A stretch of DNA of 64,000 nt from Candidatus Poriferisocius sp. Lineage in GTDB: Bacteria > Actinomycetota > Acidimicrobiia > Acidimicrobiales > Bin134. The stretch covers positions 215,095-279,094 of the forward strand of contig NZ_OZ241836.1 in the NCBI RefSeq assembly GCF_965202595.1, written 5' to 3'. The position numbers and the translations under genes were made by a program. Positions within the stretch are counted from its first letter, which is position 1, and each line of letters starts with the position of its first letter. Under the pieces are notes generated by a model. That model saw nothing but the letters and a program-made list of their open reading frames with translations, made no database searches and was not told the DNA's origin. Below are positions 1 to 64,000 of this stretch, one piece after another.

Positions 1-258
1 CGGCCGGCCCCGCCGCCGCTTGCTGGTCAGCACCTTGCCGTTGCGGAACAGTTGACCACCCCACACTCCCCACGGCTCGCGCCGGGTGATGGCACCCTCC
101 AAGCACTGGGCCATCACCGGGCACCGGGCGCAGATGGCCTTGGCCTGCGAGATGTGCTGGAGTTCGTCGGAGAAGAAAATCTCCCCCAGTGAGGCGTCGT
201 CGGTGCGGCATGCGGCATCGAGCCTCCAGGGTGCGTTCTCGAAAAGCAGCGCCTCCAT
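1..258 (-). CDS. WhiB-family Fe-S transcriptional regulator; C-terminus runs off the window edge
   Basis: Not in the ORF track because it is truncated. Manual reverse translation from ATG 258-256 (AGGAG 6 nt upstream) gives MEALLFENAPWRLDAACRTDDASLGEIFFSDELQHISQAKAICARCPVMAQCLEGAITRREPWGVWGGQLFRNGKVLTSKRRRGRP. Four Cys (C-x25-C-x2-C-x5-C), the GVWGG turn and the basic tail are Wbl hallmarks. Confidence 0.85.
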   Translation of the reverse strand, partial: MEALLFENAPWRLDAACRTDDASLGEIFFSDELQHISQAKAICARCPVMAQCLEGAITRREPWGVWGGQLFRNGKVLTSKRRRGRP

Positions 259-580
259 GGACTTCTCCTTTCGGGGCGGTGGGATTGTTCGTCCCCATCG
301 GTTGGGATGGGGGCGGTCGTAAATTGAAAAAGCCGCCGGATTGTTCCGGCGGCCTGGAGGAAATTTGATCCTTGTAGGTGCTCTACGTGGATCCTCCCCG
401 AGACCTGATGCCGGTAGTCTTGTGACCGAACGTTCCCGGTGTGGGGTTGATGGCCCAGAAATACTGGCTGACACGGGCTATTTCAGGCATTGCTACGCGC
501 GCGTCGCGGCTGGAGCAGCCGGTAGCGAGGAAGCTCTTGCTGAACATGCCCAATACTCAACAGCCTATGAGCCGCGATGT

Positions 581-694
581 CAACTCATTTCCCGATCTGG
601 TTGTGCCGGTCGGCCTGGTTTGCCCGATCAACTCATTTCCCGATCGGCCTGGTTTGCCCGGTTTGCGCGATCGGTCTGATCTGGTTGTGCCGGT
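581..694 (-). repeat. Imperfect 48-bp duplication covering the 3' end and stop codon of the MBL-fold gene
   Basis: caactcatttcccgatc at 581 and 629; cggcctggtttgcccg at 611 and 645; gatctggttgtgccggt at 594 and 678. On the minus strand, GAAATGAGTTGA (with stop) occurs twice, 48 nt apart and in the same frame. Confidence 0.8.
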
Positions 695-1782
695 TCGAGC
701 TCGAAGGTCACCAGGCCATCGGGGGTGATGTCCCTGTGGGCCTCGCCGATCACGTTCAGATGCACGAGATGGGCGAAGGTCTCGCTGGCGGCCATGTCAC
801 CCCAGGCCCGTTCGCTGAACAGCACTCGCATGTAGTCCTCGACCGTGGCGCGGCCCAGCCGGGAGCCGGCCTGGCGCAGCACATCCAGACGTTCGTGATG
901 GTGCATGCAGATGTCGTCGGCCCTGGCCCCGATATCGGTGAACGGGTGCCCGTGGGCCGGCAGGGCCACGGTGGTGCTCCCCAGGGTATTCATCCGCTGC
1001 AAGGAGTCGAAGAACTCGGCCAGCGAGTCCTGGGTGTCGCTGCGCTTGTCGCTGCGGGTGTCGCTGCGCCCGGCAATATGGGGGGTGATGGTGGGCAGCA
1101 CGTGGTCGCCGGAGAACACCACCCCGTGAGCGGGGTCGTAGAGGCACAGGTGATCGCCGGTGTGGCCCGGAGTATGGAGCGCCACCCACTCCCGCCGGGC
1201 CAGGCGGATCATCTGACTGTCAACCACCGTCACGGTGGGGGTGGGGGTCCGGAACCAGCGGGCGTTGAAGTTGCCCATCCTGCGGAATCGCTGGATCTGT
1301 TCCCGGCGGGGCGGCGTTCGTCGGGTGCCCCAGGGGGTGGGTCGGCGGAAGGTCTCCTCGATTCGCTCCAGGATCTCCTCCTCCGACGCGCCGTCCTCGG
1401 CATCATGGGTTTCCGCGGCCTCCTCGCTATCCCACAGCGGGGCGAAGCTCTCGTGGGTCAAGATATCGGCCCCGGACTCCTCCCTCAGCCGCTCGGCCCC
1501 CCCGAAATGGTCGAAGTGGGAGTGGGTGATGATGGCGGTGTGGACATCGCCGATCTTGTAACCGGCCCGGTTCAGCCGGTCGACCAGGGCGTTCCAGGAG
1601 TCGGGGCCCGGTAGGCCGGGATCTACCACCGCCACCCCCCGCTCATCCTCCATGATGTAGCAGTTGACATGGCCCAGACCCGGCAGGTCCACCGGCAGCA
1701 TTGTGCGCAAAACCCCGGGTGCTACCTCGGCGATGTCGGTGGTGGCCTCCTCCTGCTCCTGCTTGCGGGGTTTGCCGGTCAT
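628..1782 (-). CDS. MBL-fold metallo-hydrolase
   Basis: 384-aa ORF with the HSHFDHFGG (HxHxDH) metallo-beta-lactamase motif. Its ATG overlaps the orn stop (ATGA at 1779-1782). Confidence 0.85.
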   Translation of the reverse strand: MTGKPRKQEQEEATTDIAEVAPGVLRTMLPVDLPGLGHVNCYIMEDERGVAVVDPGLPGPDSWNALVDRLNRAGYKIGDVHTAIITHSHFDHFGGAERLREESGADILTHESFAPLWDSEEAAETHDAEDGASEEEILERIEETFRRPTPWGTRRTPPRREQIQRFRRMGNFNARWFRTPTPTVTVVDSQMIRLARREWVALHTPGHTGDHLCLYDPAHGVVFSGDHVLPTITPHIAGRSDTRSDKRSDTQDSLAEFFDSLQRMNTLGSTTVALPAHGHPFTDIGARADDICMHHHERLDVLRQAGSRLGRATVEDYMRVLFSERAWGDMAASETFAHLVHLNVIGEAHRDITPDGLVTFELEPAQPDQTDRANRANQADREMS

Positions 1783-2363
1783 TGGCTGGTTCCTGCCTGT
1801 TCCTGCTTTTGAGGTTCGCCCGTTCCCGTTTGGGGGCGTAAAAAGTTGTCGCGGTAGTGGCGCAGCTCGGTCAGGCTCTCGCGGATGTCATCCAGGGCCC
1901 GATGGCCCTTGGCTTTTTTGGGGGCTCCCCGGTAAGCCGGCGGGTTCCACCGGCGGGCCAGCTCTTTGACGGTGGAGACATCTATTGAGCGATAGTGCAG
2001 GAAGTTCTCCACATCGGGAAGCTGGGCGGCCAGGAAGCGGCGGTCCACGCCGATGGAGTTGCCGCACAGCGGGACGGAGCGGGGTTTAGCTATGTGCATC
2101 TTGAAAAAGGCCAGGGTCATCTCACCGGCGGCTTCCAGGCTGAGTGTTGACGTTGTGATCTCCTCCAGTAGACCGCTTTTGGTGTGCATTTCCGCCACCA
2201 CTGGCTCCATGGATGCCAGAACTTCCGGGGGGGCCGACACCACCAGGTCGGGTCCTTCCGCCACCAGCTCCAGGTTGTCGTCGGTGATCAGGCTGGCGAT
2301 CTCCACGATCACGTCGCGGGTCGGGTCCAACCCTGTCATCTCCAGGTCGATCCATGCCAGCAT
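1779..2363 (-). CDS. orn: Oligoribonuclease
   Basis: 194-aa ORF. The N-terminus [22 protein letters not shown] is the DEDD exonuclease motif typical of Orn. Confidence 0.9.
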
Positions 2364-2869
2364 CCCGGGTTGACCCTAGAGCCTGGCCGGAGCCGAACCT
2401 GAGTCGGCGGGATTTAGCTAACCTCACCGCCGTGTTGGAGATACCCATTGTTCGCAGCAATCCCGATCTGCCTCTTCCCCGCTACGCCAACGAGGGCGAT
2501 GCCGGTGCCGACCTGGTGGCTTGTGAGGATGTGGAGTTGGCCCCGGGTGGGGGCCGGGGCCTCGTGCCCACCGGAACGTTCATTGCCATTCCCGAGGGCT
2601 ACGCCGGGTTCGTGCAGCCCCGAAGCGGTCTGGCCCTGCGTCACGGCGTTACCTGCTTGAACACTCCGGGGCTGATCGATTCCGGCTACCGGGGGGAGCT
2701 GAGGGTTCTGCTGGTCAACACCGATCCGACCGAGCCGTTCACCGTCCGCCGCGGCGAGCGGATCGCCCAGCTCGTGCTGCAAAAAGTGGAGCAGGCCAGC
2801 TTTGTCGAGGTGGAGGAACTGCCCCCGTCGTCACGAGGTTCGGGCGGGTTCGGTTCCACCGGCCGTTGA
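2354..2869 (+). CDS. dut: dUTP diphosphatase
   Basis: [24 protein letters not shown] and the C-terminal [10 protein letters not shown] are dUTPase motifs. Coordinates give the maximal ORF. GTG 2432 is a more likely start because it avoids a 5' overlap with divergent orn. Confidence 0.9.
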
Positions 2870-3310
2870 GGTTGTGGTTTTTGCGGGTGCAGGCGTTGAG
2901 GTTGTGGTTTTTGCGGTTGCGACTGTTGAGGTTGGTTGCGGGATGCAACCTGTGGTTTTCTGAAGCCAGAGGCGATGCCGGTCCGGGTCCAACTTCCATG
3001 AGTCCACCCGTAATCCGACCGTGGCCTCGAACCAGTCGATCCTGCCGGGGCGGATCGGGAAGTTGGGTTCAGGGTTGATCCGGGCCTGGATGGTCATGAT
3101 CCCGGCCTTGCCCCGATAGCTGAGGGTAATCGAGTCGCCGCTCCGCTCCGGATCCAGCAGCAGCACCATCGTTGCCTCCATGACCAGGCTCAGGTCGGAT
3201 ACCTCACCGGTAGCGAATCCCAGCAGTCGAGCAATGTGGGTGGCCGGGGTGCGAGCCATGGTGCTGTACTCGGGGGCCGCAGGCAACCGGACTCGCACGT
3301 CACCGTTCAC
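2831..3310 (-). CDS. Hypothetical protein with a Thr/Ala-rich repeat tail
   Basis: 159-aa ORF with good GC3 bias. I recognise no family with confidence. Confidence 0.4.
2864..2945. repeat. 30-bp tandem repeat (about 2.7 copies) starting at the dut stop codon
   Basis: cgttgaggttgtggtttttgcgg at 2864 and 2894, with a degenerate copy at 2924. On the minus strand it encodes the AKTTTST tail of ORF 2831..3310. Confidence 0.8.
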
Positions 3311-3372
3311 GGTTTTGAGTTTGCCACCTTTGTTGGGGGTTGTGGCGGGTTTTTTGTGGGGGGTACTTGCGC

Positions 3373-3387
3373 GGGGGGGGGGGGGGG
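3373..3387. repeat. Homopolymeric G15 tract in the divergent promoter region upstream of the Fn3 giant gene
   Basis: Counted directly: G at positions 3373-3387, 80 nt upstream of the GTG/ATG at 3467. Confidence 0.9.
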
Positions 3388-3466
3388 TGTGTGAGAGTGT
3401 AGTGGAGTAGTTATTCGTTTTGGCTGGGGCTTTGGGGTTCTGGTCGTTTCAGGAAAGGGTGGCTTC

Positions 3467-6400
3467 GTGATGGTTGACCGGTTTGGTTTCGGTTGGGTGG
3501 GGTTGCGCCGGTTTGGTGGGCCTCTGGTTGTTTTGGTGTTGTTGGGGTCGGTGTTGGTTTCGGTGGGGGGTGTGGTTGCGCAGGGGGGTGTGCCGGCGTA
3601 TCCGTTGTCGCCGAAGGTGGAGGTGTTGGGTGGTGGTCAGGTTCGGTTGTCGTGGGAATCACCGGGGTCGGGTGAGGTGCGTTATGAGTACATGTTTTCG
3701 CAATCGACTGATGCTGGGACCACGTGGGTTCCGCCGGTGGACAGGGTGGTGGATACTTCTACGGGGTTAGCGCCTGTTTCGGGGGATCGTAGTGGGGTTG
3801 TGTGGCGGCCGGTGCCCGGGGGTGGGGGTGCTCGGTCGGTGGTGGTGTCGGGTTTGACGGTTGGTAGCAGGTACCGGTTCTGGGTGCGGGCGGTGAACGC
3901 TGCGGGAGCGGGCAAAATTCGGGGTATTGGTCGGTCGGATGGGTATTTGATGTCTGGTGTTGCGCCGGTGCCGGCGGCTTTGCGGGCGGTTCCTGGGGAT
4001 TCCCAGGTGGAGTTGAAGTGGACCAAGGCTCGGGGTGAGGTGGTGGGGTCGGGGTTTGCTACTATTTTGCGGTACGAGTACGCGATCAAACAAGGTGATG
4101 GGGGTTGGTCGGCGTGGTCGCCGATACCGGATTTGATTTCGAACAATGCGGTTGTGGCGGCTGAGGATCGCGAGTCGTTCACGGTCACGGGTTTGACCAA
4201 CGATGTTGGGTATTCGTTCCGGGTGCGGGCGGTCAACAAGCATGGCAACGGTGCCACCGGTATGGTGGGGCCGGTGGTGGTAGCAGGCGTGCCGGGGGCT
4301 CCTCGTGGGTTTGTGGTGATGCCGGGGGATAAGTCGGCGTTGTTGTCGTGGCAGCCGCCGGGGGTGGTTGGCTCGCCGATAACGGGTTGGGAAGTCCGGT
4401 GGACGAGTTCGGGTTACAGCGATCTGGGTAGCGCGGCGTGGCAGAGGGTTCCTGGTGGGGCCGGGGCCAGGTCTTATTATGTGAGTGGTTTGGATAATAC
4501 CAAGAGTCATTTGTTTGAGGTGCGGGCTGTCAACGCGTTGGGTGGGGGTTTGGGGGCGCGTTCCGGGTTCGTGTATTTGGGTGCGCTGCTGGAGGTGCCT
4601 GGTGGGTTTAAGACGAGGAAGGTGATGGAGTCGTCGGTGACATTGGGGTGGGACCAGCCGGCTAATTTAGTTAGTGGTGGTGGTAGTGAGGGGTTTCGGC
4701 GTTATGAGTATTCGGTGTGGGCTGGTGATGGTGATTGGGGTGGTTGGGTGGCGATACCGGGTGACTACGCGACTAGTTCGTTCACGGTTCCGGGTTTGAT
4801 GGCGGGCACCGGGTACCGGTTCAGGTTGCGGGCGGTGAATAGTGTGGGTGCGGGTGCGGTGGCTGAGACGGGTGTTGTTTATCCGGGTACGGTGCCGCCG
4901 GCGCCGGCGGTGGTTGCGGAGGTGGTGTCGGATTACACTATAGGGTTGCATCAGGTGGTTTTGTCGTGGACGGGTTCCGATGGTGGTTCCCCGGTGACGA
5001 AGTGGCAGTTGAAACATGCGACAACGGTGGACGGGTTGACCAGCGCGTCGTGGCATGATTTGTGTGATAACACAGCGGGGGCGGATCCGACCTGTGGGGG
5101 GTTGTTGACGGTGACGCTGCCCAGGAATCGGACTTTTGATTACAAGAATGCAACTAGCTGTTTGGTTGTGTTGTGTGTGGGGAGTTTGAAGGTGGGGGAT
5201 CATTATTTCGTGTTGCGGGCGCAGAATGCCAGGGGTGTGGGTTTGGAGTCTGGGGTTGTGAGGGTGAATATCGCCAAGGGTGTTCCCTCTATGGCGACGA
5301 CGGCGGTTTTGAGGGGTTATACTGATGATCCCCGCACCAATGGTCGCCCTCACATGGGGGTAAGCTCTCCTGTGAGTTATCTTCATGGTGGTAAGCGTTT
5401 GCGGTTTGAGTATTCGTGGAAGGTCGGTGATGGGCCGTGGAGTGGATGGGCTACTCAACAGGGTAGCTTGAGTAGAGCTACCGAGACTTTCGATGAGGTC
5501 ACTTTCCGGGTTGGGGAGACTTACACGTTCAGGACCCGGACGGTGTCTGATTTGGGGGCGGGTTATGCGGTCGAGTCGGAACCGTTTGTGTTCGGGGCTC
5601 CGCCTTTGCCCGGTGCTGATGGTTGGACGGGTTTTGCTTTGACGCGTCCGGAAGTGTTGGCGGTGCCGGGTAATGGTCAGGTGAAGTTGAACATCGTCCG
5701 ACCCAAAGCGACGCTTGTAAGACGTGCTGATGGGTTTGTGGTTGGTTATGAGAATGCTTTCACCGATACCGATGGTACTTATGATGACACGGTTTGGGAG
5801 TATTCGTATCGTCCCGCCGGGGGTGAGTGGTCGCCGTGGGCGGTGTCCAATACGGGTCAAAGGTTCGCTGATCGGGCTGGGAACAGCGCCGATGTGGCTG
5901 GCGATGGGATCACGGTGTCGGGTTTGCGCAATGGGGTGGCTTATGAGTTCCGGGTTAGGGCGCTGAACCGGCACGGTACCGGTTGGTTGGTGGGTCCGGT
6001 GTTGTATTCCAACGGTGCCGGTTTGTACAACAAAGCCGGCGATGTTTACCCCGACAGGGTAGCCATACCAGGTGTGGCACCCCCCGCCCCCGCAGGGTTG
6101 ACGGCTGTTGGTGGTGATGGTCAGGTAACGCTGTCGTGGATGTCGGTGGGTTCGGGGGGTCCGCCGATCATCCGCTGGGAGTACATAAAACAGGAACGAA
6201 CCGCGGGTAGTACAACGTTCGGTGATTGGGATGGAAATTGGACTCCGGTTCCGGGTTCGGGGCCGTCTACGACTTCGGCGGTGATAAAGGGTTTGACCAA
6301 CGGCTCGACGTACCGGTTCCGCCTGCGGGCGGTGAACGCTTTGATGGCCTTCGACAGCGAGGGTGTTTTGGAGACTGTGACTACCTCTGTCAACAAGGGT

Positions 6401-7660
6401 GCGCAGGCGCAGTCGTTGCCGGTTACCCCTGGCAATACGCCCACTGCGCCTCGCCAGGTGCGGGTGGTGCCCGGTGATGGTGAGGTGAGGGTCTCTTTGT
6501 TGGCCCCGCAGAGTGGTTCTACGGTTTTGGGTTACGAGGTTCGGACGCGTCGCAGCGGTAGCAGCAGTTTTGATGCGTGGCAATCGCTGGGAGCTCGCAT
6601 CACCCCACCGGCCCGCCATTTGGCCGAATCAGTTGGTGTGCCGGTGCGGGGTTTGGTCAATGGGTTGGCCTATGACTTTGAGGTGCGGGCGGTGAACCAG
6701 TTCGGTGCCGGCCCCGCCGCAGGCGTGGTCGGCCCGGTAACACCAGTGGGCGCACCGACAGGCGGTTCGCTGCGAGCGGTTGCTGGTGATGGGCAGGTTT
6801 CGTTGTCGTGGGCTGCGGTGAACACGGGGGGTTCTGTGGTTACGGGTTGGCAGTACCGCATGAAAACCGATGGTGGGGGTTACGGTTCATGGACCGATGT
6901 CACCGGTGGAGCAGCAGCGCGCAGCCTGGTGGTGGATGGTTTGGGCAATGGGCGGGCCTATGCGTTTCAGGTGCGAGCCATAACCACCGATGTTCAGGTG
7001 ATTGGGGCGGCGTTCGAGTCCACCCCGGTCACCCCCTCAGCGGTGCCCCCCGCCCCCACAGTGAAAGCCACCGCTGCCAACACGATGCTTACTTTGAACT
7101 GGACCGCTGTTGATGGTGGGGCGGTGGGGGAGTCGTCGTGGGCTGCTGCGGTTACCGGGTGGCAGTACCGGATGAAAACCGGCACCGCTGGTTACGGGGC
7201 TTGGGTTGATGTGCCTGCCGCTACCACCACCCGCGACATCGATGGTCTCACCAACGGTGTTGCCTACACCTTTGAGGTCCGAGCGCTGAACAGGATTGGT
7301 GCTGGTACTGCCGTTACCGCCACGGCGACACCGGCGACGGTGCCTGATGCGCCGGCCGTTACCACCACGGCTGGTGACAAGACAGTGACAGTGAACTGGA
7401 CACCGGGTGGTGATGGGGGTTCTGTGGTGACGGGTTGGCAGTTGCGCACCGGCGATGCCGAGTGGGCCAACTACCCTGCGGGCACCACTTCGGTGCCGGT
7501 TCAGAATCTGACCAATGGCACTACCTACACCTTTCAGGTCAGAGCCCAAAACGATATGGGCAACGGTGCTGTTGGGGTTGCTACTGCAACCCCTGCTACC
7601 ACTCCCGCTGCACCCACGGTTACTACCATGCCTGGAGACGGCACCGTGACTTTGTCGTGA
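3467..7660 (+). CDS. Secreted multi-fibronectin-type-III repeat surface protein, N-terminal 1,397 codons, ending at an in-frame TGA
   Basis: N-terminal signal/anchor (LVVLVLLGSVLVSVGGVVAQG), then more than 12 repeats of roughly 90-100 aa with the pattern VxLxW...GGSPITGW.Y......W..V......Y.V.GL.NG..Y.F.VRA.N..G.G. Confidence 0.85.
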   Translation: MMVDRFGFGWVGLRRFGGPLVVLVLLGSVLVSVGGVVAQGGVPAYPLSPKVEVLGGGQVRLSWESPGSGEVRYEYMFSQSTDAGTTWVPPVDRVVDTSTGLAPVSGDRSGVVWRPVPGGGGARSVVVSGLTVGSRYRFWVRAVNAAGAGKIRGIGRSDGYLMSGVAPVPAALRAVPGDSQVELKWTKARGEVVGSGFATILRYEYAIKQGDGGWSAWSPIPDLISNNAVVAAEDRESFTVTGLTNDVGYSFRVRAVNKHGNGATGMVGPVVVAGVPGAPRGFVVMPGDKSALLSWQPPGVVGSPITGWEVRWTSSGYSDLGSAAWQRVPGGAGARSYYVSGLDNTKSHLFEVRAVNALGGGLGARSGFVYLGALLEVPGGFKTRKVMESSVTLGWDQPANLVSGGGSEGFRRYEYSVWAGDGDWGGWVAIPGDYATSSFTVPGLMAGTGYRFRLRAVNSVGAGAVAETGVVYPGTVPPAPAVVAEVVSDYTIGLHQVVLSWTGSDGGSPVTKWQLKHATTVDGLTSASWHDLCDNTAGADPTCGGLLTVTLPRNRTFDYKNATSCLVVLCVGSLKVGDHYFVLRAQNARGVGLESGVVRVNIAKGVPSMATTAVLRGYTDDPRTNGRPHMGVSSPVSYLHGGKRLRFEYSWKVGDGPWSGWATQQGSLSRATETFDEVTFRVGETYTFRTRTVSDLGAGYAVESEPFVFGAPPLPGADGWTGFALTRPEVLAVPGNGQVKLNIVRPKATLVRRADGFVVGYENAFTDTDGTYDDTVWEYSYRPAGGEWSPWAVSNTGQRFADRAGNSADVAGDGITVSGLRNGVAYEFRVRALNRHGTGWLVGPVLYSNGAGLYNKAGDVYPDRVAIPGVAPPAPAGLTAVGGDGQVTLSWMSVGSGGPPIIRWEYIKQERTAGSTTFGDWDGNWTPVPGSGPSTTSAVIKGLTNGSTYRFRLRAVNALMAFDSEGVLETVTTSVNKGAQAQSLPVTPGNTPTAPRQVRVVPGDGEVRVSLLAPQSGSTVLGYEVRTRRSGSSSFDAWQSLGARITPPARHLAESVGVPVRGLVNGLAYDFEVRAVNQFGAGPAAGVVGPVTPVGAPTGGSLRAVAGDGQVSLSWAAVNTGGSVVTGWQYRMKTDGGGYGSWTDVTGGAAARSLVVDGLGNGRAYAFQVRAITTDVQVIGAAFESTPVTPSAVPPAPTVKATAANTMLTLNWTAVDGGAVGESSWAAAVTGWQYRMKTGTAGYGAWVDVPAATTTRDIDGLTNGVAYTFEVRALNRIGAGTAVTATATPATVPDAPAVTTTAGDKTVTVNWTPGGDGGSVVTGWQLRTGDAEWANYPAGTTSVPVQNLTNGTTYTFQVRAQNDMGNGAVGVATATPATTPAAPTVTTMPGDGTVTLS

Positions 7661-7684
7661 ACACCGGGCACCGATGGGGGTTCG

Positions 7685-8776
7685 GTGGTGACGGGTTGGC
7701 ATTTGCGGGTTGATGATGGTGAGTGGGTGGATTTGACCGGGATGGGTTTGGGCGCTGATGCCACCTCGGTGCCGGTACCCAACCTGGTCAATGGCACCAG
7801 CTACACCTTCCACATACGAGCCCAAAACGCAATGGGTGCCGGTGCTGTGGCCTCGGTGTCGGCGACACCTGCTGCGGTACCGGCTGCTCCCAGCGTCACA
7901 GCGACGGCCACCGATGGGACCGTCACCGTCACTTGGATGGCGGGTGCCGATGGTGGTTCTGTGGTGACGGGTTGGCAGTGGCGCACACGGGTCGGGAGCG
8001 CCGGTTTCGGTGAGTGGGCCGATGTCGGTGCGGCCACGATGAGCACGGTCATAACCGGTACTAATACTGGTACCGGTCCGGTGACCTATACCTTTGAGGT
8101 GCGGGCCGTCAACGCAGTCGGTGCCGGTCCCGCGGGCACATCGTCCACCGTCACCTCCGGCGACGATGCTCCTGGTGGTGATACCCCCAGCGATGAGGTT
8201 TATTACTCCGGTCCGGTCACCGGTCCGAGTTTTTGTGCGGAGTTCTCTTTGGGTGGGGCCCGCTTGTTCGCTTTGGACAGCGATGGTGACGGGGTGGCCG
8301 ACACCTGCTCTTTGCCGTATACCCGGCGTGAGGCGATAGCCCGGAACAACGCGGTGATTACCCTGGCCAACCGGTATCCCGATTTGTACCGCCGACTCGT
8401 CAACGCCGAATGCGCCAACCAACCCGGTAGCGGGGCTTGTGGGGGTGATGAGTTGGCTGTGCCGGGGTTCCCGCCGCCCAATGACGGGGGCGCCTACTAC
8501 TCGGGGACCATCACCGGCCCCTCCTACTGCGCCAACCGCTCTTTGGGTGGGCCCACCACCTACCCGTTGGACAGCGATGGTGACGGTGTGGCCGATGTCT
8601 GCTCGTTGCCCTACACGCGGCGTGAGGCCATAGCCCGCCAAAAAGCCGGCGACACCCTGGCTGCCACCTACCGCGACGAGTACAGGGCCGCCCTTGCTGA
8701 GGAGTGCCGCCGCCTGGGTCGCGGCAACTATGGCGACAGCGTTGCCGATCTGAACAACGACATCTGCAACAACTAG
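7685..8776 (+). CDS. Continuation of the Fn3 repeat protein (same frame as 3467..7660) with a duplicated Cys/Asp-rich C-terminal module
   Basis: 7685-3467 is divisible by 3. The sequence right after the TGA (TPGTDGGSVVTGWHLR) continues the Fn3 repeat consensus. The C-terminus has 2 copies of DSDGDGVAD.CSLPYTRREAIAR. Confidence 0.8.
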   Translation: MVTGWHLRVDDGEWVDLTGMGLGADATSVPVPNLVNGTSYTFHIRAQNAMGAGAVASVSATPAAVPAAPSVTATATDGTVTVTWMAGADGGSVVTGWQWRTRVGSAGFGEWADVGAATMSTVITGTNTGTGPVTYTFEVRAVNAVGAGPAGTSSTVTSGDDAPGGDTPSDEVYYSGPVTGPSFCAEFSLGGARLFALDSDGDGVADTCSLPYTRREAIARNNAVITLANRYPDLYRRLVNAECANQPGSGACGGDELAVPGFPPPNDGGAYYSGTITGPSYCANRSLGGPTTYPLDSDGDGVADVCSLPYTRREAIARQKAGDTLAATYRDEYRAALAEECRRLGRGNYGDSVADLNNDICNN

Positions 8777-8827
8777 CCAACCAACCTCCACCGGCCCCTG
8801 CCGGGTAACCCGCCGGGGTAACCTGGT

Positions 8828-9610
8828 TTGGTGCTTCGTGTTGGCCTGATCGGCTGTGGTGCCATCGGATCGGTGGTGGCTCGGGAACTCTCGGCCGGAG
8901 CAGTTGGTGGGGTGGGGTTGACCGCGGTTTTGGATCCGGTCACTCAGCACCCGCTCAAGGTGGGTGATCTGGGTTCGCTGCTCTCCCTGTCGGATGTGGT
9001 GGTGGAGGCCGCCGGCCACGCCGCGCTCCGGGAGAACGGGGTGGCGGTGAGGGAGTCGGGTACCGATCTGCTGGTGGTGAGCATCGGTGCGTTGGCCGAT
9101 GAGGATCTTGAGGCCGAGTTGCGAGGAGCCGGGGGCGGTCACCTGTTCTTGAGTACCGGTGCCATCGGGGGCTTGGACATCCTGCGGGCGGCCATGCTCC
9201 TGGGGCCATTGGAGGAAGTGTTCATCACCAGCACCAAGCCTGCGGTGGCGCTGAGCCGGCCGTGGATGGATGCAGCCATGCGGGATGCTCTGGCCAGTGG
9301 GTCCGAGCCGGTCGAGGTGTTCAGCGGCACGGCCCGTGAGGCTTGTGGCCGCTTTCCCGAATCGGCCAACGTGACCGCCACCCTGGCGCTGGCCACCGTC
9401 GGTTTCGACCGGGTGCGGGTGCGCATAGTGGGCGACCCGGCAGTCACCGGAGTGCGTCATACCGTGGGCGCGGCGGGTGGGGCCGGCAGGTACGAGCTGT
9501 CGTTCGAGAACGCCGCTTCCCCCGGCAACCCTCGAACCAGCGCGGTCACCGCGTACTCGGTGCTTCGAGCCCTCGGCGACATTCGCCGCCCCGAGGTTTC
9601 ATTTCTCTGA
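8828..9610 (+). CDS. nadX: L-aspartate dehydrogenase
   Basis: 260 aa. VGLIGCGAIG Rossmann start, STGAIGGLD, FPESANVTATLALA and NPRTSAVTAYSVLRAL match the NadX pattern as I recall it from the Thermotoga enzyme. Confidence 0.8.
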   Translation: MVLRVGLIGCGAIGSVVARELSAGAVGGVGLTAVLDPVTQHPLKVGDLGSLLSLSDVVVEAAGHAALRENGVAVRESGTDLLVVSIGALADEDLEAELRGAGGGHLFLSTGAIGGLDILRAAMLLGPLEEVFITSTKPAVALSRPWMDAAMRDALASGSEPVEVFSGTAREACGRFPESANVTATLALATVGFDRVRVRIVGDPAVTGVRHTVGAAGGAGRYELSFENAASPGNPRTSAVTAYSVLRALGDIRRPEVSFL

Positions 9611-9754
9611 GCCACCGCCGGCGCGCTTTGTACCAAGTTCGCTACCAGGCTCGCCCCGGTATCAAAATCCAGTGGTTGCCGGTTTGATAAGGTGAGCCTG
9701 ATCACAGTCGTTTTATTGACTGCTCCCCCATGGGGTAGCGGCTGAGGAGGGGCC

Positions 9755-11038
9755 TTGCCTGGAATCGACCTTGAAACCCAATTTGTTTTCAACACCTTCG
9801 CGTTCTTGATCTGGGGAGCACTGGTCATGTGGATGTGCGCGGGCTTCACGATGCTGGAGTCCGGGGCAGTGCGCACCAAGAACGCCTCCATGATCTGCCT
9901 GAAGAACATAGGCGTATATTCCATTGCCGGATTGGCCTACTTCTTCATCGGCTACAACCTCATGTACGTGGATGTCGGCGACCTGATCGGCTCGTTGGAG
10001 TTTCTCTACAAGTCCAGCTCCGATGAGATCGCATTGCTGGGTGGCTCGGAGAGTGCAGTGGCCGATGTGGTGGATACGGGATATTCCAAGATGTCGTACT
10101 GGTTCTTCCAGATGGTTTTTGTAGCCACCACCGCCTCCATCGTCTCGGGTGCCATCGCGGAGCGGATCAAGTTGTGGTCGTTCTTCTTGTTCACCTTGAT
10201 CCTGACCGCGTTCATCTACCCGATTGTGGGTTCGTGGACCTGGGGCGGAGGATGGCTTGCTGAGGAGGGCTTCTATGACTTCGCCGGCTCATCCATAGTT
10301 CACGGCACCGGTGGTTGGGCCGCCCTGGCCGGCGTGATCGTGGTGGGGCCGCGGCTCGGCAAATTCAAGCGCGACGGCAGCGTGAAGGCCACCCCCCCCT
10401 CCAACGTTTTGGTGGTAACCCTGGGGGTGTTCATCCTGTGGTTCGGGTGGTTCGGCTTCAACGGTGGCTCCCAGCTTGCCCTGGGGAGCGCGTCCGACGC
10501 GGTGGCCATCAGCAACATACTGGTCAACACCAACCTGGCCGCGGCTGCGGGGGTTATCGCCGCCCTCTCCCTCTCGCGGCGCCTGCTTGGTCGCACCGAC
10601 CTGTTTGCCGGTCTGAACGGGGCAATCGCCGGGCTGGTGGCGATCACTGCGAGCCCGGAAATGGTCAACCACTGGTGGGCCGTTGTCATCGGCGCGGTTG
10701 GTGGGTTGCTGTGCACCATGGGCATCAAGCTCTTGGAGAAGCTCAAGCTGGACGATGTGGTTGGCGCGGTTCCTGCCCACCTCATCTCCGGCATCTGGGG
10801 CACCTTGGCGGTTACCATCAATGGCGACATCGGGGCCCGGTTCCACATACAGCTTCTGGGCATCGTTTCCATTGGGGCGTTCGTGTTCGTGGTTTCGTTC
10901 TTGGTGTGGAAGGTCTTGGATGTCCTGCTCGGGCTGCGGGTGTCACCCGAAGTCGAGCGCATGGGCCAAGATGTCGGGGAGCTCGGCCTCGAGGCCTACC
11001 CCGAGTTCGTGCTCATGCCCGAACCGTTCGACGAGTAG
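9755..11038 (+). CDS. amt: Ammonium transporter
   Basis: 427-aa polytopic ORF with Amt/MEP signatures (FTMLESGAVRTKN, DFAGSSIVHGTGGWAAL, VPAHLISGIWGTL). TTG start, preceded by GAGGAGGGG. Confidence 0.9.
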   Translation: MPGIDLETQFVFNTFAFLIWGALVMWMCAGFTMLESGAVRTKNASMICLKNIGVYSIAGLAYFFIGYNLMYVDVGDLIGSLEFLYKSSSDEIALLGGSESAVADVVDTGYSKMSYWFFQMVFVATTASIVSGAIAERIKLWSFFLFTLILTAFIYPIVGSWTWGGGWLAEEGFYDFAGSSIVHGTGGWAALAGVIVVGPRLGKFKRDGSVKATPPSNVLVVTLGVFILWFGWFGFNGGSQLALGSASDAVAISNILVNTNLAAAAGVIAALSLSRRLLGRTDLFAGLNGAIAGLVAITASPEMVNHWWAVVIGAVGGLLCTMGIKLLEKLKLDDVVGAVPAHLISGIWGTLAVTINGDIGARFHIQLLGIVSIGAFVFVVSFLVWKVLDVLLGLRVSPEVERMGQDVGELGLEAYPEFVLMPEPFDE

Positions 11039-11040
11039 CC

Positions 11041-11097
11041 CCTGGGTGGAAGACCGAAGCCTGGGTGGAAGGCTGAATCCTGGGTGGAAAACCGAAG
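11041..11097. repeat. 19-bp tandem repeat x3 in a convergent intergenic region
   Basis: cctgggtggaagaccgaag / cctgggtggaaggctgaat / cctgggtggaaaaccgaag. Confidence 0.85.
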
Positions 11098-11120
11098 CTA
11101 CCGGCCGGTAGGGCCGAGGC

Positions 11121-11873
11121 TCAGGTGCAGGGCTCAACCGGAGCCACGGTGGGGAGCCGGCCGGCTCTCATGGAGGTAACCGTGGTGCCGTTGGTTTCGA
11201 AGATTACCCGGTACTCGGCATCGGCCTCGTCAACGGGAACGTACTGGATCGAGTTGCCGTTGCCGTCAGGGTAAGGAGTTTTCAGCAGTCGAGCCCCGAA
11301 CAGCTCATCCAGTTCGGCCTCGGTTTTGCCCACTCCGGCTCCCGATCGGGTGGTGATGGTGGCGTTGGTTATGTCCACTCGCTCGATGGTGTTGTTGTGC
11401 ACCGTGAACACCACGCCCGAAGGTCCGTTGGCGGGGGCGACCAGGTAACAGGCACCCTCCTGGTCCCCCGTCCATTGGGTGGAGACGGCCTCGGCCGCGC
11501 TCTGCGGGGTCATGCCGAAGTAGAGCCCGCCGAGGCCCACGGTGCTGAGCTTTGACGAGCTACCGAAGGCCGGCTGGCTCAGGTCGATGGGCTCAGGCCG
11601 CTCCAACGGTTCTGGCGTTGCCTCGGGAATCGGTGTGGGCTCCTCGACCGGGGTGGGGGTGGGTTCCTCAATTGGGGCGGGGGTGGGTTCCTGCTCGTCG
11701 GGATCCTCGCCGGCCGGAGTTTGATCCACCGGTTCGGGGGTGGTCGCCGGTTCGGGTGCCTCCTCGGTACTGGTAGCGGTAGGGGTGGGCTCCTCCGCCG
11801 AGTCGTTGCCATCGCTGCCGCAGGCCATAAGCACGATAACCAGAAAAGCGAACAAAGCAATCGAACGACGCAT
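11121..11873 (-). CDS. Secreted lipoprotein with a Pro/Glu/Thr-rich linker
   Basis: Signal peptide with lipobox (FLVIVLMACGS), a PEPT-rich low-complexity region, then a globular C-terminal domain. Confidence 0.6.
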   Translation of the reverse strand: MRRSIALFAFLVIVLMACGSDGNDSAEEPTPTATSTEEAPEPATTPEPVDQTPAGEDPDEQEPTPAPIEEPTPTPVEEPTPIPEATPEPLERPEPIDLSQPAFGSSSKLSTVGLGGLYFGMTPQSAAEAVSTQWTGDQEGACYLVAPANGPSGVVFTVHNNTIERVDITNATITTRSGAGVGKTEAELDELFGARLLKTPYPDGNGNSIQYVPVDEADAEYRVIFETNGTTVTSMRAGRLPTVAPVEPCT

Positions 11874-11908
11874 AACTTCATCGTAGTAGCTGGAGTGACA
11901 TGTACGTG

Positions 11909-12002
11909 AGTAGGCCGCTTGGGACTCGAACAGGATGCCTTAGCGGTAGGCCGCTTGGGACTCGAGTGGAGCGCTTGAGAAGTAGGCCGCCTGGGACTCG
12001 AA
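11909..12002 (-). repeat. 36-bp tandem repeat: the 3' 22 nt of tRNA-Lys is present three times
   Basis: agtaggccgcttgggactcgaa at 11909, ggtaggccgcttgggactcgag at 11945, agtaggccgcctgggactcgaa at 11981. The last copy is the genuine T-arm/acceptor 3' half. Confidence 0.85.
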
Positions 12003-12055
12003 CCCAGCACCTTGAGATTAAAAGTCTCCTGCTCTACCTGATGAGCTAGCGGCCC
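11983..12055 (-). tRNA. tRNA-Lys (anticodon UUU)
   Basis: Manual cloverleaf on the minus strand: gggccgc ta gctc atcaggta gagc a ggaga cTTTTaa tctca aggtg ctggg ttcgagt cccag gcggcct a. It has GTTCGAGT in the T-loop, one mismatch at the base of the anticodon stem, and no encoded CCA. Confidence 0.85.
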
Positions 12056-12276
12056 ATCGTTACTGTATCGCCCCAGTGCGGTGATGGAATCGGTAATATG
12101 ACCGGGGTGGAAACCTGGGAGTCACTTTTGGGTGAGGTGGAGGGCGAAATTGTCGATGTGGAGGCGGTGCTTGCCGACCTGGACGACCTGGATGCCCTGC
12201 ACAACCGGGTTCGGGCCGCGGAGGACGATGGGAGCATCGACCACCGCCCCGTTCTGAAGAACTGCGCCGCCCGGCT

Positions 12277-12882
12277 TCACAGCAGGTCCGACACCGGAAC
12301 CTGAACATCCACGCCGTCGAGGGGGTGCACCCGTTCGCCGGCCACCAGCGAACCGGGGTGAGCCGTCACCCACCGGCCGCTCATGTTCGGAACCCGCCCG
12401 TTGGCGCAACCCAGGTGGGCTTCCAGGCAGTGGATAACCCCACCGTGGGTGACCACGATTGCCGACCGGGGGCCGATCACGGTGGCCAGCCGCCCGAGGC
12501 CGGCCATGATCCGAGCTGACAGGGCTTCGTCATCCTCCCAGCCCGGCGGTCGCCGACCGGTTTCCAGGTATCCGGGGTAGCGCTCTTCTATCTGGTTCCG
12601 GGTCAGCCCGGAGAACTCCCGGACATCTCGTTCGATCAATTCGGGGACCAGGATTGGCGGATCGCAGCCCCACGCCTGGGCGATGATCGCCGCGCTGGCG
12701 CGGGCCCGTTGCAGGGTGGATGTTGCCACCATGCCGGTCGGTTCGAGACGGGCGGCCGCCTCGGTTGCCTGCTGCCGGCCGAGGTCCGACAGCGGGGGAT
12801 CGGCTTGACCCTGCCAGCGCCGCATGGCGTTCCAGGTTGACTGCCCGTGCCGGAGCAAAAGAAGGCGAGCCACGCTATCCAC
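12277..12882 (-). CDS. Histidine phosphatase family protein (phosphoglycerate mutase-like)
   Basis: LLLLRHGQSTWN (RHG catalytic motif) and VVTHGGVI. Confidence 0.8.
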   Translation of the reverse strand: MDSVARLLLLRHGQSTWNAMRRWQGQADPPLSDLGRQQATEAAARLEPTGMVATSTLQRARASAAIIAQAWGCDPPILVPELIERDVREFSGLTRNQIEERYPGYLETGRRPPGWEDDEALSARIMAGLGRLATVIGPRSAIVVTHGGVIHCLEAHLGCANGRVPNMSGRWVTAHPGSLVAGERVHPLDGVDVQVPVSDLL

Positions 12883-12910
12883 GGTAGTGCCCGCCGCTCC
12901 GGGGTGACTC

Positions 12911-13010
12911 GACCAGGCCGGGGATTGGATTGCTCCGGGGCCACTTGACCAGGCCAGGGGATTCGACCCGGTTGGGTGTTATGCCCAGGCCGGGGGATTC
13001 GACCCGGTGG
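12911..13010. repeat. 36-bp imperfect tandem repeat x3 in a divergent intergenic region
   Basis: gaccaggccggggattgga (12911), gaccaggccaggggattcgacccgg (12947), gcccaggccgggggattcgacccgg (12983). Confidence 0.75.
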
Positions 13011-13044
13011 GGTCCCGGTGGGGTATTGCCGTAAACTTGGGCTC

Positions 13045-13281
13045 ATGGCCACGTTGCGGCTGTTTGCTCAGATCAGGGAAGCGGTGGGTACTGGGCGTGA
13101 CGAGGTTCCGGGGGCCACCGTCAACCAGGTGCTGGCCGCGGCGGTTGATCGCTACGGCCCGGCGTTTGCCGAGCAGCTTCAGATTTGCCGGGTATGGCTG
13201 AACGGCCAACCCGTCACCGGCTCCGAGCCAGTGAGCGATGGCGATGAGGTGGCTGTGCTGCCCCCTGTCTCGGGTGGGTAA
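13045..13281 (+). CDS. MoaD/ThiS-family sulfur-carrier protein
   Basis: MATLRLFAQIRE...GDEVAVLPPVSGG*: ubiquitin-like beta-grasp pattern with a C-terminal GG. The start is taken at the internal ATG of track ORF 12976..13281. Confidence 0.7.
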   Translation: MATLRLFAQIREAVGTGRDEVPGATVNQVLAAAVDRYGPAFAEQLQICRVWLNGQPVTGSEPVSDGDEVAVLPPVSGG

Positions 13282-13290
13282 CCTGATCCC

Positions 13291-14505
13291 ATGACCCGGC
13301 GGGTGGCGATCTTGTCCCTGCATACCTCCCCCCTGTCCCAACCCGGTGAGGGTGACAGCGGGGGCATGAACGTGTATGTCCGGGAGATGGCGGCGGCGCT
13401 GGCCCACTCCGGCAACGAGTGCCGGGTGTATGTGCGCCGCGGGCGCGGCGGCCAGGCCGATGAGGTGCCCATCGAGCCGGGGGTGACCGTGGTTCATGTG
13501 GACGCCGGGTCCCCCGATCTGGGCAAGGAGGAGCTTCACGAGGTGGTGGACCGGTTCGCCGATGGCGTGCTGGCCGATTTGCAGCGGCAGGGAGATCCCG
13601 ATGTGATCCATGCCAATTACTGGCTGTCCGGTGTGGCCGGTCACCGGATCAAGCACGCGCTGGAGGTACCTCTGGCCGTGACGTTCCACACGCTGGCCCG
13701 GGTGAAATCGGCTACCGGCGACGCTGAGTCCGAGCGCCGGGCCCGGGCCGAGACCGAGGTGATCGGTTGCGCCGATGTGGTTATAGCCTCCTGCGAGCCG
13801 GAGGCTCAGCAACTGCGGAGTTTCTACGACGCCCCGCCCGAGCGGATCGAACTGGCCGCCCCCGGAGTTGAGCATGCCCTGTTCTCGCCCGGTGATCGGG
13901 AGGGTGCTCGTAGAGCCCTCGGCCTGGGTAGCGGCCCGGTGCTGCTGTTCGTCGGCCGGATCCAGCCGCTGAAACGACCCCTTGTCGCGGTGGAGACCAT
14001 GGCCTGCCTGGCCCGTGAGGATGCTCGGCTGCTCATTGTGGGAGGCCCCAGCGGCCCGGAGGGCAACAACGAGTACCAGCGTCTGCGGGGCCGCATCCAG
14101 GCCCTGGGTTTGGAGGATCGGGTGACGTTGGTGCCCCCCTGCCCCCACCACTGGCTGTCCACTTACTACCGGGCCGCAGATGTAGTGCTGGTTCCCAGCC
14201 GGAGCGAGTCGTTCGGGTTGGTGGCTCTGGAGGCCGCGGCCTGCGGAACCCCGGTGGTGGCTGCCCCCGTCGGCGGCCTGCGCGCGGTGGTTGACGACGG
14301 TCGCACCGGTTTTCTCGTGGACGAGGCTGTGCCCGAAAACTTCGCCAACCGGGTGGCCGCGCTGGTGGACAACCCGCTGCTGGCGGCGGAGATGGCCATG
14401 AACGCGGCCGAGCGAGCCCGATCCTTCTCCTGGGCCGCCATGGCTCGGTCGTTGGGGGCCGTCTACCGAAGGGTCGAGTCCCGAGTACCCGTCTATTGCC
14501 AGTGA
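13291..14505 (+). CDS. mshA: D-inositol-3-phosphate glycosyltransferase (mycothiol biosynthesis), GT4
   Basis: The N-terminal VAILSLHTSPLSQPGEGDSGGMNVYV is the characteristic MshA signature. GT4 C-terminal motif: PSRSESFGLVALEAAACGTPVV. Confidence 0.8.
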   Translation: MTRRVAILSLHTSPLSQPGEGDSGGMNVYVREMAAALAHSGNECRVYVRRGRGGQADEVPIEPGVTVVHVDAGSPDLGKEELHEVVDRFADGVLADLQRQGDPDVIHANYWLSGVAGHRIKHALEVPLAVTFHTLARVKSATGDAESERRARAETEVIGCADVVIASCEPEAQQLRSFYDAPPERIELAAPGVEHALFSPGDREGARRALGLGSGPVLLFVGRIQPLKRPLVAVETMACLAREDARLLIVGGPSGPEGNNEYQRLRGRIQALGLEDRVTLVPPCPHHWLSTYYRAADVVLVPSRSESFGLVALEAAACGTPVVAAPVGGLRAVVDDGRTGFLVDEAVPENFANRVAALVDNPLLAAEMAMNAAERARSFSWAAMARSLGAVYRRVESRVPVYCQ

Positions 14506-14515
14506 TTTATTGCCA

Positions 14516-14648
14516 ATGACGCGGCCTGGTGGTGTTGATCTGTGGGGTTGTCGATGACGCGGCCTGGTGGTGTTGATGTGTGGGGTTGTCGATGACGCGG
14601 CCTGGTGGTGTTGATGTGTGGGGTTGTCGATGACGCGGCCTGGTGGTG
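14516..14648 (+). repeat. 38-bp tandem repeat (3 full units plus a partial one) encoding three ATGA-chained 13-codon mini-ORFs that lead into the next gene
   Basis: Mini-ORFs at 14516-14557, 14554-14595 and 14592-14633 (MTRPGGVD[L/V]WGCR*). Each stop overlaps the next ATG. The last ATG, at 14630, starts the downstream gene (MTRPGGDTGG...). Confidence 0.9.
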
Positions 14649-15118
14649 ATACCGGCGGCAATTTGGCGCTGACGGTTGAGGAGTTGGCTGCGCTGGGGTC
14701 GGCCATCGACGCGTGGCTGGACGATCAGCTCCGAACCAATCCGACCGTGTTGACGGTGGACCGGGGGGAACCCGGCCGGCACCGCTGGTACGTGCGGATG
14801 GTGGGGGAGGAGAAGGCGGTGTCAACCGTGTGGTTCACTCTCGGCCAACGCCAGTTGCACTGCGAGTGCTACTTCATGCCCGCCCCCGAGGAGAACGAGG
14901 GCCAACTGTACGAGTACCTGCTGCGCCGCAATCGTGATCTGGCCGGGTTGCGGTTCGCCATCGGTGTCGAGGATGCCGTGTTCCTGGTTACCGAGTTGCC
15001 GGTCCACGCGGTGACCGAGGCCGAGATGGATCGCATTCTGGGTTCGTTCTACGCCTACGTGGAGAGGTGGTTCCGTCCCTGCATGCGCATCGGCTACGAG
15101 TCACGGTTCAACCCTTAA
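14630..15118 (+). CDS. YbjN-like conserved hypothetical protein (the gene usually found next to mshA in actinobacteria)
   Basis: Track ORF 14618..15118; ATG 14630 is preferred. The family call rests on my recollection of the mshA neighbourhood and on sequence style only. Confidence 0.5.
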   Translation: MTRPGGDTGGNLALTVEELAALGSAIDAWLDDQLRTNPTVLTVDRGEPGRHRWYVRMVGEEKAVSTVWFTLGQRQLHCECYFMPAPEENEGQLYEYLLRRNRDLAGLRFAIGVEDAVFLVTELPVHAVTEAEMDRILGSFYAYVERWFRPCMRIGYESRFNP

Positions 15119-15127
15119 CATCTTTAG

Positions 15128-15156
15128 TTGATTTTCATGTATTTTCAGTATACAAT
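15128..15156 (+). promoter_or_regulatory. Candidate sigma-70-type promoter inside a ~55-bp AT-rich patch upstream of proC
   Basis: TTGATT (15128-15133), 17 nt spacer, TACAAT (15151-15156). The patch stands out in otherwise GC-rich DNA. Confidence 0.4.
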
Positions 15157-15234
15157 GATTATTCCTGGCCGGTGGGGGGATCGGGGAAGTCCTCCTGCCG
15201 GCCACTGTTACGGCTTGGGGATTTTTAAGTCCTG

Positions 15235-16104
15235 GTGATGAGGCCGCCCGCCTGCTATAGCAGTGAGGTGGCACTTCGGCTGCAATTGATTGGTGGCGGC
15301 CGCATGGGTGAGGCTCTGCTCGGTGGCTTGCTGGCCGGCGGGTGGGCACAGCCCGGCGAGCTGGCGGTGGTGGAACCGATCCCGGCCCGGCGAGCGGAGT
15401 TGGCGGGGCGGTTCCCTGGCCTGACCGTGGCCGAGCAGCCGATTGATGGGGTTGAGGATGTGGTTTTGGCGGTCAAACCGGATGATGCCGCCGGCGCGGC
15501 CACCCGTCTCCGGGAGGCCGGTGTCACCAGGGTGCTCAGCATCGTGGCCGGGGTCACAACTGCGGCTCTGGAGGCGGTTTGGGATGGCGGGGTCACCACT
15601 GCGGCTCTGGTGGGGGTTTGGGATGGCGAAGTCAGGGTTGTTCGAGCCATGCCCAACACACCGGCGCTGATCGGCACCGGGGCGGCGGCAATTGCTCCGG
15701 GGCGAGGGGCCACCGATGAAGACCTGGCGTGGGCCACCACCATCCTTGAGGCGGTGGGCACGGTGGCGGTGTGTGACGAGTCGATGCTGGACGCTGTCAC
15801 CGGGCTCTCGGGTTCGGGGCCGGCTTACGTGTTCTGGTTGGCTGAGACCTTGATGGCCGCGGGGGTGAAGGTCGGCCTTCCCGAGGCCATGGCTGATGCC
15901 CTCACCCGCCAGACCATTCTGGGGGCGGCCAAGCTGCTGGTGGAGTCCGGCGAGGCCCCTGCCGACCTGCGGGCCGCGGTGACCTCTCCGGGCGGCACCA
16001 CCGCTCGGGGAATCGCTGAACTGGAGGATCGCCGGGCCGGAGCGGCTTTCGTGGCCGCGGTGACCGCTGCCACCGAGCGTAGCCGGGAGCTGGGTAAATC
16101 CTGA
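15235..16104 (+). CDS. proC: Pyrroline-5-carboxylate reductase
   Basis: LIGGGRMGEALL Rossmann motif, VRAMPNTPA, and SPGGTTARGI near the C-terminus. GTG 15268 is a more likely start. Contains an in-frame 39-bp duplication at 15550-15627. Confidence 0.9.
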   Translation: MMRPPACYSSEVALRLQLIGGGRMGEALLGGLLAGGWAQPGELAVVEPIPARRAELAGRFPGLTVAEQPIDGVEDVVLAVKPDDAAGAATRLREAGVTRVLSIVAGVTTAALEAVWDGGVTTAALVGVWDGEVRVVRAMPNTPALIGTGAAAIAPGRGATDEDLAWATTILEAVGTVAVCDESMLDAVTGLSGSGPAYVFWLAETLMAAGVKVGLPEAMADALTRQTILGAAKLLVESGEAPADLRAAVTSPGGTTARGIAELEDRRAGAAFVAAVTAATERSRELGKS

Positions 16105-16249
16105 TCCTTGGGGCACTTGTGTCCTTGGGGCATTTGTGGAGGCGGGGGTGGATATTGATATTTGGGGTATTTGAGGGGACTGGGTGGCACCCGGTCGGCC
16201 ACTCGGCATAAGGTGATCGCCCTACCGCGGAGTTGAGGGGTATTTTGGT

Positions 16250-16444
16250 ATGGCAAAGCCTGAAGGACGGGAGCGACTCATGACCGTGGCCGAGGTTGCC
16301 ACTCTCATGAGAGTTTCGACGATGACGGTTTACCGGCTTATCAACGCGGGGGACCTTCCCTCCGTTCGGATTGGCAAGTCGTACCGATTGCGGGAGAGCG
16401 ATGTGGATCACTACCTGGCCAGCCGCTACACCCAGGCTGGTTGA
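16250..16444 (+). CDS. Excisionase/MerR-like helix-turn-helix DNA-binding protein
   Basis: MTVAEVATLMRVSTMTVYRLINAGDLPSVRIGKSYRLRESDVDHYL is the classic excisionase-family HTH. This is a conserved proC neighbour in actinobacteria. Confidence 0.75.
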   Translation: MAKPEGRERLMTVAEVATLMRVSTMTVYRLINAGDLPSVRIGKSYRLRESDVDHYLASRYTQAG

Positions 16445-16501
16445 GGGCGTGGATCGCTACCTGGTCGGCCGGTACTCCTGGGCCGGTTTGTACCGCCTCG
16501 G

Positions 16502-17389
16502 TTGATACCGCCTCGGGGCACTGGCGCAGCCTTGCGCTACGACACCGTCTCGTTCTTGTCCGATTACGGGCTGGGTGATGAATTCGTCGGGGTGGTGAAG
16601 TCGGTCATCCGGTCTCTGGCTCCCGAGGTGGTGGTGGTGGACATCACCCATGACATTGCTCCTCACGATGTCAGGGCCGGGGGCCTGGCCCTGGCTCGCA
16701 GCGCCCAGTACCTGGTACCCGGGGTGGTGCTGGCCGTGGTCGATCCCGGAGTGGGGGGCAAGCGGCGGGCCGTGGCGGTGGAAGTGGGAGGCGGAACCTC
16801 GGTGCTGGTCGGCCCCGACAACGGCCTGCTGGCCCCGGCGGTGGCCATGGTCGGGGGAGCGACCCGAGTGGTGGAGCTGACCGCCGAGAAATACCACCTT
16901 CGCTCTCCCGGCCCTACATTCGCGGGCCGCGACGTGTTCGCTCCGGTGGCCGCCCACCTGTGTTCGGGGGTCGGGCTCGAAGACGTGGGCACGCCGATCC
17001 CTATGCACTCCCTGACTCCGGGAGTCGTGCCGGTGAGCCGTACCGGCGGCGACCGGATCGATGCCGAGGTGCTTTGGATCGATCGATTCGGGAACTTGCA
17101 GCTCAACCTCGACCCCTCCGACATCGACCCTATGGGTGATGTGCTGAGGATCACCGCGGGCGGTGTGGGTCGCAACGCCCGCCGGGTCAACTGCTTCAGC
17201 GATGTGAGCACTGGTGATCTGGGGATACTGGTAGACTCCTACGGGTTGGCGGCCGTTGCGGTCAACCGAGGTTCGGCAGCGATGGAGTTGAACTGCAAGG
17301 AGGGTGACTCCATCATCGTCGAATCGGGGGAGTCCGCTTTGGCCACCCCGGTGCAACTTCAACCCAGACCCCCGGAGGTGCCGGCATGA
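16502..17389 (+). CDS. SAM hydroxide adenosyltransferase / SAM hydrolase family (DUF62)
   Basis: VSFLSDYGLGDEFVGVVKSVI, PGVVLAVVDPGVG, LVGPDNGLL and IDRFGNL match the fluorinase/chlorinase-like family. Confidence 0.75.
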   Translation: MIPPRGTGAALRYDTVSFLSDYGLGDEFVGVVKSVIRSLAPEVVVVDITHDIAPHDVRAGGLALARSAQYLVPGVVLAVVDPGVGGKRRAVAVEVGGGTSVLVGPDNGLLAPAVAMVGGATRVVELTAEKYHLRSPGPTFAGRDVFAPVAAHLCSGVGLEDVGTPIPMHSLTPGVVPVSRTGGDRIDAEVLWIDRFGNLQLNLDPSDIDPMGDVLRITAGGVGRNARRVNCFSDVSTGDLGILVDSYGLAAVAVNRGSAAMELNCKEGDSIIVESGESALATPVQLQPRPPEVPA

Positions 17390-17484
17390 GACCGGGAACC
17401 ACCATCGCTATCGCCGTGCCATGAGACCGGGAACCACCATCGTCATCGCCGTGCCATGAGACCGGGAACCACCATCGTCATCGC
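17386..17484 (+). repeat. 35-bp tandem repeat (2 units plus a partial one) encoding two ATGA-chained 12-codon mini-ORFs
   Basis: Mini-ORFs 17386-17424 (MRPGTTIAIAVP*) and 17421-17459 (MRPGTTIVIAVP*). The first ATG overlaps the upstream gene's stop (ATGA at 17386-17389). The last stop overlaps ATG 17456. Confidence 0.9.
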
Positions 17485-17545
17485 TGTTTTGCTGCTGGCC
17501 ATCCTGGTGGCGGCGGCGGTCCAATTGTTCGTGCTGGCTCGCTGA
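17456..17545 (+). CDS. 29-aa hydrophobic micro-protein
   Basis: MRPGTTIVIAVLLLAILVAAAVQLFVLAR*: a single predicted TM helix. It is the terminal member of the repeat chain and too short for the ORF track. Confidence 0.4.
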   Translation: MRPGTTIVIAVLLLAILVAAAVQLFVLAR

Positions 17546-17558
17546 TCGGTATTACCGG

Positions 17559-18200
17559 TTGACCGTTATGCCCATCGAGGAAGCCCTCTACCCGGTGAAC
17601 CTGCGGATCAGGGGTTACCGTTGCCTGGTGGTGGGGGGAGGCCAAGTGGCACTGGCCAAAACCGAAGGGCTGCTGGAAGCCGGGGCGAGGGTGGACGTGA
17701 TCGCCCCCGATCCGGTTCCCGATCTGGAGAACCGCGAGCGGGTTACCGTTCACCGCCGCCGTTACCGCTCCGGGGACGTGGTTGGTTACCGCCTCGTGGT
17801 GGCGGCCACCGGCAACCGGGAGATCAACGCTCAGGTGTACCGCGATGGCGAGTCGTCCGGGGTGTGGGTGAACAGCGCCGATGACCCCGAGAACTGCTCG
17901 TTCACCCTCCCCAGCAAGATGCGCCGGGGGCCGATCATGGTTACCTGCTCCACCGGCGGCCACAGCCCGGCCCTGTCCCGCTGGCTCCGCCGCCGTTTTG
18001 AGGAAGAGATCGGACCCGAGTACGAGACGCTGCTGGGTCTGCTCAGCGAGGCCCGGGAGCGGTTCCGGGCCGCGGGCGTGTCCACCGAGGACCTGGCTTG
18101 GCAACAGGCACTGGATTCGGGGATGCTGGAGATGATCCGCTCCGGTGAAACCCGACGAGCACGAGACATCGTCGACCGCCTGGTCGATAACCCCGGATGA
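17559..18200 (+). CDS. Precorrin-2 dehydrogenase / sirohydrochlorin ferrochelatase (siroheme synthase N-terminal domain type)
   Basis: CLVVGGGQVALAKTEGLLEAGARVDVIAP Rossmann motif and the overall CysG-N/SirC pattern. Sits upstream of hemA. Confidence 0.8.
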   Translation: MTVMPIEEALYPVNLRIRGYRCLVVGGGQVALAKTEGLLEAGARVDVIAPDPVPDLENRERVTVHRRRYRSGDVVGYRLVVAATGNREINAQVYRDGESSGVWVNSADDPENCSFTLPSKMRRGPIMVTCSTGGHSPALSRWLRRRFEEEIGPEYETLLGLLSEARERFRAAGVSTEDLAWQQALDSGMLEMIRSGETRRARDIVDRLVDNPG

Positions 18201-18204
18201 ACCA

Positions 18205-19455
18205 GTGTCAGTACTTGCCATAGGCCTCAACCATCGAACAGCGCCCCTCGGCCTGCTGGAGCAGATGACCATTGACGAGTCCCACCAACCCAAGGCGCTG
18301 ACCGACCTGATGGGGAGGGAGAACATATCCGAGGCGGTTGTGCTCTCCACCTGCAACCGCATCGAGGTTTACGCTTTTGCCGAGACCTTTCACGGGGCGT
18401 TCCAGAATGTGCGGGACTTTTTGTCCGAGACCGCTCATGTGCCCCCTGAGCGGTTCAGCGATGCTCTCTACGTCCACTACGAGGCCGATGCCGTGTCGCA
18501 CCTGTTCGCGGTGACCAGCGGTTTGGATTCCGCGGTACTGGGCGAGCATGAGATTCAGGGTCAGGTGAGGAACGCATGGGAGGCAGCCCGGCTGGAGGGC
18601 ACCTGCGGCACCACTCTGAATGCCCTGTTCCGTCATGCGGTGGAGGTTGGTAAGCGGGCCCGCTCCGAGACCGGCATCTCCCATCACATCACCTCGGTGT
18701 CCCACGCGGCCGTGGCTCTGGCCGGCGAGCGGCTGGGCGGGTTGGTCGGCCGTCGCATGATGGTGCTGGGAGCCGGGGACATGGGCGGGGGAATGGCCGC
18801 CGGCCTGGCCAACAGTGGGGTTGGAGAGGTTGTGGTGGCCAACCGCACCGCCGACCGGGCCGCGGAGCTGGCCCGCCGGGTGGGAGGCCGGTCGGTGGGT
18901 CTCGACGAGTTGGCCGCCGAGCTGGTGGCAGTGGATGTGCTTTTGACCTCCACCGGTGCGTCCTCGATGATTCTGGAGCACTGTGATGTGGCCGGGATCA
19001 TGGCCCGGCGGGGACACCGCCCGCTGCTGATCGTGGATGTGGCCGTACCCCGGGACGTGGATCCGACCGCGGGCAACCTGGACGGGGTAACCCTGCTGGA
19101 CATGGACGACCTGCGGGCCTTCGCCGACCGGGGCCTTCAGGAGCGTCGGGCCGAATCGGAACGGGTGCGAAACATCATCGGCCACGAGGTGAACCGCTAC
19201 ATGGATTACAGCTCGGCTCGGGAGGCGGCCCCCCTGGTAGCCGCGCTCCGGTCCCGGGCCGAGATCCTGCGCCGGGAGGAGCTGGATCGTCATGGCGGCG
19301 GGTTGTCGCCGGCCGAGCGGGAAGCAGCCGAGGCCGCCACCAGAAGGGTGGTGAACAAACTCCTGCACGAGCCCACCGTCAGGCTCAAGCAGGCTGCGGG
19401 GTCGCCGCGAGGTGATCGGTTGGCCGAAGCCCTACGGGATCTTTTCGATCTCTGA
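18205..19455 (+). CDS. hemA: Glutamyl-tRNA reductase
   Basis: GLNHRTAPL, STCNRIEVY and VLGAGDMG motifs. The start is set at GTG 18205, just after the upstream stop; the maximal ORF begins at 18145. Confidence 0.9.
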   Translation: MSVLAIGLNHRTAPLGLLEQMTIDESHQPKALTDLMGRENISEAVVLSTCNRIEVYAFAETFHGAFQNVRDFLSETAHVPPERFSDALYVHYEADAVSHLFAVTSGLDSAVLGEHEIQGQVRNAWEAARLEGTCGTTLNALFRHAVEVGKRARSETGISHHITSVSHAAVALAGERLGGLVGRRMMVLGAGDMGGGMAAGLANSGVGEVVVANRTADRAAELARRVGGRSVGLDELAAELVAVDVLLTSTGASSMILEHCDVAGIMARRGHRPLLIVDVAVPRDVDPTAGNLDGVTLLDMDDLRAFADRGLQERRAESERVRNIIGHEVNRYMDYSSAREAAPLVAALRSRAEILRREELDRHGGGLSPAEREAAEAATRRVVNKLLHEPTVRLKQAAGSPRGDRLAEALRDLFDL

Positions 19456-19459
19456 TCCA

Positions 19460-20434
19460 ATGCTGCGCGCCGCCACCCGAGGCAGCGCCTTGGCCCGCTG
19501 GCAAGCAGCCCACGTAGCCGATCTGCTGGGCGATGCCATCGACGTTCAACTGCTTGTTGTGACCACAACCGGCGACCGGCGAGCCGGCGAGCCCATATCG
19601 TCCATCGGCGGCAAGGGGGTGTTCGTCAAGGAGGTGCAGGCCGCGGTGCTGGACGGGCGGGCCGACCTGGCCGTCCACTCGGCCAAGGACCTGCCCGCCA
19701 CCACCCCCGATGGTCTGGTGGTGGCTGCGGTGCCCCCCCGGGCCGATCCTCGGGACGCGCTGGTGGGCAGCCGGTTGGACGACCTTCCCCCCAAAGGGTT
19801 GGTGGCCACCGGCTCGGCCCGCCGCCGGGTTCAGCTCCGCCGGCTCCGCCCCGATCTGCGGTTCGCCGAGTTGCGGGGCAACATTGACACCCGGCTGGCC
19901 AAGGTGCCCGACTACCACGCAGTGATCATGGCCAAAGCCGCCCTGGACCGGCTGGGCGAGCATCCGAGCGTTGTGGCGGCGCTGGGTCGGCGGGGCGAGC
20001 AACCGAGCGTTGTGGCCGCCCTGGAGCGGCTGGGCGAGCAACCGAACGTTGTGGATGTGTTGGGTCGGCGGCGCGAGCAGCCGGCCATCGTGGATGTGTT
20101 GGACTGCGAGGTTATGGTTCCTCAGGTGGGTCAAGGGGCCCTGGCGGTGGAGTGCCGGGAGGGCGATGATCGGGTCCGCTCCCTTCTGGCCGCCATCGAG
20201 GATCCAATGGCCCGGCGAGCGGTGGACGCCGAGCGGGCCTTTCTGTCCACCCTGGGCGGTGATTGCACCTTGCCCGCGGGAGCCCACGCCCGGATACTCG
20301 ACAACCGGGTGGTGATGCGGGCCGTGCTGGCCGGCGGTGTGGACGGCCGCTGCCACACCATGGTTGACGAGGGCAGCGACGGTGAATCCCTGGGCCAAGA
20401 CTTGGCCCGCCGGTTGCTTGCCGCGGCCCGATGA
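19460..20434 (+). CDS. hemC: Hydroxymethylbilane synthase (porphobilinogen deaminase) with a 39-bp x4 in-frame insertion
   Basis: LRAATRGSALARWQA, GKGVFVKE, RGNIDTRL and PQVGQGALAVECR motifs. ATG 19460 is preferred over the maximal ORF start at 19412. Confidence 0.9.
   Translation: MLRAATRGSALARWQAAHVADLLGDAIDVQLLVVTTTGDRRAGEPISSIGGKGVFVKEVQAAVLDGRADLAVHSAKDLPATTPDGLVVAAVPPRADPRDALVGSRLDDLPPKGLVATGSARRRVQLRRLRPDLRFAELRGNIDTRLAKVPDYHAVIMAKAALDRLGEHPSVVAALGRRGEQPSVVAALERLGEQPNVVDVLGRRREQPAIVDVLDCEVMVPQVGQGALAVECREGDDRVRSLLAAIEDPMARRAVDAERAFLSTLGGDCTLPAGAHARILDNRVVMRAVLAGGVDGRCHTMVDEGSDGESLGQDLARRLLAAAR
19955..20110 (+). repeat. In-frame 39-bp (13-aa) tandem repeat x4 inside hemC
   Basis: ggcgagca[t/a]ccgagcgttgtgg at 19955, 19994 and 20033, with a degenerate copy at 20072. 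Protein: GEHPSVVAALGRR GEQPSVVAALERL GEQPNVVDVLGRR REQPAIVDVLD. Confidence 0.9.
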
Positions 20435-20662
20435 CCGTTTATCCACGATGGCAGGGTTGATGGGCATGGCGTTGAACACTCGCCGGTTGCTTGCTGCGGC
20501 CCGATGACCGTTTATCCACGATGGCAGGGTTGATGGGCATGGCGTTGAACACTCGCCGGTTGCTTGCTGCGGCCCGATGACCGTTTATCCACGATGGCAG
20601 GGTTGATGGGCATGGCGTTGAACACCCGCCGGTTGCTTGCTGCGGCCCGATGACCGTTTACC
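20408..20662 (+). repeat. 73-bp tandem repeat (3 units plus a partial one) of the hemC-stop/cobA-start junction, encoding six chained mini-ORFs
   Basis: cgccggttgcttgc at 20408, 20481, 20554 and 20627. Mini-ORFs: 20431-20460, 20460-20507, 20504-20533, 20533-20580, 20577-20606, 20606-20653. They alternate between 9 aa (MTVYPRWQG) and 15 aa (MGMALNTRRLLAAAR), linked by ATGA and TGATG overlaps. Confidence 0.9.
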
Positions 20663-22170
20663 TGGTTGGTGCCGGGCCGGGCGATCCCGACCTTTTGACC
20701 CTGAGGGGGGCCGAGGTGTTGGCCGGTGCCGATGTGGTTGTGTACGACCGGCTCTCGGCCCCCTCGCTGCTGGATTTGGTTCCCGATGGGGCCGAGCGCG
20801 TATCAGTGGGCAAAACCCCCGGCGGTCCCCGCACTTCGCAGGAGGACATCAACGCCCTGTTGGTGGATCGGGGCCGAGCCGGCCGGCAAGTGGTGCGGCT
20901 CAAGGGGGGCGACCCTTTCGTGTTTGCTCGCGGTGGCGAGGAGGCCGCGGCGCTGGCTGCCGCGGGGGTTGCCTTTGAGATCGTGCCCGGTGTTACTGCC
21001 GCGGTGGCCGTTCCCGCCTATGCCGGGATCCCCGTGACCATGCGCTACTCCTCCACCTCCCTAACCGTGGTTACCGGTCACGAGGATCCGGCCAAGGGTG
21101 ATGTGTCGGGTGATGGGGAGGATCCGGCCAAAAGCGATGTGTCGGGTGATGGGGAGGACCTGGCCAAAAATGATGGGTCGGTCAATTGGGAAGCGGTGGC
21201 TGCTTTGGGGGGCACGGTTGTGGTGCTCATGGGGGCGGCTCGCTGCCGCGCCATCTGCGATCGGCTCATAGCGGCGGGCTTGGCCGCCGACACCCCGGCG
21301 GCTGCCGTTCAGTGGGGCACTCGCCCGGACCAGCGCACGCTACGAGCCACGGTGGGGACTCTGGCCGGTTTGAGCCCCGAACCGCCGAGCACCATTGTGA
21401 TCGGCGAGGTGGCAGCGGTGGATCTGGCCTGGTTCGAGAACCGGCCGCTGTTCGGGCGGCGCATCGTGGTGACCCGAGCCCAACCTCGGGCCTCGGCCCT
21501 GGCCGCTGAGCTGCGGCGGCGGGGAGCGGAAACCGTGGAGTTGCCGACCATCGCCTTCGAACCTCCCGACGACCTCGACCTCATGGCCCGGGCCGCGGCT
21601 CAGGTCGGTGGCTACGACTGGGTTGTGTTCACCTCGCCCACCGGGGTGGCCCGGTTCCTGGAGCAGCTTCGAGATGCTCGCGACCTGGGCGGGGTGCAGG
21701 TGGCAGCCATCGGGCCGGGGACGGCGGCCGCGCTGGCCGAGCGCAACGTCATTGCCGATCTGGTTCCGGGCCGGTTCGTGGCCGAGGCTCTGCTGGAGGC
21801 CATGCCCCGCGGGCCGGGACGGGTGCTCATCCCCCGAGCCGAGACCGCCCGCGACGTGCTGCCCGAGGGTTTGGCCGCCGCGGGTTGGGATGTGGATGTG
21901 GTTCCCGTGTACCGCACGGTGGCCCCGCCCCCCGATCCCACCGCCCCCGCCCGGCTGGCCGGGGCCGAGGTCATCACCTTCACCTCGTCCTCCACGGTGA
22001 CCAACTTCGTGGATATCCACGGCACCGGCGGGGTGCCCCCGGTGGTGGCCACCATTGGGCCGATTACCACCGCCACTGCCCGCAACCGGGGCCTGGAGGT
22101 AGCAGTGGAGGCCACCGAGCACACCATCGCCGGTTTGGTGGCCGCTCTGGAGGATTTCTTCACCCGCTGA
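20650..22170 (+). CDS. Fused uroporphyrinogen-III C-methyltransferase / uroporphyrinogen-III synthase
   Basis: N-terminal VYLVGAGPGDPDLLTLRG...VVRLKGGDPFVF (CobA/SUMT). The C-terminal half from about residue 270 is HemD-like (RIVVTR...VVFTSPTGV...ITFTSSSTV). Contains an in-frame 36-bp x2.8 repeat at 21082-21180. Confidence 0.9.
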   Translation: MTVYLVGAGPGDPDLLTLRGAEVLAGADVVVYDRLSAPSLLDLVPDGAERVSVGKTPGGPRTSQEDINALLVDRGRAGRQVVRLKGGDPFVFARGGEEAAALAAAGVAFEIVPGVTAAVAVPAYAGIPVTMRYSSTSLTVVTGHEDPAKGDVSGDGEDPAKSDVSGDGEDLAKNDGSVNWEAVAALGGTVVVLMGAARCRAICDRLIAAGLAADTPAAAVQWGTRPDQRTLRATVGTLAGLSPEPPSTIVIGEVAAVDLAWFENRPLFGRRIVVTRAQPRASALAAELRRRGAETVELPTIAFEPPDDLDLMARAAAQVGGYDWVVFTSPTGVARFLEQLRDARDLGGVQVAAIGPGTAAALAERNVIADLVPGRFVAEALLEAMPRGPGRVLIPRAETARDVLPEGLAAAGWDVDVVPVYRTVAPPPDPTAPARLAGAEVITFTSSSTVTNFVDIHGTGGVPPVVATIGPITTATARNRGLEVAVEATEHTIAGLVAALEDFFTR

Positions 22171-22280
22171 GAGGCGGCGGTTCCACCGGGGGCATTCGGA
22201 TTTCTTCGCCCGCTGAGATCCAATGGCTTTTCCCGCTCCTCACCGGGGGCGCTCGGATTTCTTTGCCCGCTGATATCCAA
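22151..22280 (+). repeat. The 3' end and stop of cobA/hemD is present three times (spacings 46 and 57 bp)
   Basis: ggatttctt[c/t][a/g]cccgctga at 22152, 22198 and 22255. The longer unit, caccgggggc..tcggatttctt.gcccgctga.atccaa, occurs at 22184 and 22241. Confidence 0.8.
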
Positions 22281-22339
22281 CCTTTCCGGGGCTTGCTCGC
22301 TGGTTGGCTGGGCCGATTTGAGTTCTAGGATCAGCCGGT

Positions 22340-23587
22340 ATGGCCACCAACCGGGATTTGTTCGAGCGGGCGCAGAGGGTCATTCCCGGGGGGGTCAACT
22401 CGCCGGTGCGCTCGTTCCGGTCGGTGGGGGGGACTCCCTACTTCGTGGCCCGGGCCGAGGGACCCTATGTGTGGGATGTGGAGGGGAACCGCTACATCGA
22501 CTACGTGCAGAGCTATGGCCCCGGCATTTTGGGCCATACCCATCCGGCGGTGACCGCGGCGATCGCCGAAGCGGCCGCGGGCGGTACCAGCTACGGGGCC
22601 CCCACCGAGCGCGAGGTGGTGCTGGCCGAGCTGCTGTGCGACCGGGTTCCCGGTTTGGCATGGACAAGGCTCACTTGCAGCGGTACCGAGGCGGCCATGG
22701 CTGCCGTCAGGCTGGCCCGGGGGGCAACCGGTCGCAGCAAGATCATCAAATTCGCCGGCTGCTACCACGGTCACAGCGACGCTCTTTTGGCGGCGGGGGG
22801 CAGCGGGGTGGCCAATCAGGGACTGGCCGGCTCGGCCGGGGTGACTCCCGGGGCGGTGGCCGACACCGTGGTGGCTCCTTACAACGAGATTCCCGAGATG
22901 GATGCCGAGGTGGCCGCAGTGCTGGTGGAACCGGTGGCGGCCAACATGGGGGTGGTGGCTCCGGCCCCCGGCTTTCTGGAGGGTTTGCGGGCGGCCTGTG
23001 ACCGATCCGGGGCCCTCCTGGTGTTCGATGAGGTGATAACCGGTTTCCGGCTGGCCCCCGGGGGGGCCACCGAGTGGTTCGGGGTCATCCCCGACCTGTG
23101 GTGCTTTGGCAAGGTGGTGGGGGGCGGCCTGCCCATCGGCGTTTTCGGGGGGCGATCCGAGCTGATGGACCACCTGGCCCCACTGGGTGGGGTGTACCAG
23201 GCCGGGACTCTGTCGGGGAACCCGCTGGCCACCGCGGCCGGTCTGGCCACGCTCGAGCTTTTGACCCCCGATGCCTACCGCACACTGGCCGGCACCGCCG
23301 CTCGGCTGGCCACTGGACTGGTGGCCGCTGCTGCTGCCGCCGGCGTGGCCTGCACGGTGCCCCGGGTGGGGTCGCTGCTCGGCCTGTTCTTCTGCGAGGA
23401 ACCCCCCTCGAACTTCGATCAGGCTCGGGCCGCCGCCGAGAACGGCATTTACCCCCGAGTGTTCCATGCCCTCCTGGATGCCGGCGTGTCGTTCGCCCCC
23501 GGCCCCTACGAGGCCCTGTTTCCAAGCCTGGCCCACACCGGTTCTCACTTAGATGCCACTGTTGAGGCTTTCGCGGCTGCTTTGTAG
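22340..23587 (+). CDS. hemL: Glutamate-1-semialdehyde 2,1-aminomutase
   Basis: RAQRVIPGGVNSPVRSF, YGP.ILGH, FDEVITGFR and GKVVGGGLPIG are canonical HemL motifs. Confidence 0.95.
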   Translation: MATNRDLFERAQRVIPGGVNSPVRSFRSVGGTPYFVARAEGPYVWDVEGNRYIDYVQSYGPGILGHTHPAVTAAIAEAAAGGTSYGAPTEREVVLAELLCDRVPGLAWTRLTCSGTEAAMAAVRLARGATGRSKIIKFAGCYHGHSDALLAAGGSGVANQGLAGSAGVTPGAVADTVVAPYNEIPEMDAEVAAVLVEPVAANMGVVAPAPGFLEGLRAACDRSGALLVFDEVITGFRLAPGGATEWFGVIPDLWCFGKVVGGGLPIGVFGGRSELMDHLAPLGGVYQAGTLSGNPLATAAGLATLELLTPDAYRTLAGTAARLATGLVAAAAAAGVACTVPRVGSLLGLFFCEEPPSNFDQARAAAENGIYPRVFHALLDAGVSFAPGPYEALFPSLAHTGSHLDATVEAFAAAL

Positions 23588-24789
23588 ATGTACTCGGCTG
23601 TTTTGGGGTTGTCGGGATCCATGAGGTTGGCCATGATGCGCAGGGCCCACTCCATGATCGGCCGGGATTGCATGCCGATCCGGGTTAGTTCCCGCAGCAG
23701 CGCCGGTTTGCCGATGAGCCGGGCAAACAGGCGGGCCACCCGAAAGTAATCCCCGTAGCATTCGTCCAGCAGGTTCGGGTACCGCCAGATCACCCCGCCG
23801 TCACCGGTGGCCAGGGCCTCGGCCACCAGATCGGCGGCCATCCGACCCGTCTCGTAGGCGTAGTCGATGCCCTCACCGTTGAACGGGTTGACCGACCCGG
23901 CCGCGTCCCCCACCACCAGGTGGTTGGGCCCCACCTTGGGGTTGACCGACCCGGCCATGGGCAGGCGCCCCCCCACCGGGTCCATCAGCGGCCGGTTGGG
24001 GTCGATCTCCCAGTGGGCGGGCAGGGTGGCCGCGAACTCCCGCATCAAGTGGGAGGTGTTGACCGAGGTGTAGTCACGAAACGTGGACAGCAGACCCACG
24101 CCCACGTTCACGCTCCCGTCGCCCACGGGGAAGATCCAGCCGTATCCCGGCAGTGAATTGCCGTTGCGGTCCCGCACATCCAGGGCGCTCTCGATCCAGG
24201 GGGTGTCGTGGAGCGGGCTCTCGAAGTATGTGCGGATGGCCATGCCCTGGGGGTAGGTCCGGTCCCGGGCCGTTCCCAGGGCCCGGCCGAACCGGGAGTT
24301 GGCCCCGTCGGCGACCACCACATAGCGGGCCCGTACCCGGTCGGTGCCGCCCGTTATGGTGTTCTTCACCTCGACCCCGTCCAGCAGCCCGTTGACCAGC
24401 AGCGGTCGGGTGGCTTCAACCCCGAGCCGGAGTTCGGCCCCCCCGGCTACCGCGTGGTCGGCCACCAGTTGGTCGAGCTCCCGCCTCCGCACCACATAGC
24501 CGTAGTCGGGGAATACCGGGTGGCGGGGCCAGGCCAATTCCATGGTCCGGCCATGGGCCACCGCCCGCAAACCCCGGTAACGGTGGTAGCGGATCATCCG
24601 GTGACCCAAACCCATGTCGTTCAGCGCCTTTACCGCCCGGGGGGTGAGTCCATCGCCGCACGTTTTGTCACGGGGGAACTGCTTGCGCTCCACCACCACC
24701 ACGTCCAGCCCGTGCCGGGCCGCCCAGTAGGCCGTGGCGGCTCCGGCCGGGCCACCGCCGACGACCAGAAGGTCGCGGGAAGTGGTCAG
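23545..24789 (-). CDS. Geranylgeranyl reductase family FAD-dependent oxidoreductase
   Basis: DLLVVGGGPAGAATAYWAARHG dinucleotide fold, RDKTCGDGLTPRA and GDAAGSVNPFNGEGI. No ATG or GTG lies near the fold. The start is inferred as CTG 24789, overlapping a TGA. The maximal ORF (to 24915) would overlap the upstream gene by about 100 nt. Confidence 0.75.
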   Translation of the reverse strand: MTTSRDLLVVGGGPAGAATAYWAARHGLDVVVVERKQFPRDKTCGDGLTPRAVKALNDMGLGHRMIRYHRYRGLRAVAHGRTMELAWPRHPVFPDYGYVVRRRELDQLVADHAVAGGAELRLGVEATRPLLVNGLLDGVEVKNTITGGTDRVRARYVVVADGANSRFGRALGTARDRTYPQGMAIRTYFESPLHDTPWIESALDVRDRNGNSLPGYGWIFPVGDGSVNVGVGLLSTFRDYTSVNTSHLMREFAATLPAHWEIDPNRPLMDPVGGRLPMAGSVNPKVGPNHLVVGDAAGSVNPFNGEGIDYAYETGRMAADLVAEALATGDGGVIWRYPNLLDECYGDYFRVARLFARLIGKPALLRELTRIGMQSRPIMEWALRIMANLMDPDNPKTAEYIYKAAAKASTVASK

Positions 24790-24829
24790 TTCTCCCCCAG
24801 AAGGTCGCGGGAAGTGGTCAGTTCTCCCC
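24765..24829 (-). repeat. 32-bp tandem duplication of the cytochrome-c-stop / reductase-start junction
   Basis: ccagaaggtcgcgggaagtggtcagttctccc at 24765 and 24797. On the minus strand this gives an 11-codon ORF (CTG 24821 to TGA 24786: LTTSRDLLGEN*) between the two genes. Confidence 0.8.
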
Positions 24830-25603
24830 GATCCCGGCCCCGGCGAGTAGGTTGCGCAGCGTGCTGGGGAAGACCTGCCCGATCTCGAAGTCCTCCGGTA
24901 ATGTTGCTCCGGCATCGAACAGCTCCTCCAGTTCGACCAGGTCGGCTTCCGAGGCTCCGCCGAGTTCGGCCCGCTCGAAGTAGGTAACCGCCAGTATCTC
25001 CCGGGCGCTCAGCTTGTCGCCGAAAGCGGGCATGCCGTTGGCGGCACCCACCGACAGATCACCGCCGTCGCCGTAGGGGGTGCCGGGTTCGGGCGGTGAG
25101 CCGTTGATCACCCAGATGACGTGGTCCTCCCAGTCGTTGAATGTTCGAATCACGTCGCCGTTGCTCAGCGCGGGGCCGACCCCACCTCCGCCCTCGGCCC
25201 CGTGGCAGCCGGCGCACCCGCCGTCGTTCTCGTAGACCTCGCGACCCAGGGCAACTATCTCGCTGTCCTGCTCCGGCGACTCCAGGGTACCGGCGAAGAT
25301 GATGGCCCAGAACGGCAGGAAGATCAGCACCGGTACCGCCCATACCGGGATCTTCTTGCGGGTCAGTGCGGCTTTGACCCAGGGCTTGATGGGTTCGGGT
25401 TGAGGCTTGGGATCCGGCTTCAGTTCGGGCAGTTCGGGTAGGGAGGGAGCCGTTGCCGCCGGGGTTCGGGTTTGGGCTACGGCGGGAGCGGCGGTGGTTT
25501 CCGAGGGGGGAACCGATGCGGCCGGTTCGCCGTCAACGGTCGCGCCGAGAGCCTTGCGGCGATCCTTCGATCGTTGCAGCAGATGCTCGGGTACCTCGGT
25601 CAA
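24818..25603 (-). CDS. Membrane-anchored monoheme class-I cytochrome c
   Basis: One CAGCH heme-binding motif, one TM helix (VWAVPVLIFLPFWAIIFAG), and an N-terminal MTEVPEHLLQRS motif. Confidence 0.75.
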   Translation of the reverse strand: MTEVPEHLLQRSKDRRKALGATVDGEPAASVPPSETTAAPAVAQTRTPAATAPSLPELPELKPDPKPQPEPIKPWVKAALTRKKIPVWAVPVLIFLPFWAIIFAGTLESPEQDSEIVALGREVYENDGGCAGCHGAEGGGGVGPALSNGDVIRTFNDWEDHVIWVINGSPPEPGTPYGDGGDLSVGAANGMPAFGDKLSAREILAVTYFERAELGGASEADLVELEELFDAGATLPEDFEIGQVFPSTLRNLLAGAGIGEN

Positions 25604-25678
25604 CGCTCCTCCGGTGTGCCTCCCGGCCGGCAGATCAGCCGACCCGGTGACACATTAGGCCCGCCCGGTGCCGGCGGC

Positions 25679-25753
25679 CCAACTATTCATCCCCCAAGTA
25701 TTCATCCCTCAAGTATTCATCCCCCAAGTATTCATCCCCCAACTATTCATGGC
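25679..25753. repeat. 15-bp direct repeat x5 (iteron-like) in the divergent control region of the respiratory cluster
   Basis: ccaactattcatccc, ccaagtattcatccc, tcaagtattcatccc, ccaagtattcatccc, ccaactattcatggc. Confidence 0.85.
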
Positions 25754-25876
25754 GTTCATAACCAACTGTTGCGGGGTCGCCTGGGCAAGGGGCATGGTTG
25801 GCGGGCACTTTGATGTGTAGTAGCGCGTGGCGCGGCTACTACTATCTTTGGCAACCGCACCCTTGAGGGGAGGAAC

Positions 25877-26461
25877 GTGGCCGCCAAGAGGCCCATAGAC
25901 AACGCTGTCACCAATTTCTACAAGGCCATGGGGGCGGTTTTTGCCCTGTTCATGGCCCTGTGGGCCTTTATTGCCGTTCACCAGTACGACGAGGGTCTGG
26001 GGGCTCCGTATTTCAATGTGGCCTTCACCGCCAGCTCGGTGGTGGCGGTTCTGGGTACGGTGGCCTTCCTGGAGTACGCCCGCCGCCGGCCGGTGGGGGC
26101 CTATCACACCTGGGGCGAGGCCATGCTGGCGGCAGCGGCGGTGTTCTTCCTGCTGTTCTGGGTCTACGGCGTGGTGCCCCATCAGTGGCTGGTGTACGCC
26201 GACAGCGAGCTGGGCTGGCGCAAGGACCGTCTCATCGAGGGCTACCATGTGGGTGGTCAGGGCATCATTGCCTGGGCTCTGCCGTTCGACCTTCCCTACC
26301 TGGTGCTGCGAGATGTTGTGGCGGTGCTGATCTACGGCGTGGGTCTGGCCGGGAACGTGGCCGGTTGGATGGTGTGGCAGAACCGGGGCAAGACCGCCCC
26401 GGTGGAGGTGGAGAAGTCCGAGTACGGGCGACCGATCGTGAAAAAGGGGGTAACGGTCTGA
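25877..26461 (+). CDS. Integral membrane protein of unknown function; first gene of the Rieske/cytochrome b cluster
   Basis: 194-aa ORF with about 4-5 hydrophobic segments. Its stop overlaps the next ATG (TGATG at 26459-26463). Confidence 0.5.
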   Translation: MAAKRPIDNAVTNFYKAMGAVFALFMALWAFIAVHQYDEGLGAPYFNVAFTASSVVAVLGTVAFLEYARRRPVGAYHTWGEAMLAAAAVFFLLFWVYGVVPHQWLVYADSELGWRKDRLIEGYHVGGQGIIAWALPFDLPYLVLRDVVAVLIYGVGLAGNVAGWMVWQNRGKTAPVEVEKSEYGRPIVKKGVTV

Positions 26462-26952
26462 TGGCCGACGGCGATACCAACCCCCCCGAACCGGGGGTCA
26501 GTGAGCAGGAGTACGAGAAGTTCGACACGCTGTGGACGACGATTGCCAACGCCAACCCCCCCATGCCGGAGTTCCGGGACGACTACGTGCTGGTTGAGGT
26601 GGACAACGAGTACCTCCAGAGCCAGGTGAAGCCCAAGCAGTTCATCCACATCGATCAGTCCGAATGCATCATGTGCGAGGGTTGTGTGGACATCTGCCCG
26701 TGGAAGTGCATTCACATGGTGACCCCGGATGCGGTGGACATGGCGGTGGGGGCCGAGCAGCCCGGTGTGGACCCCAGCGACCATGTGATCTTCACCATCG
26801 ACGAGGATGCCTGTACCCGCTGCGCCCTGTGTGTGGATCGGTGCCCCACCGGTGTGATTACCCTGGGCCGGCTGGGCGATCCGGGGGGAGACGGCGACCC
26901 CCACCAGCGTATGACCAGCTACGGCTACGGCTACGGGATGAGATTGGCCTAG
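26461..26952 (+). CDS. 2x[4Fe-4S] dicluster ferredoxin-domain protein
   Basis: CIMCEGCVDICP and CTRCALCVDRCP motifs. The ATG is internal to the long track ORF 25960..26952. Confidence 0.8.
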   Translation: MADGDTNPPEPGVSEQEYEKFDTLWTTIANANPPMPEFRDDYVLVEVDNEYLQSQVKPKQFIHIDQSECIMCEGCVDICPWKCIHMVTPDAVDMAVGAEQPGVDPSDHVIFTIDEDACTRCALCVDRCPTGVITLGRLGDPGGDGDPHQRMTSYGYGYGMRLA

Positions 26953-26992
26953 AACTAGGCCCGGACGAACGCAACAGGACACGGGGAGAAAC

Positions 26993-27778
26993 GTGGCAAA
27001 ACAGCCCAGACCACCGGCGAGCGAGCGGGCCAAGCAGGCCGTCAGCGGCATGCTGAGCGATGTTCAGGGGTCGCAGGCCTGGTCGTCCATATTCCGTCCG
27101 GGTTCCATCTTCAGGAAGGGCTACAGCGACAGCCCCCGGAACCGCAGCTACGTCATCATGAACAGCGTGCTCTACCACCTTCATCCGGTGAAGGTGAAGC
27201 GTCACGCGGTGAAGGTCAGCTACACCTTGTGCCTGGGCGGCCTCAGCTTCTTCCTGTTCATCCTGCTCACGGTGACCGGTATCTTCTTGATGTTCTTCTA
27301 CCGGCCCACCGCCGCCCAGGCCTGGGACGACATCTACAACCTCCAGACCTCGGTCACCTTCGGGCTTCTGGTGCGGAACATGCACCGGTGGGCCGCGCAC
27401 CTCATGGTGATAACCGTGTTTTTGCACATGGCCCGGGTTTTCTACCACGGGGCCTACAAGCCGCCCCGGGAGTTCAACTGGGTCATAGGGGTCATCCTTT
27501 TGACCCTCACCCTGCTGCTGTCGTTCACCGGCTACCTGCTTCCCTGGGACCAGTTGGCCCTGTGGGCGGTGACGGTGGGAACCAACATGATGGGCTTCAC
27601 CCCGGTATTCGGCGATCAAGTGCGCTTCGTGCTGCTCGGCGGGGTGGAGATCGGCACTGACACCTTGCTGCGATGGTATGTGTTGCACGTGCTGATGTTG
27701 CCCTTCGTGATCGTCATTTTCATGGCTATCCACTTCTGGCGAGTTAGAAAGGACGGAGGTATTTCCGGGCCCCTCTAA
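26993..27778 (+). CDS. Cytochrome b, N-terminal (b6-like) subunit
   Basis: 261 aa, four TM helices, with conserved His pairs (NMHRWAAHLMV, and LRWYVLHVL...AIHFWRVRKDG). Confidence 0.85.
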   Translation: MAKQPRPPASERAKQAVSGMLSDVQGSQAWSSIFRPGSIFRKGYSDSPRNRSYVIMNSVLYHLHPVKVKRHAVKVSYTLCLGGLSFFLFILLTVTGIFLMFFYRPTAAQAWDDIYNLQTSVTFGLLVRNMHRWAAHLMVITVFLHMARVFYHGAYKPPREFNWVIGVILLTLTLLLSFTGYLLPWDQLALWAVTVGTNMMGFTPVFGDQVRFVLLGGVEIGTDTLLRWYVLHVLMLPFVIVIFMAIHFWRVRKDGGISGPL

Positions 27779-27784
27779 GGAGCG

Positions 27785-28621
27785 ATGCCACCACGCCGCT
27801 CCGGCCCCACCCCAAAGCCCATGGCCGAAGTTCCCGAACATCTCCTGAAGCGGGCCCAGCAGGCTCGCGAGCGCGCCGAGGCCCAGCAGGGCAGTGCCGG
27901 TTCCGACGCGCCCGGTTCCGACGCGCCCGGTTCTGCCGATGCCCCGTCCGGGGAATCCTCGGGTGGTCCCCGGATTCCCGATCACCTGCTGGACCGGTCC
28001 CGGTCGGCTCGCGAGCAGGCCGCCTCCGGGGGGTCCGGGGGGTTGGCCCCCGCACCGGCCACCGGTGCCGCCACCGCAGTGGCCGCCGCCCCGGCGGTGG
28101 CTCAGCCGGCGGCCACCGGACCGGGAGGCGGTACCCAGCGGTTGCTCACCGTGGTCAAGTCGGGCTCGATCCAAGATGTCAAGGCCATGCCCGCCGACAA
28201 GGTCCATGTCTGGCCCCACCTGCTGGTGGTGGAGTTCGTGGCTGCGCTGGTCTTCACCGCCTTCACCTTGATCTTCTCGATCTTCGTGAACGCCCCGCTG
28301 CTGGAGCTGGCCAACTTCAACGAGACCCCCAACCCGTCCAAGGCCCCCTGGTACTTCCTCGGCCTTCAGGAGCTGCTCACCATGTTCCACCCGATGGTGG
28401 CCGGGGTGACCATTCCCGGAATCGGGTTGTTCCTGCTGATTTTGGCCCCCTACATCGACCGCAATCCCAGCAAGCGACCCGAGGATCGCAAGTTCGCCAT
28501 CTCGATCATGACCATTCACCTGATGTTCTGGGCCACGCTGGTTCTCATCGGCTCGTTCTTCCGGGGCCCCGGCTTCAACTTCGTCTTCCCGTGGGAAGCC
28601 GGTCTCTTCTTCGATCTCTAG
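27785..28621 (+). CDS. Cytochrome b C-terminal domain / subunit-IV-like protein with a long low-complexity N-terminus
   Basis: PNPSKAPWYFLGLQELL corresponds to the PEWYFL motif of the cytochrome b C-terminal half/PetD. The N-terminus carries two [VI]P[ED]HLL.R motifs. Confidence 0.7.
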   Translation: MPPRRSGPTPKPMAEVPEHLLKRAQQARERAEAQQGSAGSDAPGSDAPGSADAPSGESSGGPRIPDHLLDRSRSAREQAASGGSGGLAPAPATGAATAVAAAPAVAQPAATGPGGGTQRLLTVVKSGSIQDVKAMPADKVHVWPHLLVVEFVAALVFTAFTLIFSIFVNAPLLELANFNETPNPSKAPWYFLGLQELLTMFHPMVAGVTIPGIGLFLLILAPYIDRNPSKRPEDRKFAISIMTIHLMFWATLVLIGSFFRGPGFNFVFPWEAGLFFDL

Positions 28622-28624
28622 GAA

Positions 28625-29497
28625 TTGCCCGTGGGTATTGCACTCTCCATCGCCATACCGATCATCGTGGTGGCCGCCGCGATCATGCTGGTGGCCGCGG
28701 CCCGCCGCCGGGAGACCATGGCCGCCGAGGGGCACCTGAACCGGGAGACCCGCCGCCGGGATCGCGGCCGGGTGGCCGTCGACGGCGAACCCGTTGCCGG
28801 CCCCACCGGCCGGGAGGTGGAGAGGGCCGCGGTGGTGGCTCGCCAATCCGCCGGCACCGAGGTGGTGGAGGCGGTGGATGCGTCGGTCGAGGAGTGGACC
28901 CCGCCCCATCCCGAGATGGTCGGGGTGAGCCGCCGCCAGTTCCTGAATCGCAGCACGGTGGCCATGATGGGTTTTGGCCTCAGTGGTTTCGGTGCCGCTT
29001 GCATAGCCTTCTTGTGGCCGCCGTTCGTCACCGGTTTCGGTGCCGACGTGAACGTGGGCCTGGTGGACGATGTGAAGTCCCGCATCAAGGATGAGAACGG
29101 TTTCCTTTATATTCCCGAGGGTCGCGCCTGGGTGACGGAGTACCCGCAAGCCGCCTTGCAGAAGGCGCAGAACGTGTACAGCGCTCCGGAGTTGGCGGGG
29201 ATCGAGTCCGGGCTGATTGCCTTGTTCCAGAAGTGCCCCCATCTGGGGTGCCGGGTGCCGTCGTGTTTGACCTCGCAGTGGTTCGAGTGCCCGTGCCACG
29301 GATCCCGCTACAACCAGGTGGGCGAGAAGCGGGGTGGGCCCGCTCCCCGGGGCATGGACAGGTTCGCCATGTCGGTCAACTCCAAGGGGGAGTTCATCAT
29401 CCGCACCGGCACCATTATCCAGGGGCCCCCCATCGGGGTGAACACCACCGGCCAGGAGCCCGAGGGGCCGAGCTGTCTTGGGGGAGCATCGCACTGA
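28625..29497 (+). CDS. Rieske [2Fe-2S] subunit
   Basis: CPHLGC and CPCHGS boxes. Confidence 0.85.
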   Translation: MPVGIALSIAIPIIVVAAAIMLVAAARRRETMAAEGHLNRETRRRDRGRVAVDGEPVAGPTGREVERAAVVARQSAGTEVVEAVDASVEEWTPPHPEMVGVSRRQFLNRSTVAMMGFGLSGFGAACIAFLWPPFVTGFGADVNVGLVDDVKSRIKDENGFLYIPEGRAWVTEYPQAALQKAQNVYSAPELAGIESGLIALFQKCPHLGCRVPSCLTSQWFECPCHGSRYNQVGEKRGGPAPRGMDRFAMSVNSKGEFIIRTGTIIQGPPIGVNTTGQEPEGPSCLGGASH

Positions 29498-29573
29498 TGT
29501 TCGAGTATCCCCGCCGATTCGATGCTCCAACCTGGTGGGGGCCGAGCTGTCTTGGGGGAGCATCGCACTGATG
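29466..29573 (+). repeat. 74-bp duplication of the Rieske-stop / cytochrome-c-start junction, encoding one 24-codon bridging mini-ORF
   Basis: ggccgagctgtcttgggggagcatcgcactgatg at 29466 and 29540. Mini-ORF 29497-29571 (MFEYPRRFDAPTWWGPSCLGGASH*). TGATG overlaps at both ends. Confidence 0.9.
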
Positions 29574-30917
29574 CCCCTGCTTGCCGCTTCTACCCAGCGC
29601 AATCTGGGCATGGCCATCGCGGTTGTCGCCATTGTTGGCTTTGCCATCTACCTCATCTACAACGTGTTGTGGGCGGGTCGGGAGGAGAGGGGATCGGAGC
29701 TGGAGCTGGCCCCCAACCGCAAGCCCTACATGAACGATCAGGAGCTGGAGACCAGAAGGTTGGACCTGGCCCTGGCCGGGGGGCTGGCAACCCTGGTCAT
29801 CATCGGCGTGGCCCTGCCCCTGTACTGGTTGGGGGAGCCGGGCCGCCAGCAGGGCTACGTGGAGGACTCCCGGAGGCAGTTCACCAGCCGGGGGGGCGAG
29901 ATGTTCGAGGAGCAATGCTCGGACTGTCACGGCGGCGGCGGTTTGGGTGGCTCCACCGCCACGACGATCGTGGACGACAGCGGCAATTTCGTGACCCCGG
30001 TCCAGTGGGAGGTTCCCGCGCTCACCACCACGCTGTACCGCTTCTCCGAGGACGAGGTGCGTCACATCCTCAATTACGGCCGCCCCCCCACCCCCATGCA
30101 AGCGTGGGGGGCACCCGGCGGAGGTCCTTTGACCACCCAGCAGGTTGACGAGCTCATCCAGTACATTCAGAGCATCCAGCTCTCCCCCGAGGAGGTGGAG
30201 CAAGAAGTGCTGGACGGCCTCATCCTTCAAGTTCGCGGGGACGTGTTGGAGGCCAACCCCGAGCTGGGGGCGCGATTGGCCGAGGCCAACGATGCGGTGA
30301 GGCAGGCGGGGGCCGACGAGGCCGCGGCCGAGGCTGCCGCCCGCAACCTGGCCGCGGTCGAGCAGGAGATTCGCGAGACCAGCGAGCAGTACATACGTGA
30401 TCTGCCCGGGGTGGATGGGGCATCGGCGGCCCGGGGGGAGCTGCTGTTCAACAACGGGGTTTACGGCTGCGCCCGCTGCCACACCCCGAGGGACTCGTGG
30501 CGGTTCACCGTACCCGAGGAAGCGCCCGGGGAGGATCCGAAGACCTACGAACAGGGTTCCCCCGAGGAGGCCGAGGTCGTCGCCCGGTTGGGGTCGCTGA
30601 TCCCCGAGCGGGAACCCGGCGGGGGTGCGTTCGGCCCCAACCTCACCAACGGGTCCACCAAGCGCCAGTTCGACACCGCCGGTGACCATGCCGGCTTCGT
30701 CGCCGAGGGTTCCCAGGAGGGGAAGGCTTTCGGCAACTTCGGCCAGGGCGACGGTGGGGGTCAGATGCCGGCCTTTGGTGTTTGCGTGGGTGACCGGGAC
30801 TCGGGTGAGCGCAGCCCGATCCACGGTTTCTGCACCTTGACCGACGGCAGTCCCCGACCCGGGATGTTGACCCCCGAACAAATCGACGACATCGTGGCTT
30901 ACGAGCGGGGGTTGTAG
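29571..30917 (+). CDS. Membrane-anchored diheme cytochrome c
   Basis: Two heme motifs (CSDCH, CARCH) and an N-terminal TM helix. The start is set at ATG 29571 (MPLLAAST...), within track ORF 29478..30917. Confidence 0.8.
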   Translation: MPLLAASTQRNLGMAIAVVAIVGFAIYLIYNVLWAGREERGSELELAPNRKPYMNDQELETRRLDLALAGGLATLVIIGVALPLYWLGEPGRQQGYVEDSRRQFTSRGGEMFEEQCSDCHGGGGLGGSTATTIVDDSGNFVTPVQWEVPALTTTLYRFSEDEVRHILNYGRPPTPMQAWGAPGGGPLTTQQVDELIQYIQSIQLSPEEVEQEVLDGLILQVRGDVLEANPELGARLAEANDAVRQAGADEAAAEAAARNLAAVEQEIRETSEQYIRDLPGVDGASAARGELLFNNGVYGCARCHTPRDSWRFTVPEEAPGEDPKTYEQGSPEEAEVVARLGSLIPEREPGGGAFGPNLTNGSTKRQFDTAGDHAGFVAEGSQEGKAFGNFGQGDGGGQMPAFGVCVGDRDSGERSPIHGFCTLTDGSPRPGMLTPEQIDDIVAYERGL

Positions 30918-30994
30918 GCAAGCATGGGAGAATTGTTCAGCTTCATTCCGGCCCCGTACCTGGCTTACGAGTGGGGGTTGTAGGCAAGCATGGG
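30896..30994 (+). repeat. 66-bp duplication of the cytochrome-c-stop / next-gene-start junction with a 19-codon mini-ORF
   Basis: ggcttacgag.gggggttgtaggcaagcatggg at 30896 and 30962. Mini-ORF 30924-30983 (MGELFSFIPAPYLAYEWGL*). The 6-nt stop-to-ATG spacing is preserved in both copies. Confidence 0.85.
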
Positions 30995-32126
30995 CTCGGT
31001 TATTTCCTTGCTGGTTGCACCCGCAGCCATCTCGTTCGACAACGAGGTGCGCGGCCTGCTGGTGGTGTTGCTGGGCTCGGCCATCCTCATGGGATCGGTG
31101 TGGCTCATCGTGTCCACCAACACCGGCTTTCGCCTGGGGTCCCTCATCGCCATATCGGCCATATTCGGGTGGACGGCCATCATGTCGTTGATCTGGGCCC
31201 TCTACGGCATCGGCCTCCAGGGAGCCCGCCCCACCTGGGAGGTCCAGGCCATCCATATCGGCAACCCATCGGTGACGGCCAATGAGGCCAACCCCCCTCC
31301 CGGGATTCTGGATGACCTGCCCAACCCGGTGACCTGCGACCGGCTCGGCGATCAGGACTGCCTGCCCCGGGCCATCGAAATCGTCAGGACCCTGGGTAGC
31401 AGCGAGGTGCGGGCCGAGTTGGACTCCATTGATGGTGAGACCATCAGGGCCGAGGTCTCCGCATTCCACGCCGCTCTGGCCGGCAACGACTCCCGCAAGC
31501 TCACCGGGGCCGAACTCGAGGCCGACATCGAGCGCCTGATCGACCAGCAGCGCATCCGCAACGAGGATCTGACCCTGAGCGAGTTGAAGGGCATCGCTCC
31601 CGGGTTGATCGACGAGGCCCAGAGCCGAGGCTGGCTGGAGCTGGGCGACTGGAATCTGGAGGCCACCCAGGCCGCCGGGGAGGCCATAACCGAGGCCGGC
31701 GACTACCTGACCCAGGCCGATCTGGGATTCGGGCCCACCGATGACCAGAGCAACAGCTTCGTGGTGCTGGATGCCTTCCAGCAGGGTGGCAAACCTCCAC
31801 GGCTGAGCGATGGGGTTTGGGAGCGGGTCAGCAACAAGGTGATCACCAGCGCCATGCCCCGCCATCCCACCAACTACACGGTGGTGCAGGTGCAGCGGTC
31901 GCTGTACAAGCCGACCGTGGCTGGCCAGGCCCCTCCCCCCGTCGAGGTGGATACCGGCGAGCCGGTCATCTCGGTGCTTTTACGCCGCAACCTGGGCCGT
32001 TTCCGCCTACCCGGCATTTTGGTGGCCATAGGTTCCGGGTTGCTGTTTTTGGCATCCCTGCTGATGCTCCACACCCGCGACCTGGAGGTTCGCCGCCGCT
32101 TGGAGGGCGGGAGCGCGGCCCCGTGA
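30990..32126 (+). CDS. Membrane protein of unknown function (last gene before nuoA)
   Basis: 378-aa ORF with N-terminal TM helices, a large soluble domain and a C-terminal TM helix. Confidence 0.5.
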   Translation: MGSVISLLVAPAAISFDNEVRGLLVVLLGSAILMGSVWLIVSTNTGFRLGSLIAISAIFGWTAIMSLIWALYGIGLQGARPTWEVQAIHIGNPSVTANEANPPPGILDDLPNPVTCDRLGDQDCLPRAIEIVRTLGSSEVRAELDSIDGETIRAEVSAFHAALAGNDSRKLTGAELEADIERLIDQQRIRNEDLTLSELKGIAPGLIDEAQSRGWLELGDWNLEATQAAGEAITEAGDYLTQADLGFGPTDDQSNSFVVLDAFQQGGKPPRLSDGVWERVSNKVITSAMPRHPTNYTVVQVQRSLYKPTVAGQAPPPVEVDTGEPVISVLLRRNLGRFRLPGILVAIGSGLLFLASLLMLHTRDLEVRRRLEGGSAAP

Positions 32127-32146
32127 TCGACCGGGGGTAGATCGCG

Positions 32147-32680
32147 ATGACCGGCCAGTACCTGCCGATCCTCGCCCTCGGGGTGCTGGCCGTGTTGTTT
32201 GCCGCCCTCAGCTTCGGTGCATCCCGCCTGCTGGCTCCCCGGCGGCAGACCCGGGCCAAGCTGGCTCCCTACGAGTGCGGGGTCGCCGAGAGCGGTGATG
32301 TCCCGGAGCGGTTCGGGGTGCGGTTCTTTCTCATCGCCATGATCTTCATAGTCTTCGACATCGAGATCATCTTCTTGTACCCCTGGGCGGTGTCCTACCG
32401 GGGGTTGGGTCTGTTCGGCCTGGTGGCCATGGGGGTGTTCGCCCTGGTGGTGTTCGAGTCCTTCGTCTATCTCATAGGCAACGGGGCTCTGGACTGGGGG
32501 CCGGCGCGGTCCTCGTGGCGGCGCGACCCCCGGGTGTTGGCCCACCGCACCAGCGACACCACCATCCGCCGGGTTGGTTTGGACGGTCGCGGTTCTGCGG
32601 GTGGGGTTGGTTTGGATGGTCGCGGTTCTGCGGGTGGGGTTGGTTTGGATGGTCGCGGTTCTGCGGGGGAGGCGGCGTGA
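32147..32680 (+). CDS. nuoA: NADH-quinone oxidoreductase subunit A with a repeat-expanded C-terminal tail
   Basis: PYECG, and [21 protein letters not shown]. The tail carries [11 protein letters not shown] x3. Confidence 0.9.
32571..32669 (+). repeat. In-frame 33-bp tandem repeat x3 at the nuoA 3' end
   Basis: gggttggtttgga[c/t]ggtcgcggttctgcgggtg at 32571, 32604 and 32637. Confidence 0.9.
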
Positions 32681-33297
32681 AGTTGCCGCTTCTGGGCGAT
32701 TCCGAGGCCATCGCCGGCCGGGGCCTGGAGGGATTGGACCACAATTTTTTGACCGGCAGGATCGAGGATCTGGTCAAGTGGTCCCGGGCCCGAAGCTGCT
32801 GGCCCGCCACCTTCGGCTTGGCTTGCTGCGCCATAGAGATGATGGCCACCGGTGGGGCCCACTACGACCTGGCCCGTTACGGCATGGAGGTGTTCAGAGC
32901 CTCTCCCCGCCAGGCCGATCTGATGATCGTGGCCGGCCGCGTCTCGCAGAAGATGGCTCCCATACTGCGCCGCATATACGACCAGATGATGGAGCCCAAG
33001 TGGGTGATCTCCATGGGGGTATGCGCTTCCAGCGGCGGCATGTTCAACAACTACGCCATCGTGCAGGGGGTGGATCAGATCGTGCCGGTGGATGTGTACG
33101 CCCCCGGCTGCCCGCCCGGCCCGGAGACGCTCATGCACGCCATCTTGACCCTCCACGACAAGATCCTCAGCGGGGAGATCACCCGCCGCCGGGATCAAAC
33201 CGGGGCTGGGGCCAACCTGACGGTGAGCGAGAGCGGGGGGCCCGGTACCACGGGGGGTGCCAAAGGTAGTACCACGGGTGTGGTTATTCGCGCATGA
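32677..33297 (+). CDS. nuoB: NADH-quinone oxidoreductase subunit B
   Basis: [20 protein letters not shown] and GCPPGPE motifs. GTG start overlaps the nuoA stop (GTGA). Confidence 0.9.
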
Positions 33298-33728
33298 GCG
33301 ATTCGGTGCTGCATGTGCCTCGTGAGCAGCTCATCGAAACGGTGAGCCGCTTGCGGGATGGTGGCTACGTGATGGTTTTGGACGTGACCGCGGTGGACTA
33401 CCTTCAGCATCCGGGCCGCGACGACCTGCCCCCCGAGGTGACCGCCGAGCGGTTCGAGGTGGTGGTCACCCTCATCTCCCACGCCGAGTTGGCCCGGATC
33501 AGGCTGCGGGTGCAGGTGCCCGCCGAGGATCCCACCGTGCCCACCCTGTTCGACCTCTTTCCCGGTACCGAGGCCCTGGAGCGGGAGGTGGCCGACATGT
33601 TCGGCATAGTTTTCGAGGGCCATCCCGATCCCACCCGCATCCTTATGCCCCCCGACTGGGACGGTCACCCGCTGCGCAAGGACTTCTCGGTCGGTCGCAT
33701 ACCGGTTCAGTTCAAGGCAACCCGATGA
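33294..33728 (+). CDS. nuoC: NADH-quinone oxidoreductase subunit C
   Basis: [17 protein letters not shown] and HPLRKDF motifs. ATGA overlap with nuoB. Confidence 0.9.
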
Positions 33729-35104
33729 GCGCCAGCGCTCCCGGTGCTGTGGTTGATGCCGGTGCTGCCGGTGCCGGTGCTGTGATTGATGCCGGTGCTG
33801 CCGCCCCTGGCACCGTGGTTGATGCCGGTGCTGCCGGTGCCGCGGACACGGCCGAAGCCGTTTGCCGGCGGGAGGGTAGCGCGGTGCTCAGGATCGGTGA
33901 GGACGACGGTGAGCGTTTGGAGGCCGAGGCCGGCACCAGCGCCACCAGCATGGTCATGAACATGGGGCCCCAGCATCCCAGTACCCACGGTGTGCTGCGG
34001 CTCATGCTGGAGATGGATGGGGAGACCGTGATGCGGTCCAAGCCGGTCATCGGCTACCTCCACACCGGTATGGAGAAGACCGCCGAAACCCTCACCTACC
34101 TCCAGGGCCCCACCAACGTCACCCGCATGGATTACGCCTCGCCGCTGTTCAGCGAGCTGGCCTTCTCGATGGCCACCGAGGCGTTGCTGGGCCTGGAACT
34201 GCCCCCCCGAGCCGTATGGATCAGGATGCTCATGTGCGAGTTGAACCGCATCAGCTCGCACCTGCTGTTCCAGGCCACCAACGGCATGGACATCGGGGCG
34301 GTGTCGATGATGCTGTACGGCTGGCGGGAGCGGGAGGAGGTTCTCCGGCTGCTGGAGAAGATCACCGGGCTGCGGATGAACCACAACTACATCCGGCCCG
34401 GCGGGGTGGCTGCTGACCTTCCCGATGGCTGGCGGGACGGCGTGCTTTCCCTGATCGACACCCTGCCCGCCCGGCTCGACGAGTTCGACACCCTGCTCAC
34501 CGGCCAGCCCATCTACCGGCAAAGGTTGCAGGGCGTGGGGGTGATCAACCCCGCCGAGTGCCTGGCCCTGGGGGTGACCGGGCCCATCCTGCGCTCCACC
34601 GGCTACGCCTGGGACCTGCGGCGCGACATGCCCTATCTGGCCTATGACCAGGTGGATTTCGACGTGGTGGTGGGCACCTACGGGGACTGCTTCGACCGCT
34701 ACGCCATCCGGTTGAACGAGATAAGGGAATCGATTCGCATAGTGGCTCAGATCCTCGACCGGATGCCCGCCGGTGACTACCGGGTACAGGACAAGAAGGT
34801 CACCCCGCCGCCCCGGGCCCGTATTGATGAGTCGATGGAGGCCCTCATCCACCACTTCAAGATCTTCACCGAGGGGTTCAAGGTGCCGGCCGGTGAGGTG
34901 TATGCCGCCGTGGAATCCCCCCGGGGCGAGCTGGGCTGTTACATGGTGTCCGATGGCTCGGCGGTGCCCTACCGCATGCACATCCGCGGCCCCAGCTTCG
35001 TGAACCTGCAAACCCTGCCTCACCTGATGCGGGGGGGCCTGGTGGCCGACGCGGTGGCCATCATCTCCTCGGTGGATCCCATTATGGGAGAGGTGGACCG
35101 GTAG
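33725..35104 (+). CDS. nuoD: NADH-quinone oxidoreductase subunit D with a repeat-expanded N-terminus
   Basis: MNMGPQHPSTHGVLRL, and ESPRGELG near the C-terminus. Confidence 0.95.
   Translation: MSASAPGAVVDAGAAGAGAVIDAGAAAPGTVVDAGAAGAADTAEAVCRREGSAVLRIGEDDGERLEAEAGTSATSMVMNMGPQHPSTHGVLRLMLEMDGETVMRSKPVIGYLHTGMEKTAETLTYLQGPTNVTRMDYASPLFSELAFSMATEALLGLELPPRAVWIRMLMCELNRISSHLLFQATNGMDIGAVSMMLYGWREREEVLRLLEKITGLRMNHNYIRPGGVAADLPDGWRDGVLSLIDTLPARLDEFDTLLTGQPIYRQRLQGVGVINPAECLALGVTGPILRSTGYAWDLRRDMPYLAYDQVDFDVVVGTYGDCFDRYAIRLNEIRESIRIVAQILDRMPAGDYRVQDKKVTPPPRARIDESMEALIHHFKIFTEGFKVPAGEVYAAVESPRGELGCYMVSDGSAVPYRMHIRGPSFVNLQTLPHLMRGGLVADAVAIISSVDPIMGEVDR
33743..33841 (+). repeat. In-frame 33-bp tandem repeat x3 at the nuoD 5' end
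   Basis: ggtgctgtggttgatgccggtgctgccggtgcc at 33743, with copies at 33776 and 33809. Protein: GAVVDAGAAGA GAVIDAGAAAP GTVVDAGAAGA. Confidence 0.85.
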
Positions 35105-35106
35105 CC

Positions 35107-35745
35107 ATGGCCCGCCTGAACGCGGCCAACCTGCCGGTGGCCCGGGAGATAATCAGCCGGTACCCGGTTGCCCGGTCGGCGCTCATCCCACTTCTTCACC
35201 TGGCCCAGGAGCAGGACGGCTACGTCACCGAGGAGGCCATGGTCCACATTGCCGAGTTGGTGGGGGTCACCCCGGCCGAGGTCATGGGCACGGGCAGCTT
35301 TTACGAGATGCTCAAGCGGGCTCCGGTGGGTGATTACGTGGTCAACATATGTCACGGCATCTCCTGCCACCTGCTCGGCGCGGCCGATCTGATCCATCAC
35401 GCCGAGGCCACCCTGGGGGTGAAGCCCGGCGGGACCACCGGCGACGGCAGGATCACCCTGGAAGCGGTTGAGTGCATCGCCGCCTGCACCGAGGCCCCCT
35501 GCTTGCAGGTGAACTACCGGTACCGCAACCGGGTCACCCCCGAAGCCTTCGACCGGTTGGTGGCCGAACTGCGGGCCGGTACCTCCGGGGTTGCCCCCCA
35601 TGGCAAGCTGGCCAATGTCCGCCAGCACGTGAGCAATGACCGCCGGGCCGGGGTGTCACCCCCCGATGGCCAGGGCGAGCCCGCCTGGATGGCCCGCAAC
35701 CCCTCCGACAATGTGGATGGTTCCAACAACGGGGGTGTTTCGTGA
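35107..35745 (+). CDS. nuoE: NADH-quinone oxidoreductase subunit E
   Basis: [2Fe-2S] thioredoxin-like pattern (ICHGISCHL ... CIAACTEAP). Confidence 0.9.
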   Translation: MARLNAANLPVAREIISRYPVARSALIPLLHLAQEQDGYVTEEAMVHIAELVGVTPAEVMGTGSFYEMLKRAPVGDYVVNICHGISCHLLGAADLIHHAEATLGVKPGGTTGDGRITLEAVECIAACTEAPCLQVNYRYRNRVTPEAFDRLVAELRAGTSGVAPHGKLANVRQHVSNDRRAGVSPPDGQGEPAWMARNPSDNVDGSNNGGVS

Positions 35746-37166
35746 TGGTGGTGGATGGGGGTGTGCGGATTGTTACGTCCCGCTTCGATGTGTCCGACGG
35801 GCACACAATGGCTGGCTATCAGCGTACTGGGGGGTATGAAGGGTTGCGGCGGGCGCTGGGGATGACCCCGGAGCAGGTCCACGACGAGGTTCGTGCCGCC
35901 AGCCTGCTGGGCCGGGGCGGGGCCGGGTTCCCCGCCGGGGTCAAGTGGGGGTTCTGCCCGCCCGGGGTCTGGCCCCGCTACCTGGTGGTGAACGGTGACG
36001 AGTCGGAACCCGGCACCTACAAGGATCGCCTCCTCATGGAGCGTGACCCCCACCAGCTCATCGAGGGTTGCCTGATCGCCTGCTACGCCCTCGGCCTCTC
36101 CCAGTGCTTCCTGTACGTGCGGGGCGAGATGGCCCATGCCCAGGAGCGGCTGGCCGCCGCTCTCAACGAGGCCTACGAGGCCGGGTACGTGGGCCGCAAC
36201 GTGCTCGGTGCCGGCGACTTCTCGGTGGACATCACCCTGCACTGGGGGGCCGGGGCCTACATCGTGGGGGAGGAGACCGCCCTGATCGAGAGCCTGGAGG
36301 GCAAGCGGGGTATGCCCCGATTGAAACCGCCCTACTTCCCGGCTTCCATAGGTCTCTACGGCAAACCCACCATCGTCAACAACGTGGAAACCCTGTCCAA
36401 CCTGCCGTGGATCTTGGCCAAAGGGGGAGCGGCCTTCGCCGCGATGGGGGCGGACGGCTCCACCGGTACCCGGGTGTTCGCAGTGTCGGGCCACGTGGTT
36501 TCCCCCGGCGTGTTCGAGGTTCCCTTCGGCACCACCACATTTCGCGACATCATCTTCGATCCCCGGTACGCCGGTGGCCTCCACCCCGGCCGTACCCTCA
36601 AGACGTTCATCCCCGGCGGGGCGTCGGCTCCCTGGTTCTTCGAGGAGCACCTTGACTTGCCCCTGGAGAAGACCACGGTGGACAAGGCCGGCTCGATGCT
36701 CGGCTCGGGAGCCATCGTGGTCATGGACGACACCACCGACGTGGTGAGGGCCTGCCACAACGTGGTGCGCTTCTTCGCCCGGGAATCCTGCGGCAAGTGC
36801 ACCCCGTGCCGGGAAGGCACCTCGTGGATGGAGAAGATCCTCAGCCGCATCCTGGACGGTCAGGGCCGACCCGATGACCTGGAACTACTGATCGACGTGG
36901 GCGACAACATCAGCCCGGGCGGGCACTGGCCCCCCCGCCAGACCACCATATGCCCGCTGGGCCCATCGGCGGTCTCACCAATCGCCTCCGCGCTGGGCCG
37001 GTTCCGCGACGAGTTCGAGGCCTACCTGCCCGCTGATGCTGTTGTGCCCGCTGACGCTGTTGTGCCGGCTGACGCTGTGATGCCCGCTGACGCTGTTGTG
37101 CCGGCTGATGCTGTGATGCCGGCCACTTCGGTGACCATAACTGCGAGTTCGGGAGCGGCACCGTGA
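35742..37166 (+). CDS. nuoF: NADH-quinone oxidoreductase subunit F with a repeat-expanded C-terminus
   Basis: GRGGAGFPAG, YLVVNGDESEPG and ESCGKCTPCREG motifs. Confidence 0.95.
   Translation: MMVVDGGVRIVTSRFDVSDGHTMAGYQRTGGYEGLRRALGMTPEQVHDEVRAASLLGRGGAGFPAGVKWGFCPPGVWPRYLVVNGDESEPGTYKDRLLMERDPHQLIEGCLIACYALGLSQCFLYVRGEMAHAQERLAAALNEAYEAGYVGRNVLGAGDFSVDITLHWGAGAYIVGEETALIESLEGKRGMPRLKPPYFPASIGLYGKPTIVNNVETLSNLPWILAKGGAAFAAMGADGSTGTRVFAVSGHVVSPGVFEVPFGTTTFRDIIFDPRYAGGLHPGRTLKTFIPGGASAPWFFEEHLDLPLEKTTVDKAGSMLGSGAIVVMDDTTDVVRACHNVVRFFARESCGKCTPCREGTSWMEKILSRILDGQGRPDDLELLIDVGDNISPGGHWPPRQTTICPLGPSAVSPIASALGRFRDEFEAYLPADAVVPADAVVPADAVMPADAVVPADAVMPATSVTITASSGAAP
37029..37118 (+). repeat. In-frame 18-bp tandem repeat x5 at the nuoF 3' end
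   Basis: cc[c/g]gctga[t/c]gctgt[t/g][g/a]tg at 37029, 37047, 37065, 37083 and 37101. Protein: PADAV[V/M] x5. Confidence 0.9.
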
Positions 37167-39790
37167 ACCGGCCGGAAACCGTGGTCAACATCACCGTCAA
37201 CAACCGGTCGGTGCAAGCCACCCCCGGAGAGTGGGTGATTGCCGCTGCCGAACGGGCCGGGGTGTACATCCCCCACTTTTGCTACCACCCCCGCATGAAC
37301 TCGGTGGGCATGTGCCGCATGTGCATCGTGGACATCGACACCGGGCGCGGCCCCGCCCTGCAACCCTCCTGCATGGTGCCGGTCAGCGAGGGAATGGTGG
37401 TGGACACCACCTCCGAGCAGACCCGCAAGGCTCAGGAGGGGGTGCTGGAGTTCCTGCTGTTGAACCACCCGCTGGACTGCCCGGTGTGCGACAAGGGCGG
37501 CGAGTGCCCCCTCCAGGACCAAACCATGTCCCACGGCCCCGGCGAGAGCCGCTTGGTGGAGGAGAAGCGCCATTTCGAGAAGCCCATCCCGGTGAACGAT
37601 CTGGTTTATCTGGACCGGGAGCGCTGCATCCTCTGCGATCGCTGCACCCGGTTTGCCGATGAGGTGGCTGGGGACCCGCTCATCACGTTCCAGGATCGGG
37701 GGGATCGGACTCAGGTCAACACCTTCCCCAATCTGCCCTTCTCCTCGTACTTCAGCGGCAACACCGTGCAGATCTGCCCGGTGGGGGCCCTCACCGCTCG
37801 ACCCTACCGGTTCAAGGCCCGCCCCTGGGACCTCACCGAGGTGGAGTCCACCTTCCCCAACCCCATGGGTGATCGGGTGGTGGTGCAGGCCTCTCGCGAC
37901 CAGGTGCTGCGCTACCAGGGAGTGGACAGCGACGCGGTCAACTGGGGGTGGCTCACCGACAAGGATCGGTTCGCATTCGAAGCTCTTGATCGGGGGCCAC
38001 GGCTGACGGTGCCGCTGGTTCGGGGCTCCTCGATGAGTGGCTCCGACCCCGGCGGCCAGGAGCTGGTGGAGTCCTCCTGGCATCAAGCCCTCAACCGGGC
38101 CGCGGAGGCCATCCGGGCTGCGGTGGCCGACCGGGGTCCGGGGTCGGTGGCGATACTGGGTGGGGCCCGCTCGACCAACGAGGACCAGTACGCCTGGGCT
38201 CGCCTGGCCAAGGGGGTTATCGGCACCGACCATGTTGACGCTCAGCTCGACGACGGCCTGCCCGCCGATGTCGTGCTCGGCCTGCCTCGGGCCACCATCA
38301 ATCGGGCCTGCACCCCCGGCGGCACCGTGATCTTGATGGCACCCGATCCCAAGGAGGAACAAGGCACCCTCTACCTGCGGCTCCGCCACGCCGTGACCAA
38401 CGACGGCGTGCAGCTCATCGAGCTGACCCCCCGAGCCACCGGTTTGAGCCATCTCGCCGCCCACCGGCTGCACCACCGCCCCGGTGAGGTTGCCGCGGTG
38501 GCGGCGGCCCTGGTGGGCGGCGATATCGATGTCGGACCCGCCGGTGAGATCGGCGGGGTTCCCGGTCCGGTGCTGGCCGCTGCGGCGGCCGGGCTGGTGG
38601 CCCGAGCCGATCAACCCATAACCGTGATCCTGGGTCGCCCTTCGCTGGCCGAGTCGGCCGCCCCTACGGTGGAGGCCGCCGCCGAACTGTCCAAGCTGGC
38701 CCGGCTGCTCGCCGCGGGCGGGCGACCCGGCATGAGTTTCCTGCCCGTACTGCACCGGGGCAACGTGTTCGGCGCGCTCGACATGGGTCTGGCTCCCGGT
38801 CTGCTGCCGGGCCGGGTGTCCCGGGCCGATGGTGGCTCGGCGGTGGCCGAGTTTTGGGGTTCGTTACCGGCGGACCCGGGCGCTGGGGCCGGCATCGCCA
38901 CCGGCGCTGCCACCGGCGCTGGGGCTGGTGCTGTCACCGGCGCTGCCACCGGCGCTGCCACCGGCGCTGGGGCCGGCGGGATCCTGGAAGCGGCCGCAGG
39001 GGGACGAATCGAGGTGCTGATCCTTTTGGGGGCCGATCCTTTGGGCGACGTTCCCAACGCCAAGCTGGCCGAGACCGCTCTGGCCGGGGTGGGCACCATC
39101 ATTGCCTCCGACTTGTTCCTGAACCCCTCCGCGGCCCGGGCCGACATCGTTTTCCCGGTCACGGCGTTCGGTGAGCATCGGGGTACCCACACCAACCTGG
39201 AGGGTCGGATCACCCGGCAGCGCCAGATTGTCACCCCTCCGGGTACGGCCCGGACCAACTGGTCCATCGCCACCGATCTGGCTCGGTTGCTGGGCACCGA
39301 TTTCGGGTTTGCCGACCCCGAGGCGGTGTGGTCCGAGATCACCCGGGTGGCCCCGTCGCACCGGGACCTGACCCTGGAGGCCGTGGAAGCCGAAACCGAT
39401 GGCGTGGTGGTTGCCGGTAGCTCCATCGTGTTCACCCCGCCCGGCGAACCGGTGCCGGTACCCCCGGCCGATGCCTACGGCCTGCGGTTGGTGTCGTCGC
39501 GCCGCATGTACGACCGGGGCACGCTGCTTCAGCACTCCCCCTCCCTGGCCGGTTTGGCTCCCACGGCGGTGCTGGCCGTGAACCCCTCCGACTTTCAGGG
39601 TGTCGGGGTGGATCCCGGTACCGAGGTTCAGGTCGTCTCCCCGGTCGGTGAGATGACCGTGCCGCTGGTGGTCGACCCCGGTGTGCCCCGAGGGACCGCA
39701 GCTTTTGGCTACAACCACCCCGACCGCGATGTACGAGAACTCATCGACCCGGCCGCGGTGGTTACCGATGTGAGGATTCAGACCCGATGA
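37163..39790 (+). CDS. nuoG: NADH-quinone oxidoreductase subunit G
   Basis: N-terminal 2Fe-2S/4Fe-4S Cys clusters (CYHPRMNSVGMCRMC, HPLDCPVCDKGGECPLQD, CILCDRC) and a molybdopterin-like domain. A GA/T-rich low-complexity insertion lies around 38870-38990. Confidence 0.95.
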   Translation: MNRPETVVNITVNNRSVQATPGEWVIAAAERAGVYIPHFCYHPRMNSVGMCRMCIVDIDTGRGPALQPSCMVPVSEGMVVDTTSEQTRKAQEGVLEFLLLNHPLDCPVCDKGGECPLQDQTMSHGPGESRLVEEKRHFEKPIPVNDLVYLDRERCILCDRCTRFADEVAGDPLITFQDRGDRTQVNTFPNLPFSSYFSGNTVQICPVGALTARPYRFKARPWDLTEVESTFPNPMGDRVVVQASRDQVLRYQGVDSDAVNWGWLTDKDRFAFEALDRGPRLTVPLVRGSSMSGSDPGGQELVESSWHQALNRAAEAIRAAVADRGPGSVAILGGARSTNEDQYAWARLAKGVIGTDHVDAQLDDGLPADVVLGLPRATINRACTPGGTVILMAPDPKEEQGTLYLRLRHAVTNDGVQLIELTPRATGLSHLAAHRLHHRPGEVAAVAAALVGGDIDVGPAGEIGGVPGPVLAAAAAGLVARADQPITVILGRPSLAESAAPTVEAAAELSKLARLLAAGGRPGMSFLPVLHRGNVFGALDMGLAPGLLPGRVSRADGGSAVAEFWGSLPADPGAGAGIATGAATGAGAGAVTGAATGAATGAGAGGILEAAAGGRIEVLILLGADPLGDVPNAKLAETALAGVGTIIASDLFLNPSAARADIVFPVTAFGEHRGTHTNLEGRITRQRQIVTPPGTARTNWSIATDLARLLGTDFGFADPEAVWSEITRVAPSHRDLTLEAVEAETDGVVVAGSSIVFTPPGEPVPVPPADAYGLRLVSSRRMYDRGTLLQHSPSLAGLAPTAVLAVNPSDFQGVGVDPGTEVQVVSPVGEMTVPLVVDPGVPRGTAAFGYNHPDRDVRELIDPAAVVTDVRIQTR

Positions 39791-39840
39791 CGGCTGACCC
39801 GGCTGCGGTGGTTACCGATGTGAGGATCCGGACCCGATGA
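39746..39840 (+). repeat. 50-bp duplication of the nuoG/nuoH junction with a 17-codon bridging mini-ORF
   Basis: gacccggc.gcggtggttaccgatgtgaggat.c.gacccgatga at 39746 and 39796. Mini-ORF 39787-39840 (MTADPAAVVTDVRIRTR*). ATGA overlaps at both ends. Confidence 0.9.
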
Positions 39841-41063
39841 ACGTCGCCCCGGCGCTTTTGGGTCCGACCGTGTTCGGCCTCGACCCGCTCTACATCGGGG
39901 GGGTGGGCCTGGCCGAGGTTCTCATCACCCTGCTCAAGGTGGGGGTGGCTTTTGCTCTTCTGCTGATGGCGGTCATGCTGATGATCTGGTTCGAACGCAA
40001 GTTGATCGGCGACATGCAGAACCGTATCGGGCCTGCGCTGGCCGGGCCGTTCGGCATCTTCCAGACCCTGGCCGACGGGATCAAGCTGTTCTTCAAGGAG
40101 GACCTGATCCCCGACCGCTCCGACCGGTTGGTGTTCAAGCTGGCCCCCTACCTGTCGCTGGTGCCTGCCTTTTTGGTGTTCGCCGTGATCCCCGTGGGCG
40201 GCGATTTCAGCGGTGGCAACGGGCGGGTCAGCCTGTTCGGTCACGAGACCTTCCTCCAGGTGTCCGACCCGCCGGTGGGCATCCTGCTGGTGCTGGCCAT
40301 GTCGTCGGTGGCCGTTTACGGGGTGATGCTGGCCGGGTGGTCGTCGGGCTCCAAGTATCCCCTGCTGGCGTCGGTGCGGGCCTCGGCCCAGATGGTTTCC
40401 TACGAGGCCGCACTGGGTTTGTCGCTGGCCGCGGTGCTGCTGAAATCGGGCAGCCTGTCCACCCACCTGATCGTTTCCGAGCAGTCGGTGTGGAACTGGA
40501 ACCTGTGGGTTACATGGGTGGTGCCCATGGTCGTCTTCTTGATCGCTGCCACCGCCGAACTGAACCGGCCCCCCTTCGACCTGGTGGAGGCCGAGCAGGA
40601 GCTGGTCGGCGGCTTCCACACCGAGTACAGCTCCATCCGGTTCGCCCTGTTCTACCTGGCCGAGTTCATGAACACCATCACGATGTCGGCCATCGTGGTG
40701 ACCCTGTTCCTGGGCGGGCCCAACGGTCCCGACTTCACCTCGGTGGGCTGGCTGTCGGGGTTGCTGTGGTTCTTGGGCAAGCTGCTGATCCTGCTGTTCA
40801 CCTTTGTGTGGTTGCGGGCCACCCTGCCCCGCTTCCGCTACGACCAGCTCATGGACCTGGGTTGGAAATTGCTCATCCCCCTGTCGCTGGGGTGGCTGCT
40901 GGTGCTGGCCTCCTACGACGTGGCCGGGGATCGGGGCTGGAACCGCTTCGCCACCGTGCTGGCGGTGATGGCGGTGATGGCCGCTCTGGCCGGGTTGTTG
41001 AGCCTGGCCCTGCGAAATGCCCGCCGCCACCGGGAGTTGGATCCCCAAGGTGGTTTTGCCTGA
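39837..41063 (+). CDS. nuoH: NADH-quinone oxidoreductase subunit H
   Basis: WFERKLIGDMQNRIGP and EAEQELVGGFHTEYS motifs. Confidence 0.95.
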   Translation: MNVAPALLGPTVFGLDPLYIGGVGLAEVLITLLKVGVAFALLLMAVMLMIWFERKLIGDMQNRIGPALAGPFGIFQTLADGIKLFFKEDLIPDRSDRLVFKLAPYLSLVPAFLVFAVIPVGGDFSGGNGRVSLFGHETFLQVSDPPVGILLVLAMSSVAVYGVMLAGWSSGSKYPLLASVRASAQMVSYEAALGLSLAAVLLKSGSLSTHLIVSEQSVWNWNLWVTWVVPMVVFLIAATAELNRPPFDLVEAEQELVGGFHTEYSSIRFALFYLAEFMNTITMSAIVVTLFLGGPNGPDFTSVGWLSGLLWFLGKLLILLFTFVWLRATLPRFRYDQLMDLGWKLLIPLSLGWLLVLASYDVAGDRGWNRFATVLAVMAVMAALAGLLSLALRNARRHRELDPQGGFA

Positions 41064-41130
41064 TGGGATACCTTGAGTTCACCCGATGGTGGCTGGATCC
41101 CCAAGGTGGTTTTGCCTGATGGGATACCTT
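41039..41130 (+). repeat. 56-bp duplication of the nuoH/nuoI junction with an 18-codon bridging mini-ORF
   Basis: ggatccccaaggtggttttgcctgatgggatacctt at 41039 and 41095. Mini-ORF 41063-41119 (MGYLEFTRWWLDPQGGFA*). TGATG overlaps at both ends. Confidence 0.9.
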
Positions 41131-41775
41131 CAGGGCTTTGCCGTCACCCTTCGCAAGTTGTTCAAGGGCACCGAGACCGGTCGGGTGGTCACCAGCCAGT
41201 ACCCCGACGAGAAGCGTCCCAAACCCGAGCGCTTCCACGGCCGCCACGTGCTGAACCGCTACGAGGACGGCATGGAGAAGTGCATCGGGTGCGAGCTGTG
41301 CGCCGGGGTCTGCCCGGCCCGGTGCATTTATGTTCGGGGGGCCGACAACCAGCCCGATGATCCGGTTTCGCCCGGCGAGCGATACGGCTATGTCTACGAG
41401 ATCAACTACCTGCGGTGCATCCACTGCGACCTGTGCGTGGAGGCCTGCCCCACCGAGGCCATAACCGAGTCGAAACTGTTCGAGTTCTCGTTCACCGACC
41501 GGGCCGATGCCATCTACACCAAGGACGAGCTGGTGGTGGATGACGATGGCCGCCCCCAGCAGCTTCCCTGGGAACACTGGAATCCCGGTGACGATCAGCA
41601 CACCTCGGCCTGGGTCCGGGCCACATCCCCCTCGGGGCGGGCCGACTACGAGGGTCGGGTGGCCTGGTCGGGCGAGCTGGGCTACGGCATCCGCGCCCCC
41701 GAGCGGGGTCAGTCGGCCGGCGACGAGTCCCCCGCCGATTATGACCAGGAAGATCTTGGCGGGGGTCACCACTGA
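41119..41775 (+). CDS. nuoI: NADH-quinone oxidoreductase subunit I
   Basis: CIGCELCAGVCP and CIHCDLCVEACP motifs. The start is at the second junction copy (MGYLQGFAVTLRK). Confidence 0.95.
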   Translation: MGYLQGFAVTLRKLFKGTETGRVVTSQYPDEKRPKPERFHGRHVLNRYEDGMEKCIGCELCAGVCPARCIYVRGADNQPDDPVSPGERYGYVYEINYLRCIHCDLCVEACPTEAITESKLFEFSFTDRADAIYTKDELVVDDDGRPQQLPWEHWNPGDDQHTSAWVRATSPSGRADYEGRVAWSGELGYGIRAPERGQSAGDESPADYDQEDLGGGHH

Positions 41776-41818
41776 TGGAGACAGCGGTTCGCAAAGCCCA
41801 TGGCGGGGGTCACCACTG

Positions 41819-41826
<8 letters not shown>
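41758..41826 (+). repeat. 44-bp duplication of the nuoI/nuoJ junction with a 14-codon bridging mini-ORF
   Basis: ggcgggggtcaccactgatggagac at 41758 and 41802. Mini-ORF 41775-41819 (METAVRKAHGGGHH*). Confidence 0.9.
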
Positions 41827-42356
<530 letters not shown>

Positions 42357-42370
<14 letters not shown>

Positions 42371-42461
42371 TGGTCACCGCATTCTGGTATGTCCGTTGCC
42401 GGCCACCGCGGGGGCTGCGACCGGCCCCCGGTGAAGACTGATGGTCACCGCATCCTGGTAT
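42357..42461 (+). repeat. 71-bp duplication of the nuoJ/nuoK junction with a 23-codon bridging mini-ORF
   Basis: ccggtgaagactgatggtcaccgcat.ctggtat at 42357 and 42428. Mini-ORF 42370-42441 (MVTAFWYVRCRPPRGLRPAPGED*). Confidence 0.9.
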
Positions 42462-42743
42462 CTGGTGCTGGCTGGCGCGCTGTTCACCATCGGGGCGGTG
42501 GGCCTGCTGGTGCGGCGGAACCCGCTGATCATGTTCATGTGCGTGGAGCTGATGCTCAACGCGGTCAACCTCACCTTCATCACCTTCGGGCGGGAGCTGA
42601 ATGACATCGGGGGGCAGGTGTCGGTGTTCTTCGTGCTGGTGGTGGCCGCGGCCGAGGTGGTGGTGGGTCTGGCCATCGTGGTGGCCATCAAGCGCCACCA
42701 ACCCCGGGCCACCGCCGACGACCTTGCGGCCCTGAAGGGTTAG
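42441..42743 (+). CDS. nuoK: NADH-quinone oxidoreductase subunit K
   Basis: 100 aa: LVLAGALFTIGAVGLLVRRNPLIMFMCVELMLNAVNL. Confidence 0.95.
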   Translation: MVTASWYLVLAGALFTIGAVGLLVRRNPLIMFMCVELMLNAVNLTFITFGRELNDIGGQVSVFFVLVVAAAEVVVGLAIVVAIKRHQPRATADDLAALKG

Positions 42744-42843
42744 TGGGTACATGAGCATGCTCGTGGATGCTGAAGGGTTAGTGGGTACATGAGCACCCTC
42801 GTGGATGCTGAAGGGTTAGTGGGTACATGAGCACGCTCGTGGA
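42732..42843 (+). repeat. 38-bp tandem repeat x3 of the nuoK/nuoL junction with two chained 13-codon mini-ORFs
   Basis: ctgaagggttagtgggtacatgagca..ctcgtggat at 42732, 42770 and 42808. Mini-ORFs 42751-42792 (MSMLVDAEGLVGT*) and 42789-42830 (MSTLVDAEGLVGT*), ATGA-chained to the nuoL ATG at 42827. Confidence 0.9.
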
Positions 42844-44722
42844 TCTGGTGTGGCTGATCCCCGCCTTCCCGCTGGCCGGGGTTCTGATCCTCGTGGTTTC
42901 GGGGCGCAGGCTGGGCGAACCCCGGGCCGGCTGGCTGGCCACCGCCATGATGGGCGGATCGTTCGTGACCACGCTGCTGGTGTTCATCGGGCTCCTGGGC
43001 CACGACGGTGAGGAGCGTCAAAAGGTGCTCACCCTGTTCGAGTGGGTACCCGCGGGGCGGCTGGCGGTGGACATCGGCTTTCTGGCCGACCCGCTGGCCA
43101 TCACCATGGCCTTGTTCGTGACCGGGGTCGGAGCTCTCATCCACCTTTACTCCATCGGCTACATGCACGGCGACGAGGGGTTCTCCCGGTTCTTCGTGTA
43201 CCTCAACCTGTTCGCCTTCTCCATGCTCATGCTGGTGCTGGGCGACAACCTCCTGCTCACCTTCCTGGGCTGGGAGGGGGTGGGGGCCTGCTCCTACCTG
43301 CTCATCTCGTTCTGGTTCACCGACGAAACCAACGCCACCGCGGGCAAGAAGGCGTTCGTCACCAACCGGGTGGGCGACTGGGGCTTCTTGGTGGCCATGT
43401 TCCTGGCGTTCTTGACCTTCGGGTCGCTCCAGTACGGCGAGATCTTCTACGACCTGGAGTCCAACGGGGTGGCCGCTGGCACCGCGTCGGCCATCGTGGT
43501 GCTGCTGCTGGTGGGCGCGGCCGGCAAATCAGCCCAGTTCCCGCTGCACATCTGGCTGCCCGATGCCATGGCCGGCCCCACCCCGGTGTCGGCGCTCATT
43601 CACGCCGCCACCATGGTCACCGCCGGGGTTTACCTGCTGATCCGCATGAACCCGATCATTGCCGAGGCCCACGGGTGGGTGCCCGACCTGATCATGTGGT
43701 TGGGTCTGGGGACCGCGCTGATGGCCGCCACCATCGCGGTGGCCCAGAACGACATCAAGAAGGTGCTGGCCTACTCCACGGTCAGCCAGCTCGGGTTCAT
43801 GTTCGTGGCGGTGGGGTCGGGGGCCTACGTGGCCGCCATCTTCCACATGGTAACCCACGCCTTTTTCAAGGCCCTCCTGTTCCTGGGGGCCGGGTCGGTG
43901 ATCCACGCCATGCACGGCGATCAGGATCTTCGCCGCTACGGCGGTCTGGCCCGATTTCTGCCCGTTACCTCGATGACCTTCGTGGCCGGCTGGCTGGCCA
44001 TTGCCGGCGTTCCCCCGTTCTCCGGTTTCTGGTCCAAGGACGAGATCCTGGTTTACGCCTATGGCGAGAACAAGCTGCTGTGGCTGCTGCTGCTGGTGAC
44101 CGCGGTGCTCACCGCCTTCTACATGACCCGGCTGGTGCTCATGACGTTCTTCGGCCCCCGCCGCTGGGCGGGCGAAGCAGCCGATCCCCACGAGTCGCCG
44201 TGGACGATGACCGCTCCCCTGGTGGTTCTGGCCGCCCTGGCCGTGGTGGCCGGGGTGGTGAACCTGCCGTTTGCCTCCAGCACCCACTTCTTGGGGAACT
44301 GGCTGGATCCGGCCTTTTTCGGCAATGCCTCTCACCTGAGCCTCGGCGGGGGCACCAAATGGGTGCTGGCCGCCGTTGCCATCGTGGGCAGCCTTCTGGG
44401 AGTCTCGGCCGGGGCCGCGGTGTACGCCCGGCGCCGGGTGGATCCGGCTCGCCTCGAGCACCCCTTCCTGGCCCGGGCCTGGCGCATCGATGAGCTGGTC
44501 ACCGCCTTCATGGGTGGTCCCGGCCGCCGGGCGTTCGAGCGCACCACCCGGTTTGATGAGCAGGTGGTGGACGGCGCGGTCAACGCCACCGGCGCTTTGA
44601 TCCGCCGGGCCGGAACCAAACTGCGGGTGTCGCAAACCGGCCTGGTGCGCAGTTACGCCCTGGGTATCGCCGCCGGGGCAGTGGCACTTTTGGCCTGGTT
44701 CCTGTCGCGGGCGGGGTTGTGA
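42827..44722 (+). CDS. nuoL: NADH-quinone oxidoreductase subunit L
   Basis: 631 aa, with antiporter-like motifs (WEGVGACSYLLISFW, KSAQFPLHIWLPDAMAGPTPVSALIHAATMVTAG). Confidence 0.95.
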   Translation: MSTLVDLVWLIPAFPLAGVLILVVSGRRLGEPRAGWLATAMMGGSFVTTLLVFIGLLGHDGEERQKVLTLFEWVPAGRLAVDIGFLADPLAITMALFVTGVGALIHLYSIGYMHGDEGFSRFFVYLNLFAFSMLMLVLGDNLLLTFLGWEGVGACSYLLISFWFTDETNATAGKKAFVTNRVGDWGFLVAMFLAFLTFGSLQYGEIFYDLESNGVAAGTASAIVVLLLVGAAGKSAQFPLHIWLPDAMAGPTPVSALIHAATMVTAGVYLLIRMNPIIAEAHGWVPDLIMWLGLGTALMAATIAVAQNDIKKVLAYSTVSQLGFMFVAVGSGAYVAAIFHMVTHAFFKALLFLGAGSVIHAMHGDQDLRRYGGLARFLPVTSMTFVAGWLAIAGVPPFSGFWSKDEILVYAYGENKLLWLLLLVTAVLTAFYMTRLVLMTFFGPRRWAGEAADPHESPWTMTAPLVVLAALAVVAGVVNLPFASSTHFLGNWLDPAFFGNASHLSLGGGTKWVLAAVAIVGSLLGVSAGAAVYARRRVDPARLEHPFLARAWRIDELVTAFMGGPGRRAFERTTRFDEQVVDGAVNATGALIRRAGTKLRVSQTGLVRSYALGIAAGAVALLAWFLSRAGL

Positions 44723-44795
44723 TGTTCCGTAGCCGATCATCTGGCCCATTCCGGCAACTTTTGGCCTGGTTCCTGTCGCGGGCGGGGTTGTGATG
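44686..44795 (+). repeat. 71-bp duplication of the nuoL/nuoM junction with a 23-codon bridging mini-ORF
   Basis: acttttggcctggttcctgtcgcgggcggggttgtgatg at 44686 and 44757. Mini-ORF 44722-44793 (MFRSRSSGPFRQLLAWFLSRAGL*). Confidence 0.9.
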
Positions 44796-46382
44796 GACGG
44801 ATCCAGCATTTTGGCGGCCATAATCTTTTTGCCCCTGGTGGGTGCGGTTGCCCTCGCGCTGGTGGCCCCGTCCCGCTCGACGGTGCTCAAACCGGTGGCA
44901 GTGGCCACCTCGTCGGCCACCGGGGCCCTCACCCTCTGGCTGATGGCCGCCTTCGACAGCGGTGACAGCGGCTTCCAGTTCACCCAGGTGGCCGGGTGGA
45001 TCGATTCGGCCGGCATCTCCTGGCATGTGGGGGTGGACGGCATCTCGCTGTTCCTGGTCGTGCTCACCGGGGTGCTGTTCCCCATTGCCATCGTGGCCTG
45101 TGACCCACCCCATAACGCCAAGGCCTACTACGTCTGGCTGCTGGTGCTGGAGACCGGCTGCCTCGGGGTGTTCCTGGCGCTGGATCTGGTGCTGTTCTTC
45201 CTGTTCTTCGAGATCGTGCTGGTGCCGATGTACTTCCTCATCGGCTCCTGGGGTCACGACAACCGCCGCTACGCCGCCACCAAGTTCTTCCTCTTCACCA
45301 TGCTGGGCTCGGCCCTGATGCTGGTGGGAATGCTCACCCTGGCTCTGCTCACCGCCCACCACACCGGCAACGCCGTCACGTTCAACGTCGTAGAGCTGGC
45401 CCAAAGCGCCGGTGAGCTGCCCACCATCACCGCCCGCTGGGTGTTCCTGTCGTTCGTTTTGGCCTTTGCGGTGAAGGTTCCCATGTTCCCGGTGCATACC
45501 TGGTTGCCCGATGCCCACACCGAGGCCCCCACCGCCGGCTCGGTGATCCTGGCCGGGGTCATGCTCAAGCTGGGTACCTACGGTCTGGTCCGTTTCGGCC
45601 TGTACCTGTTTCCCGAGGCCACCCGCTACTTCGCTCCGCTCATGTTCACCCTGGGGGTGATCGGCATCCTCTACGGCGCGGTGGTGGCCACCATGCAGCG
45701 TGACCTGAAGCGCCTGGTGGCCTACTCATCGGTGGCCCACCTCGGTTTCATCGTGCTGGGCATATTCGCCCTCAACACCGAGGGACTGGAGGGCGGCCTG
45801 CTCCAGATGGTCAACCACGGGCTGTCCACCGGGGCGTTGTTCCTGCTGGTGGGGTTCATCTACGAGCGTCGCCACACCCGCCGGATCTCCGAGCTGGTGG
45901 GTCTGCAAAAGGCCGCCCCGGTTCTGGCCGCGGTGTTCACCGTGGTGATGCTGTCGTCGGTGGGGCTCCCCGGGCTCAACGGCTTCGTCGGCGAGTTCCT
46001 CATCCTGACCGGGGCGTTCGTGGCTCACCGCTGGTGGGCGGTGGTGGCCACCGCCGGGGTGATTCTGGCCGCGCTCTACCTGTTGTGGGCCTACCAGAGG
46101 GTGTTTCACGGCACCCCCGACGGCAAGAACGCGTCCACGCCCGACCTCACATGGCAGGAGAAGCTGGTGATGCTGCCGCTGGTGGGCCTCATCGTGTTCT
46201 TGGGGGTGTACCCCAAACCGGTGATAGAGAGGATGGAACCAGCGGTGAACGCCCTGATCGAGCACATGGAACGGGTCGAGGGGTTCGAGTCGCCCACGGT
46301 GGGTGATCGACCCGGCGGCAGCTTCGAGGAGCTGCGCGACCTCCGGGTGGATCACGATGACACCGGGGAGGGTCACCACTGA
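44790..46382 (+). CDS. nuoM: NADH-quinone oxidoreductase subunit M
   Basis: FAVKVPMFPVHTWLPDAHTEAPTAGSVILAGVMLKLGTYG. Start is GTG 44790 or ATG 44793. Confidence 0.95.
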   Translation: MMDGSSILAAIIFLPLVGAVALALVAPSRSTVLKPVAVATSSATGALTLWLMAAFDSGDSGFQFTQVAGWIDSAGISWHVGVDGISLFLVVLTGVLFPIAIVACDPPHNAKAYYVWLLVLETGCLGVFLALDLVLFFLFFEIVLVPMYFLIGSWGHDNRRYAATKFFLFTMLGSALMLVGMLTLALLTAHHTGNAVTFNVVELAQSAGELPTITARWVFLSFVLAFAVKVPMFPVHTWLPDAHTEAPTAGSVILAGVMLKLGTYGLVRFGLYLFPEATRYFAPLMFTLGVIGILYGAVVATMQRDLKRLVAYSSVAHLGFIVLGIFALNTEGLEGGLLQMVNHGLSTGALFLLVGFIYERRHTRRISELVGLQKAAPVLAAVFTVVMLSSVGLPGLNGFVGEFLILTGAFVAHRWWAVVATAGVILAALYLLWAYQRVFHGTPDGKNASTPDLTWQEKLVMLPLVGLIVFLGVYPKPVIERMEPAVNALIEHMERVEGFESPTVGDRPGGSFEELRDLRVDHDDTGEGHH

Positions 46383-47881
46383 TGCTCCCGATGCCGGCCC
46401 AGGTGGTTTCCCCCGACACCCCCGACATCGAGTGGTTGGCCCTGACCCCCCATCTGGTGATGGCTGGGGCCGCGGTGGTGCTGCTGACCATCGTTTCGGT
46501 GGCCGGCCGCCGGCTGCCGGGTTGGTTCGCGGCGGCGTGGACGGTGGCGGCCGGGGTGGCGGTGCTGATCACCGCCGTGCCGGTATGGCTGCGGGTACAC
46601 GACCAGGGGCCGTCCTCGGCGGTGGCGGGAGCCATTGGCGTGGACAAGTTCTCGGTGTTCTTGATCGTGCTGCTGGCCGGGGTTGTGGTGCTGGCCGCCC
46701 TGGTGGCCGATGGCTTCCTGCGCCGGGAGAGTCTGGATGGTCCCGCCTTCTATGCATTGTTGATGTTGTCGGCGGCCGGGGGCATGACCATGGCCTCGGG
46801 CAACGACCTGATCGTGCTGTTCCTGGGGCTGGAGATCCTGTCGCTGGCGGTTTACGTCCTGGTGGCCATGCACCTGCGCCGATCCGAATCCCAGGAGGCG
46901 GGCATAAAGTACTTCGTGCTGGGAGCGTTCGCGTCGGCGTTCTTGCTGTACGGAATTGCCCTGGTTTACGGGGCCACCGGGTCGACCAACCTGGTGGACA
47001 TCCAGGAGTCGGTGACGGGCCAACCCGGTAGTGACGGCGCGCTGCTGATGGCCGGGCTGGCCATGCTGCTGGTGGGGTTCGGCTTCAAAGTGGCTGCGGT
47101 GCCGTTCCACGCCTGGACCCCCGATGTGTACCAGGGGGCACCGTCACCGGTGGTGTCGTACATGGCCGCCGGGGTGAAAGCGGCCGGGTTTGCCGCCCTG
47201 ACCCGGGTGTTCGTGGCTGCCTTCGGGGCGCAGGCCGGGGACTGGAAGCCGGTGATCCTCGGCCTGGCCGTGGCCAGTCTGGCCGTGGGATCGCTGCTGG
47301 CCATCGTGCAGGCCGACGTGAAGCGAATCCTGGCCTACTCCTCGATCAGCCACGCCGGTTTCATCCTCGTGGGGGTGCAGTCCGCCACCGACGCCGGGAC
47401 GGCTGCGGTGCTGTTCTATCTGGCGGCCTACGCGGCCATGGCCCTGGGCAGCTTCGCGGTGGTGACCCTGGTCAGCGCCCCCGGCGACGAGGGGGTCAGC
47501 ATTGGTGATCTGCGGGGCCTGGCCGCCCGCCGCCCGGTGCTCGCCGGTGCCTTCACCCTGCTGCTGCTGTCGCAGGCCGGCATACCGTTCACTGCCGGCT
47601 TCTGGGCCAAGTTCGAGGTTATCGCCGCCGCCGTGGATGCTCGATCCTTCTGGCTGGCGGTGATAGCCATGCTGGCCGCGGTGGTAGCGGCGTTCCTGTA
47701 CCTGCGGATCGTGGTGTCCATGTACCTGGAGGCTCCCGACCCCGATGCCCCCCGCATCAGCATCCCCCGCGGCCCCGCCCTGGCCATCGCCATCGTGGTG
47801 CTGTTCACGGTGGTTATAGGTGTCTACCCCGAGCCCCTCACCAACCTGGCCGGCGACGCACTGCCCATCATCATGGACTAG
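46382..47881 (+). CDS. nuoN: NADH-quinone oxidoreductase subunit N
   Basis: FGFKVAAVPFHAWTPDVYQGAPSPVVSYMAAGVK. TGATG overlap with nuoM (not duplicated). Confidence 0.95.
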   Translation: MLPMPAQVVSPDTPDIEWLALTPHLVMAGAAVVLLTIVSVAGRRLPGWFAAAWTVAAGVAVLITAVPVWLRVHDQGPSSAVAGAIGVDKFSVFLIVLLAGVVVLAALVADGFLRRESLDGPAFYALLMLSAAGGMTMASGNDLIVLFLGLEILSLAVYVLVAMHLRRSESQEAGIKYFVLGAFASAFLLYGIALVYGATGSTNLVDIQESVTGQPGSDGALLMAGLAMLLVGFGFKVAAVPFHAWTPDVYQGAPSPVVSYMAAGVKAAGFAALTRVFVAAFGAQAGDWKPVILGLAVASLAVGSLLAIVQADVKRILAYSSISHAGFILVGVQSATDAGTAAVLFYLAAYAAMALGSFAVVTLVSAPGDEGVSIGDLRGLAARRPVLAGAFTLLLLSQAGIPFTAGFWAKFEVIAAAVDARSFWLAVIAMLAAVVAAFLYLRIVVSMYLEAPDPDAPRISIPRGPALAIAIVVLFTVVIGVYPEPLTNLAGDALPIIMD

Positions 47882-50371
47882 TTGACAACTTCAACACTGT
47901 TATAAAATTTGAAAAATACACTGTTCAAGTAAGTGACTTCTTCTGAAATACTGTCACAATTTTTTCAAATTACTACTGTAGTTGAGTTTACCAATATAGG
48001 ACTCCATGAAATCCCAATCCGGTAATCCGGGTTTTATTACAGGCAAAGGTATCCGTGATCGTTCCAAGCGGGCTTTCACAAGGGCATATCCGTAGTTGTA
48101 GGTGCCCTTGTGAGCGAAATCCATCACAGTCACTAGAAAGATGCCAATACCTGCGCTCATTCTCTCGTGCCTGATAATGTTTACCTTGTTACCCTTCAAG
48201 AACTCATCTGGCTGATAGAAGGCCACTACTCCCTCTGCTCCTATCGTTATACAGTTCCCCTCATAGGATGTGTCATGCCTACCGAAGCCGTCCACCCCGT
48301 TGTTAGACGCGGTACGCGTGATGTACGGCAGGCTGCCTTCAATAAGCTCTCTCTTATCGGTGTAAGGTCCAAGGGTAACAGCGAACGTTTCTCCGATATT
48401 GAAATACTCCCATTCCCTGTCAGTGAGCCGAAGATCAGATTCAGATATGGGTTGTGAATGTACGGCGTTAAGCTTACCCTGAGAAAACATAGCTCCTGTG
48501 AGTAATCTCAAAGAATACTGGAAGTCTTCCTGTGTCAACTGCCGGTAATCTCGCGTAATACAGGCCTCTGCGCACCACTCATCAGCTGGGTTAAGCTCTC
48601 TCATTTCACTGAAATATGGGACTTCATCTCTGTTGAGGAAATGCCTTACCCACTGATCTCGAATGGAAGGCCACTTGTTGTCCGGATCTACTCGACCCTT
48701 GTGCATCTCCACCACATAGCCGTCATCTTTGGCAAGTGCCAGCCAGACTTTTTTACCTTTTGGATGTGGGCGATGGGCTATAATCACCATGACGCAGGTA
48801 ACAGCGCTAGCTTTGGAGTTAAAAAACAGTTGATTTGGCATGGACAACACTGCTTCCAGCGTGTGTTTTTTCATCAACTTTGACTTGAAGTTGATGATCT
48901 TGTCACTTGTGGATAGAGCTGACTGCATGGGAATGATGGCAATACAGATGCCTCCATCACCTAAAATATCAAGGTTATTGAGTACAAACTCCCACTCTTC
49001 TTTGTCGTGTCTTTTGTTCGATTTATATGGAGGGTTGAGCATTCCTACAGTGGGCCGTTTAATTTTCATTCTTGCAATAATATCGGTATCGAAACAACTT
49101 GCTTGCTCTATATTGGATTTGCCATCTTGATGTATAAACATGTTGGAGACAGCCAGTGGAAAAATGTCAGCCTGTAGTTCAACTCCGAAAAGCTGGCTGT
49201 TCTTTATACGGGTTTCTAGTTCTTCCGATCCCTTAGCATCTGTAATCATACGTTTCATAGCGCTGATCAGGAATCCCCCAGTACCTGCACAATTATCGTA
49301 GACTATGGAGGACTTATTCACCTGGGCTAGATCTGCAAATAACTCGGTTATATGCGGTGGTGTAAGAACTATACCCAGGCCCTTATCCTTGTTGGCATAT
49401 CTCAGGAACTCAACGTACAGTTCGCCTAGGACATCCCGGTATTCATGGTTTTTGATGAAGGAGTTTATTTCGCTATCTATCTGCTGTACTAACTCTCTCA
49501 GTTCCCCATCCTTTTGAATCAAAGCTGTCTCGTGTTCAATGAATGAGAACTTCTGTTCCAGCAATCTAAGTTTTTCCTCATCCAAGTCGGCCTTCAACTC
49601 TGCTAGGACTCGTTTCTGAATATCCTTTGCCAATTCTACCGAGTCGTTTTCCGCGCCATATGATCTTTTGAAGGACGGATTCTCCAAAGCTATTAGTATA
49701 GCACTTATCAAGAGTGCTCTGTTGCTTTCAGCGACTTTGTTTCTATGTAAACGCTCATTCAATATACGAAGAAAACTCTTCAAAGAATCGTAGTCTTGCC
49801 TGTACTTATCAGGATTATTGTAGTAGCCCCGAATATAATCTGACGGAGAAAGCAAAGTTTCATCAAATATTGGAGTCGGGCACGCAACTCCTTTGAGGTG
49901 TAGAAAATGGGAAATTCTGGCATCTGTGTGAGTTTCTCCACTGATACCTATACAAATCACGTCGAATTCTTTTGATAGGTAAGACGAGTAATGCATGGCA
50001 CCATCAACCGCAAATTCGATGGGACGGTCCCGGTCAGGACTCTCATGTTTGTTCCGGTCAGCCTTGCACTCGATCACGATTAAAAGATCGGGTTCGTCTT
50101 TCAAAGTAACCAGGAACTCGGGATAACCTCGTCCTGCCCCTCCTTTCGATGCCGATGCCAGCAGTTTTTCGATTCGGCGGTGCTTGGATTTTTGCTCTTC
50201 CACTTCTACCTGGTCGGCGTACTGCCTGAAGTGGGATCGAACTATTTCCTCTGTGTTTCTCTCGTTAGGCACTGTTCGTTACTGGCTTCCTTGAGAGCGG
50301 TCGACCGGAGCACTCCATTTCACTTTCTCCATGAGCACATAGTACAGGTGGTGCGTGACAATTTGTGTGAT
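47882..50371. other. AT-rich islet 1 (about 2.5 kb), filling the space between the stop codons of convergent nuoN and the PQQ dehydrogenase gene
   Basis: An abrupt compositional switch is visible in the raw sequence at both edges. Hand counts on a few 60-nt lines give roughly 30-50% G+C, against roughly 65-70% in the flanks. No integrase or transposase is present. Confidence 0.8.
47954..50272 (-). CDS. Single-chain Type IIG-like restriction-modification enzyme (PD-ExK nuclease + gamma N6-adenine methyltransferase + HsdS-like target recognition domain)
   Basis: 772 aa. The N-terminus has PDLLIVIECK (D...ExK). The centre has VLTPPHITELFADL, DNCAGTGGFL (motif I) and MLNPPY (motif IV). The C-terminal ~270 aa show the HsdS TRD pattern ending in IPLPV. 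Confidence 0.7.
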   Translation of the reverse strand: MPNERNTEEIVRSHFRQYADQVEVEEQKSKHRRIEKLLASASKGGAGRGYPEFLVTLKDEPDLLIVIECKADRNKHESPDRDRPIEFAVDGAMHYSSYLSKEFDVICIGISGETHTDARISHFLHLKGVACPTPIFDETLLSPSDYIRGYYNNPDKYRQDYDSLKSFLRILNERLHRNKVAESNRALLISAILIALENPSFKRSYGAENDSVELAKDIQKRVLAELKADLDEEKLRLLEQKFSFIEHETALIQKDGELRELVQQIDSEINSFIKNHEYRDVLGELYVEFLRYANKDKGLGIVLTPPHITELFADLAQVNKSSIVYDNCAGTGGFLISAMKRMITDAKGSEELETRIKNSQLFGVELQADIFPLAVSNMFIHQDGKSNIEQASCFDTDIIARMKIKRPTVGMLNPPYKSNKRHDKEEWEFVLNNLDILGDGGICIAIIPMQSALSTSDKIINFKSKLMKKHTLEAVLSMPNQLFFNSKASAVTCVMVIIAHRPHPKGKKVWLALAKDDGYVVEMHKGRVDPDNKWPSIRDQWVRHFLNRDEVPYFSEMRELNPADEWCAEACITRDYRQLTQEDFQYSLRLLTGAMFSQGKLNAVHSQPISESDLRLTDREWEYFNIGETFAVTLGPYTDKRELIEGSLPYITRTASNNGVDGFGRHDTSYEGNCITIGAEGVVAFYQPDEFLKGNKVNIIRHERMSAGIGIFLVTVMDFAHKGTYNYGYALVKARLERSRIPLPVIKPGLPDWDFMESYIGKLNYSSNLKKL

Positions 50372-51805
50372 CTAACCCGCTGCGTCCAGCCGGTACACGG
50401 TGCCGTCGAAGCTCAGCGCGTACAGCTCCCCACCGGCATCCTCACCGAATGAGACCAGGGAGACGGGTGGGACGGAGACCCCCAGTTCGATCCGGGTGAA
50501 CATCCCCTGGTCGTCAACGCTCAGCCCCCACAGGTGGCCGGCGCAGTAGTCCCCGAACACGTAGGTTCCCACCAGGTCGGGAATGGCCGATCCCCGGTAG
50601 ACATGGCCGCCGGTGATCGAGCAGCCGTCCTCATGGCTGTACACGTGGATGGGTGGCACCAGGTCATCGGGGGTTGCGGTGCCGGAGAACCGCTCGTTTC
50701 CCTCGAACAGCGGCCACCCCAGGTTGGTCCCCGGCTCCCAGCCGTCGCCGGCCGCCAGCCTGTGAATCTCTTCCCACTCGTTCTGCCCGACATCGGCGAT
50801 CCACAGGTCGCCGGTGGTCCGGTCGAATGAGAACCGCCATGGGTTGCGGGCCCCGTAGGCCCAGATCTCGGGGCGGGCCCCGCCATCGGTGAAGGGGTTG
50901 CCGGGGGGAATGGTGTAGCCGGTTCCACCGCCGGCTTCGGGGTCGATGCGGATCATGGCCCCCAGAACCGAGTTCAGGTTCTGGCCGTGTCCGAAGGTGT
51001 CGTTGGCCCCACCCCCGTCCCCTAATCCGATCCAGAGGTGGCCGTCGGGTCCGAAGACCAGGTGGCCGCCGTTGTGGTTGCAAGCCGGTTGGGTCACGTC
51101 CAGCACCCTCCGGCCCCCATCCTCCAGAACCCGTTGCCCGGCCATGGGATACTCCACAACCTGGTTGTTGCCCTCCAGGTCGGTGTAGTGGGCGTAGAGT
51201 TTCGATCCGTCGGGGGAGAAGGCGATGCCCAGCAGTCCCATTTCGCATCTATTGGTGGTCAGATCGCCGATGTCCAGCACCGTTAGGGGAGGCTCATCAC
51301 CGCCGGCGGCCAGGAGCCACACCTGCCCGCCACGGGAGGCCACGTAAAGATCGCCCGGATCGCCGGTGCCCGGCCGGGCAACCAGGGCAATAGGTTCGGT
51401 CAGCGACACCACCGGGGCCAGCATCAGCAATGGCGCATTGGGTTGGTTGGGGTCGTTGGGTGTTGGCGGATTGGGTTGGTTGGGGTCGTTGGGTGTTGGC
51501 GGATTGGGTTGGTCGGGGGTTGCTGGTTGTGTTGGCTGCTGGGGTGGGGTTGATGTTGGGGTTGGTTCTGGGGGTTGGTTGGTGGTTGCTGGTTGTGTTG
51601 GCTGCGGGCGTGGGGTCGCATTGGTGGTTTCGGGGTCTCCGATACCTTCGTCGTTACCGCCCCCGCAGGCACCGGCCACCAGGCATACCCCGGCGATGAC
51701 CACCACCATTTGGCCCCGGGAGTTCGCGATCAAGTTCGCAGCAAGCCGGCTCGCTGACCGCAACCTGATGTGAGTAAGCATTCGGATCAGGAAGCTCGCG
51801 ATCAA
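50372..51805 (-). CDS. PQQ-dependent sugar (glucose/sorbosone) dehydrogenase, secreted or lipoprotein, with a Pro-rich repeat linker
   Basis: NHNGGHLVFGPDGHLWIGLGDGG, GNPF, EIWAYGARNPWRFSFD and GWPLFEG motifs. The N-terminal 24 codons lie in a 72-bp junction duplication, so TTG 51733 may be the ancestral start. A 33-bp in-frame repeat lies at 51437-51515. Confidence 0.8.
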   Translation of the reverse strand: MIASFLIRMLTHIRLRSASRLAANLIANSRGQMVVVIAGVCLVAGACGGGNDEGIGDPETTNATPRPQPTQPATTNQPPEPTPTSTPPQQPTQPATPDQPNPPTPNDPNQPNPPTPNDPNQPNAPLLMLAPVVSLTEPIALVARPGTGDPGDLYVASRGGQVWLLAAGGDEPPLTVLDIGDLTTNRCEMGLLGIAFSPDGSKLYAHYTDLEGNNQVVEYPMAGQRVLEDGGRRVLDVTQPACNHNGGHLVFGPDGHLWIGLGDGGGANDTFGHGQNLNSVLGAMIRIDPEAGGGTGYTIPPGNPFTDGGARPEIWAYGARNPWRFSFDRTTGDLWIADVGQNEWEEIHRLAAGDGWEPGTNLGWPLFEGNERFSGTATPDDLVPPIHVYSHEDGCSITGGHVYRGSAIPDLVGTYVFGDYCAGHLWGLSVDDQGMFTRIELGVSVPPVSLVSFGEDAGGELYALSFDGTVYRLDAAG

Positions 51806-52641
51806 GTTCGCAGGGGTCTCATCAACCCCTCCTGTACCACCGAGGCCACCAGATCACCGCTGCGGGTCCAGGCCGTACCCCAGGCCAAACCTCGGGCGTT
51901 GGATGCCGAATTCGACACTTGATCCAGAAAGATCCAGTCGTTCATGCTCAGCGGCCGGTGGAACCACATGGCGTGGTCCAAGCTGGCCATCTGCATGTCC
52001 ACATCGTTGCCCTGCACCGGGTGGGGGCGGGTGGCGGTGTCCAGAACCGTCAGGTCGCTGGCGTAGGTGAACATGCAGGTGTGCAGTACCGGGTCGTCGG
52101 GTAGGGTGCCGGTCGCCCGCAACCACACCTGAAGCCGGGGTTCCCGGCTCTCGGATCGTTTCGCCGGCGACCCGGTCGCATAGCGCAGCTCGATCGGGCG
52201 TTTCATCCGGCCCTGGTCATCCACCGGGAAACCGGGCCATACGAAAGGTTCCAGCTCCTCGGGATCGGGTATCCCGGTGGGGAAGTGGGTTTGGTGTTCG
52301 AAGCCGTCCTCCCGGCTCTGGAAGGAGGCCGACATGGCGAAGATGGGTTTGCCGTGCTGGATGGTGGTCACCCTGCGGGTGGTGAACGAGCGGCCGTCCC
52401 GCACCCGCTCCACCAGGTACACCAGGGGAGCCATAACATCGCCGGGACGGATGAAGTAGGCGTGAAGGCTGTGGACCGCCCGGCTCTCCACGGTGCGAGC
52501 TGCGGCCACCAGGGCCTGGCCGGCTACTTGACCGCCGAACACCCGCTGGCGGTCCTCTGTGGGGCTGACCCCCCGGAAGATGTCCTTCTCGATGGGTTCC
52601 AGATCCAGTAGCTCGACCAGATCATCCACCTCCGACTGCAT
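51802..52641 (-). CDS. tesB: Acyl-CoA thioesterase II
   Basis: LLDLEPIEKDIFRG....RQRVFGGQVAGQAL...HSLHAYFIRPGD parallels the E. coli TesB N-terminus. Double hot-dog length (279 aa). Confidence 0.9.
   Translation of the reverse strand: MQSEVDDLVELLDLEPIEKDIFRGVSPTEDRQRVFGGQVAGQALVAAARTVESRAVHSLHAYFIRPGDVMAPLVYLVERVRDGRSFTTRRVTTIQHGKPIFAMSASFQSREDGFEHQTHFPTGIPDPEELEPFVWPGFPVDDQGRMKRPIELRYATGSPAKRSESREPRLQVWLRATGTLPDDPVLHTCMFTYASDLTVLDTATRPHPVQGNDVDMQMASLDHAMWFHRPLSMNDWIFLDQVSNSASNARGLAWGTAWTRSGDLVASVVQEGLMRPLRT
52472..52551. repeat. Left copy of an 80-bp direct repeat (inside intact tesB)
   Basis: 76/80 identical to 54530-54609 by manual alignment. Confidence 0.85.
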
Positions 52642-52835
52642 GACCGGCTCATTCTACCGCCTTGAACCCGTGGCTGATGCATCTATCTGAAAATGTCCAC
52701 GTCTAACGGCCAAATAATCGGCTACCCACAAGTTCATGTCTGTAACAAACTCGTCAAACCACTCTGGTGGCATCTCATATGCTTTCTGTTTCCCTCTGGA
52801 AGTGTCCGTTTTCTACTCTAATGCATCAACATTTT

Positions 52836-53555
52836 TTAGAAGGGTAGGCGGTTGTTATAAGAAGCTTTGATTAACCGATTCTCAGCAGCAGTGAAATAGG
52901 CTTGGTCCAATTCAGCACCTAGGAAGCGTCGTTTCAGGTTTAGCGCTGCTACACCAGTTGATCCGACACCCATAAATGGATCATAAACAAGATCACCTTC
53001 TAGGGTGGCCAAATTTATTATATGTTCCAACACACGTACTGGTTTCTGCGTTGGGTGTTTAGGGTCTTTCAATCGTTCCCTGCCCATGCAGATAGGAGTT
53101 TCAATAAAGTTGTGCATATCAGACTGTTTCCCGAAGTTCCAGGTATGCCCTTTGTTCCACACACAAATAATTAGTTCACATGAGTTGAGAAATCCTGCTT
53201 TTCTGATCTTGGGTGCAGGGTTAGTTTTGTGCCAGACCATAAACTGAAACGTGTCAAACTCTGGGTCGAAAGCGTCATGCCACTGTCCCAACAAGTTATA
53301 ACTAGTGAAGGCAAAAATGTTTCCAGTTGGTTTCAAAATGCGTGTGAATTCATGTAACCACTTGGCTGGTATGAACTCTTCTCTATCCCATTCTGCTAGA
53401 TCATTGTTGAGATCAGAACGCCAGTTAAATTTCATGTTGCCAGTCGAATATGGGCTGAGATTGTATGGAGGGTCTGTGAGGATAAGGTCAACGGTGTGGT
53501 CAGGTATTGTTTTGATGTGCTCAGCGCTGTCAGCCCACACTGTTTCATATTCCAT
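52836..53555 (-). CDS. Beta-class N4/N6 DNA methyltransferase
   Basis: DLILTDPPYN (motif IV) lies near the N-terminus and DPFMGVGSTGVAA (motif I) near the C-terminus. That order and the 239-aa size fit the N6_N4_Mtase family. Confidence 0.85.
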   Translation of the reverse strand: MEYETVWADSAEHIKTIPDHTVDLILTDPPYNLSPYSTGNMKFNWRSDLNNDLAEWDREEFIPAKWLHEFTRILKPTGNIFAFTSYNLLGQWHDAFDPEFDTFQFMVWHKTNPAPKIRKAGFLNSCELIICVWNKGHTWNFGKQSDMHNFIETPICMGRERLKDPKHPTQKPVRVLEHIINLATLEGDLVYDPFMGVGSTGVAALNLKRRFLGAELDQAYFTAAENRLIKASYNNRLPF

Positions 53556-53556
53556 A

Positions 53557-54396
53557 TTATTCTCCCAAGTAGGTGTTTCGTATAGAGTCTAAAGCTAGTC
53601 GGATATAGTGTGCACTGTCCCTGTATGCTTTCAATACCCATTCATAACCGTTGTCTGATTGGCACACAAAGTTCCAAAAGTCTTGACCTATCAATAGTTC
53701 TTCGTCTGCAAAAAATTGTCGTACTCTTTCTTGTGCCCACGGTTGGCCTTCTCCAAATCTGTTATAGGCAGTAGCGAAGAAAGTACGGACTGTGGCATCC
53801 TCGGAAAGCTGATTGGTCAGTATCGTATATTGTTCCATAATAGCTTCTTTTTCAGAGCGTGCCTTCTTGTTGTCCAGGTCACCGCCTATCTTTAGTTCTA
53901 TCAGGTAGTGTTTGTTAGCTGCTCTGTCAATCAGATAATAGTCAGACCCGTGCTGTTTTATGATAGGTGAACCTTTTACTGATTTGTGCAGCTTTCTGTA
54001 GTCAGATAGAGATGGTGTTGCCCGTCGGCTTTTATAACTTTCTAATATCGCAGCGATGGTCGATATTTGATCTTCACTTATAAAGCCAGATATATTATTG
54101 TGAACCTCAAACGAGAGTTCTGCAATTTGGATTGCTAGTTTTTCTAACATGTTGCCTAGCGAACTGTCTAGTGATCGAACTAAAGCAGTATAGTATCGTA
54201 TTTCCGGCCCTAAAGCTTCAATAAAAATATTGTGTATTTTCATGTTTATCACGCCATTAGGGTTGTTTACTTCACTTTCGTGGCGCAGCTTAAACCCTTC
54301 CGCGTATGCCATCACACAGCCGCGTACAAGCGTTTCAACTGCCAGTTGCTTGGGTGTGTTGTCGTGCGTCATGCGGCCCCTGTTTCCAATTTTCAT
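53557..54396 (-). CDS. Probable Type II restriction endonuclease, partner of the adjacent methyltransferase
   Basis: 279-aa AT-rich ORF ending 1 nt before the methyltransferase start. It has a candidate PD-(D/E)xK-like core (DYYLIDRAANKHYLIELKIGGDLDNKK). It resembles the TdeIII-type family from memory only; this is unverified. Confidence 0.5.
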   Translation of the reverse strand: MKIGNRGRMTHDNTPKQLAVETLVRGCVMAYAEGFKLRHESEVNNPNGVINMKIHNIFIEALGPEIRYYTALVRSLDSSLGNMLEKLAIQIAELSFEVHNNISGFISEDQISTIAAILESYKSRRATPSLSDYRKLHKSVKGSPIIKQHGSDYYLIDRAANKHYLIELKIGGDLDNKKARSEKEAIMEQYTILTNQLSEDATVRTFFATAYNRFGEGQPWAQERVRQFFADEELLIGQDFWNFVCQSDNGYEWVLKAYRDSAHYIRLALDSIRNTYLGE

Positions 54397-54529
54397 TGCT
54401 GGTATTGTGTCAGACAGGAGTGACAGTTTTGCATTTTACCTGGTCAGATGTGATTTTGTTCATATTTGGTATAAACCTATAATAGGCCGAGCGGAGTAAG
54501 TCAAGAAGAAATACGCTGGGACAATCCTG

Positions 54530-54609
54530 GACCGCCCGGCCCTCCACGGTACGAGCCGCGGCCACCAGGGCCTGGCCGGCCACTTGACCGCCGAACACCC
54601 GCTGGCGCA
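54530..54609 (-). pseudogene. Orphan 80-bp fragment of tesB (codons ~31-57); right copy of the direct repeat bounding islet 2
   Basis: Encodes RQRVFGGQVAGQALVAAARTVEGRAVQ, versus RQRVFGGQVAGQALVAAARTVESRAVH in tesB. Homology stops abruptly on both sides. Confidence 0.8.
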
Positions 54610-54692
54610 CCAGCGTCGGCGCCGGGTGGTGGGGTGGGGCTGGCTTCGCCTACCCTCGGTTCAGGGGGTCTGGGCTACGCTTTCCTTCTCCC

Positions 54693-55322
54693 ATGTCGCT
54701 TCTTGTTTCGGCCCGCGCCCACTTGGTGGACTACAGGCACCGCCTGCTGCGTTACGGCGGGGCATCGGCGGTGGGGGTGGTGTTGGGGCAGACCATCCTG
54801 CGAGTGTGCTACGACCTGCTGGGATGGTCGGCGTTGGTGGCCAACCTGGTGGCGTTCCTTATAGCCAACATCCCCGTGTACCACCTGAACCGGTCATGGG
54901 TGTGGGACCGATCGGGTCCCAGTAGCTGGAGGCGCGAGGTGCTGCCCTTCTGGCTGGTTTCCTTCGCGGGGCTGGCCCTGTCGTCGCTTGCCGTGGGTTT
55001 GATCGACCGGGTGACCGGCAACGGCTGGTTGATCACCGTGGCATCGGTGGGGGCGTTCGGCACGGTATGGCTGGTGAAGTACGCGGTGTGCGACCAGTAC
55101 CTGTTCGGCCCCCCAGGCCAAAGCGGCGACCATGACGGTCCCAATCGGGAGATGGCAGGGGATCACAACGATCCCAATCGGGAGATGGCTGGGGATCACG
55201 ACAGCTCCAATCGGGGAATGGCTGGGGATCACGACAGCTCCAACCGGGGGATGGCAGGGGATCACAACAGCTCCAATCGGGGAATGGCAGGCGATGGAGC
55301 CCGACCGGCGGGCGTTCGCTGA
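54693..55322 (+). CDS. GtrA-family membrane protein with a repeat-expanded C-terminal tail
   Basis: GASAVGVVLGQ, FLIANIPVYHLNRSWVW and VKYAVCDQYLF fit the GtrA pattern. The tail is GDH[DN]..NR[EG]MA x5. Confidence 0.75.
   Translation: MSLLVSARAHLVDYRHRLLRYGGASAVGVVLGQTILRVCYDLLGWSALVANLVAFLIANIPVYHLNRSWVWDRSGPSSWRREVLPFWLVSFAGLALSSLAVGLIDRVTGNGWLITVASVGAFGTVWLVKYAVCDQYLFGPPGQSGDHDGPNREMAGDHNDPNREMAGDHDSSNRGMAGDHDSSNRGMAGDHNSSNRGMAGDGARPAGVR
55125..55295 (+). repeat. In-frame 33-bp tandem repeat x5 at the GtrA 3' end, abutting the next gene's start
   Basis: Units encode GDHDGPNREMA, GDHNDPNREMA, GDHDSSNRGMA, GDHDSSNRGMA and GDHNSSNRGMA. Confidence 0.9.
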
Positions 55323-55923
55323 GGCCGCCCGGGGTTTCATGCCCCCCGACGAGGGGTTGGCTCTGAACCGGGCCGCGTGCGGCCTGGGCGTGGATGGGCC
55401 GCTTTTGGAGGTGGGCAGCTATTGCGGCAAGTCCTCGGTCTATTTGGGTGATGCCGCCCAGTCCCAGGGGCGGCTGCTTTTCGCTCTGGATCATCACCGG
55501 GGATCGGAGGAGAACCAGCCCGGTTGGGAGTGGCACGAGCCCGACCTGGTGGACCCCGAGGTGGGCCTGATCGACACCCTGCCCCATTTCCGCCGCACTG
55601 TTAACCGGGCCGGGCTGGAGCCGTGGGTGGTGGCGGTGGTGGGTGACTCGGTGACCATCGCCCGGAACTGGTCCACCCCGCTGGCCTTTCTGTTCATCGA
55701 CGGCGGTCACGGCCCCGAGCCGGCCCACGCCGACTACGAGAACTGGGTGCCCCACGTGGCCATCGGGGGCCGGTTGGCCATCCACGATGTGTTTCCCGAT
55801 CCCGCCGACGGTGGCCGCCCGCCCTACGAGATCTACTGCCGGGCCATGGACTCGGGAGCGTTCACCGAACTGGCCGCCACCGGCTCGCTGCGGATACTCA
55901 CCCGCCACGCCCCCGGAATCTGA
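55294..55923 (+). CDS. Class I SAM-dependent methyltransferase (Methyltransf_24-like)
   Basis: LLEVGSYCGKSSVYL and FLFIDGGH motifs. The start is set at ATG 55294. The longer track ORF from 55132 only reads the GtrA repeat in another frame. Confidence 0.7.
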   Translation: MEPDRRAFAEAARGFMPPDEGLALNRAACGLGVDGPLLEVGSYCGKSSVYLGDAAQSQGRLLFALDHHRGSEENQPGWEWHEPDLVDPEVGLIDTLPHFRRTVNRAGLEPWVVAVVGDSVTIARNWSTPLAFLFIDGGHGPEPAHADYENWVPHVAIGGRLAIHDVFPDPADGGRPPYEIYCRAMDSGAFTELAATGSLRILTRHAPGI

Positions 55924-55980
55924 CCGGGTTCGAGGGATGAACCTCCCAGGCCGGTCCCAGACTTCAACCCAACGCCTTTA

Positions 55981-57255
55981 GTGCACAGTGCCGAGCCAGT
56001 GGTTGGCCGGGTTCGTTACGGTGACAGGCGTACCTGGTTATCCGCTTGTGGCCCGGTTCGTTACGGTGATGGGGTGGACAATGAGGAGAGGCTGGCATCG
56101 GGCGAGGCGTGGAGGGAGTTCTGCGAACGGCTCAAAGCGTCGGGTGACCGCCTGCTGGGCCCTGACTTCCCCGGCGGGGCGAGGGAGCGAGCCGAGGGGT
56201 ACCGCCACCTGAGCCGGCTTCTCATGCAGGGGTTGCTGGAGCAGGTGGAGATGAGCGATCGGGACTTTCCGGTCATGTACCGTCACAACGACGACATCAT
56301 GCGTTGGGGTGGGCCCAACGTGGACAACACCTACTGGCGGGCTCCTGTCAGCGCTCAACACACCTACCGGGTCACCGGTTGGCTGCCACCGGGGGCGCTG
56401 TTCGTGATTCAGAGCGCCCACGGTGAGATGCACCAGAACCGGCCGGGCATATGCGCCGAGCGTTCCAACGACGACTTCGCCGTGGACCCCGATGGCAGCT
56501 TCACCTTCGTGGTCAGCTCCGCTCCTCATGACGGCAACTGGCTTCCCATCGACGAGGATACCGATCGCATCTCCATACGGGAGTACAACGTTGAATGGGG
56601 TGCTGCCCAACCGGGCCGGTTCTTCATCGAGCGGGTGGGCAATGAGGGTGGGCATCCCGCACCCCTGAATCCTGCCGGTTTCGTCGGTGCCCTGGACCGA
56701 GCCATGACCTGGGCCGACGACGCTCTGGTGTTCTGGAACCGGTGGATGGATCAAAGCCGCGGATCCGCGCCGCCCAACGTGTTCTACGGCCCGCGCTCGG
56801 TACCGGGCGGGGCCGCCGCCATCGGCTACGGCGGTTGTTCCTACCAGTTGGCTCCCGACGAGGCCATGATCGTGACCTGCGACATACCCCAGGCCCGGTA
56901 CTGGTCGTTCATGATCTACAGCTACGCCTGGTTCGAGTCGCTGGACTTCGCCAACCGCACGGTCAGCCTGAACAACGCCCAGATTGCCACCGACCCCGAC
57001 GGCCGTTTCCGGCTGGTGGTGGCCCACACAGACCCCGGTGTGCAGAATTGGCTCGATACCGAGGCCCGCCCCGAAGCCCTAATTTCCTTCCGCTGGGTGC
57101 AAAGCACCACCATGCCCACTCCCGAGGCCCAGGTAGTCCCCTTCTCCCAGCTAGGCCAATATCTACCCGATTTCATCACCCGAACCACCCCCGCCCAACG
57201 CATCGACCAAATAAACCTCCGTCGCCACTCCCGAGCCCTCCGCTTCCGCTGCTAA
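55981..57255 (+). CDS. Conserved hypothetical protein (DUF1214-like, from memory)
   Basis: 424-aa maximal ORF with host-like codon bias. GTG 56074 is a plausible start. A 45-bp duplication (ggcc.ggttcgttacggtga at 56005 and 56050) lies at the 5' end. Confidence 0.45.
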   Translation: MHSAEPVVGRVRYGDRRTWLSACGPVRYGDGVDNEERLASGEAWREFCERLKASGDRLLGPDFPGGARERAEGYRHLSRLLMQGLLEQVEMSDRDFPVMYRHNDDIMRWGGPNVDNTYWRAPVSAQHTYRVTGWLPPGALFVIQSAHGEMHQNRPGICAERSNDDFAVDPDGSFTFVVSSAPHDGNWLPIDEDTDRISIREYNVEWGAAQPGRFFIERVGNEGGHPAPLNPAGFVGALDRAMTWADDALVFWNRWMDQSRGSAPPNVFYGPRSVPGGAAAIGYGGCSYQLAPDEAMIVTCDIPQARYWSFMIYSYAWFESLDFANRTVSLNNAQIATDPDGRFRLVVAHTDPGVQNWLDTEARPEALISFRWVQSTTMPTPEAQVVPFSQLGQYLPDFITRTTPAQRIDQINLRRHSRALRFRC

Positions 57256-58600
57256 TCCTATAGTTGTTCTCTGAGCACTCGAAGAAGGCGGTCATGCTCT
57301 GTATCCAAAAGTTCCTTTTGTGCTTCAAATTCTTCCAGTGCCTCAAAAAACTCTTTAACCATCTCTCTCTGGTTATCAATGGGTATAACTGGAATGGGAA
57401 TACATTCAATATGTTTTTTGTAAATGTGAGGCTGCCCTGTCCCTTGTTGTCTACTGTAAATTTCATTTTGGCGGCTTTTTACGCAAGCATAAAGGTATCC
57501 AGTTAGAAATTTAAATTCATCCCTACTATATACTACAATACTATCTGATGCCCATATAGGCCCACTGTGCCACCAAACATAGCATGAGTAGGCACCGCTC
57601 TTGCTTATAGTAAAGCAATTTCCGCGGTGTGTAAAATTTTTGTGGTTGTACGGACTGGACCCACCGCCAGCAATAACAGGTATATTTCCTGGGAGTATCT
57701 CCTGCTTTGTGATTGATTTCCCATTCTCTAAATAAGCAACATTTTTTAGTAATACATAGTCGACACTTTCAGGAACAGGCCATAGTGAATTGGTTAGTGC
57801 AGCAAACACGTTTTTCATGTTACGGGTTTTGACGACAGAGACTGAGCGATTCATATCCTCAGGAATCGGGTCAGGTTCATCCTGGTATGATAACTGCCAT
57901 ACTTCCTCCTTCTGACAAAGAGTTGAAACACCGTAGCAAACAGGCTTCATCAGCGTCCTTCGCATCACTGTCAACCAGGCGAATCTCACCCCTGCTGAGA
58001 CTTTGGGAAAATGGAATGTTGGAGAAGACAACTTGGAATTTGTTCTCTGGAGGGTTGTTTATGCTGTTAATTTGAGTCACACCTGAGTGGCCATCTCCGA
58101 ACAGAATCATATTCATTTTCGCTATTCGTGCGTTGCTAGTTATTTCTTGCCCAAATATGGTTTTGGTTTGAAGAATCTCTATATCCCGAGGTGACCTCCC
58201 AGCTTTGAAGCTAAGGTGTTTGTATGATTCTACTAGAAATCCACCTGTGCCACAGAAGAGATCGAATACTGTCTGCCTAAACTCTGGATCAACAAGTTTT
58301 ACCATAAATCGGACAATATGTCTGGGTGTGAAGTATTCACCAAGGTCATTCTGAATGGTTGTACGCTGAATAAAATGCTCAAATGCAACTCCTTTTATGT
58401 CTTCATCAACACTTGACAAACTTAAAGGGTTCAATTCTAATATAATTTTCTTTAGTACTTTTCCATCCTTAATTTTGGTTTCAGAAATAACCTCACTAGC
58501 ACCGTATCGACATCTGCGACAGTTACCCCTGAACCACAAAACACCAGGTCAGAAGGGGTGTCTTTAGCGCCGTACATAAGTCGTGTTCTGGTCAGATCAA
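57256..58600. other. AT-rich islet 3 (about 1.3 kb) between two convergent host genes
   Basis: A sharp compositional switch follows the stop at 57255. The right edge is fuzzier, around 58550-58660. Confidence 0.7.
57258..58539 (-). pseudogene. Decayed Type I/IIG-like methyltransferase-specificity (M-S) gene: frameshifted and truncated
   Basis: ORF 57877..58539 has the YFTPRHIVRFMV, DLFCGTGGFL and SNIPFS N6-MTase motifs, but lacks the N-terminal domain and ends early. The overlapping ORF 57258..58031, in another frame, encodes one HsdS-type TRD plus a conserved helix. A further frame break lies near 58540-58590. Confidence 0.7.
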
Positions 58601-58664
58601 GTCAACACCCGATGAGCAAGCGAGTTTGGCGACCCCGGCGCTCCCTTGAACACGGGGGGAAGGG

Positions 58665-59744
58665 TTAGCCGATGGTGATTAGTTCGGGTAGGGATTGGTG
58701 GTTGGAAAAGATGGTGGCGGCGGGGGAGCCTCCGGCTAGGGCGTCGGCGGCCAGGATGACGGCGGCGGCGGTGTAGGTGGAGCGCTCGGCGGCGGGGAAG
58801 TGGGTTCGCTCGGGGTGGACCATGCCGGTGAAGTAGGAGCCGTCGTCGGCCCGCAGATCCTGCACCCATTCGAACATCTCGGTAGCGATGTCCCGCCGGC
58901 CCACGCCCAGGTGGGCGATGATGCACTCGCAGGTTTCCGCTGCGGTGACCCACGGTCGGTCCGAAACGCAGCGCACCCCGTGGCCGTCCATCACGAACTG
59001 GTCGAAGCGGGAGGCCAGCATGCTCCGACCGGCCTGCCCGGTGACCACCCCGGACAGAACCGGGTAGTACCAGTCCATGGCCCAGCGGTGCTTGGGCGCA
59101 AAAGCACCGGGCTGGGTACGGATCACATCGGCCAACCGGGCGGCACTCAACTCCCAGTCGGGGCGCTCGTGGCCCAGCTCCTCACCAATGGCGATGGCCG
59201 CCCTCAGGCTGTGACAGATACTGGACGATCCGGTCAGAAGGGCGAACGACCACGGCGTGCCGTCGGCGTGGCGGGCCCAGCGGATCTCCCCCCGGGGCAG
59301 TTGCAGATCGAGCACGAAATCCACCGCCGGTTCCACCACCGTCCACATCGTCTCCAAGAAGCCCCGATCGCCGGTACACAGGTAGTGGTGCCACACCCCG
59401 GTGGCCACGTAGCCCACGCAGTTGGCATCCAGCTTGTCCTGTTCCACGCCGTCGGCCAGGTAGTACTGGTGCCAGGCTCCGTCGGACCGCTGGTTGTCCA
59501 CCAGCCACTGGTAGGCCCGCTCGGCCTCGGCCCGAAACCCCATAACCATGAGAGCCATGGCCGCCTCCACGTGGTTCCACGGATCGGCATGACCGCCGGG
59601 GAACCAGGGGATCATCCCGCTGGGCAGTTGCCAGGCGGCAATGCTGCTCGCGGTCAACTCCAGTTCGGCTGAAGACAGAACCCCGGCCACCTGAGGGACA
59701 AAAAGCCCTGCCTCTTTATGGTTATGGGGTTCAGGCGGCGACAC
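58665..59744 (-). CDS. Alpha/alpha-barrel protein (prenyltransferase / terpene-cyclase-like repeat family)
   Basis: 359 aa with recurrent aromatic-rich DGxW/GGW-like repeats (QRSDGAWHQYY, RADDGSYFTG). The family assignment is tentative. Confidence 0.4.
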   Translation of the reverse strand: MSPPEPHNHKEAGLFVPQVAGVLSSAELELTASSIAAWQLPSGMIPWFPGGHADPWNHVEAAMALMVMGFRAEAERAYQWLVDNQRSDGAWHQYYLADGVEQDKLDANCVGYVATGVWHHYLCTGDRGFLETMWTVVEPAVDFVLDLQLPRGEIRWARHADGTPWSFALLTGSSSICHSLRAAIAIGEELGHERPDWELSAARLADVIRTQPGAFAPKHRWAMDWYYPVLSGVVTGQAGRSMLASRFDQFVMDGHGVRCVSDRPWVTAAETCECIIAHLGVGRRDIATEMFEWVQDLRADDGSYFTGMVHPERTHFPAAERSTYTAAAVILAADALAGGSPAATIFSNHQSLPELITIG

Positions 59745-60483
59745 TCTTGGCCTCCTTCAAATGGCTGGAACCTGATTTCCGGCTGTAAAGCACCAGGCTC
59801 TTGCCCAGGACCGGACTCAGAACCCGGTCAGCAATTCGGGTAATTCTGGGTTGGTCAACAATATCCCATTCCAGGAGTCGGCGGTAAGCCGCAACCAGCC
59901 GGTGGTTATCGTTGTTCGGACCCACCGCGCACCGCAACCACCAGTAGGGGCTGTGCAGCCCATGAGCGTGGTGGCTGGAGAACGGGGTGAGGCCGGCGCA
60001 CCGGAGCCGACCGCGGAGCTGTCCGTGCCGGTAGATGCGCACGTGGCCGCCCACCGCTCGGGGGGCGTGGTACTCGTCCGACAGGGCCCAGCAGATCTTC
60101 TCGGGTAGCCAGGTGGGTACGGTCACGGCCAGGACCCCGCCGGGTCGCAGCACCCGGGCCAGCTCGGTCAGGGCCTGCTCGTCGGAGTGCACGTGCTCGA
60201 GCACCTCCGAGGCGATGATCCGGTCGAATACCCGGTCGGCAAAAGGTAGGCGGGTGGCATCGCCCCGGACGGTTTGGCAGGTTCCGCGGTACCGCTCGCC
60301 GGCCTCCGACATGGCGGCAAAGGTGGCCCTCACCTGGGCCAGCTCTGTCGATGCCAGATCGCAGGCCACCACGTGCGCCCCCAATCGAGCAGCCTCATAG
60401 GCGTGGCGCCCGAAACCGCACCCCAGATCCAGGAGCTGCTCGCCGGGTTTCAACCCCAGCCGGTTGTAGTCAACGGTCAGCAC
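59731..60483 (-). CDS. Class I SAM-dependent methyltransferase
   Basis: LLDLGCGFGRHA (motif I), VVACDL and RVLRPGGVLAV. GTG start at 60483. Confidence 0.8.
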   Translation of the reverse strand: MLTVDYNRLGLKPGEQLLDLGCGFGRHAYEAARLGAHVVACDLASTELAQVRATFAAMSEAGERYRGTCQTVRGDATRLPFADRVFDRIIASEVLEHVHSDEQALTELARVLRPGGVLAVTVPTWLPEKICWALSDEYHAPRAVGGHVRIYRHGQLRGRLRCAGLTPFSSHHAHGLHSPYWWLRCAVGPNNDNHRLVAAYRRLLEWDIVDQPRITRIADRVLSPVLGKSLVLYSRKSGSSHLKEAKSVAA

Positions 60484-60647
60484 CTGCTGTCCAGCAGTAC
60501 CCGGTAGTGCTCCGCTGGGGAGGAGGGCCGTATTCTCACCGTCACGCGTGCCATTCGTTGAGCAGTACCCGGTAGTGCTCCGCTGGGGATGCGGTTTGGG
60601 TTCTCACCGTCACGCGTGCCATTCGTTGAGCAGTACCCGGTAGTGCT
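60477..60647 (-). repeat. 68-bp tandem repeat (2 units plus a partial one) of the GT4-stop / methyltransferase-start junction, with two chained mini-ORFs
   Basis: The tca (stop) recurs at 60610 and 60542. Minus-strand mini-ORFs: 60613-60542 (VTVRTQTASPAEHYRVLLNEWHA*) and 60545-60477 (VTVRIRPSSPAEHYRVLLDSRC*). They are GTGA-chained, and the last overlaps the methyltransferase GTG by 7 nt. Confidence 0.85.
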
Positions 60648-61869
60648 CAACGGTCTTTTCCGCAGTGTGGTGCCAACTCCAGCGGCTCCTCACCCGTTCC
60701 CGCCCGGCTTGGCCTATCCGAGCGGCCATGGCCGGATTGTCCAGAATCCGAACGAGCGCCCCGGCCAATGCCTCGCTGTCTGCGGGGGGCACCAGCAGGC
60801 AGGTCTCGCCGCTGGTGCCGGCCACCTCGGGCAGCGCCCCGCCGGTGGTGGCCACCAGCGGTGTGGCGCTGGACATGGTTTCGATGGCCGGCAGCGAGAA
60901 CCCCTCGTACAGCGAGGGCACCACTGCCACTGAGCTGGTGGCGTACAGCTCCACAATGCGGTCATCGGGCACCCCCGACACGAACTCCACCACCTCGCCC
61001 AGTCCCAGGCTGTTGATGGTGGAGGAGGATGCACCCCCCTCGCGGGGTTTTCCGATCACGATCAGCCGCACATCCCGCTCGGTGCGCAACTTGGCCACCG
61101 CCTCCAGCAGGTAGCGCAGGCCCTTCATGGGCACATCCGCGCTGGCGGTGGTGATGATCTGCCCCGGCCGGCGGTCCACGCCGGGAAGCGGGCGGAACAG
61201 CTCGGTATCCACCCCCACCGGTACCACATGCATCCGGCCATGGGGTACCCGCTGGTCCCGGGCTATGTCGTCGAGGGACGACTCCGACACGGTGATGATG
61301 CGCCGCAAGCGGCGGGCCACCCGGGCCTGCATCCGGATGAAGGAGTACCAGCGTCGCTTGCCGAAACGATCCATCATCCCCCGGGCGTGCTCGAGCTCCA
61401 GTTGGCGGTCCACGGTGATGGGATGGTGGATGGTGGCCAGTACCGGTAGCCCGTCCCGCTCCATGCCCAAAAGCCCGTAGCCCAATGACTGGTTGTCGTG
61501 CACGATATCGAATTCCCCGGCTCGGGAGCGCAGTGCCTGCCAGGCCCGGAGCGAGAAGGCCAGCGGTTCGGAGAAGGCTCCGGTCATGAACGAGCCCACC
61601 TCGGCGGCATCGGCCCACGATTTGATCTCCCAGAATCCGGGTAACCGGCCCGGGTAGGCATCGTTGAAGATATCCAGGCTGGGAAGCCGGTGAAGCGGTA
61701 CCCGAGGGTCCAGAACCGGGTAGGGCTGCCCGCTCAGCACCTCCACGTGGTGCCCCAGATCGGTCAGCGCCCGACTCAGGTGATGGACGTACACGCCCTG
61801 GCCCCCGCAATGGGGTTTGCCCCGGTACGAAAGCAGGGCAATCCTGAGGGATCGATCCTCCGGGGCCAT
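60610..61869 (-). CDS. GT4-family glycosyltransferase
   Basis: IALLSYRGKPHCGGQGVYVHHLSRAL, and PSLYEGFSLPAIETMSSATPLV (EX7E region). Confidence 0.85.
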   Translation of the reverse strand: MAPEDRSLRIALLSYRGKPHCGGQGVYVHHLSRALTDLGHHVEVLSGQPYPVLDPRVPLHRLPSLDIFNDAYPGRLPGFWEIKSWADAAEVGSFMTGAFSEPLAFSLRAWQALRSRAGEFDIVHDNQSLGYGLLGMERDGLPVLATIHHPITVDRQLELEHARGMMDRFGKRRWYSFIRMQARVARRLRRIITVSESSLDDIARDQRVPHGRMHVVPVGVDTELFRPLPGVDRRPGQIITTASADVPMKGLRYLLEAVAKLRTERDVRLIVIGKPREGGASSSTINSLGLGEVVEFVSGVPDDRIVELYATSSVAVVPSLYEGFSLPAIETMSSATPLVATTGGALPEVAGTSGETCLLVPPADSEALAGALVRILDNPAMAARIGQAGRERVRSRWSWHHTAEKTVEHYRVLLNEWHA

Positions 61870-61875
61870 GACCTA

Positions 61876-61981
61876 CAAGGTTCTCGGAATCAGGTTGGTT
61901 GGGTCAAATATCAGTTGTTGAGGGGTTTGGTGGAGCAGGTGGGCAAGGTTCTCGGAATCAGGTTGGTTGGGTCAAATATCA
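61876..61981 (-). repeat. 68-bp duplication of the lnt 3' end/stop region upstream of the GT4 gene
   Basis: caaggttctcggaatcaggttggttgggtcaaatatcag at 61876 and 61944. Confidence 0.85.
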
Positions 61982-63456
61982 GGCTTTGGGGGTTTGGGGG
62001 TTATGGTTCGCGAGCGGAAAGCCCAGGCGGCAACCCCGATTGCCAGGGCCAGGGCAACCATGGGCCAGGGGCCGGCTCGGGTGGCGAGGGTTTGGCCGGT
62101 CCGCAGCTCGACGGGAGCTTGGATCACTGCTTGTTCGGAAACGCCGGTGCGCTGGTAAACGTTTCCGCCGGGGTCCACGAACGCGCTGAAACCGGTTGGA
62201 GATGCCTGCGCCACCCACCGCCCCGTCTCCAGGGCCCGCAACCGGGAGCTGGCAACCTGCTGGGTCTGCACGATGGTGAGCCAGTAGCTGGACCCGTTGG
62301 TGGGGTTCAACAGCACCTCACCACCGTTGCCGATGGCATCCCGAGCCCGATCCTCGAAGAAGACCTCCCAGCTTATTGATACCCCCAGGCGACCCGCGGG
62401 GGTGTCCAGCACCGCGGGGGCGTTCCCCCGCCGCATGTCCTGGGCCGGTAGGTAGTCGGGGGCCAGCGGCTCGATGAGCCACCGCAGCGGCACGTACTCC
62501 CCGAACGGCACCAGCCGCACCTTGTCGTAGCGGCCCGCCGGGGTTCCCTCAGGGGTGAACACCGCAACGAAGTTGGCTCCTGCGCCGCCGGGCAGGTCTT
62601 CGATCACCCCGGCCACCAGGGTGGTGTTCAGTTCCTGGGCCAGCTCGGCCAACCGTTGCTGCTGGGGGCTGGCGGCGAACAGGCCCTGCACGTCCACCAC
62701 GTCCTCGGGCCACACCACCAGATCCACCGGTGGTTGCACCAGTTGGCTGGCTTCCCAGTGCCGTTCGAACACCACGGCCGGGTCGGTGTTCGCGGCTCGG
62801 GTCCGCTGGGGTCCTCCCCCCTGCACCAGGGCCACGTCGATGGTGCCGAGCGCCGAACCCTGGGGGGCTACCGCGGCCCAGCCCCAGAATCCCACCACCA
62901 CCACCGCCAGAACCAGTGCGGTCTGCCAATGGCGGTGCAAAGCTGCGGCCACAACCATGGCCACCGCTACCGCCACCCCCACCAGTAGCAACGGGCCCAG
63001 CACCCGAACGGTGATGGCCCATGGGCTGTCCACCTGGCTCATGGGCAGGGTGGACAGTGGCACCCCGCCGAAGGGCCACCGCCACCGTATCGCTCCGGCC
63101 AGCACGAACAGGCCGGGCAGGGCAACCCACCGGCCGATCCCCGGTGGGCAAGCCACCCCCACCGAGCCGTAAAGAATCGAGAACACCACGCCAACGGCCA
63201 GGTAACCGGGAAGGGTGAAATCGACCATCCACAATGTGGAGGGAAACAACCAGCCGGCCCCGAATCCCAACCCCCGCCAGGCCCGGGCCCATAAGGGTTG
63301 ATCGGCCAGCAGGCGCTCCAGAACCACCAGCGCCACCAGCGCGAGGGGCCACCATCCCCAGGGTGGCATCGACAGGGCAACCAGTCCCCCAGCCCCCAAG
63401 GAGCCCACCGCCGGCACCCCGCTGGTGCGAGCCCAAAGCCCGGGTGCGAAGTTCAC
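61972..63456 (-). CDS. lnt: Apolipoprotein N-acyltransferase
   Basis: N-terminal polytopic membrane domain plus a C-terminal CN-hydrolase domain (VVWPED..., FGEYVP, ISWEVFF). GTG start at 63456. Confidence 0.8.
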   Translation of the reverse strand: MNFAPGLWARTSGVPAVGSLGAGGLVALSMPPWGWWPLALVALVVLERLLADQPLWARAWRGLGFGAGWLFPSTLWMVDFTLPGYLAVGVVFSILYGSVGVACPPGIGRWVALPGLFVLAGAIRWRWPFGGVPLSTLPMSQVDSPWAITVRVLGPLLLVGVAVAVAMVVAAALHRHWQTALVLAVVVVGFWGWAAVAPQGSALGTIDVALVQGGGPQRTRAANTDPAVVFERHWEASQLVQPPVDLVVWPEDVVDVQGLFAASPQQQRLAELAQELNTTLVAGVIEDLPGGAGANFVAVFTPEGTPAGRYDKVRLVPFGEYVPLRWLIEPLAPDYLPAQDMRRGNAPAVLDTPAGRLGVSISWEVFFEDRARDAIGNGGEVLLNPTNGSSYWLTIVQTQQVASSRLRALETGRWVAQASPTGFSAFVDPGGNVYQRTGVSEQAVIQAPVELRTGQTLATRAGPWPMVALALAIGVAAWAFRSRTITPKPPKPDI

Positions 63457-63524
63457 TGGTATCTCATTGCCACGGGCATCTCATCGCCACTGGCATCTCA
63501 TCGCCGCGGGTATCTCATCGCCAA
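63453..63524 (-). repeat. 17-bp tandem repeat x4 encoding four ATGA-chained 4-6-codon mini-ORFs, ending on the lnt GTG
   Basis: tcat at 63464, 63481, 63498 and 63515; tcac at 63453. Minus-strand ORFs, verified base by base: MRYPRR* (63518-63498), MRCQWR* (63501-63481), MRCPWQ* (63484-63464), MRYQ* (63467-63453). Confidence 0.9.
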
Positions 63525-63543
63525 AGGATGCACCAGGTGCCGG

Positions 63544-64000
63544 CTACCGGGGGCCCGGGGCACCATTTGTGGCGGCAAGGGCTGCCTGGCGACCCTGATG
63601 GATGCAGGCCGGGATGCCCAATCCTCGGGCCCACGCCCCGGTGACCTGTACCCAGGGCGCGTCTTTGGACAACGCTTGTTCGATGGTGGTCACCAACTCC
63701 AGGTGGCCGGGGAAATACTGCGGCAGGGAGTGCTCCCAGCGGCTGATGCGCACATGCTGGGGCGTGGCGTTCAGCCCCATCGTCGTTTCCAAGTCCGACA
63801 TCACCACCCCCAGCAGGGCCTCGTCGCTCAGGTACAGCAGCTCGTTGTCGCCGTACCGGCCCAGGGACACTCTCATTATCACGGTGTTCGGCGATGCCAG
63901 GTGGGCCCACTTGCTTGAGGCCCATGAGCAGGCGGTGATGCTGAGGCCCTCCACGGCCGGTACCAGAAAACCCGATCCGGCCAGGGGGTGTTTCACGGCG
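63544..64000 (-). CDS. hemY: Protoporphyrinogen/coproporphyrinogen III oxidase, C-terminal part (5' end outside the window)
   Basis: GFLVP, SSKWAH, RWEHSLPQYFPGH and GLGIPACI match the HemY/CgoX C-terminal pattern. Confidence 0.75.
   Translation of the reverse strand, partial: AVKHPLAGSGFLVPAVEGLSITACSWASSKWAHLASPNTVIMRVSLGRYGDNELLYLSDEALLGVVMSDLETTMGLNATPQHVRISRWEHSLPQYFPGHLELVTTIEQALSKDAPWVQVTGAWARGLGIPACIHQGRQAALAATNGAPGPR

Follow-up and report, generated by a model that had tools for sequence, protein, structure and literature searches.

The window, the whole 64,000-nucleotide stretch of Candidatus Poriferisocius sp. DNA considered here, carries one 1,770-codon frame (3467..8776) that is seen on read-through translation to be interrupted by a single internal stop. 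Two ORFs, 3467..7660 (1397 aa, GTG start) and 7685..8776 (363 aa), lie in the identical frame on either side of it. The stop, a TGA at 7658-7660 that takes the place of residue 1398 between ...PGDGTVTLS and TPGTDGGSVVTGW..., lies outside any homopolymer, and the gene contains no other stop and no frameshift. Past the TGA the frame stays open for 371 codons and ends where the family normally ends, and over its last 499 residues the encoded protein shares 80-90% identity with 23 close paralogues; together these two properties identify a disrupted gene well beyond chance. (The earlier note had joined the two ORFs into one Fn3 gene of about 1,770 codons, and so they prove to be.) Gene callers have annotated the part downstream of the stop as separate products, P0126 (362 aa) and P0127 (344 aa). 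P0122 and P0124, proteins of 54 aa that cluster with the truncated one, were dropped from consideration; they are located on unrelated phage-integrase contigs.

Table 1. The disrupted Fn3 gene and its upstream region: features and their window coordinates
Feature	Position	Strand	Remarks
TTGCGC, -35-like hexamer, directly 5' of G tract	3367..3372	+	putative promoter element
G15 homopolymer in presumed promoter spacer	3373..3387	+	G10-G18 equivalents upstream of most paralogues
GGAAAGGG, Shine-Dalgarno-like, 8 nt before GTG/ATG start	3452..3459	+	putative
Signal-peptide-like N-terminus VMVDRFGFGWVGLRRFGGPLVVLVLLGSVLVSVGGVVAQ	3467..3580	+	assigned from the sequence, without a predictor
GGTTGGGTGGGGTTG, degenerate remnant where most paralogues have a coding G10-G18 tract	3492..3506	+	
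Upstream ORF, from the leader through Fn3 modules 1-12 (all complete) into module 13 (18 residues); TGA end	3467..7660	+	
Upstream ORF as recorded: P0123, 1396 aa, C-terminus ...GDGTVTLS	3467..7660	+	
Fn3 module 13 of 14, residues 1380-1471, holding the stop	7604..7879	+	profile parse
In-frame TGA at conserved B-strand Trp codon, one G-to-A transition from TGG	7658..7660	+	37 TGG vs 1 TGA; W 27/27
Same-frame remainder: rest of module 13, module 14, C-terminal modules	7661..8776	+	TAA 8774-8776, the family's normal stop
Twin Cys-rich C-terminal modules, motif DSDGDGVADxCSLPYTRREAIAR	8165..8773	+	invariant Cys, Asp and Arg columns

Pfam fn3 (PF00041) matches the protein in 11 stretches (E = 2.2e-92; 303.8 bits against a cut-off of 25), and parsing with a family-specific profile resolves 14 Fn3 modules, with the stop at position 19 of module 13. 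Tryptophan, which had been claimed for the corresponding site of every other repeat, is absent there from modules 7 (VKLNIV) and 9 (VRVSLL). The paralogues share a hydrophobic leader ending in GAQ or VAQ. At the other end of the protein, the twin Cys-rich modules are its most conserved part across the genus and are missing from the truncated product. (Against Pfam and NCBIfam they yield Excalibur alone, below cut-off at 17.9 versus 22 bits, and their AlphaFold2 model is poor, with a pLDDT of 61.5.)

The genome (3.1 Mb, ~63% G+C) holds 28 near-identical paralogues of the 14-module protein, a giant that is probably secreted or displayed at the surface, the window copy included. The other 27, amounting to ~145 kb of near-repeats, have assembled with zero broken frames; all are open, and all have W at the alignment column of the stop. 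At the DNA level TGG occupies 37 of 37 other homologous sites, in keeping with the single TGG-to-TGA change that had been proposed. Among 72 matched family stretches in five genomes of the genus the window copy provides the sole internal stop, and in none of them does a homologue end naturally at the TGA point. The nearest other genome in the species collection has a DNA identity of only 67%, so that base-for-base comparison with an orthologue is impossible; an exact-pattern scan of JGI metagenomes around the stop site returned 0 matches.

The state of the rest of the gene suggests a very recent lesion and not an old pseudogene. Private substitutions at family-invariant columns number 4 in 479 before the stop and 1 in 207 after it, as in intact copies, and a broken copy that has suffered no further damage implies that the change is very recent. 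The choice of codon requires no special explanation, since 98 of the 141 transition nonsense changes possible in this gene (~70%) fall on Trp codons. As to the undamaged downstream part, it fits recency and would fit equally well selection maintained by readthrough, or repair by gene conversion.

The window gene is probably an ordinary, genuine and very recent nonsense allele, null or severely truncated, and as such an incipient pseudogene. A G-to-A transition would have converted the core-tryptophan TGG of Fn3 module 13 to TGA, where release factor 2 would end translation. The product would be 1,397 residues long, with a signal peptide and 12 Fn3 modules still intact, while modules 13-14 and the twin Cys-rich modules of the C-terminus would be missing; tRNA-Trp, as an ordinary near-cognate reader of UGA, might give rise to full-length protein, with the native residue restored, at trace level at most. 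The truncated product is probably non-functional, and the missing C-terminal modules are probably required for function; since the product keeps the leader and 12 modules, some function could remain. Recent nonsense mutation was one of the options offered in the earlier note, and it is this option that gains support: TGA is the main stop codon of the genome, RF2 is present, the residue is Trp in all 27 paralogues, and the gene is otherwise free of decay.

That note had also allowed for an on/off variant of a surface protein. The family does appear to have on/off devices, and to judge by sequence these would be poly-G tracts instead of the TGA codon of module 13, which, not being reversible at high rate, does not qualify as a contingency switch. 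When the family was parsed, 18 copies proved to have a coding tract and 19 a promoter tract. The coding tracts (G10-G18) lie near the 5' end of the reading frame, where either shifted frame runs into a stop, and their lengths in this assembly would put 13 of the 18 copies translationally off. The promoter tracts sit between -35-like and -10-like elements; the motif TACTTGC(GC) precedes the G tract in most paralogues, and in a sister species the arrangement is TTGACC-G15-19-CGATAAT. A consensus promoter scan missed the G-tract promoter, and assignment of the -35 and -10 elements accordingly stays with conservation among the paralogues. Both of the two promoter tracts that could be compared between two assemblies of the same strain differ by one G, a difference for which homopolymer error may be responsible, the second assembly having 3-4x coverage.

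Slipped-strand contingency families are known from Neisseria: opa varies through coding repeats, and opc and porA through a poly-C/G tract in the promoter spacer. The family described here resembles them in having both coding G10-G18 tracts and promoter-spacer tracts. It differs in that its host is a sponge mutualist and not a pathogen, in that the window copy is devoid of the coding tract, and in that switching is here predicted from the tracts, together with the one-G differences between two assemblies (3-4x for the second).

Lacking a coding G tract, the window copy would be fixed in frame at its 5' end. This opens the way to a different and unlikely reading, in which selection would have favoured the nonsense codon as a means of turning off a paralogue deprived of its reversible coding poly-G switch. 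With the frame fixed, point mutation would be the only way left to shut such a copy down; UGA at a Trp codon would be the gentlest such lesion, in that basal misreading by tRNA-Trp would supply traces of the native protein and a single transition would revert it. One of the four copies that are fixed in frame is broken, as against none of the 24 others, and these numbers are too small for inference.

It is quite unlikely that the 1,397-residue protein is a functional variant in its own right, for example a released form that dispenses with the C-terminal modules. In favour of it, the protein retains its start, its leader and 12 undamaged Fn3 modules, and the C-terminal modules could serve as an attachment or calcium-binding end. 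There is also precedent in Listeria monocytogenes, where internalin is secreted unanchored when inlA carries a premature stop. The likeness to inlA lies in a single nonsense substitution that removes the C-terminal end of a long, leader-bearing, repeat-built surface protein and leaves a secretable N-terminal fragment. The present case differs from inlA in that the gene belongs to a set of 28 paralogues, which probably buffers its loss, and in that the lost part has no identified cell-wall anchor motif. Against a functional variant, the lost part is better conserved across the genus than any other, the stop interrupts a module and leaves an 18-residue stub that would be unable to fold, and across the five genomes truncation, or an end close to this stop, is seen in no other family member. 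Enrichment of fn3 domains in sponge-associated symbionts has been published (PMC11706023), and the window protein, secreted and multi-Fn3 and encoded by one of the Acidimicrobiia that live with sponges, is of a kind with the Fn3-rich eukaryotic-like proteins reported there. That work counts domains; phase variation (0 occurrences), the 28-member family and the broken copy are absent from it.

A consensus, assembly or polishing error, with TGG and an intact gene in the true genome, is very unlikely. Just one base is at stake, and mapping of reads can fail in a repeat family of 28 members. However, A is found at the homologous site in 0 paralogues, and cross-mapped reads could therefore only have restored G. 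Against error there are also the location of the site outside homopolymers and the unbroken frames of the other 27 copies. A second contig, too, has both fragments (P0123 and P0127) on record, and an independent low-coverage assembly (ENA ERZ26693861; 3-4x) of a strain that is 99.99% identical differs from the genome almost only in G runs; these two circumstances make consensus error unlikely. The sequencing error that had been contemplated is thus disfavoured, and the base at 7660 is probably real at the level of reads.

UGA is the leakiest bacterial stop codon, and its near-cognate reader is tRNA-Trp. Programmed or enhanced readthrough, yielding a useful full-length protein at reduced level, would put back the very residue that is native to the site; nothing beyond the stop is damaged, and a hairpin (-24.7 kcal/mol, z = -1.79) begins 3 nt past the TGA. 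This reading, which had also been put forward for the stop, is nevertheless highly improbable. Paralogues with TGG fold about equally at the same place (-11 to -24 kcal/mol), the hairpin-forming sequence being dictated by the conserved motif TPGxDGGSxVTGW, and an Rfam scan around the stop found no match, just sub-threshold miRNA-like noise. The TGA-A context is unremarkable, occurring at 18% of genuine stops, which matches expectation from base composition. RF2 is encoded (prfB, 458 bits against a cut-off of 370), and the one tRNA-Trp, with anticodon CCA, shows the canonical anticodon stem of 5 bp. PMC13092985 covers special cases of UGA reading by tRNA-Trp and links a 4-bp anticodon stem of this tRNA to UGA decoding; the ordinary stem of the present tRNA is not of that form. 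A genetic code in which UGA means Trp was considered as well and rejected: TGA terminates 1,379 of 2,368 coding-like long ORFs (58%) and is the main stop codon of the genome, RF2 is present, and the tRNA-Trp has the CCA anticodon with a 5-bp stem. The window gene does share with code 4 and with the 4-bp-stem systems (PMC13092985) an in-frame UGA where homologues have Trp; in contrast to them there is here one such codon only, in a genome with TGA as main stop, RF2 and a 5-bp stem.

Selenocysteine, for which the genome has tRNA-Sec (its only tRNA with a UCA anticodon), selB (269.9 bits against a cut-off of 242) and selD, and for which the TGA followed by a stem-loop offers a likeness to genuine FdhA and SelD selenoprotein genes, has next to no chance of being encoded here, because that machinery has its classical clients elsewhere in the genome, an fdhA-like gene (CNRT*HAPS) and selD (HGAG*AGK) with TGA at known active-site positions, whereas the Fn3 site is a buried structural position that is Trp, and not Cys or Sec, in all homologues (27 of 27 paralogues), and the stem-loop, with similar folding in TGG paralogues, appears not to be specific to the window copy. 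With readthrough and selenocysteine both disfavoured, the TGA is best regarded as a nonsense codon and not as a recoding signal.

For annotation, the two ORFs should be treated as one disrupted gene. Taken by itself the window allele is of little importance, and its value lies in what the family shows. One internal stop in roughly 70 giant Fn3 genes of five genomes implies that selection keeps every copy intact. Copies that are kept intact though most of them appear to be silenced by poly-G tracts are what a contingency repertoire, and not redundant junk, would be expected to show, and the pattern lends support to the view that a sponge mutualist, like pathogens, varies its surface.

The interval 3467..8776 translates as 1,770 codons with one internal stop, TGA 7658-7660 (residue 1398, context ...PGDGTVTLS-stop-TPGTDGGSVVTGW...), and the two same-frame ORFs described in the earlier note are found as claimed. 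They should be annotated as a single disrupted gene. The protein matches Pfam fn3 (E = 2.2e-92), and a profile made from its own repeats delimits 14 Fn3 modules. Module 13 covers residues 1380-1471, and the TGA falls at its position 19, where the B strand has a tryptophan. (The earlier note had Trp here in every other repeat: the position is indeed that of the B-strand Trp, but modules 7 and 9 have Ile/Leu.) The protein is Gly- and Val-rich and its codons are G/T-rich; on the coding strand at 4001-6000, G exceeds C very strongly (skew 0.375), and G+C there is 0.587, below the surroundings. The broken gene has housekeeping genes as neighbours (dUTPase, aspartate dehydrogenase, ammonium transporter). 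Elsewhere in the window G+C falls to 0.44 (48001-50000) and 0.51 (52001-54000) from a background of ~0.65, and these stretches may be foreign or mobile DNA.

Features of the broken gene, the selenocysteine system and the second assembly (window coordinates unless C1, the contig holding the window, is named)
Feature	Position	Strand	Remarks
Upstream ORF	3467..7660	+	1397 aa
Downstream ORF	7685..8776	+	363 aa, frame same as 3467..7660
Promoter-spacer G15 run of the window copy	3373-3387		
tRNA-Sec	C1:2779893		
selB	C1:2795718		
Genuine Sec codons, fdhA-like gene (CNRT-U-HAPS) and selD (HGAG-U-AGK)	C1:887689 and C1:2497230		
ENA ERZ26693861 contigs ctg137053_4x_l, ctg133750_3x_l			25.3 and 20.4 kb; 99.99% to source genome

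Public homologues come under the name Candidatus Poriferisocius sp., one of the Acidimicrobiia that are associated with sponges, and fn3 enrichment in such Acidimicrobiia is already published (PMC11706023). The source genome comprises 3.1 Mb in two contigs, with ~63% G+C, and the window occupies C1:215095-279094. The 501 nt surrounding the stop recur ~26 times in it at 74-88% identity, and delimitation by tblastn and frame extension yields 28 paralogues, of which the other 27 are open over 1,747-2,198 codons, stop to stop. A change of TGG to TGA at a conserved Trp is borne out, with W at the stop column of the protein alignment in 27/27 other paralogues and TGG at 37/37 other homologous DNA sites (a count that includes the neighbouring repeat). 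The read-through protein matches 72 stretches in five genomes of the genus (28 in the source genome, 32 in the sister species G008 and 4 in each of three others). Since the window copy alone among these is interrupted by an internal stop, homologues do not end naturally at this position, as the earlier note had allowed they might, and broken copies are rare in the family. TAA ends 18 of the 28 family genes, against 14% of coding-like ORFs genome-wide, which probably reflects common descent or 3'-end gene conversion.

The TGA is probably a true, recent nonsense mutation, one of the readings offered in the earlier note: it is the single lesion in the 5.3 kb of the gene (there are no further stops or frameshifts), private substitutions lie within the range of intact copies, and TGA is a working stop. 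At the columns that do not vary among the 23 other close paralogues, private substitutions of the window copy number 4/479 ahead of the stop and 1/207 beyond it, inside the ranges of intact copies (1-11 and 0-5, respectively). Decay has not yet begun downstream of the stop; the mutation is very recent, or gene conversion may be homogenising the copy. A hit at a Trp codon is unsurprising, because the 49 Trp codons of the gene account for 98 of its 141 possible nonsense changes by transition (70%). In G+C-rich bacteria, moreover, the most frequent spontaneous change is the G:C-to-A:T transition.

An assembly error is a rival reading; against it, and in favour of a real base, stand four indirect points. 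A is absent from the stop site in every other paralogue, so that reads mis-mapped from another copy could bring in nothing but G; the site lies outside any homopolymer; the assembled sister genes, ~145 kb in all, include no broken frame; and the recorded products of the upstream and downstream pieces, P0123 (1396 aa, ending ...GDGTVTLS) and P0127 (344 aa), each occur on two contigs. The second contig probably belongs to ENA ERZ26693861, another assembly of this strain, because another protein (P0009) is likewise on two contigs, the second being from that assembly.

Recoding of the TGA as selenocysteine is unlikely. The source genome has tRNA-Sec, selB and selD, and a hairpin begins 3 nt past the TGA (-24.7 kcal/mol, z = -1.79). 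On the other hand, the Sec machinery has classical clients, with the TGA codons of the fdhA-like gene and selD at known active-site positions, whereas the Fn3 TGA replaces a structural Trp where a selenoprotein gene would have Cys or Sec homologues. The hairpin is built from codons of the conserved TPGxDGGSxVTGW motif, and the same stretch in TGG-bearing paralogues folds to -11 to -24 kcal/mol. Rfam gives no match above noise around the stop. TGA functions as a stop in this genome: it ends 1,379 of 2,368 coding-like long ORFs (TAG 657, TAA 332), with A as fourth base after 18% of genuine TGA stops, the base-composition expectation. Decoding of UGA as Trp is rejected on both tRNA and RF2, the single tRNA-Trp (CCA anticodon) having an ordinary 5-bp anticodon stem, unlike the 4-bp form linked to UGA decoding in PMC13092985, and prfB being present (458 bits vs a cut-off of 370). 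Among the window's tRNAs, ARAGORN reports a 95-nt tRNA-Arg(ACG) at 40881-40975, ~20 nt over the usual length, which may contain an insertion or have wrong limits.

What is left in the upstream product is the hydrophobic leader, 12 whole modules and the first 18 residues of module 13. Missing from it are module 14 and both of the Cys-rich twin modules (residues 1567-1769), which bear DSDGDGVADxCSLPYTRREAIAR and are the best-conserved part across the genus (matched in 17/18 genomes; Cys, Asp and Arg columns invariant). Pfam finds only a sub-threshold Excalibur calcium-binding match to them (17.9 vs 22 bits), and their AlphaFold2 model is poor (pLDDT 61.5). The downstream piece has a possible start at GTG 7685; because it has no leader, it would, if translated from there, remain cytoplasmic. 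By its effect and by its features, the TGA is an ordinary nonsense allele in a gene for a surface protein, and its closest known counterparts are the Listeria inlA alleles with premature stops.

The 5' ends of all 28 family genes were inspected for poly-G. In most, the stretch that encodes the leader contains a G10-G18 tract, after which the two wrong frames run into TAG and GTAGTCGTTTAG, respectively; this coding tract appears to be a classical slipped-strand translational switch. Among parsed tracts of the source assembly, 5/18 are in frame and 13/18 out of frame. The window copy and three others have no coding tract, the former retaining a remnant, GGTTGGGTGGGGTTG, at 3492-3506. Because its tract is lost, the window copy is fixed in frame, and the TGA alone now closes it. 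(One of the four copies without the tract is broken and none of the remaining 24, numbers too few for cause and effect.)

A further G10-G18 tract is found in most members, preceded by a CTTGC(G) motif and followed by TATAGT (window 3367-3410), with the ATG 7 nt past TATAGT, which suggests a candidate promoter-spacer switch and a leaderless transcript. Of ten 5' ends from G008 (~31 copies), nine have the sequence TTGACC/TTGAC-G15-19-CGAT(A/G)AT(A), where the tract separates a near-consensus -35/-10 pair, and the tenth has G15 in a different context; coding tracts are absent from all ten (G008:C1, L034-L043). In the few-copy species G010 and G001, the 5' ends inspected (L044, L045) are free of tracts. 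Over 45.7 kb at 99.99% identity, the two assemblies of the strain differ at both promoter tracts compared (G10/G11 and G12/G13; c2333672 and c417288 of C1 vs L046:9971 and L047:9862), at one SNP and in the length of two short G runs. The one-G tract differences hint at phase variation; the second assembly is only 3-4x, and they may be errors instead.

The source genome has 94 G/C runs of at least 9 nt (mode 13-16), 38 of them at family 5' ends. Genome-wide, run lengths peak at 13-16 and show no decay. The 56 runs outside the family are of 9-20 nt (for example at C1:135738, 743498, 1438922, 2171696/2171877 and 3035510), and that at C1:135738 shares the TACTTGC-Gn promoter motif. For sponge symbionts, the literature search found no account of phase variation by poly-G tracts. 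As a set of putative switches, the Fn3 family is comparable to contingency families, among them Neisseria opa and the opc/porA promoters. Control of the same kind may extend to further genes and, if the promoter-spacer switch is true, the Fn3 family would be under two tiers of slippage control.

Follow-up and report, generated by a model that had tools for sequence, protein, structure and literature searches.

Duplicated gene junctions form chains of overlapping mini-ORFs between co-directional genes of a Candidatus Poriferisocius genome

Results

Junction arrays in the window

The window analysed here is a 64-kb stretch of a Candidatus Poriferisocius genome (Acidimicrobiales), a sponge-associated actinobacterium; in several of its essential operons, roughly one in two gene-to-gene junctions carries short duplications. 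The array-bearing operons are the hem, cytochrome bc, nuo and glycosyltransferase operons, and the arrays lie between co-directional genes, along the direction of translation. An unbiased scan recovered 37 clusters of near-tandem repeats in the 64 kb, against 0-1 in three shuffles, and a chance origin of the clusters is excluded. Repeat density reaches 4.7 per 10 kb here, whereas other Acidimicrobiia loci (2.17 Mb) give 0.34 per 10 kb, the clusters being roughly 14-fold commoner than in related loci (2.2 Mb). Few arrays are clean tandem repeats; most have the form J-spacer-J, in which identical copies of the junction (J) enclose a spacer, so that 1.5-1.9 "copies" are counted. Outside the nuo operon the following arrays and related repeats were found (every mini-ORF peptide given here and below is followed by a stop codon):

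14516..14648, + strand: GT4/YbjN array (genes named by Pfam), 38-bp unit, 3.5 copies
17385..17489, + strand: SAM_HAT-stop array, 35-bp unit, 2.9 copies, two mini-ORFs encoding MRPGTTI(A/V)IAVP
20408..20660, + strand: hemC/cobA-hemD array, 73-bp unit, 3.5 copies, J 34 nt, spacer 39 nt
22153..22290, + strand: hemD-hemL spacer repeat, a 57-bp repeat of the hemD 3' end (0 mod 3), three copies of GGATTTCTT.GCCCGCTGA
24765..24829, - strand: cytochrome c/geranylgeranyl-reductase-like junction, plain 32-bp duplication, two copies
29464..29573, + strand: Rieske/cytochrome c array, 74-bp J(36)-spacer(38)-J, 24-codon mini-ORF from TGATG to TGATG
30895..30994, + strand: array between cytochrome c and the next gene, 66-bp J(34)-spacer(32)-J
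51724..51813, - strand: thioesterase/GSDH array, 72-bp J(18)-spacer(54)-J, sharing the frame of the downstream ORF, relay status ambiguous
60493..60648, - strand: glycosyltransferase/methyltransferase array, 68-bp unit, 2.3 copies
61876..61982, - strand: repeat of the Lnt-like gene 3' end, 68-bp J(39)-spacer(29)-J in a spacer of ~100 nt, the repeat having no start codon
63461..63523, - strand: array upstream of the Lnt-like gene, 17-bp unit, 3.7 copies, four mini-ORFs of 4-6 codons

In the GT4/YbjN array, ATGA overlaps connect three mini-ORFs (MTRPGGVD(L/V)WGCR) with the YbjN start at 14630; a short gap places the first ATG 11 nt past the GT4 stop. The SAM_HAT-stop array is joined by ATGA to the gene of a 29-aa hydrophobic peptide (17456-17545). 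In the hemC/cobA-hemD array each unit holds two ORFs (MTVYPRWQG and MGMALNTRRLLAAAR) linked by TGATG and ATGA; the period of 73 bp is 1 mod 3, and the internal TGATG, by splitting the unit in two, rescues the chain. The 66-bp period at 30895 (0 mod 3) keeps its chain because stop and start, 6 nt apart, share one frame. The ORFs of the 68-bp array at 60493 open with an internal ATG located 8 nt ahead of each stop, and the final ORF terminates 4 nt into the GTG start; an 11-12-nt patch varies between units. A short gap separates the upstream stop from the first mini-ORF of the 17-bp array, whose members are chained by ATGA and then joined by GTGA to the Lnt-like gene start at 63456. The 57-bp repeat (22184) copies a gene 3' end without a start codon. 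The 32-bp repeat at 24765 also has no canonical start codon, and the duplication brings an ATG at 24915 into the reductase reading frame.

Elsewhere in the window, a low-GC Type II restriction-modification cassette of 1976 nt (52552-54527; N6_N4_Mtase and RE_TdeIII) is flanked by an 80-nt direct repeat.

Six consecutive nuo junctions, from G/H to L/M, carry arrays as originally predicted:

39746..39845, + strand: nuoG/H array, 50-bp period, mini-ORF MTADPAAVVTDVRIRTR, from ATGA to ATGA
41038..41130, + strand: nuoH/I array, 56-bp J(37)-spacer(19)-J, mini-ORF MGYLEFTRWWLDPQGGFA, from TGATG to TGATG
41757..41826, + strand: nuoI/J array, 44-bp J(26)-spacer(18)-J, mini-ORF METAVRKAHGGGHH
42357..42461, + strand: nuoJ/K array, 71-bp J(34)-spacer(37)-J, 23-codon mini-ORF
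42732..42845, + strand: nuoK/L array, plain 38-bp tandem duplication, three copies, two mini-ORFs encoding MS(M/T)LVDAEGLVGT and ending in ATGA
44686..44795, + strand: nuoL/M array, 71-bp J(39)-spacer(32)-J, 23-codon mini-ORF, from TGATG to TGATG

The true insertion at nuoG/H is 59 nt, a 45-nt junction copy plus 14 nt, and a new NuoH N-terminus (MNVAP...) arises there. At nuoK/L the first ATG mini-ORF begins 7 nt past the nuoK TAG, and a 3-codon GTG ORF present in each spacer (TAGTG...ATGA) bridges that gap.

Periods follow the reading frame

An unbroken chain of mini-ORFs, read directly from the translated sequence as ATGA, TGATG or GTGA overlaps, is kept in 14 of the 15 junction arrays that copy the downstream start codon, where about one third would be expected (binomial tail 31/3^15 = 2e-6); a strict relay was detected by code at nuo G/H, H/I, J/K and K/L. 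The original prediction had held that such chains occur in every clean case. Translation confirmed the overlaps. All twelve of the quoted unit lengths of 2 mod 3 were found at their positions, together with the 73-bp two-ORF unit and the 66-bp same-frame unit. The predicted 72-bp unit (51724) is also present; it is an in-frame N-terminal repeat of ambiguous relay status.

Of the 37 clusters, 21 have a period of 0 mod 3, 14 a period of 2 mod 3 and only two a period of 1 mod 3. Repeats inside genes, as had been claimed, all have units that are multiples of three (33 bp, three copies, in the nuoA tail; 33/66 at the nuoD N-terminus; 18 bp, five copies, in the nuoF tail; 39 in proC and hemC; 36 in cobA-hemD; 33 bp, 4.7 copies, in the GtrA tail):

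32571..32667, + strand: NuoA C-terminal tail repeat, 33-bp unit, 2.9 copies, absent from relatives
33741-33842, 37027-37120, 38897-38973 and 55141-55295: further in-frame repeats inside genes

Repeats between convergent or divergent genes have units of 19, 15 and 36 bp, again as claimed.

The rule extends beyond the window. Among 58 intercistronic gaps across ~160 Acidimicrobiia nuo loci, 29 hold exact stop/start-overlap relays, whereas frame-shifted controls give 1-3; under a lenient definition of bridging the numbers are 43 of 58 and 10-12 of 58. The excess of bridged gaps over controls has P ~1e-12, a value to be read with the phylogenetic dependence of the counts, for which we estimate ~35 distinct events. 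Relatives carry bridging mini-ORFs of their own at other sites, and the following inserts fit the rule: locus L002 has an independent insert at nuoH/I (a plain 62-bp duplication, 84% identity) and L003 one of 47 bp at nuoK/L; L162 has a 44-bp insert at nuoK/L that is absent from L161 (96.5% identical); and L161-163 share a 41-bp insert at nuoA/B whose length is constant across species. Inserts at H/I are conserved across Microthrix-like genomes. The rule is broken by a 58-bp insert at nuoC/D of L002 (1 mod 3).

The arrays are insertions present in a second assembly

Relatives have a single copy of the junction at Rieske/cytochrome c (L002 and L003), at cytochrome c/next gene and at nuo G/H, J/K and L/M, and the arrays at these sites are therefore insertions. 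In a second assembly of this strain, obtained independently from a different sample, the arrays at G/H, K/L and L/M are identical, J/K differs by one extra T, and every in-gene array keeps its copy number. The duplications are therefore not artefacts; an artefactual origin is what the original prediction had named as fatal to it. An origin in assembly or polishing, through collapsed or expanded repeats or haplotype bubbles linearised in tandem, would suit a metagenome-derived assembly in general and is favoured by nothing more specific. Beyond the shared arrays, J lengths vary and match no k-mer size, artefacts would not respect reading frame, and related genomes from other projects carry the same type of insert. 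We consider this explanation to have almost no chance of being correct.

Junction copies are preserved and spacers are scrambled

J copies are 18-48 nt long and spacers 0-54 nt. Off-target integration of CRISPR spacers was considered and rejected, these lengths showing no fixed integrase-ruler length. The template for every extra base is visible at nuoK/L, at 24765, in the nuoA 33-bp three-copy array and at H/I of L002. For 10-12 arrays no spacer template was detectable in the flanks, nor was a source found in the window or among related loci (2.3 Mb). Thus the claim that each array is built from its own junction holds for the J copies, which are local, and does not extend to spacers without a detectable template. 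Third-position GC in the mini-ORF frame is 0.53 in spacers against 0.89 in genes; the spacers thus look non-coding, which argues that the mini-ORF peptides themselves are not under selection.

Two nuo arrays carry a record of their age. A ~12%-diverged allele (L164) has homologous versions of nuoH/I and nuoI/J with the same spacers and decayed J copies; its nuoJ/K array differs by one extra T and its nuoL/M array is identical. Neither H/I nor I/J is therefore a fresh duplication: both arrays are old, and their J copies have been homogenised. Through the diverged allele the H/I spacer aligns to nuoI, so this spacer reads as a decayed copy of flanking sequence. Plain duplication followed by decay is thus demonstrated at H/I alone, is directly legible at K/L and 24765, and is suggested for I/J. 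Perfect J copies of 34-48 nt beside fully scrambled spacers call for an added process, homogenisation.

The same topology might instead mean that spacers were inserts from birth and J their long target duplication, as after insertion of a MIRU-like mobile element or end-joining of a staggered break with captured filler. Template-less, non-coding-looking spacers would fit this reading, as would the kilobase-scale example of the restriction-modification cassette between its 80-nt repeats, the documented rearrangement class (PMC2853133), and dispersed junction-spacer families in other Acidimicrobiia (H/I and K/L of L085; L025/L123/L092). The 12 spacers of the window, however, are mutually unrelated: when 17 spacers were aligned all against all, 4.4% of pairs reached p<=0.05, as the null predicts. 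No family of dispersed short repeats was found within the window, arrays have no excess of hairpins or inverted repeats (mean z -0.16), and J boundaries have neither a shared motif nor a fixed length. The flank-derived H/I spacer and the spacer-free duplications at K/L, 24765 and L002 H/I also speak against it, and we judge foreign or filler insertion unlikely.

Discussion

The arrays are probably best explained by duplication followed by a translational frame filter, which follows the logic of MIRUs without membership of that family. In this Candidatus Poriferisocius lineage, short tandem duplications (17-75 bp) would form, or be retained, with unusual frequency, their survival being decided by natural selection on reading frame. 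Within genes only multiples of three would survive, and these in tails or linkers that tolerate them. A duplication between co-directional genes would copy the downstream start codon with its Shine-Dalgarno region, and ribosomes starting at the copied start would have to stop at, or just before, the next copy of the start. Such a filter would require a period of 2 mod 3 where stop and start overlap as ATGA or TGATG, and of 0 mod 3 where they share one frame; other periods would be lost, since ribosomes would then cross the true start in a wrong frame or a gap would go untranslated. The surviving mini-ORFs would maintain termination-reinitiation coupling and a fully translated message. The interior of the extra copy may later drift into an unrecognisable spacer while concerted evolution in this lineage keeps the junction-proximal J identical, possibly by gene conversion, by expansion and contraction, or by refreshing through homologous recombination.

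Of the two possibilities first raised, duplication with selection for coupling is thus favoured by the in-frame repeats in genes, the scarcity of 1 mod 3 periods, the preserved chains and the class-wide relays. We infer that the mini-ORFs are translated and that the filter acts through coupling or polarity; any cause of the high duplication load is likewise inferred. Tolerance is the only account we can offer of the run of six nuo junctions.

The other possibility was an adaptive attenuator, in which each extra termination-reinitiation step cuts ribosome flow to the downstream cistron and copy number, under selection, reversibly sets subunit stoichiometry or operon polarity. Identical direct repeats of 26-48 nt lend themselves to gain and loss of copies, some arrays have 3-4 copies, and some relays are long-lived (H/I in Microthrix-like genomes, A/B in L161-163). 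Copy number nevertheless did not differ at any of ~10 arrays between the two assemblies of one strain. The subunits of complex I are required 1:1, so graded attenuation along nuoH-M would bring no obvious benefit. Each copy retains a Shine-Dalgarno region, so that ribosomes initiating de novo may escape attenuation. Unrelated operons and gene interiors carry arrays too, as a general mutational load predicts. A copy-number-tunable attenuator is neither supported nor refuted by these observations, and we regard it as improbable.

Under the frame-filter reading, the inserts offer a natural experiment on translational coupling, with dozens of independent events; their only common property is a legal frame between cistrons, and the strength of selection for coupling, or against untranslated gaps and polarity, is therefore measurable from genomes alone. 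They also suggest a route by which MIRU-like intercistronic minisatellites could arise from local junction duplications. The lineage combines an unusual load of short duplications with apparent homogenisation of 30-40-nt repeats, which bears on how uncultured symbionts repair and recombine their DNA. For annotation, many translated mini-ORFs that have so far gone unannotated are predicted, and N-termini are altered, as in NuoH.

It is tempting to speculate, at long odds, that Acidimicrobiia tolerate no untranslated intercistronic stretch, that junction modules are self-renewing coupling cassettes, and that MIRUs are a domesticated mobile special case. Modules comprising the Shine-Dalgarno sequence, the stop/start overlap and the first codons would then duplicate and be kept identical by gene conversion, giving a heritable, reversible change of ribosome hand-over between subunit genes. 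We found no description of a class-wide rule for intercistronic inserts in the literature searched.

Several known systems resemble these arrays in part. MIRUs are described (PMC12548453, PMC3184786; after Supply et al. 1997) as units of 40-100 bp, often in tandem, between co-directional operon genes. Each contains a small ORF overlapping the adjacent stop codon at one end and the adjacent start codon at the other (-4 spacing, ATGA), an arrangement believed to leave expression of the downstream gene almost undisturbed. They form a dispersed family, considered mobile, whose ~40-50 members per genome share a consensus and have direct repeats of 4 nt together with terminal inverted repeats that are imperfect. 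The likeness claimed at the outset stands for the tens-of-bp, often tandem units (17-74 bp here), their location in co-directional operons of an actinobacterium, and the overlapping small ORF. The present arrays differ in having J copies from their own junctions, mutually unrelated spacers, flanking repeats of 18-48 rather than 4 nt, and no inverted repeat, fold signal or boundary motif, and in the absence of a dispersed family they do not belong to the MIRUs.

Termination-reinitiation coupling is known at exactly the ATGA and TGATG overlaps that the relay uses (PMC6728339; review PMC12548453), and short ORFs that perhaps serve only to hand the ribosome to the next gene have been discussed (PMC12548453). 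Known cases are single gene pairs or leader ORFs, whereas here one to four duplicated junction modules are chained.

Minisatellites and VNTRs generated by slipped-strand mispairing share the head-to-tail copies, the multi-copy expansion and the in-frame units inside genes; they differ in that repeat density here far exceeds that of relatives, junction periods obey a strict context-dependent rule, and perfect junction-proximal copies adjoin scrambled interiors.

Insertion with long target duplication, described for kilobase-sized restriction-modification inserts (Nobusato et al. 2000; Furuta, Abe and Kobayashi 2010, PMC2853133), likewise places an unrelated insert between direct repeats, of more than 30 bp and single-copy in the empty-site genome. 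The window holds one textbook-like case, the cassette at 52552-54527, which is the only locus where the insert is unrelated DNA with restriction-modification genes. Repeats that are single-copy in relatives are shared by the arrays at Rieske/cytochrome c, cytochrome c/next gene and nuo G/H, J/K and L/M. The junction arrays differ from the cassette in having spacers of 17-54 nt, at least one of which is a decayed copy of its flank rather than foreign DNA.

Array-bearing operons and the frame rule

The arrays are hosted by a run of + strand housekeeping operons, assigned by Pfam annotation, and by genes on the - strand, as follows:

GT4 glycosyltransferase, YbjN, proC and SAM hydroxide adenosyltransferase genes (+ strand; Pfam)
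sirC-like, hemA, hemC, cobA-hemD and hemL genes (+ strand; Pfam)
split cytochrome b / Rieske / cytochrome c cluster (+ strand; Pfam)
nuoA-N (+ strand; Pfam)
glycosyltransferase and methyltransferase genes (- strand, near the 3' end of the window)

Our period scan, which collects self-matches at offsets of 10-250 nt and agrees with Tandem Repeats Finder and with a separate repeat search, recovered 37 near-tandem clusters in 64 kb, compared with 0, 1 and 0 in three shuffles. The periods of 21 clusters are 0 mod 3, those of 14 are 2 mod 3 and those of the remaining 2 are 1 mod 3. Every unit length listed in the original prediction was found in the window by these three methods, and the chains of overlapping mini-ORFs that it described were seen on translation of each junction. 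In each 73-bp unit at hemC/hemD, the short ORF MTVYPRWQG is linked through TGATG to MGMALNTRRLLAAAR, which passes through ATGA into the following unit. At nuoH/I, the nuoH stop overlaps the ATG of MGYLEFTRWWLDPQGGFA, whose own TGA overlaps the nuoI ATG, and the array at 63461 consists of four ORFs of 4-6 codons chained by ATGA, with GTGA as the last link to the gene start.

The unit lengths of 2 mod 3 listed in the original prediction are indeed present, but 2 mod 3 as such is not the rule. The actual rule is that the ORF beginning at a copied start codon must terminate at the next copy. Between the cytochrome c gene and the next gene, where stop and start lie in one frame with a 6-nt spacer, a period of 66 obeys it. 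Fifteen arrays duplicate a downstream start codon, and 14 of them keep the chain (binomial tail 31/3^15, about 2e-6, with 1/3 expected by chance); the 32-bp, 68-bp (60493) and 72-bp arrays are less clean cases. Arrays sit at about 13 of the window's co-directional junctions, which number roughly 27.

Several observations concern individual genes and repeats. Between the SAM_HAT and sirC-like genes lies an apparently real gene for a 29-aa hydrophobic peptide (17456-17545; MRPGTTIVIAVLLLAILVAAAVQLFVLAR), the start of which is the unit of the 35-bp array. The geranylgeranyl-reductase-like gene at 23545-24915 (- strand) lacks any ATG, GTG or TTG in the ancestral frame over a stretch of more than 60 codons upstream of its FAD motif, and a 32-bp duplication places an ATG at 24915 in frame with it. 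The gene must therefore either begin at a CTG or newly overlap the cytochrome c gene by 98 nt. A 15-bp repeat in 4.9 copies (CAAGTATTCATCCCC; 25678-25750) occupies the divergent intergenic region between the cytochrome c gene and a DUF4199-like gene and could represent an operator or promoter sequence in several copies. The very large secreted-type proteins encoded at 3467-8776 consist of fibronectin type III repeats, of which there are about 8 or more, with periods near 280-300 nt; eukaryote-like repeat proteins of this kind are typical of sponge symbionts. A tRNA-Arg(ACG) called by ARAGORN inside nuoH (40881-40975) has no Rfam support and is probably a false positive.

Relatives and a second assembly

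Relatives of NuoH and NuoI, with amino-acid identities of 90-94%, belong to sponge and coral Acidimicrobiales (Candidatus Poriferisocius, Sva0996 group). A metagenome scan yielded no close relatives. RefSeq WP_419918979/80/81 are the window's own NuoI/J/K (Candidatus Poriferisocius sp.), annotated without the mini-ORFs. In alignments with seven relatives, the Rieske/cytochrome c, cytochrome c/next, nuoG/H, I/J and J/K junctions are single, as are nuoH/I, K/L and L/M in some of the seven, so that the window arrays are insertions. Relatives hold bridging inserts of their own, at other junctions or at the same ones.

Bridging inserts in relatives (L numbers denote nuo-region loci of other Acidimicrobiia)
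L002, nuoH/I: plain 62-bp tandem duplication, now 84% identical, TAATG end
L001/L002, nuoL/M: 62-nt insert, TGATG to TAATG
L003, nuoK/L: 47-nt insert
L162, nuoK/L: 44-nt insert
L161-163, nuoA/B: 41 nt, ATGA to ATGA

Compared with the 96.5%-identical L161, L162 has just two internal indels of at least 4 nt, its nuoK/L insert among them, and the nuoA/B insert of L161-163 has kept its length despite about 35% divergence of its interior. One insert breaks the rule (L002 nuoC/D, 58 nt, 1 mod 3). The DNA inserted at nuoG/H in the window in reality amounts to 59 nt, of which 45 nt are a junction copy and 14 nt are additional, and NuoH now begins MNVAPALLGP where the ancestral N-terminus was MTA(V/L)LGP (region 39787-39870); junction duplications can thus remodel protein ends.

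We counted clusters containing identical stretches of 16 nt or longer, at offsets of 10-250 nt. Their density is 4.7 per 10 kb in the window and 0.34 per 10 kb across 2.17 Mb of nuo-region loci from other Acidimicrobiia, and the closest relatives (L001-L004, L161-L163) have 0-1 clusters each. Assembly artefact, named beforehand as a check on the arrays, is excluded by L164, a second assembly of the window's strain (110-kb contig, ENA ERZ26693861), which comes from a different sample and carries the same arrays; they are real. One tract excepted, L164 is about 99.95% identical to window 32488-52743. Its nuoG/H and L/M arrays are identical to the window's, its nuoK/L array matches with three copies and two substitutions, its nuoJ/K array has one extra T, and no indels of at least 4 nt separate the two at in-gene arrays. 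This agreement indicates no copy-number flicker at that time scale.

Bridging ORFs across the class

We mapped the 14 Nuo proteins on 164 loci, including the window, and measured stop-to-start distances, which have modes at -1 (ATGA, n=224) and +2 (TGATG, n=361). The analysis of longer gaps covered the five junction types with reliably placed boundaries (D/E, G/H, H/I, J/K, K/L); B/C, E/F, I/J and L/M were left out, as their N-termini are not placeable and automated gap analysis there is unreliable. Among 58 such gaps of at least 23 nt outside the window, a lenient ORF relay bridges 43, compared with 10 and 12 after a 1- or 2-nt mid-gap deletion. When an exact ATGA-type or TGATG-type overlap is required at every link, the counts are 29 of 58 against 1 and 3 (Fisher p = 6e-13); the gaps are partly non-independent, and we estimate about 35 distinct events. 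The bridging ORFs span 10 to 112 codons, and their sequences are unrelated between lineages. Repeat-based relays like those of the window occur sporadically in other Acidimicrobiia loci, so the window is an extreme case of a general phenomenon.

Repeat-based relays in other Acidimicrobiia loci
L037: 17-bp array in five copies, nuoI/J
L096: 14-bp TAATG units
L156: 53 bp
L072: 110 bp
L032: 53 bp, GTGA
L085: 146 bp

Anatomy of the arrays and origin of the spacers

Only nuoK/L and the array at 24765 are plain head-to-tail duplications. Most arrays have a J-spacer-J form, in which two or more junction copies (J; 18-48 nt, 97-100% identical) are separated by spacers of 17-54 nt, and most J copies keep the upstream Shine-Dalgarno-bearing sequence. 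That each array was built from its own junction is visible today in the J copies, which are local, but not in most spacers, which show no detectable similarity to the flanks. A breakpoint model found spacer sources in the sequence flanking J at chance level only, as did gapped local alignment against J and 200 nt to either side on both strands, and anchored alignment to the flanks (summed p=0.21). BLAST found no spacer matches in the rest of the window on both strands or in 2.36 Mb of related loci, and a hint that the L/M spacer is an antisense nuoH copy failed in the window's own nuoH. The spacers are 61% GC and lack coding periodicity; read in the mini-ORF frame, their GC3 is 0.53, compared with 0.89 for nuoL. 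A periodicity test disfavours fragments of this genome's coding DNA (P=0.013).

Other candidates were rejected. The spacers share no similarity with one another, as a dispersed family would, and they fold no better than shuffles, which speaks against a structured RNA or a REP/MITE-like element; Rfam matched one tRNA only. The J boundaries have neither a common motif nor a fixed position relative to the start codon, contrary to site-specific cutting, and the variable lengths of J and spacer speak against CRISPR-like off-target integration. A post hoc count over 601 nt of spacer sequence, from window arrays and relatives' inserts, gave 4 occurrences of the hexamer CGATGG where 0.4 would be expected. 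It may be a decayed ATGA / CGATGA junction core or an alternative start, and it gives the start codon of the L164 H/I mini-ORF.

The sole tract in which L164 and the window diverge (window ~40.2-42.3 kb, L164 7700-9900; about 2.1 kb, about 12% different) covers the 3' part of nuoH, nuoI and nuoJ, hence the H/I and I/J arrays. L164 has only 4x coverage, with frame-disrupting indels in this tract, which was probably acquired from a related lineage by homologous recombination. Both arrays are there in the divergent allele, with spacers homologous to the window's (for example, L164 GGGAGGTTCGCCCGATGGGTG aligns to window GAGTTCACCCGATGGTG), but the similarity between the two J copies there is only about 65%. 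The first copy aligns with nuoI codons 5-9 (CAGAGGCTTTGCC), past the window J boundary, and the second retains the ancestral nuoH end (AGCTCG..ATCCCCAAGG). This allele implies that the H/I array started as a plain tandem duplication, that it is older than the ~12% sequence divergence, and that its spacer is decayed flank sequence. Given that age, simple youth cannot account for the perfect match between the window's J1 and J2 (37/37), and homogenisation is required. Candidate routes are gene conversion between copies, cycles of expansion and contraction (some arrays do have 3-4 copies), and homologous recombination with long flanking homology that refreshes the junction-proximal parts. For arrays other than H/I, spacers present at birth are possible.

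The same topology recurs at kilobase scale in a restriction-modification cassette:

52472-52551 and 54528-54607: 80-nt direct repeat, 95% identical
between the repeats: 1976-nt low-GC Type II restriction-modification cassette
52836-53555: N6_N4_Mtase (N4/N6 DNA methylase)
53557-54396: RE_TdeIII (TdeIII-like endonuclease)

Of the two repeat copies, the first lies within an acyl-CoA thioesterase gene, and only a relic fragment represents the second. The repeat and cassette match a documented class, insertion with long target duplication (PMC2853133), and the parallel keeps alive the alternative that some of the J-spacer-J arrays likewise arose by insertion with target duplication.

The low-GC (53-57%) island at 47954-58539, directly 3' of nuoN, contains a single gene for a 772-aa N6_Mtase plus specificity domain, and Type I M and S gene fragments; in its place, L161-163 have sCache protein and TPP enzyme genes after nuoN. 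Elsewhere (11910-12055, - strand), the last 20 nt of a tRNA-Lys(UUU) recur after it as two relic copies, spaced at 36 nt with unrelated 16-nt sequence between; they could be remnants of attachment sites or a product of the same J-spacer-J process.

A probable translational filter on duplications

What the data show is a general frame rule, inserts that persist, spacers of non-coding nature and retained Shine-Dalgarno regions in most J copies. The mechanism behind them we infer from known termination-reinitiation at ATGA/TGATG overlaps (PMC6728339; PMC12548453). A copied start codon, together with its Shine-Dalgarno region, would be used, and an ORF ending at the next start would hand the ribosome on, so that the mRNA remains covered. 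An ORF crossing the true start out of frame, or a long untranslated gap, would be expected to lower downstream expression through occlusion, lost coupling or possibly Rho polarity, and such alleles would be removed. On the reading that we consider best, the arrays are scars left by a high duplication load; they are tolerated, and a translational filter has shaped them.

The observation in the original prediction is confirmed, and its interpretation is supported in part: of the two readings it offered, we prefer duplication under a filter for coupling. The other, in which array copy number would tune translation of the downstream gene as an attenuator, is not favoured: copy number is stable between the window and the L164 assembly, the same process operates inside genes and in unrelated operons, and the subunits of complex I are required 1:1.

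Comparison with MIRUs

The closest analogue is the mycobacterial interspersed repetitive unit (MIRU), an intercistronic and often tandem element whose ORF couples to the gene downstream with a spacing of -4. The likeness proposed earlier extends to the intercistronic coupled ORFs, but the window arrays lack the dispersed consensus, short target repeats and inverted repeats of MIRUs. In other Acidimicrobiia, spacers of different junctions do share motifs and form small dispersed families (e.g. TCGCCCTCAYTCGKTCGCTTCGCTC..TCCGTTCGG). One motif is common to H/I and K/L of L085 (11198-11346 and about 12780-12920), and another to G/H of L025/L123 and D/E of L092. MIRU-like elements, as bridging ORFs, may therefore exist in Acidimicrobiia.

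The literature we searched held no description of junction-duplication relays or of the class-wide bridging-ORF rule. While the filter mechanism is intuitive, the array density, the class-wide statistics and the homogenised J copies beside scrambled spacers are unexpected, and all three are directly testable. Beside the MIRUs of mycobacteria, the arrays of the window show how MIRU-like elements could begin locally.

Follow-up and report, generated by a model that had tools for sequence, protein, structure and literature searches.

A putative termination-reinitiation relay between mshA and ybjN and frame-constrained junction duplications in a Candidatus Poriferisocius genome

Coupled junctions, MIRUs and the present array

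Translational coupling of adjacent genes is widespread, and its mechanism and necessity are still debated (PMC12548453). Overlap of a stop codon with the next start by four nucleotides (NTGA, -4 spacing) supports such coupling (PMC12548453), and the ORFs of MIRUs couple to the adjacent gene with the same -4 spacing (PMC12548453; PMC3184786). MIRU units measure ~40-100 bp and lie between genes of an operon (PMC3184786); as far as Supply et al. (1997) are conveyed by PMC12548453 and PMC3184786, they form an interspersed family of roughly 40-50 related copies that was proposed to be mobile. Synthetic bicistronic designs, and upstream short ORFs that deliver ribosomes, are also known (PMC12548453). 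In the literature searched, no natural serial relay architecture was described outside MIRU, and neither Poriferisocius repeats nor locally generated relay arrays were described.

The array considered here lies in a 64-kb stretch of a Candidatus Poriferisocius genome, which was analysed as a whole and is called the window. It resembles MIRUs in that 38-bp units, slightly under the quoted MIRU range, are repeated 3.5 times between the co-oriented genes mshA and ybjN, the unit ORF is oriented as the flanking genes, -4 overlaps (ATGA or GTGA) occur at every link, copy number differs between close relatives (here, species representatives), and the host is in both cases a high-G+C actinobacterium. 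However, whereas MIRUs form an interspersed family, each locus here has its own junction-derived unit (64 kb searched). The units here can also be shorter (14-74 bp), the lineage consists of Acidimicrobiia sponge symbionts, another actinobacterial class, and the density is far higher, with about a third of the co-directional junctions of the window affected. As for signs of mobility, empty and filled sites do occur among relatives here, but several of the filled ones are local duplications. Because its units are locus-specific, the array is, on sequence grounds, a functional analogue of the MIRU-VNTR and not a member of it. Compared with ordinary coupled NTGA/TGATG pairs, the links here are likewise -4 (ATGA, GTGA, TTGA) or -1 (TGATG), and the ancestral junction would have been such a pair; however, five consecutive couplings here pass through apparently non-functional mini-cistrons, in place of one coupling between two genes. 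As in the synthetic bicistronic designs, a short ORF would solely deliver the ribosome to an overlapping downstream start, although the putative relay here is natural, serial and fed by the upstream gene rather than by a strong ribosome-binding site of its own. Contingency loci, or phase-variable repeats, carry slippage-prone repeats by the start codon, and copy-number change is their mutational mode. Slippage-prone repeats beside a start codon and copy-number mutation are found here as well, but they would give at most graded expression and no on/off switch.

The array at mshA-ybjN and its counterparts in relatives

The junction comprises the following features, the mini-ORFs having been read from the sequence and by a chain walk (here and below, peptides are written up to the stop codon):

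13291-14505, + strand: mshA-like GT4 glycosyltransferase, 404 aa, stop TGA at 14503-14505
14502-14519, + strand: bridging mini-ORF, GTG start, 5 codons, VIYCQ
14516-14557, + strand: relay mini-ORF 1, MTRPGGVDLWGCR
14554-14595, + strand: relay mini-ORF 2, MTRPGGVDVWGCR
14592-14633, + strand: relay mini-ORF 3, MTRPGGVDVWGCR, its TGA overlapping the ybjN ATG
14630-15118, + strand: YbjN-domain gene (PF10722), 162 aa, 100% identical to P0001

The best NCBIfam match of the upstream gene is TIGR03449 mycothiol_MshA (E=7e-117), at 390.7 bits under the curated cut-off of 462.5, and its C-terminus, ..PV(Y/D)C(T/Q), is conserved among relatives. The downstream product matches P0001, the NCBI 'YbjN domain-containing protein [Candidatus Poriferisocius sp.]', at 100% identity over its full length; 308 YbjN homologues were found at E<=0.001, and PF10722 was present in all but one of the 120 listed. 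Poriferisocius is an Acidimicrobiia group whose related assemblies come from marine sponge metagenomes, and the organism is an uncultured symbiont. The two genes are co-oriented with -4 stop/start overlaps, the spacing of coupled pairs, and are likely to share a single transcript, because no promoter-like or terminator-like site was found between mshA and ybjN.

The tandem array occupies positions 14516-14648 with a period of 38 and 3.5 copies (98% matches, no indels, TRF score 259), and its head-to-tail, high-identity arrangement is that of a VNTR or minisatellite. Each 38-bp unit consists of ATGACGCGGCCTGGTGGTG followed by TTGATGTGTGGGGTTGTCG; the unit matches at these three places alone in the 64-kb window, shuffled controls gave none, and the unit halves found no second locus in the window. 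A single base sets copy 1 apart from copies 2-3, and the peptides are the same but for one L/V change. Because a period of 38 is 2 mod 3, each copy is a closed ORF of 13 codons whose TGA lies on the next ATG (38+4 = 42 = 14 x 3), with ATGA at each link, and consequently any copy number keeps mshA and ybjN intact and in frame. An earlier sequence-only reading had placed the first ATG (14516) 10 nt past the mshA stop and had described three 13-codon ORFs joined by ATGA; direct reading of the sequence bears out the former, and the sequence together with TRF the latter. It had, however, missed the bridging ORF, whose GTG (14502-14504) overlaps the mshA stop as GTGA and whose own TGA overlaps ATG 14516 as ATGA, and which is the product of a 14-nt duplication of the mshA 3' end (TCTATTGCCAGTGA / TTTATTGCCAATGA). 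Because this ORF joins the mshA stop to the first ATG by an overlap at either end, the chain from mshA through 5, 13, 13 and 13 codons to ybjN is unbroken, with a -4 overlap at every link. The same reading had held that the start region of the downstream gene was triplicated, and this holds for one half of the unit only: there are four copies of the 19 nt with which ybjN begins (ATGACGCGGCCTGGTGGTG, MTRPGG), but the other 19 nt (TTGATGTGTGGGGTTGTCG) have no match in ybjN or mshA as they now stand, or elsewhere in the window on either strand. By eye, TTGATGTGTGGGGTTGTCG shows weak 7-11-nt resemblances to the ybjN 5' region of L001, one of the related loci, and to the mshA 3' end.

ATG 14630, taken in that reading for the real gene start, is the best-supported one: it is the annotated ybjN start, it coincides with that of P0001, the chain lands on it in frame, and YbjN relatives carry in alignment N-terminal extensions of similar length that also start MT(R/Q/S/E). 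The in-frame TTG at 14663, which corresponds to the short MIL.. form of relatives, is a possible second initiation site and leaves this reading unchanged, because ATG 14630 shares its frame. No obvious Shine-Dalgarno motif precedes the GTG start or the first ATG of the chain, so that the relay would rest on reinitiation at five successive overlaps; if reinitiation is inefficient at each step, the relay alone would give low ybjN output. A GGGG sits 9-12 nt upstream of the ATG in copies 2-4, and independent initiation at 14630 could occur from it. It is conceivable, although unlikely, that the array is an untranslated neutral minisatellite, slipped-strand spacer junk after which ybjN self-initiates at ATG 14630 with the aid of the repeat's GGGG and in which the ATGA chain is incidental. 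Translation of the mini-ORFs is something we infer, which leaves room for this explanation; however, it gives no reason why a GTGA..ATGA mini-ORF should span the stretch from the mshA stop to the first ATG. A structured RNA or riboswitch was ruled out, as Rfam gave no match for the array at E<=1 and its RNA fold was not unusual (z=-1.0), with no notable palindrome.

The junction was compared in a species-representative scan of 18 Poriferisocius-like loci (76-88% protein identity) and 62 from more distant Acidimicrobiales; further homologue look-ups enlarged the Poriferisocius-like set, and the junction counts refer to 21 genomes. The simple state, in which the mshA TGA overlaps the ybjN ATG (..GATTGCACATGATTCTG..), is seen in L001, L005, L010, L012, L013, L014, L016, L018 and L096; the direct ATGA overlap is present in 8 of the 21 genomes and a 10-nt gap in one more, and most of the distant Acidimicrobiales have an NTGA overlap. 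One to four mini-ORFs lie at the junction in 11 of the 21, and the chain is intact in all 11. There is a single stand-alone mini-cistron of 12-13 codons in L002, L004, L007, L008 and L017, two mini-ORFs in L006 (13+5 codons) and L097 (13+15), three in L003 (38 bp x 3.5), L009 (38 bp x 3.6) and L015 (35 bp x 3.4), and four in the window genome. Since five relatives hold a single mini-cistron there, it is suggested that one was present before amplification. All mini-ORFs of the relatives are linked by -4 or -7 overlaps, and their sequences are largely unrelated between clades (MTLPMACNPVYCT, MTRPAIAEGDCR, MTHPGTGDQAPR, VMLSIAPDSVDCP, MKRLLAHDPGHCP and others). The three copies of L009 have diverged to 88% identity, each keeping its start, open frame and stop. 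Comparable arrays at this junction are found in relatives' independent long-read and short-read assemblies, and for this reason, and because copy 1 differs by one base, an assembly artefact is an unlikely source of the array.

The relatives' sequences also bear on the proposal that the mini-ORFs encode a functional 13-residue peptide whose dosage was raised by the triplication. This would agree with ORFs that are intact and identical but for one L/V change. However, the junction peptides of relatives share only residues of the flanking gene ends (MT.. and ..DC(T/P) before the stop), and about half of the relatives have no mini-ORF at the junction. A functional peptide, to which we give almost no credence, was thus ruled out for want of conservation across relatives.

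Copy number differs between close relatives. In a distance tree of the flanks, drawn from species representatives, L003 (three copies) is 98% identical to L002 and L004 (one copy), L009 (three) is 95% identical to L007 (one), the window genome (four mini-ORFs) is 88% identical to L001 (none), and L015 (three) is 84-85% identical to L010, L012 and L013 (none). Because the tree sets array genomes beside low-copy or array-free relatives, at least four separate expansions must have taken place. Among distant Acidimicrobiales, 14-bp junction arrays occur in L028 (x4.9, GTGA-chained VTECS) and L069 (x3.8), and the mshA-ybjN junction is evidently a recurrent hot spot. Searching metagenome contigs for exact copies of the 19-nt arm returned four unrelated chance matches and nothing else, and exact-protein look-ups of YbjN and MshA found no indexed contig.

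Junction duplications across the window

The sequence-only reading had treated the array as an isolated curiosity; it is instead one case of lineage-wide, frame-constrained junction duplications. Minisatellite density was 3.4 arrays per 10 kb in the window and ~7 in L001, against ~0.6 in other Poriferisocius loci and ~0.5 (0.49) in other Acidimicrobiia. Window arrays with a period divisible by three lie inside coding frames, and the longer ones (period of at least 17) with other periods lie at co-directional gene junctions in 8 of 8 cases. Read in three frames, the junction arrays are mini-ORF chains linked by ATGA, GTGA, TTGA or TGATG. The cases in the window, besides mshA-ybjN, include the following; the two-copy duplications at 29464, 41038, 41757, 42357 and 44686 come from an exact-repeat scan around every stop codon and yield one relay mini-ORF apiece, overlapped at either end, and nuo genes are named by synteny with Pfam-annotated relatives:

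17385-17484, + strand: 35-bp x 2.9 array, two ATGA-chained mini-ORFs, MRPGTTI(A/V)IAVP
20408-20660, + strand: 73-bp x 3.5 array, two mini-ORFs per unit, MTVYPRWQG and (L)MGMALNTRRLLAAAR
24765: period-32 duplication with CTGA overlaps alone and without a canonical start; the chain is uncertain, and the case is counted in the period statistics
29464-29573, + strand: junction duplication of period 74 with 36-nt perfect arms, one relay mini-ORF with TGATG at both ends
39744-39853, + strand: nuoG-nuoH array, 50-bp x 2.2, one ATGA-chained mini-ORF, MTADPAAVVTDVRIRTR
41038-41130, + strand: nuoH-nuoI duplication of period 56 with 37-nt arms, mini-ORF MGYLEFTRWWLDPQGGFA
41757-41826, + strand: nuoI-nuoJ duplication of period 44, mini-ORF METAVRKAHGGGHH
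42357-42453, + strand: nuoJ-nuoK duplication of period 71, mini-ORF MVTAFWYVRCRPPRGLRPAPGED; the nuoK start at 42441 agrees with database protein P0122
42732-42844, + strand: nuoK-nuoL array, 38-bp x 3.0, two ATGA-chained mini-ORFs, MS(M/T)LVDAEGLVGT
44686-44795, + strand: nuoL-nuoM duplication of period 71, GTGA-chained mini-ORF
60493-60648, - strand: 68-bp x 2.3 array, GTGA-chained mini-ORFs
63454-63523, - strand: 17/34-bp array, four ORFs of 4-6 codons (MRYPRR, MRCQWR, MRCPWQ, MRYQ) joined by ATGA links and then by GTGA into the downstream gene

Some 14-15 of the 38 co-directional junctions examined, about a third, are affected. The GC3-based gene calls and the chain-walker are crude and some of their lines are artefacts, and only junctions checked by eye were relied on.

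For an ORF opening on the NTG of one copy (n), a period of 2 mod 3 is the sole class in which the TGA of the following copy (n+1) closes it; the ORF then follows first the frame of the downstream gene and next that of the upstream gene, and so meets no stop on the way. In the window, 13 duplications lie across -4/-1 junctions (periods 38, 35, 73, 32, 50, 68, 17, 74, 56, 44, 71, 71 and 72), and the period is 2 mod 3 in 11 of them (binomial P=2.1e-4 against an expectation of 1/3), the statistics covering one 64-kb window and ~0.25 Mb of related loci in which homologous arrays are not fully independent events. The sole period of 1 mod 3, that of the 73-bp array at 20408, has an internal TTGA/TGATG overlap that restores the frame, and the sole period of 0 mod 3 (72 bp, at 51724) is an in-frame N-terminal extension. 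When random duplications of array-free junctions were simulated, the chain was kept in 27%, exclusively at 2 mod 3. At 30907, where the native stop and start share one frame across a +6 nt gap, the period of 66 agrees with the rule in its general form: period and gap are equal mod 3. The rule is also obeyed at orthologous junctions that were hit independently. The 17385 array lies between a SAM-hydroxide-adenosyltransferase-like gene and a gene for a conserved 29-aa membrane peptide (names via Pfam on relatives), and this junction has a period of 35 bp in the window and of 38/44 bp in L001; it is a plain ATGA in the other 17 relatives, except for L014, in which the upstream gene stops sooner. 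A 47-bp x 4 TTGA chain in L001 and a 62-bp ATGA duplication in L014 lie at the start of the gene preceding this junction. The frame bias is probably due to selection, rather than chance, and lends indirect support to the predicted dependence of downstream on upstream translation.

With regard to the untranslated spacer considered above, the genome is indeed rich in minisatellites, any duplication of 2 mod 3 yields a chain automatically, and the mini-ORF peptides are not conserved. However, this explanation leaves unexplained both the 11 of 13 duplications in the ORF-closing frame class (P=2e-4) and the compensating internal overlap of the 73-bp exception, and the diverged copies (L009, L097, L006) all retain a start, an open frame and an overlapping stop.

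Several of the duplications, mshA-ybjN included, have an A-B-A form in which perfect arms, running from the final codons of one gene across the stop/start overlap into the opening codons of the next, surround a unique core of 19-38 nt without detectable template. Relay ORFs also occur without recognisable repeat arms in the relatives L087/L091, L090 and L093. Both observations would suit a short, MIRU-like mobile unit that carries a coupled ORF and targets start codons for insertion. However, when 21 junction units were compared with one another (210 pairs), the only similar pair was an orthologous one; no unit core recurs in the window; and several arrays simply repeat the local junction in tandem (for example, 17385 in the window and 6740 in L001). 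A mobile element is accordingly very improbable, and a dispersed repeat family was set aside on the available sequence, the array unit and its halves being unique in the window and the junction units unrelated.

Relay mini-ORFs occur at six consecutive nuo junctions of the window genome (G-H, H-I, I-J, J-K, K-L and L-M), against 4 of 70 nuo junctions in ten relatives. These junctions bear on a further proposal, that the arrays are adaptive copy-number rheostats in which each relay step passes a fraction of the ribosomes and selected, reversible gain or loss of units sets the YbjN:MshA ratio and, elsewhere, subunit ratios, somewhat like a contingency locus in which expression is graded instead of being turned on or off. 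Such a role could explain copy numbers of 1 and 3 in genomes with 95-98% identical flanks, the repeated hits on mshA-ybjN, even in distant Acidimicrobiales (L028, L069), and changes in copy number that never shift the frame of either gene. However, stepwise down-tuning at six consecutive junctions is hard to rationalise for a complex of fixed stoichiometry, the metagenome scan for within-population polymorphism gave chance matches only, and a purifying filter on a high duplication rate is the simpler account. We regard the rheostat as improbable.

A model for the origin and persistence of the array

The observed anatomy, frame rule, recurrence, copy-number differences and persistence in diverged copies can be brought into one mechanism, which we hold to be probable: the array would be a minisatellite that arose locally where two genes are translationally coupled, surviving since termination-reinitiation coupling was preserved. 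In the ancestral state, the mshA TGA would have overlapped the ybjN ATG (ATGA, -4 spacing). A short junction segment may then have been duplicated to give a 38-nt mini-cistron between two ATGA motifs, and slippage or unequal recombination across the 19-nt repeated arms may have produced three full copies. A ribosome ending mshA would start again at the 5-codon ORF, then at the 13-codon ORFs one after another, and at last at ybjN, in a relay of termination and reinitiation that is deduced together with translation of the mini-ORFs. With other periods, ribosomes would cross the ybjN start in the wrong frame or the protein would be lengthened, and such duplications would mostly have been purged. 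The lineage would thus produce short tandem duplications at a high rate, and at coupled junctions the survivors would be only those that make closed mini-cistrons. A like reasoning has been put forward for MIRUs and their -4-coupled ORFs (PMC12548453; PMC3184786). The importance of the mini-ORFs would not lie in their peptide. The array as such is probably close to neutral, although an extra unit may dampen ybjN translation somewhat. A plausible life cycle would run from duplication through expansion and drift of the unconstrained core to either loss or in-frame fusion, and the long MTRP.. N-terminus of YbjN, together with the MT.. extensions of L001, L015, L017 and L018, may represent fused mini-ORFs.

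A broader reading, which we offer only tentatively and consider doubtful as a whole, joins these elements. The window genome and its sister lineage L001 would combine a raised rate of short tandem duplication with operon translation that relies heavily on termination-reinitiation, so that only closed relay mini-cistrons survive. The MIRU architecture would then have been invented anew at one locus after another throughout the genome, affecting about a third of operon junctions, the six consecutive nuo junctions among them. The arrays would pass from duplication through VNTR expansion and drift to a unique relay ORF, ending in loss or N-terminal fusion, and may serve as evolvable dampers of translation from one cistron to the next. 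If this reading is true, such loci would provide a natural, sequence-readable assay of the strictness of bacterial stop-start coupling, and MIRUs themselves may have begun as local junction duplications. The pattern in any event offers an alternative, non-mobile origin for MIRU-like repeats.

A single array is of moderate interest, and it is the lineage-wide, frame-constrained pattern that makes follow-up worthwhile. Junction duplications amount to natural experiments on the reading-frame arrangements that are tolerated, with an outcome that is strongly one-sided here, and serial relays of 2-6 mini-cistrons would test how often reinitiation can be repeated without losing the downstream gene. 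In practical terms, the loci could serve as VNTR markers for strain typing of uncultured sponge symbionts, and gene callers may be expected to yield mis-started genes or unexplained 'gaps' at relay junctions.

Junction arrays and relay mini-ORFs in relatives and in the window

At the mshA-ybjN junction, two distant Acidimicrobiales carry arrays of a 14-bp unit: in locus L028 (3911-3975) there are 4.9 copies, chained by GTGA and each reading VTECS and a stop, and in locus L069 (3941-3993) there are 3.8 copies of a three-codon unit, MCR and a stop, separated by 2-nt gaps. The tendency of this junction to carry repeats thus extends far outside Poriferisocius. Relay mini-ORFs, the tiny ORFs whose start and stop overlap the neighbouring stop and start between two genes, also occur in relatives with a length of 13-19 codons, at nuoH-nuoI (L087 and L091, about 2708-2767), nuoG-nuoH (L090, about 1500-1540) and nuoK-nuoL (L093, about 4303-4358). 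No recognisable repeat arms surround the mini-ORFs of these four loci, which may represent old duplications that have since drifted. In other genomes, the same three junctions consist of a 7-15-nt gap or a direct overlap.

A chain also joins the excisionase-like gene to the SAM-hydroxide-adenosyltransferase-like gene. In the window (16445-16505, + strand), the excisionase-like gene is followed by a diverged duplicate of its own 3' end (VDHYLASRYTQAG versus VDRYLVGRYSWAGLYRLG, each ending in a stop); this duplicate is itself a relay ORF, and its terminal TTGA shares bases with a TTG that is in the reading frame of the gene downstream. In L001, from the sister genome, the junction is a TTGA chain of four 47-bp copies. 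Downstream of the 35-bp array that follows the SAM-hydroxide-adenosyltransferase-like gene lies:

17455-17544, + strand, 29-codon gene encoding MRPGTTIVIAVLLLAILVAAAVQLFVLAR and a stop

The peptide is near-invariant across all 19 genomes examined, and in relatives its reading frame is annotated as a gene without a Pfam family. It is apparently a small, conserved membrane protein.

Repeats at minus-strand gene starts

On the minus strand, 4.9 copies of a 15-bp unit, ATGAATACTTGGGGG, occupy 25678-25750, immediately upstream of the gene at 24818-25654. Every unit holds GGGGG and an ATG in one frame, yielding MN(S/T)WG repeats with a single in-frame stop, and the array could supply a ribosome-binding site and start in several copies, or form a leader. 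At 24765-24829, also on the minus strand, a gene junction contains a perfect 32-bp duplication (two copies) in which CTGA is the sole overlap motif. The downstream protein is of FAD/NAD-binding type (with LLVVGGGPAGAA), and as ATG, GTG and TTG are all absent near its conserved N-terminus at this junction, it may use a CTG start codon.

Minisatellites within coding regions

High-identity, in-frame minisatellites lie inside coding regions at:

19937-20083
32571-32667
37027-37120, encoding PADAVV repeats
51431-51616
55141-55295, 33 bp, 4.7 copies

They comprise 2-5 copies with periods of 33-39 bp, many close to protein termini, and show the duplication propensity of the junction arrays, filtered for periods divisible by three.

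tRNA calls and base composition

ARAGORN made the following calls:

11982-12055, - strand, tRNA-Lys(TTT)
40881-40975, + strand, "tRNA-Arg(ACG)", 95 nt, within the nuoH coding region

The second is probably a false positive. After tRNA-Lys(TTT), two more partial copies of its 3' end follow, such that this end is tandemly triplicated; the repeat spans the T-arm and acceptor (2.6 copies, 36-bp period), and the tRNA and the added copies together occupy 11909-12055 (- strand). The triplication could reflect the same duplication-prone behaviour as the junction arrays, or could be a trace of integration events. Finally, G+C content is 0.44-0.58 at 48000-50000, 52000-54000 and 56000-60000 and about 0.66 elsewhere in the window, and these low-G+C stretches may be horizontally acquired islands.
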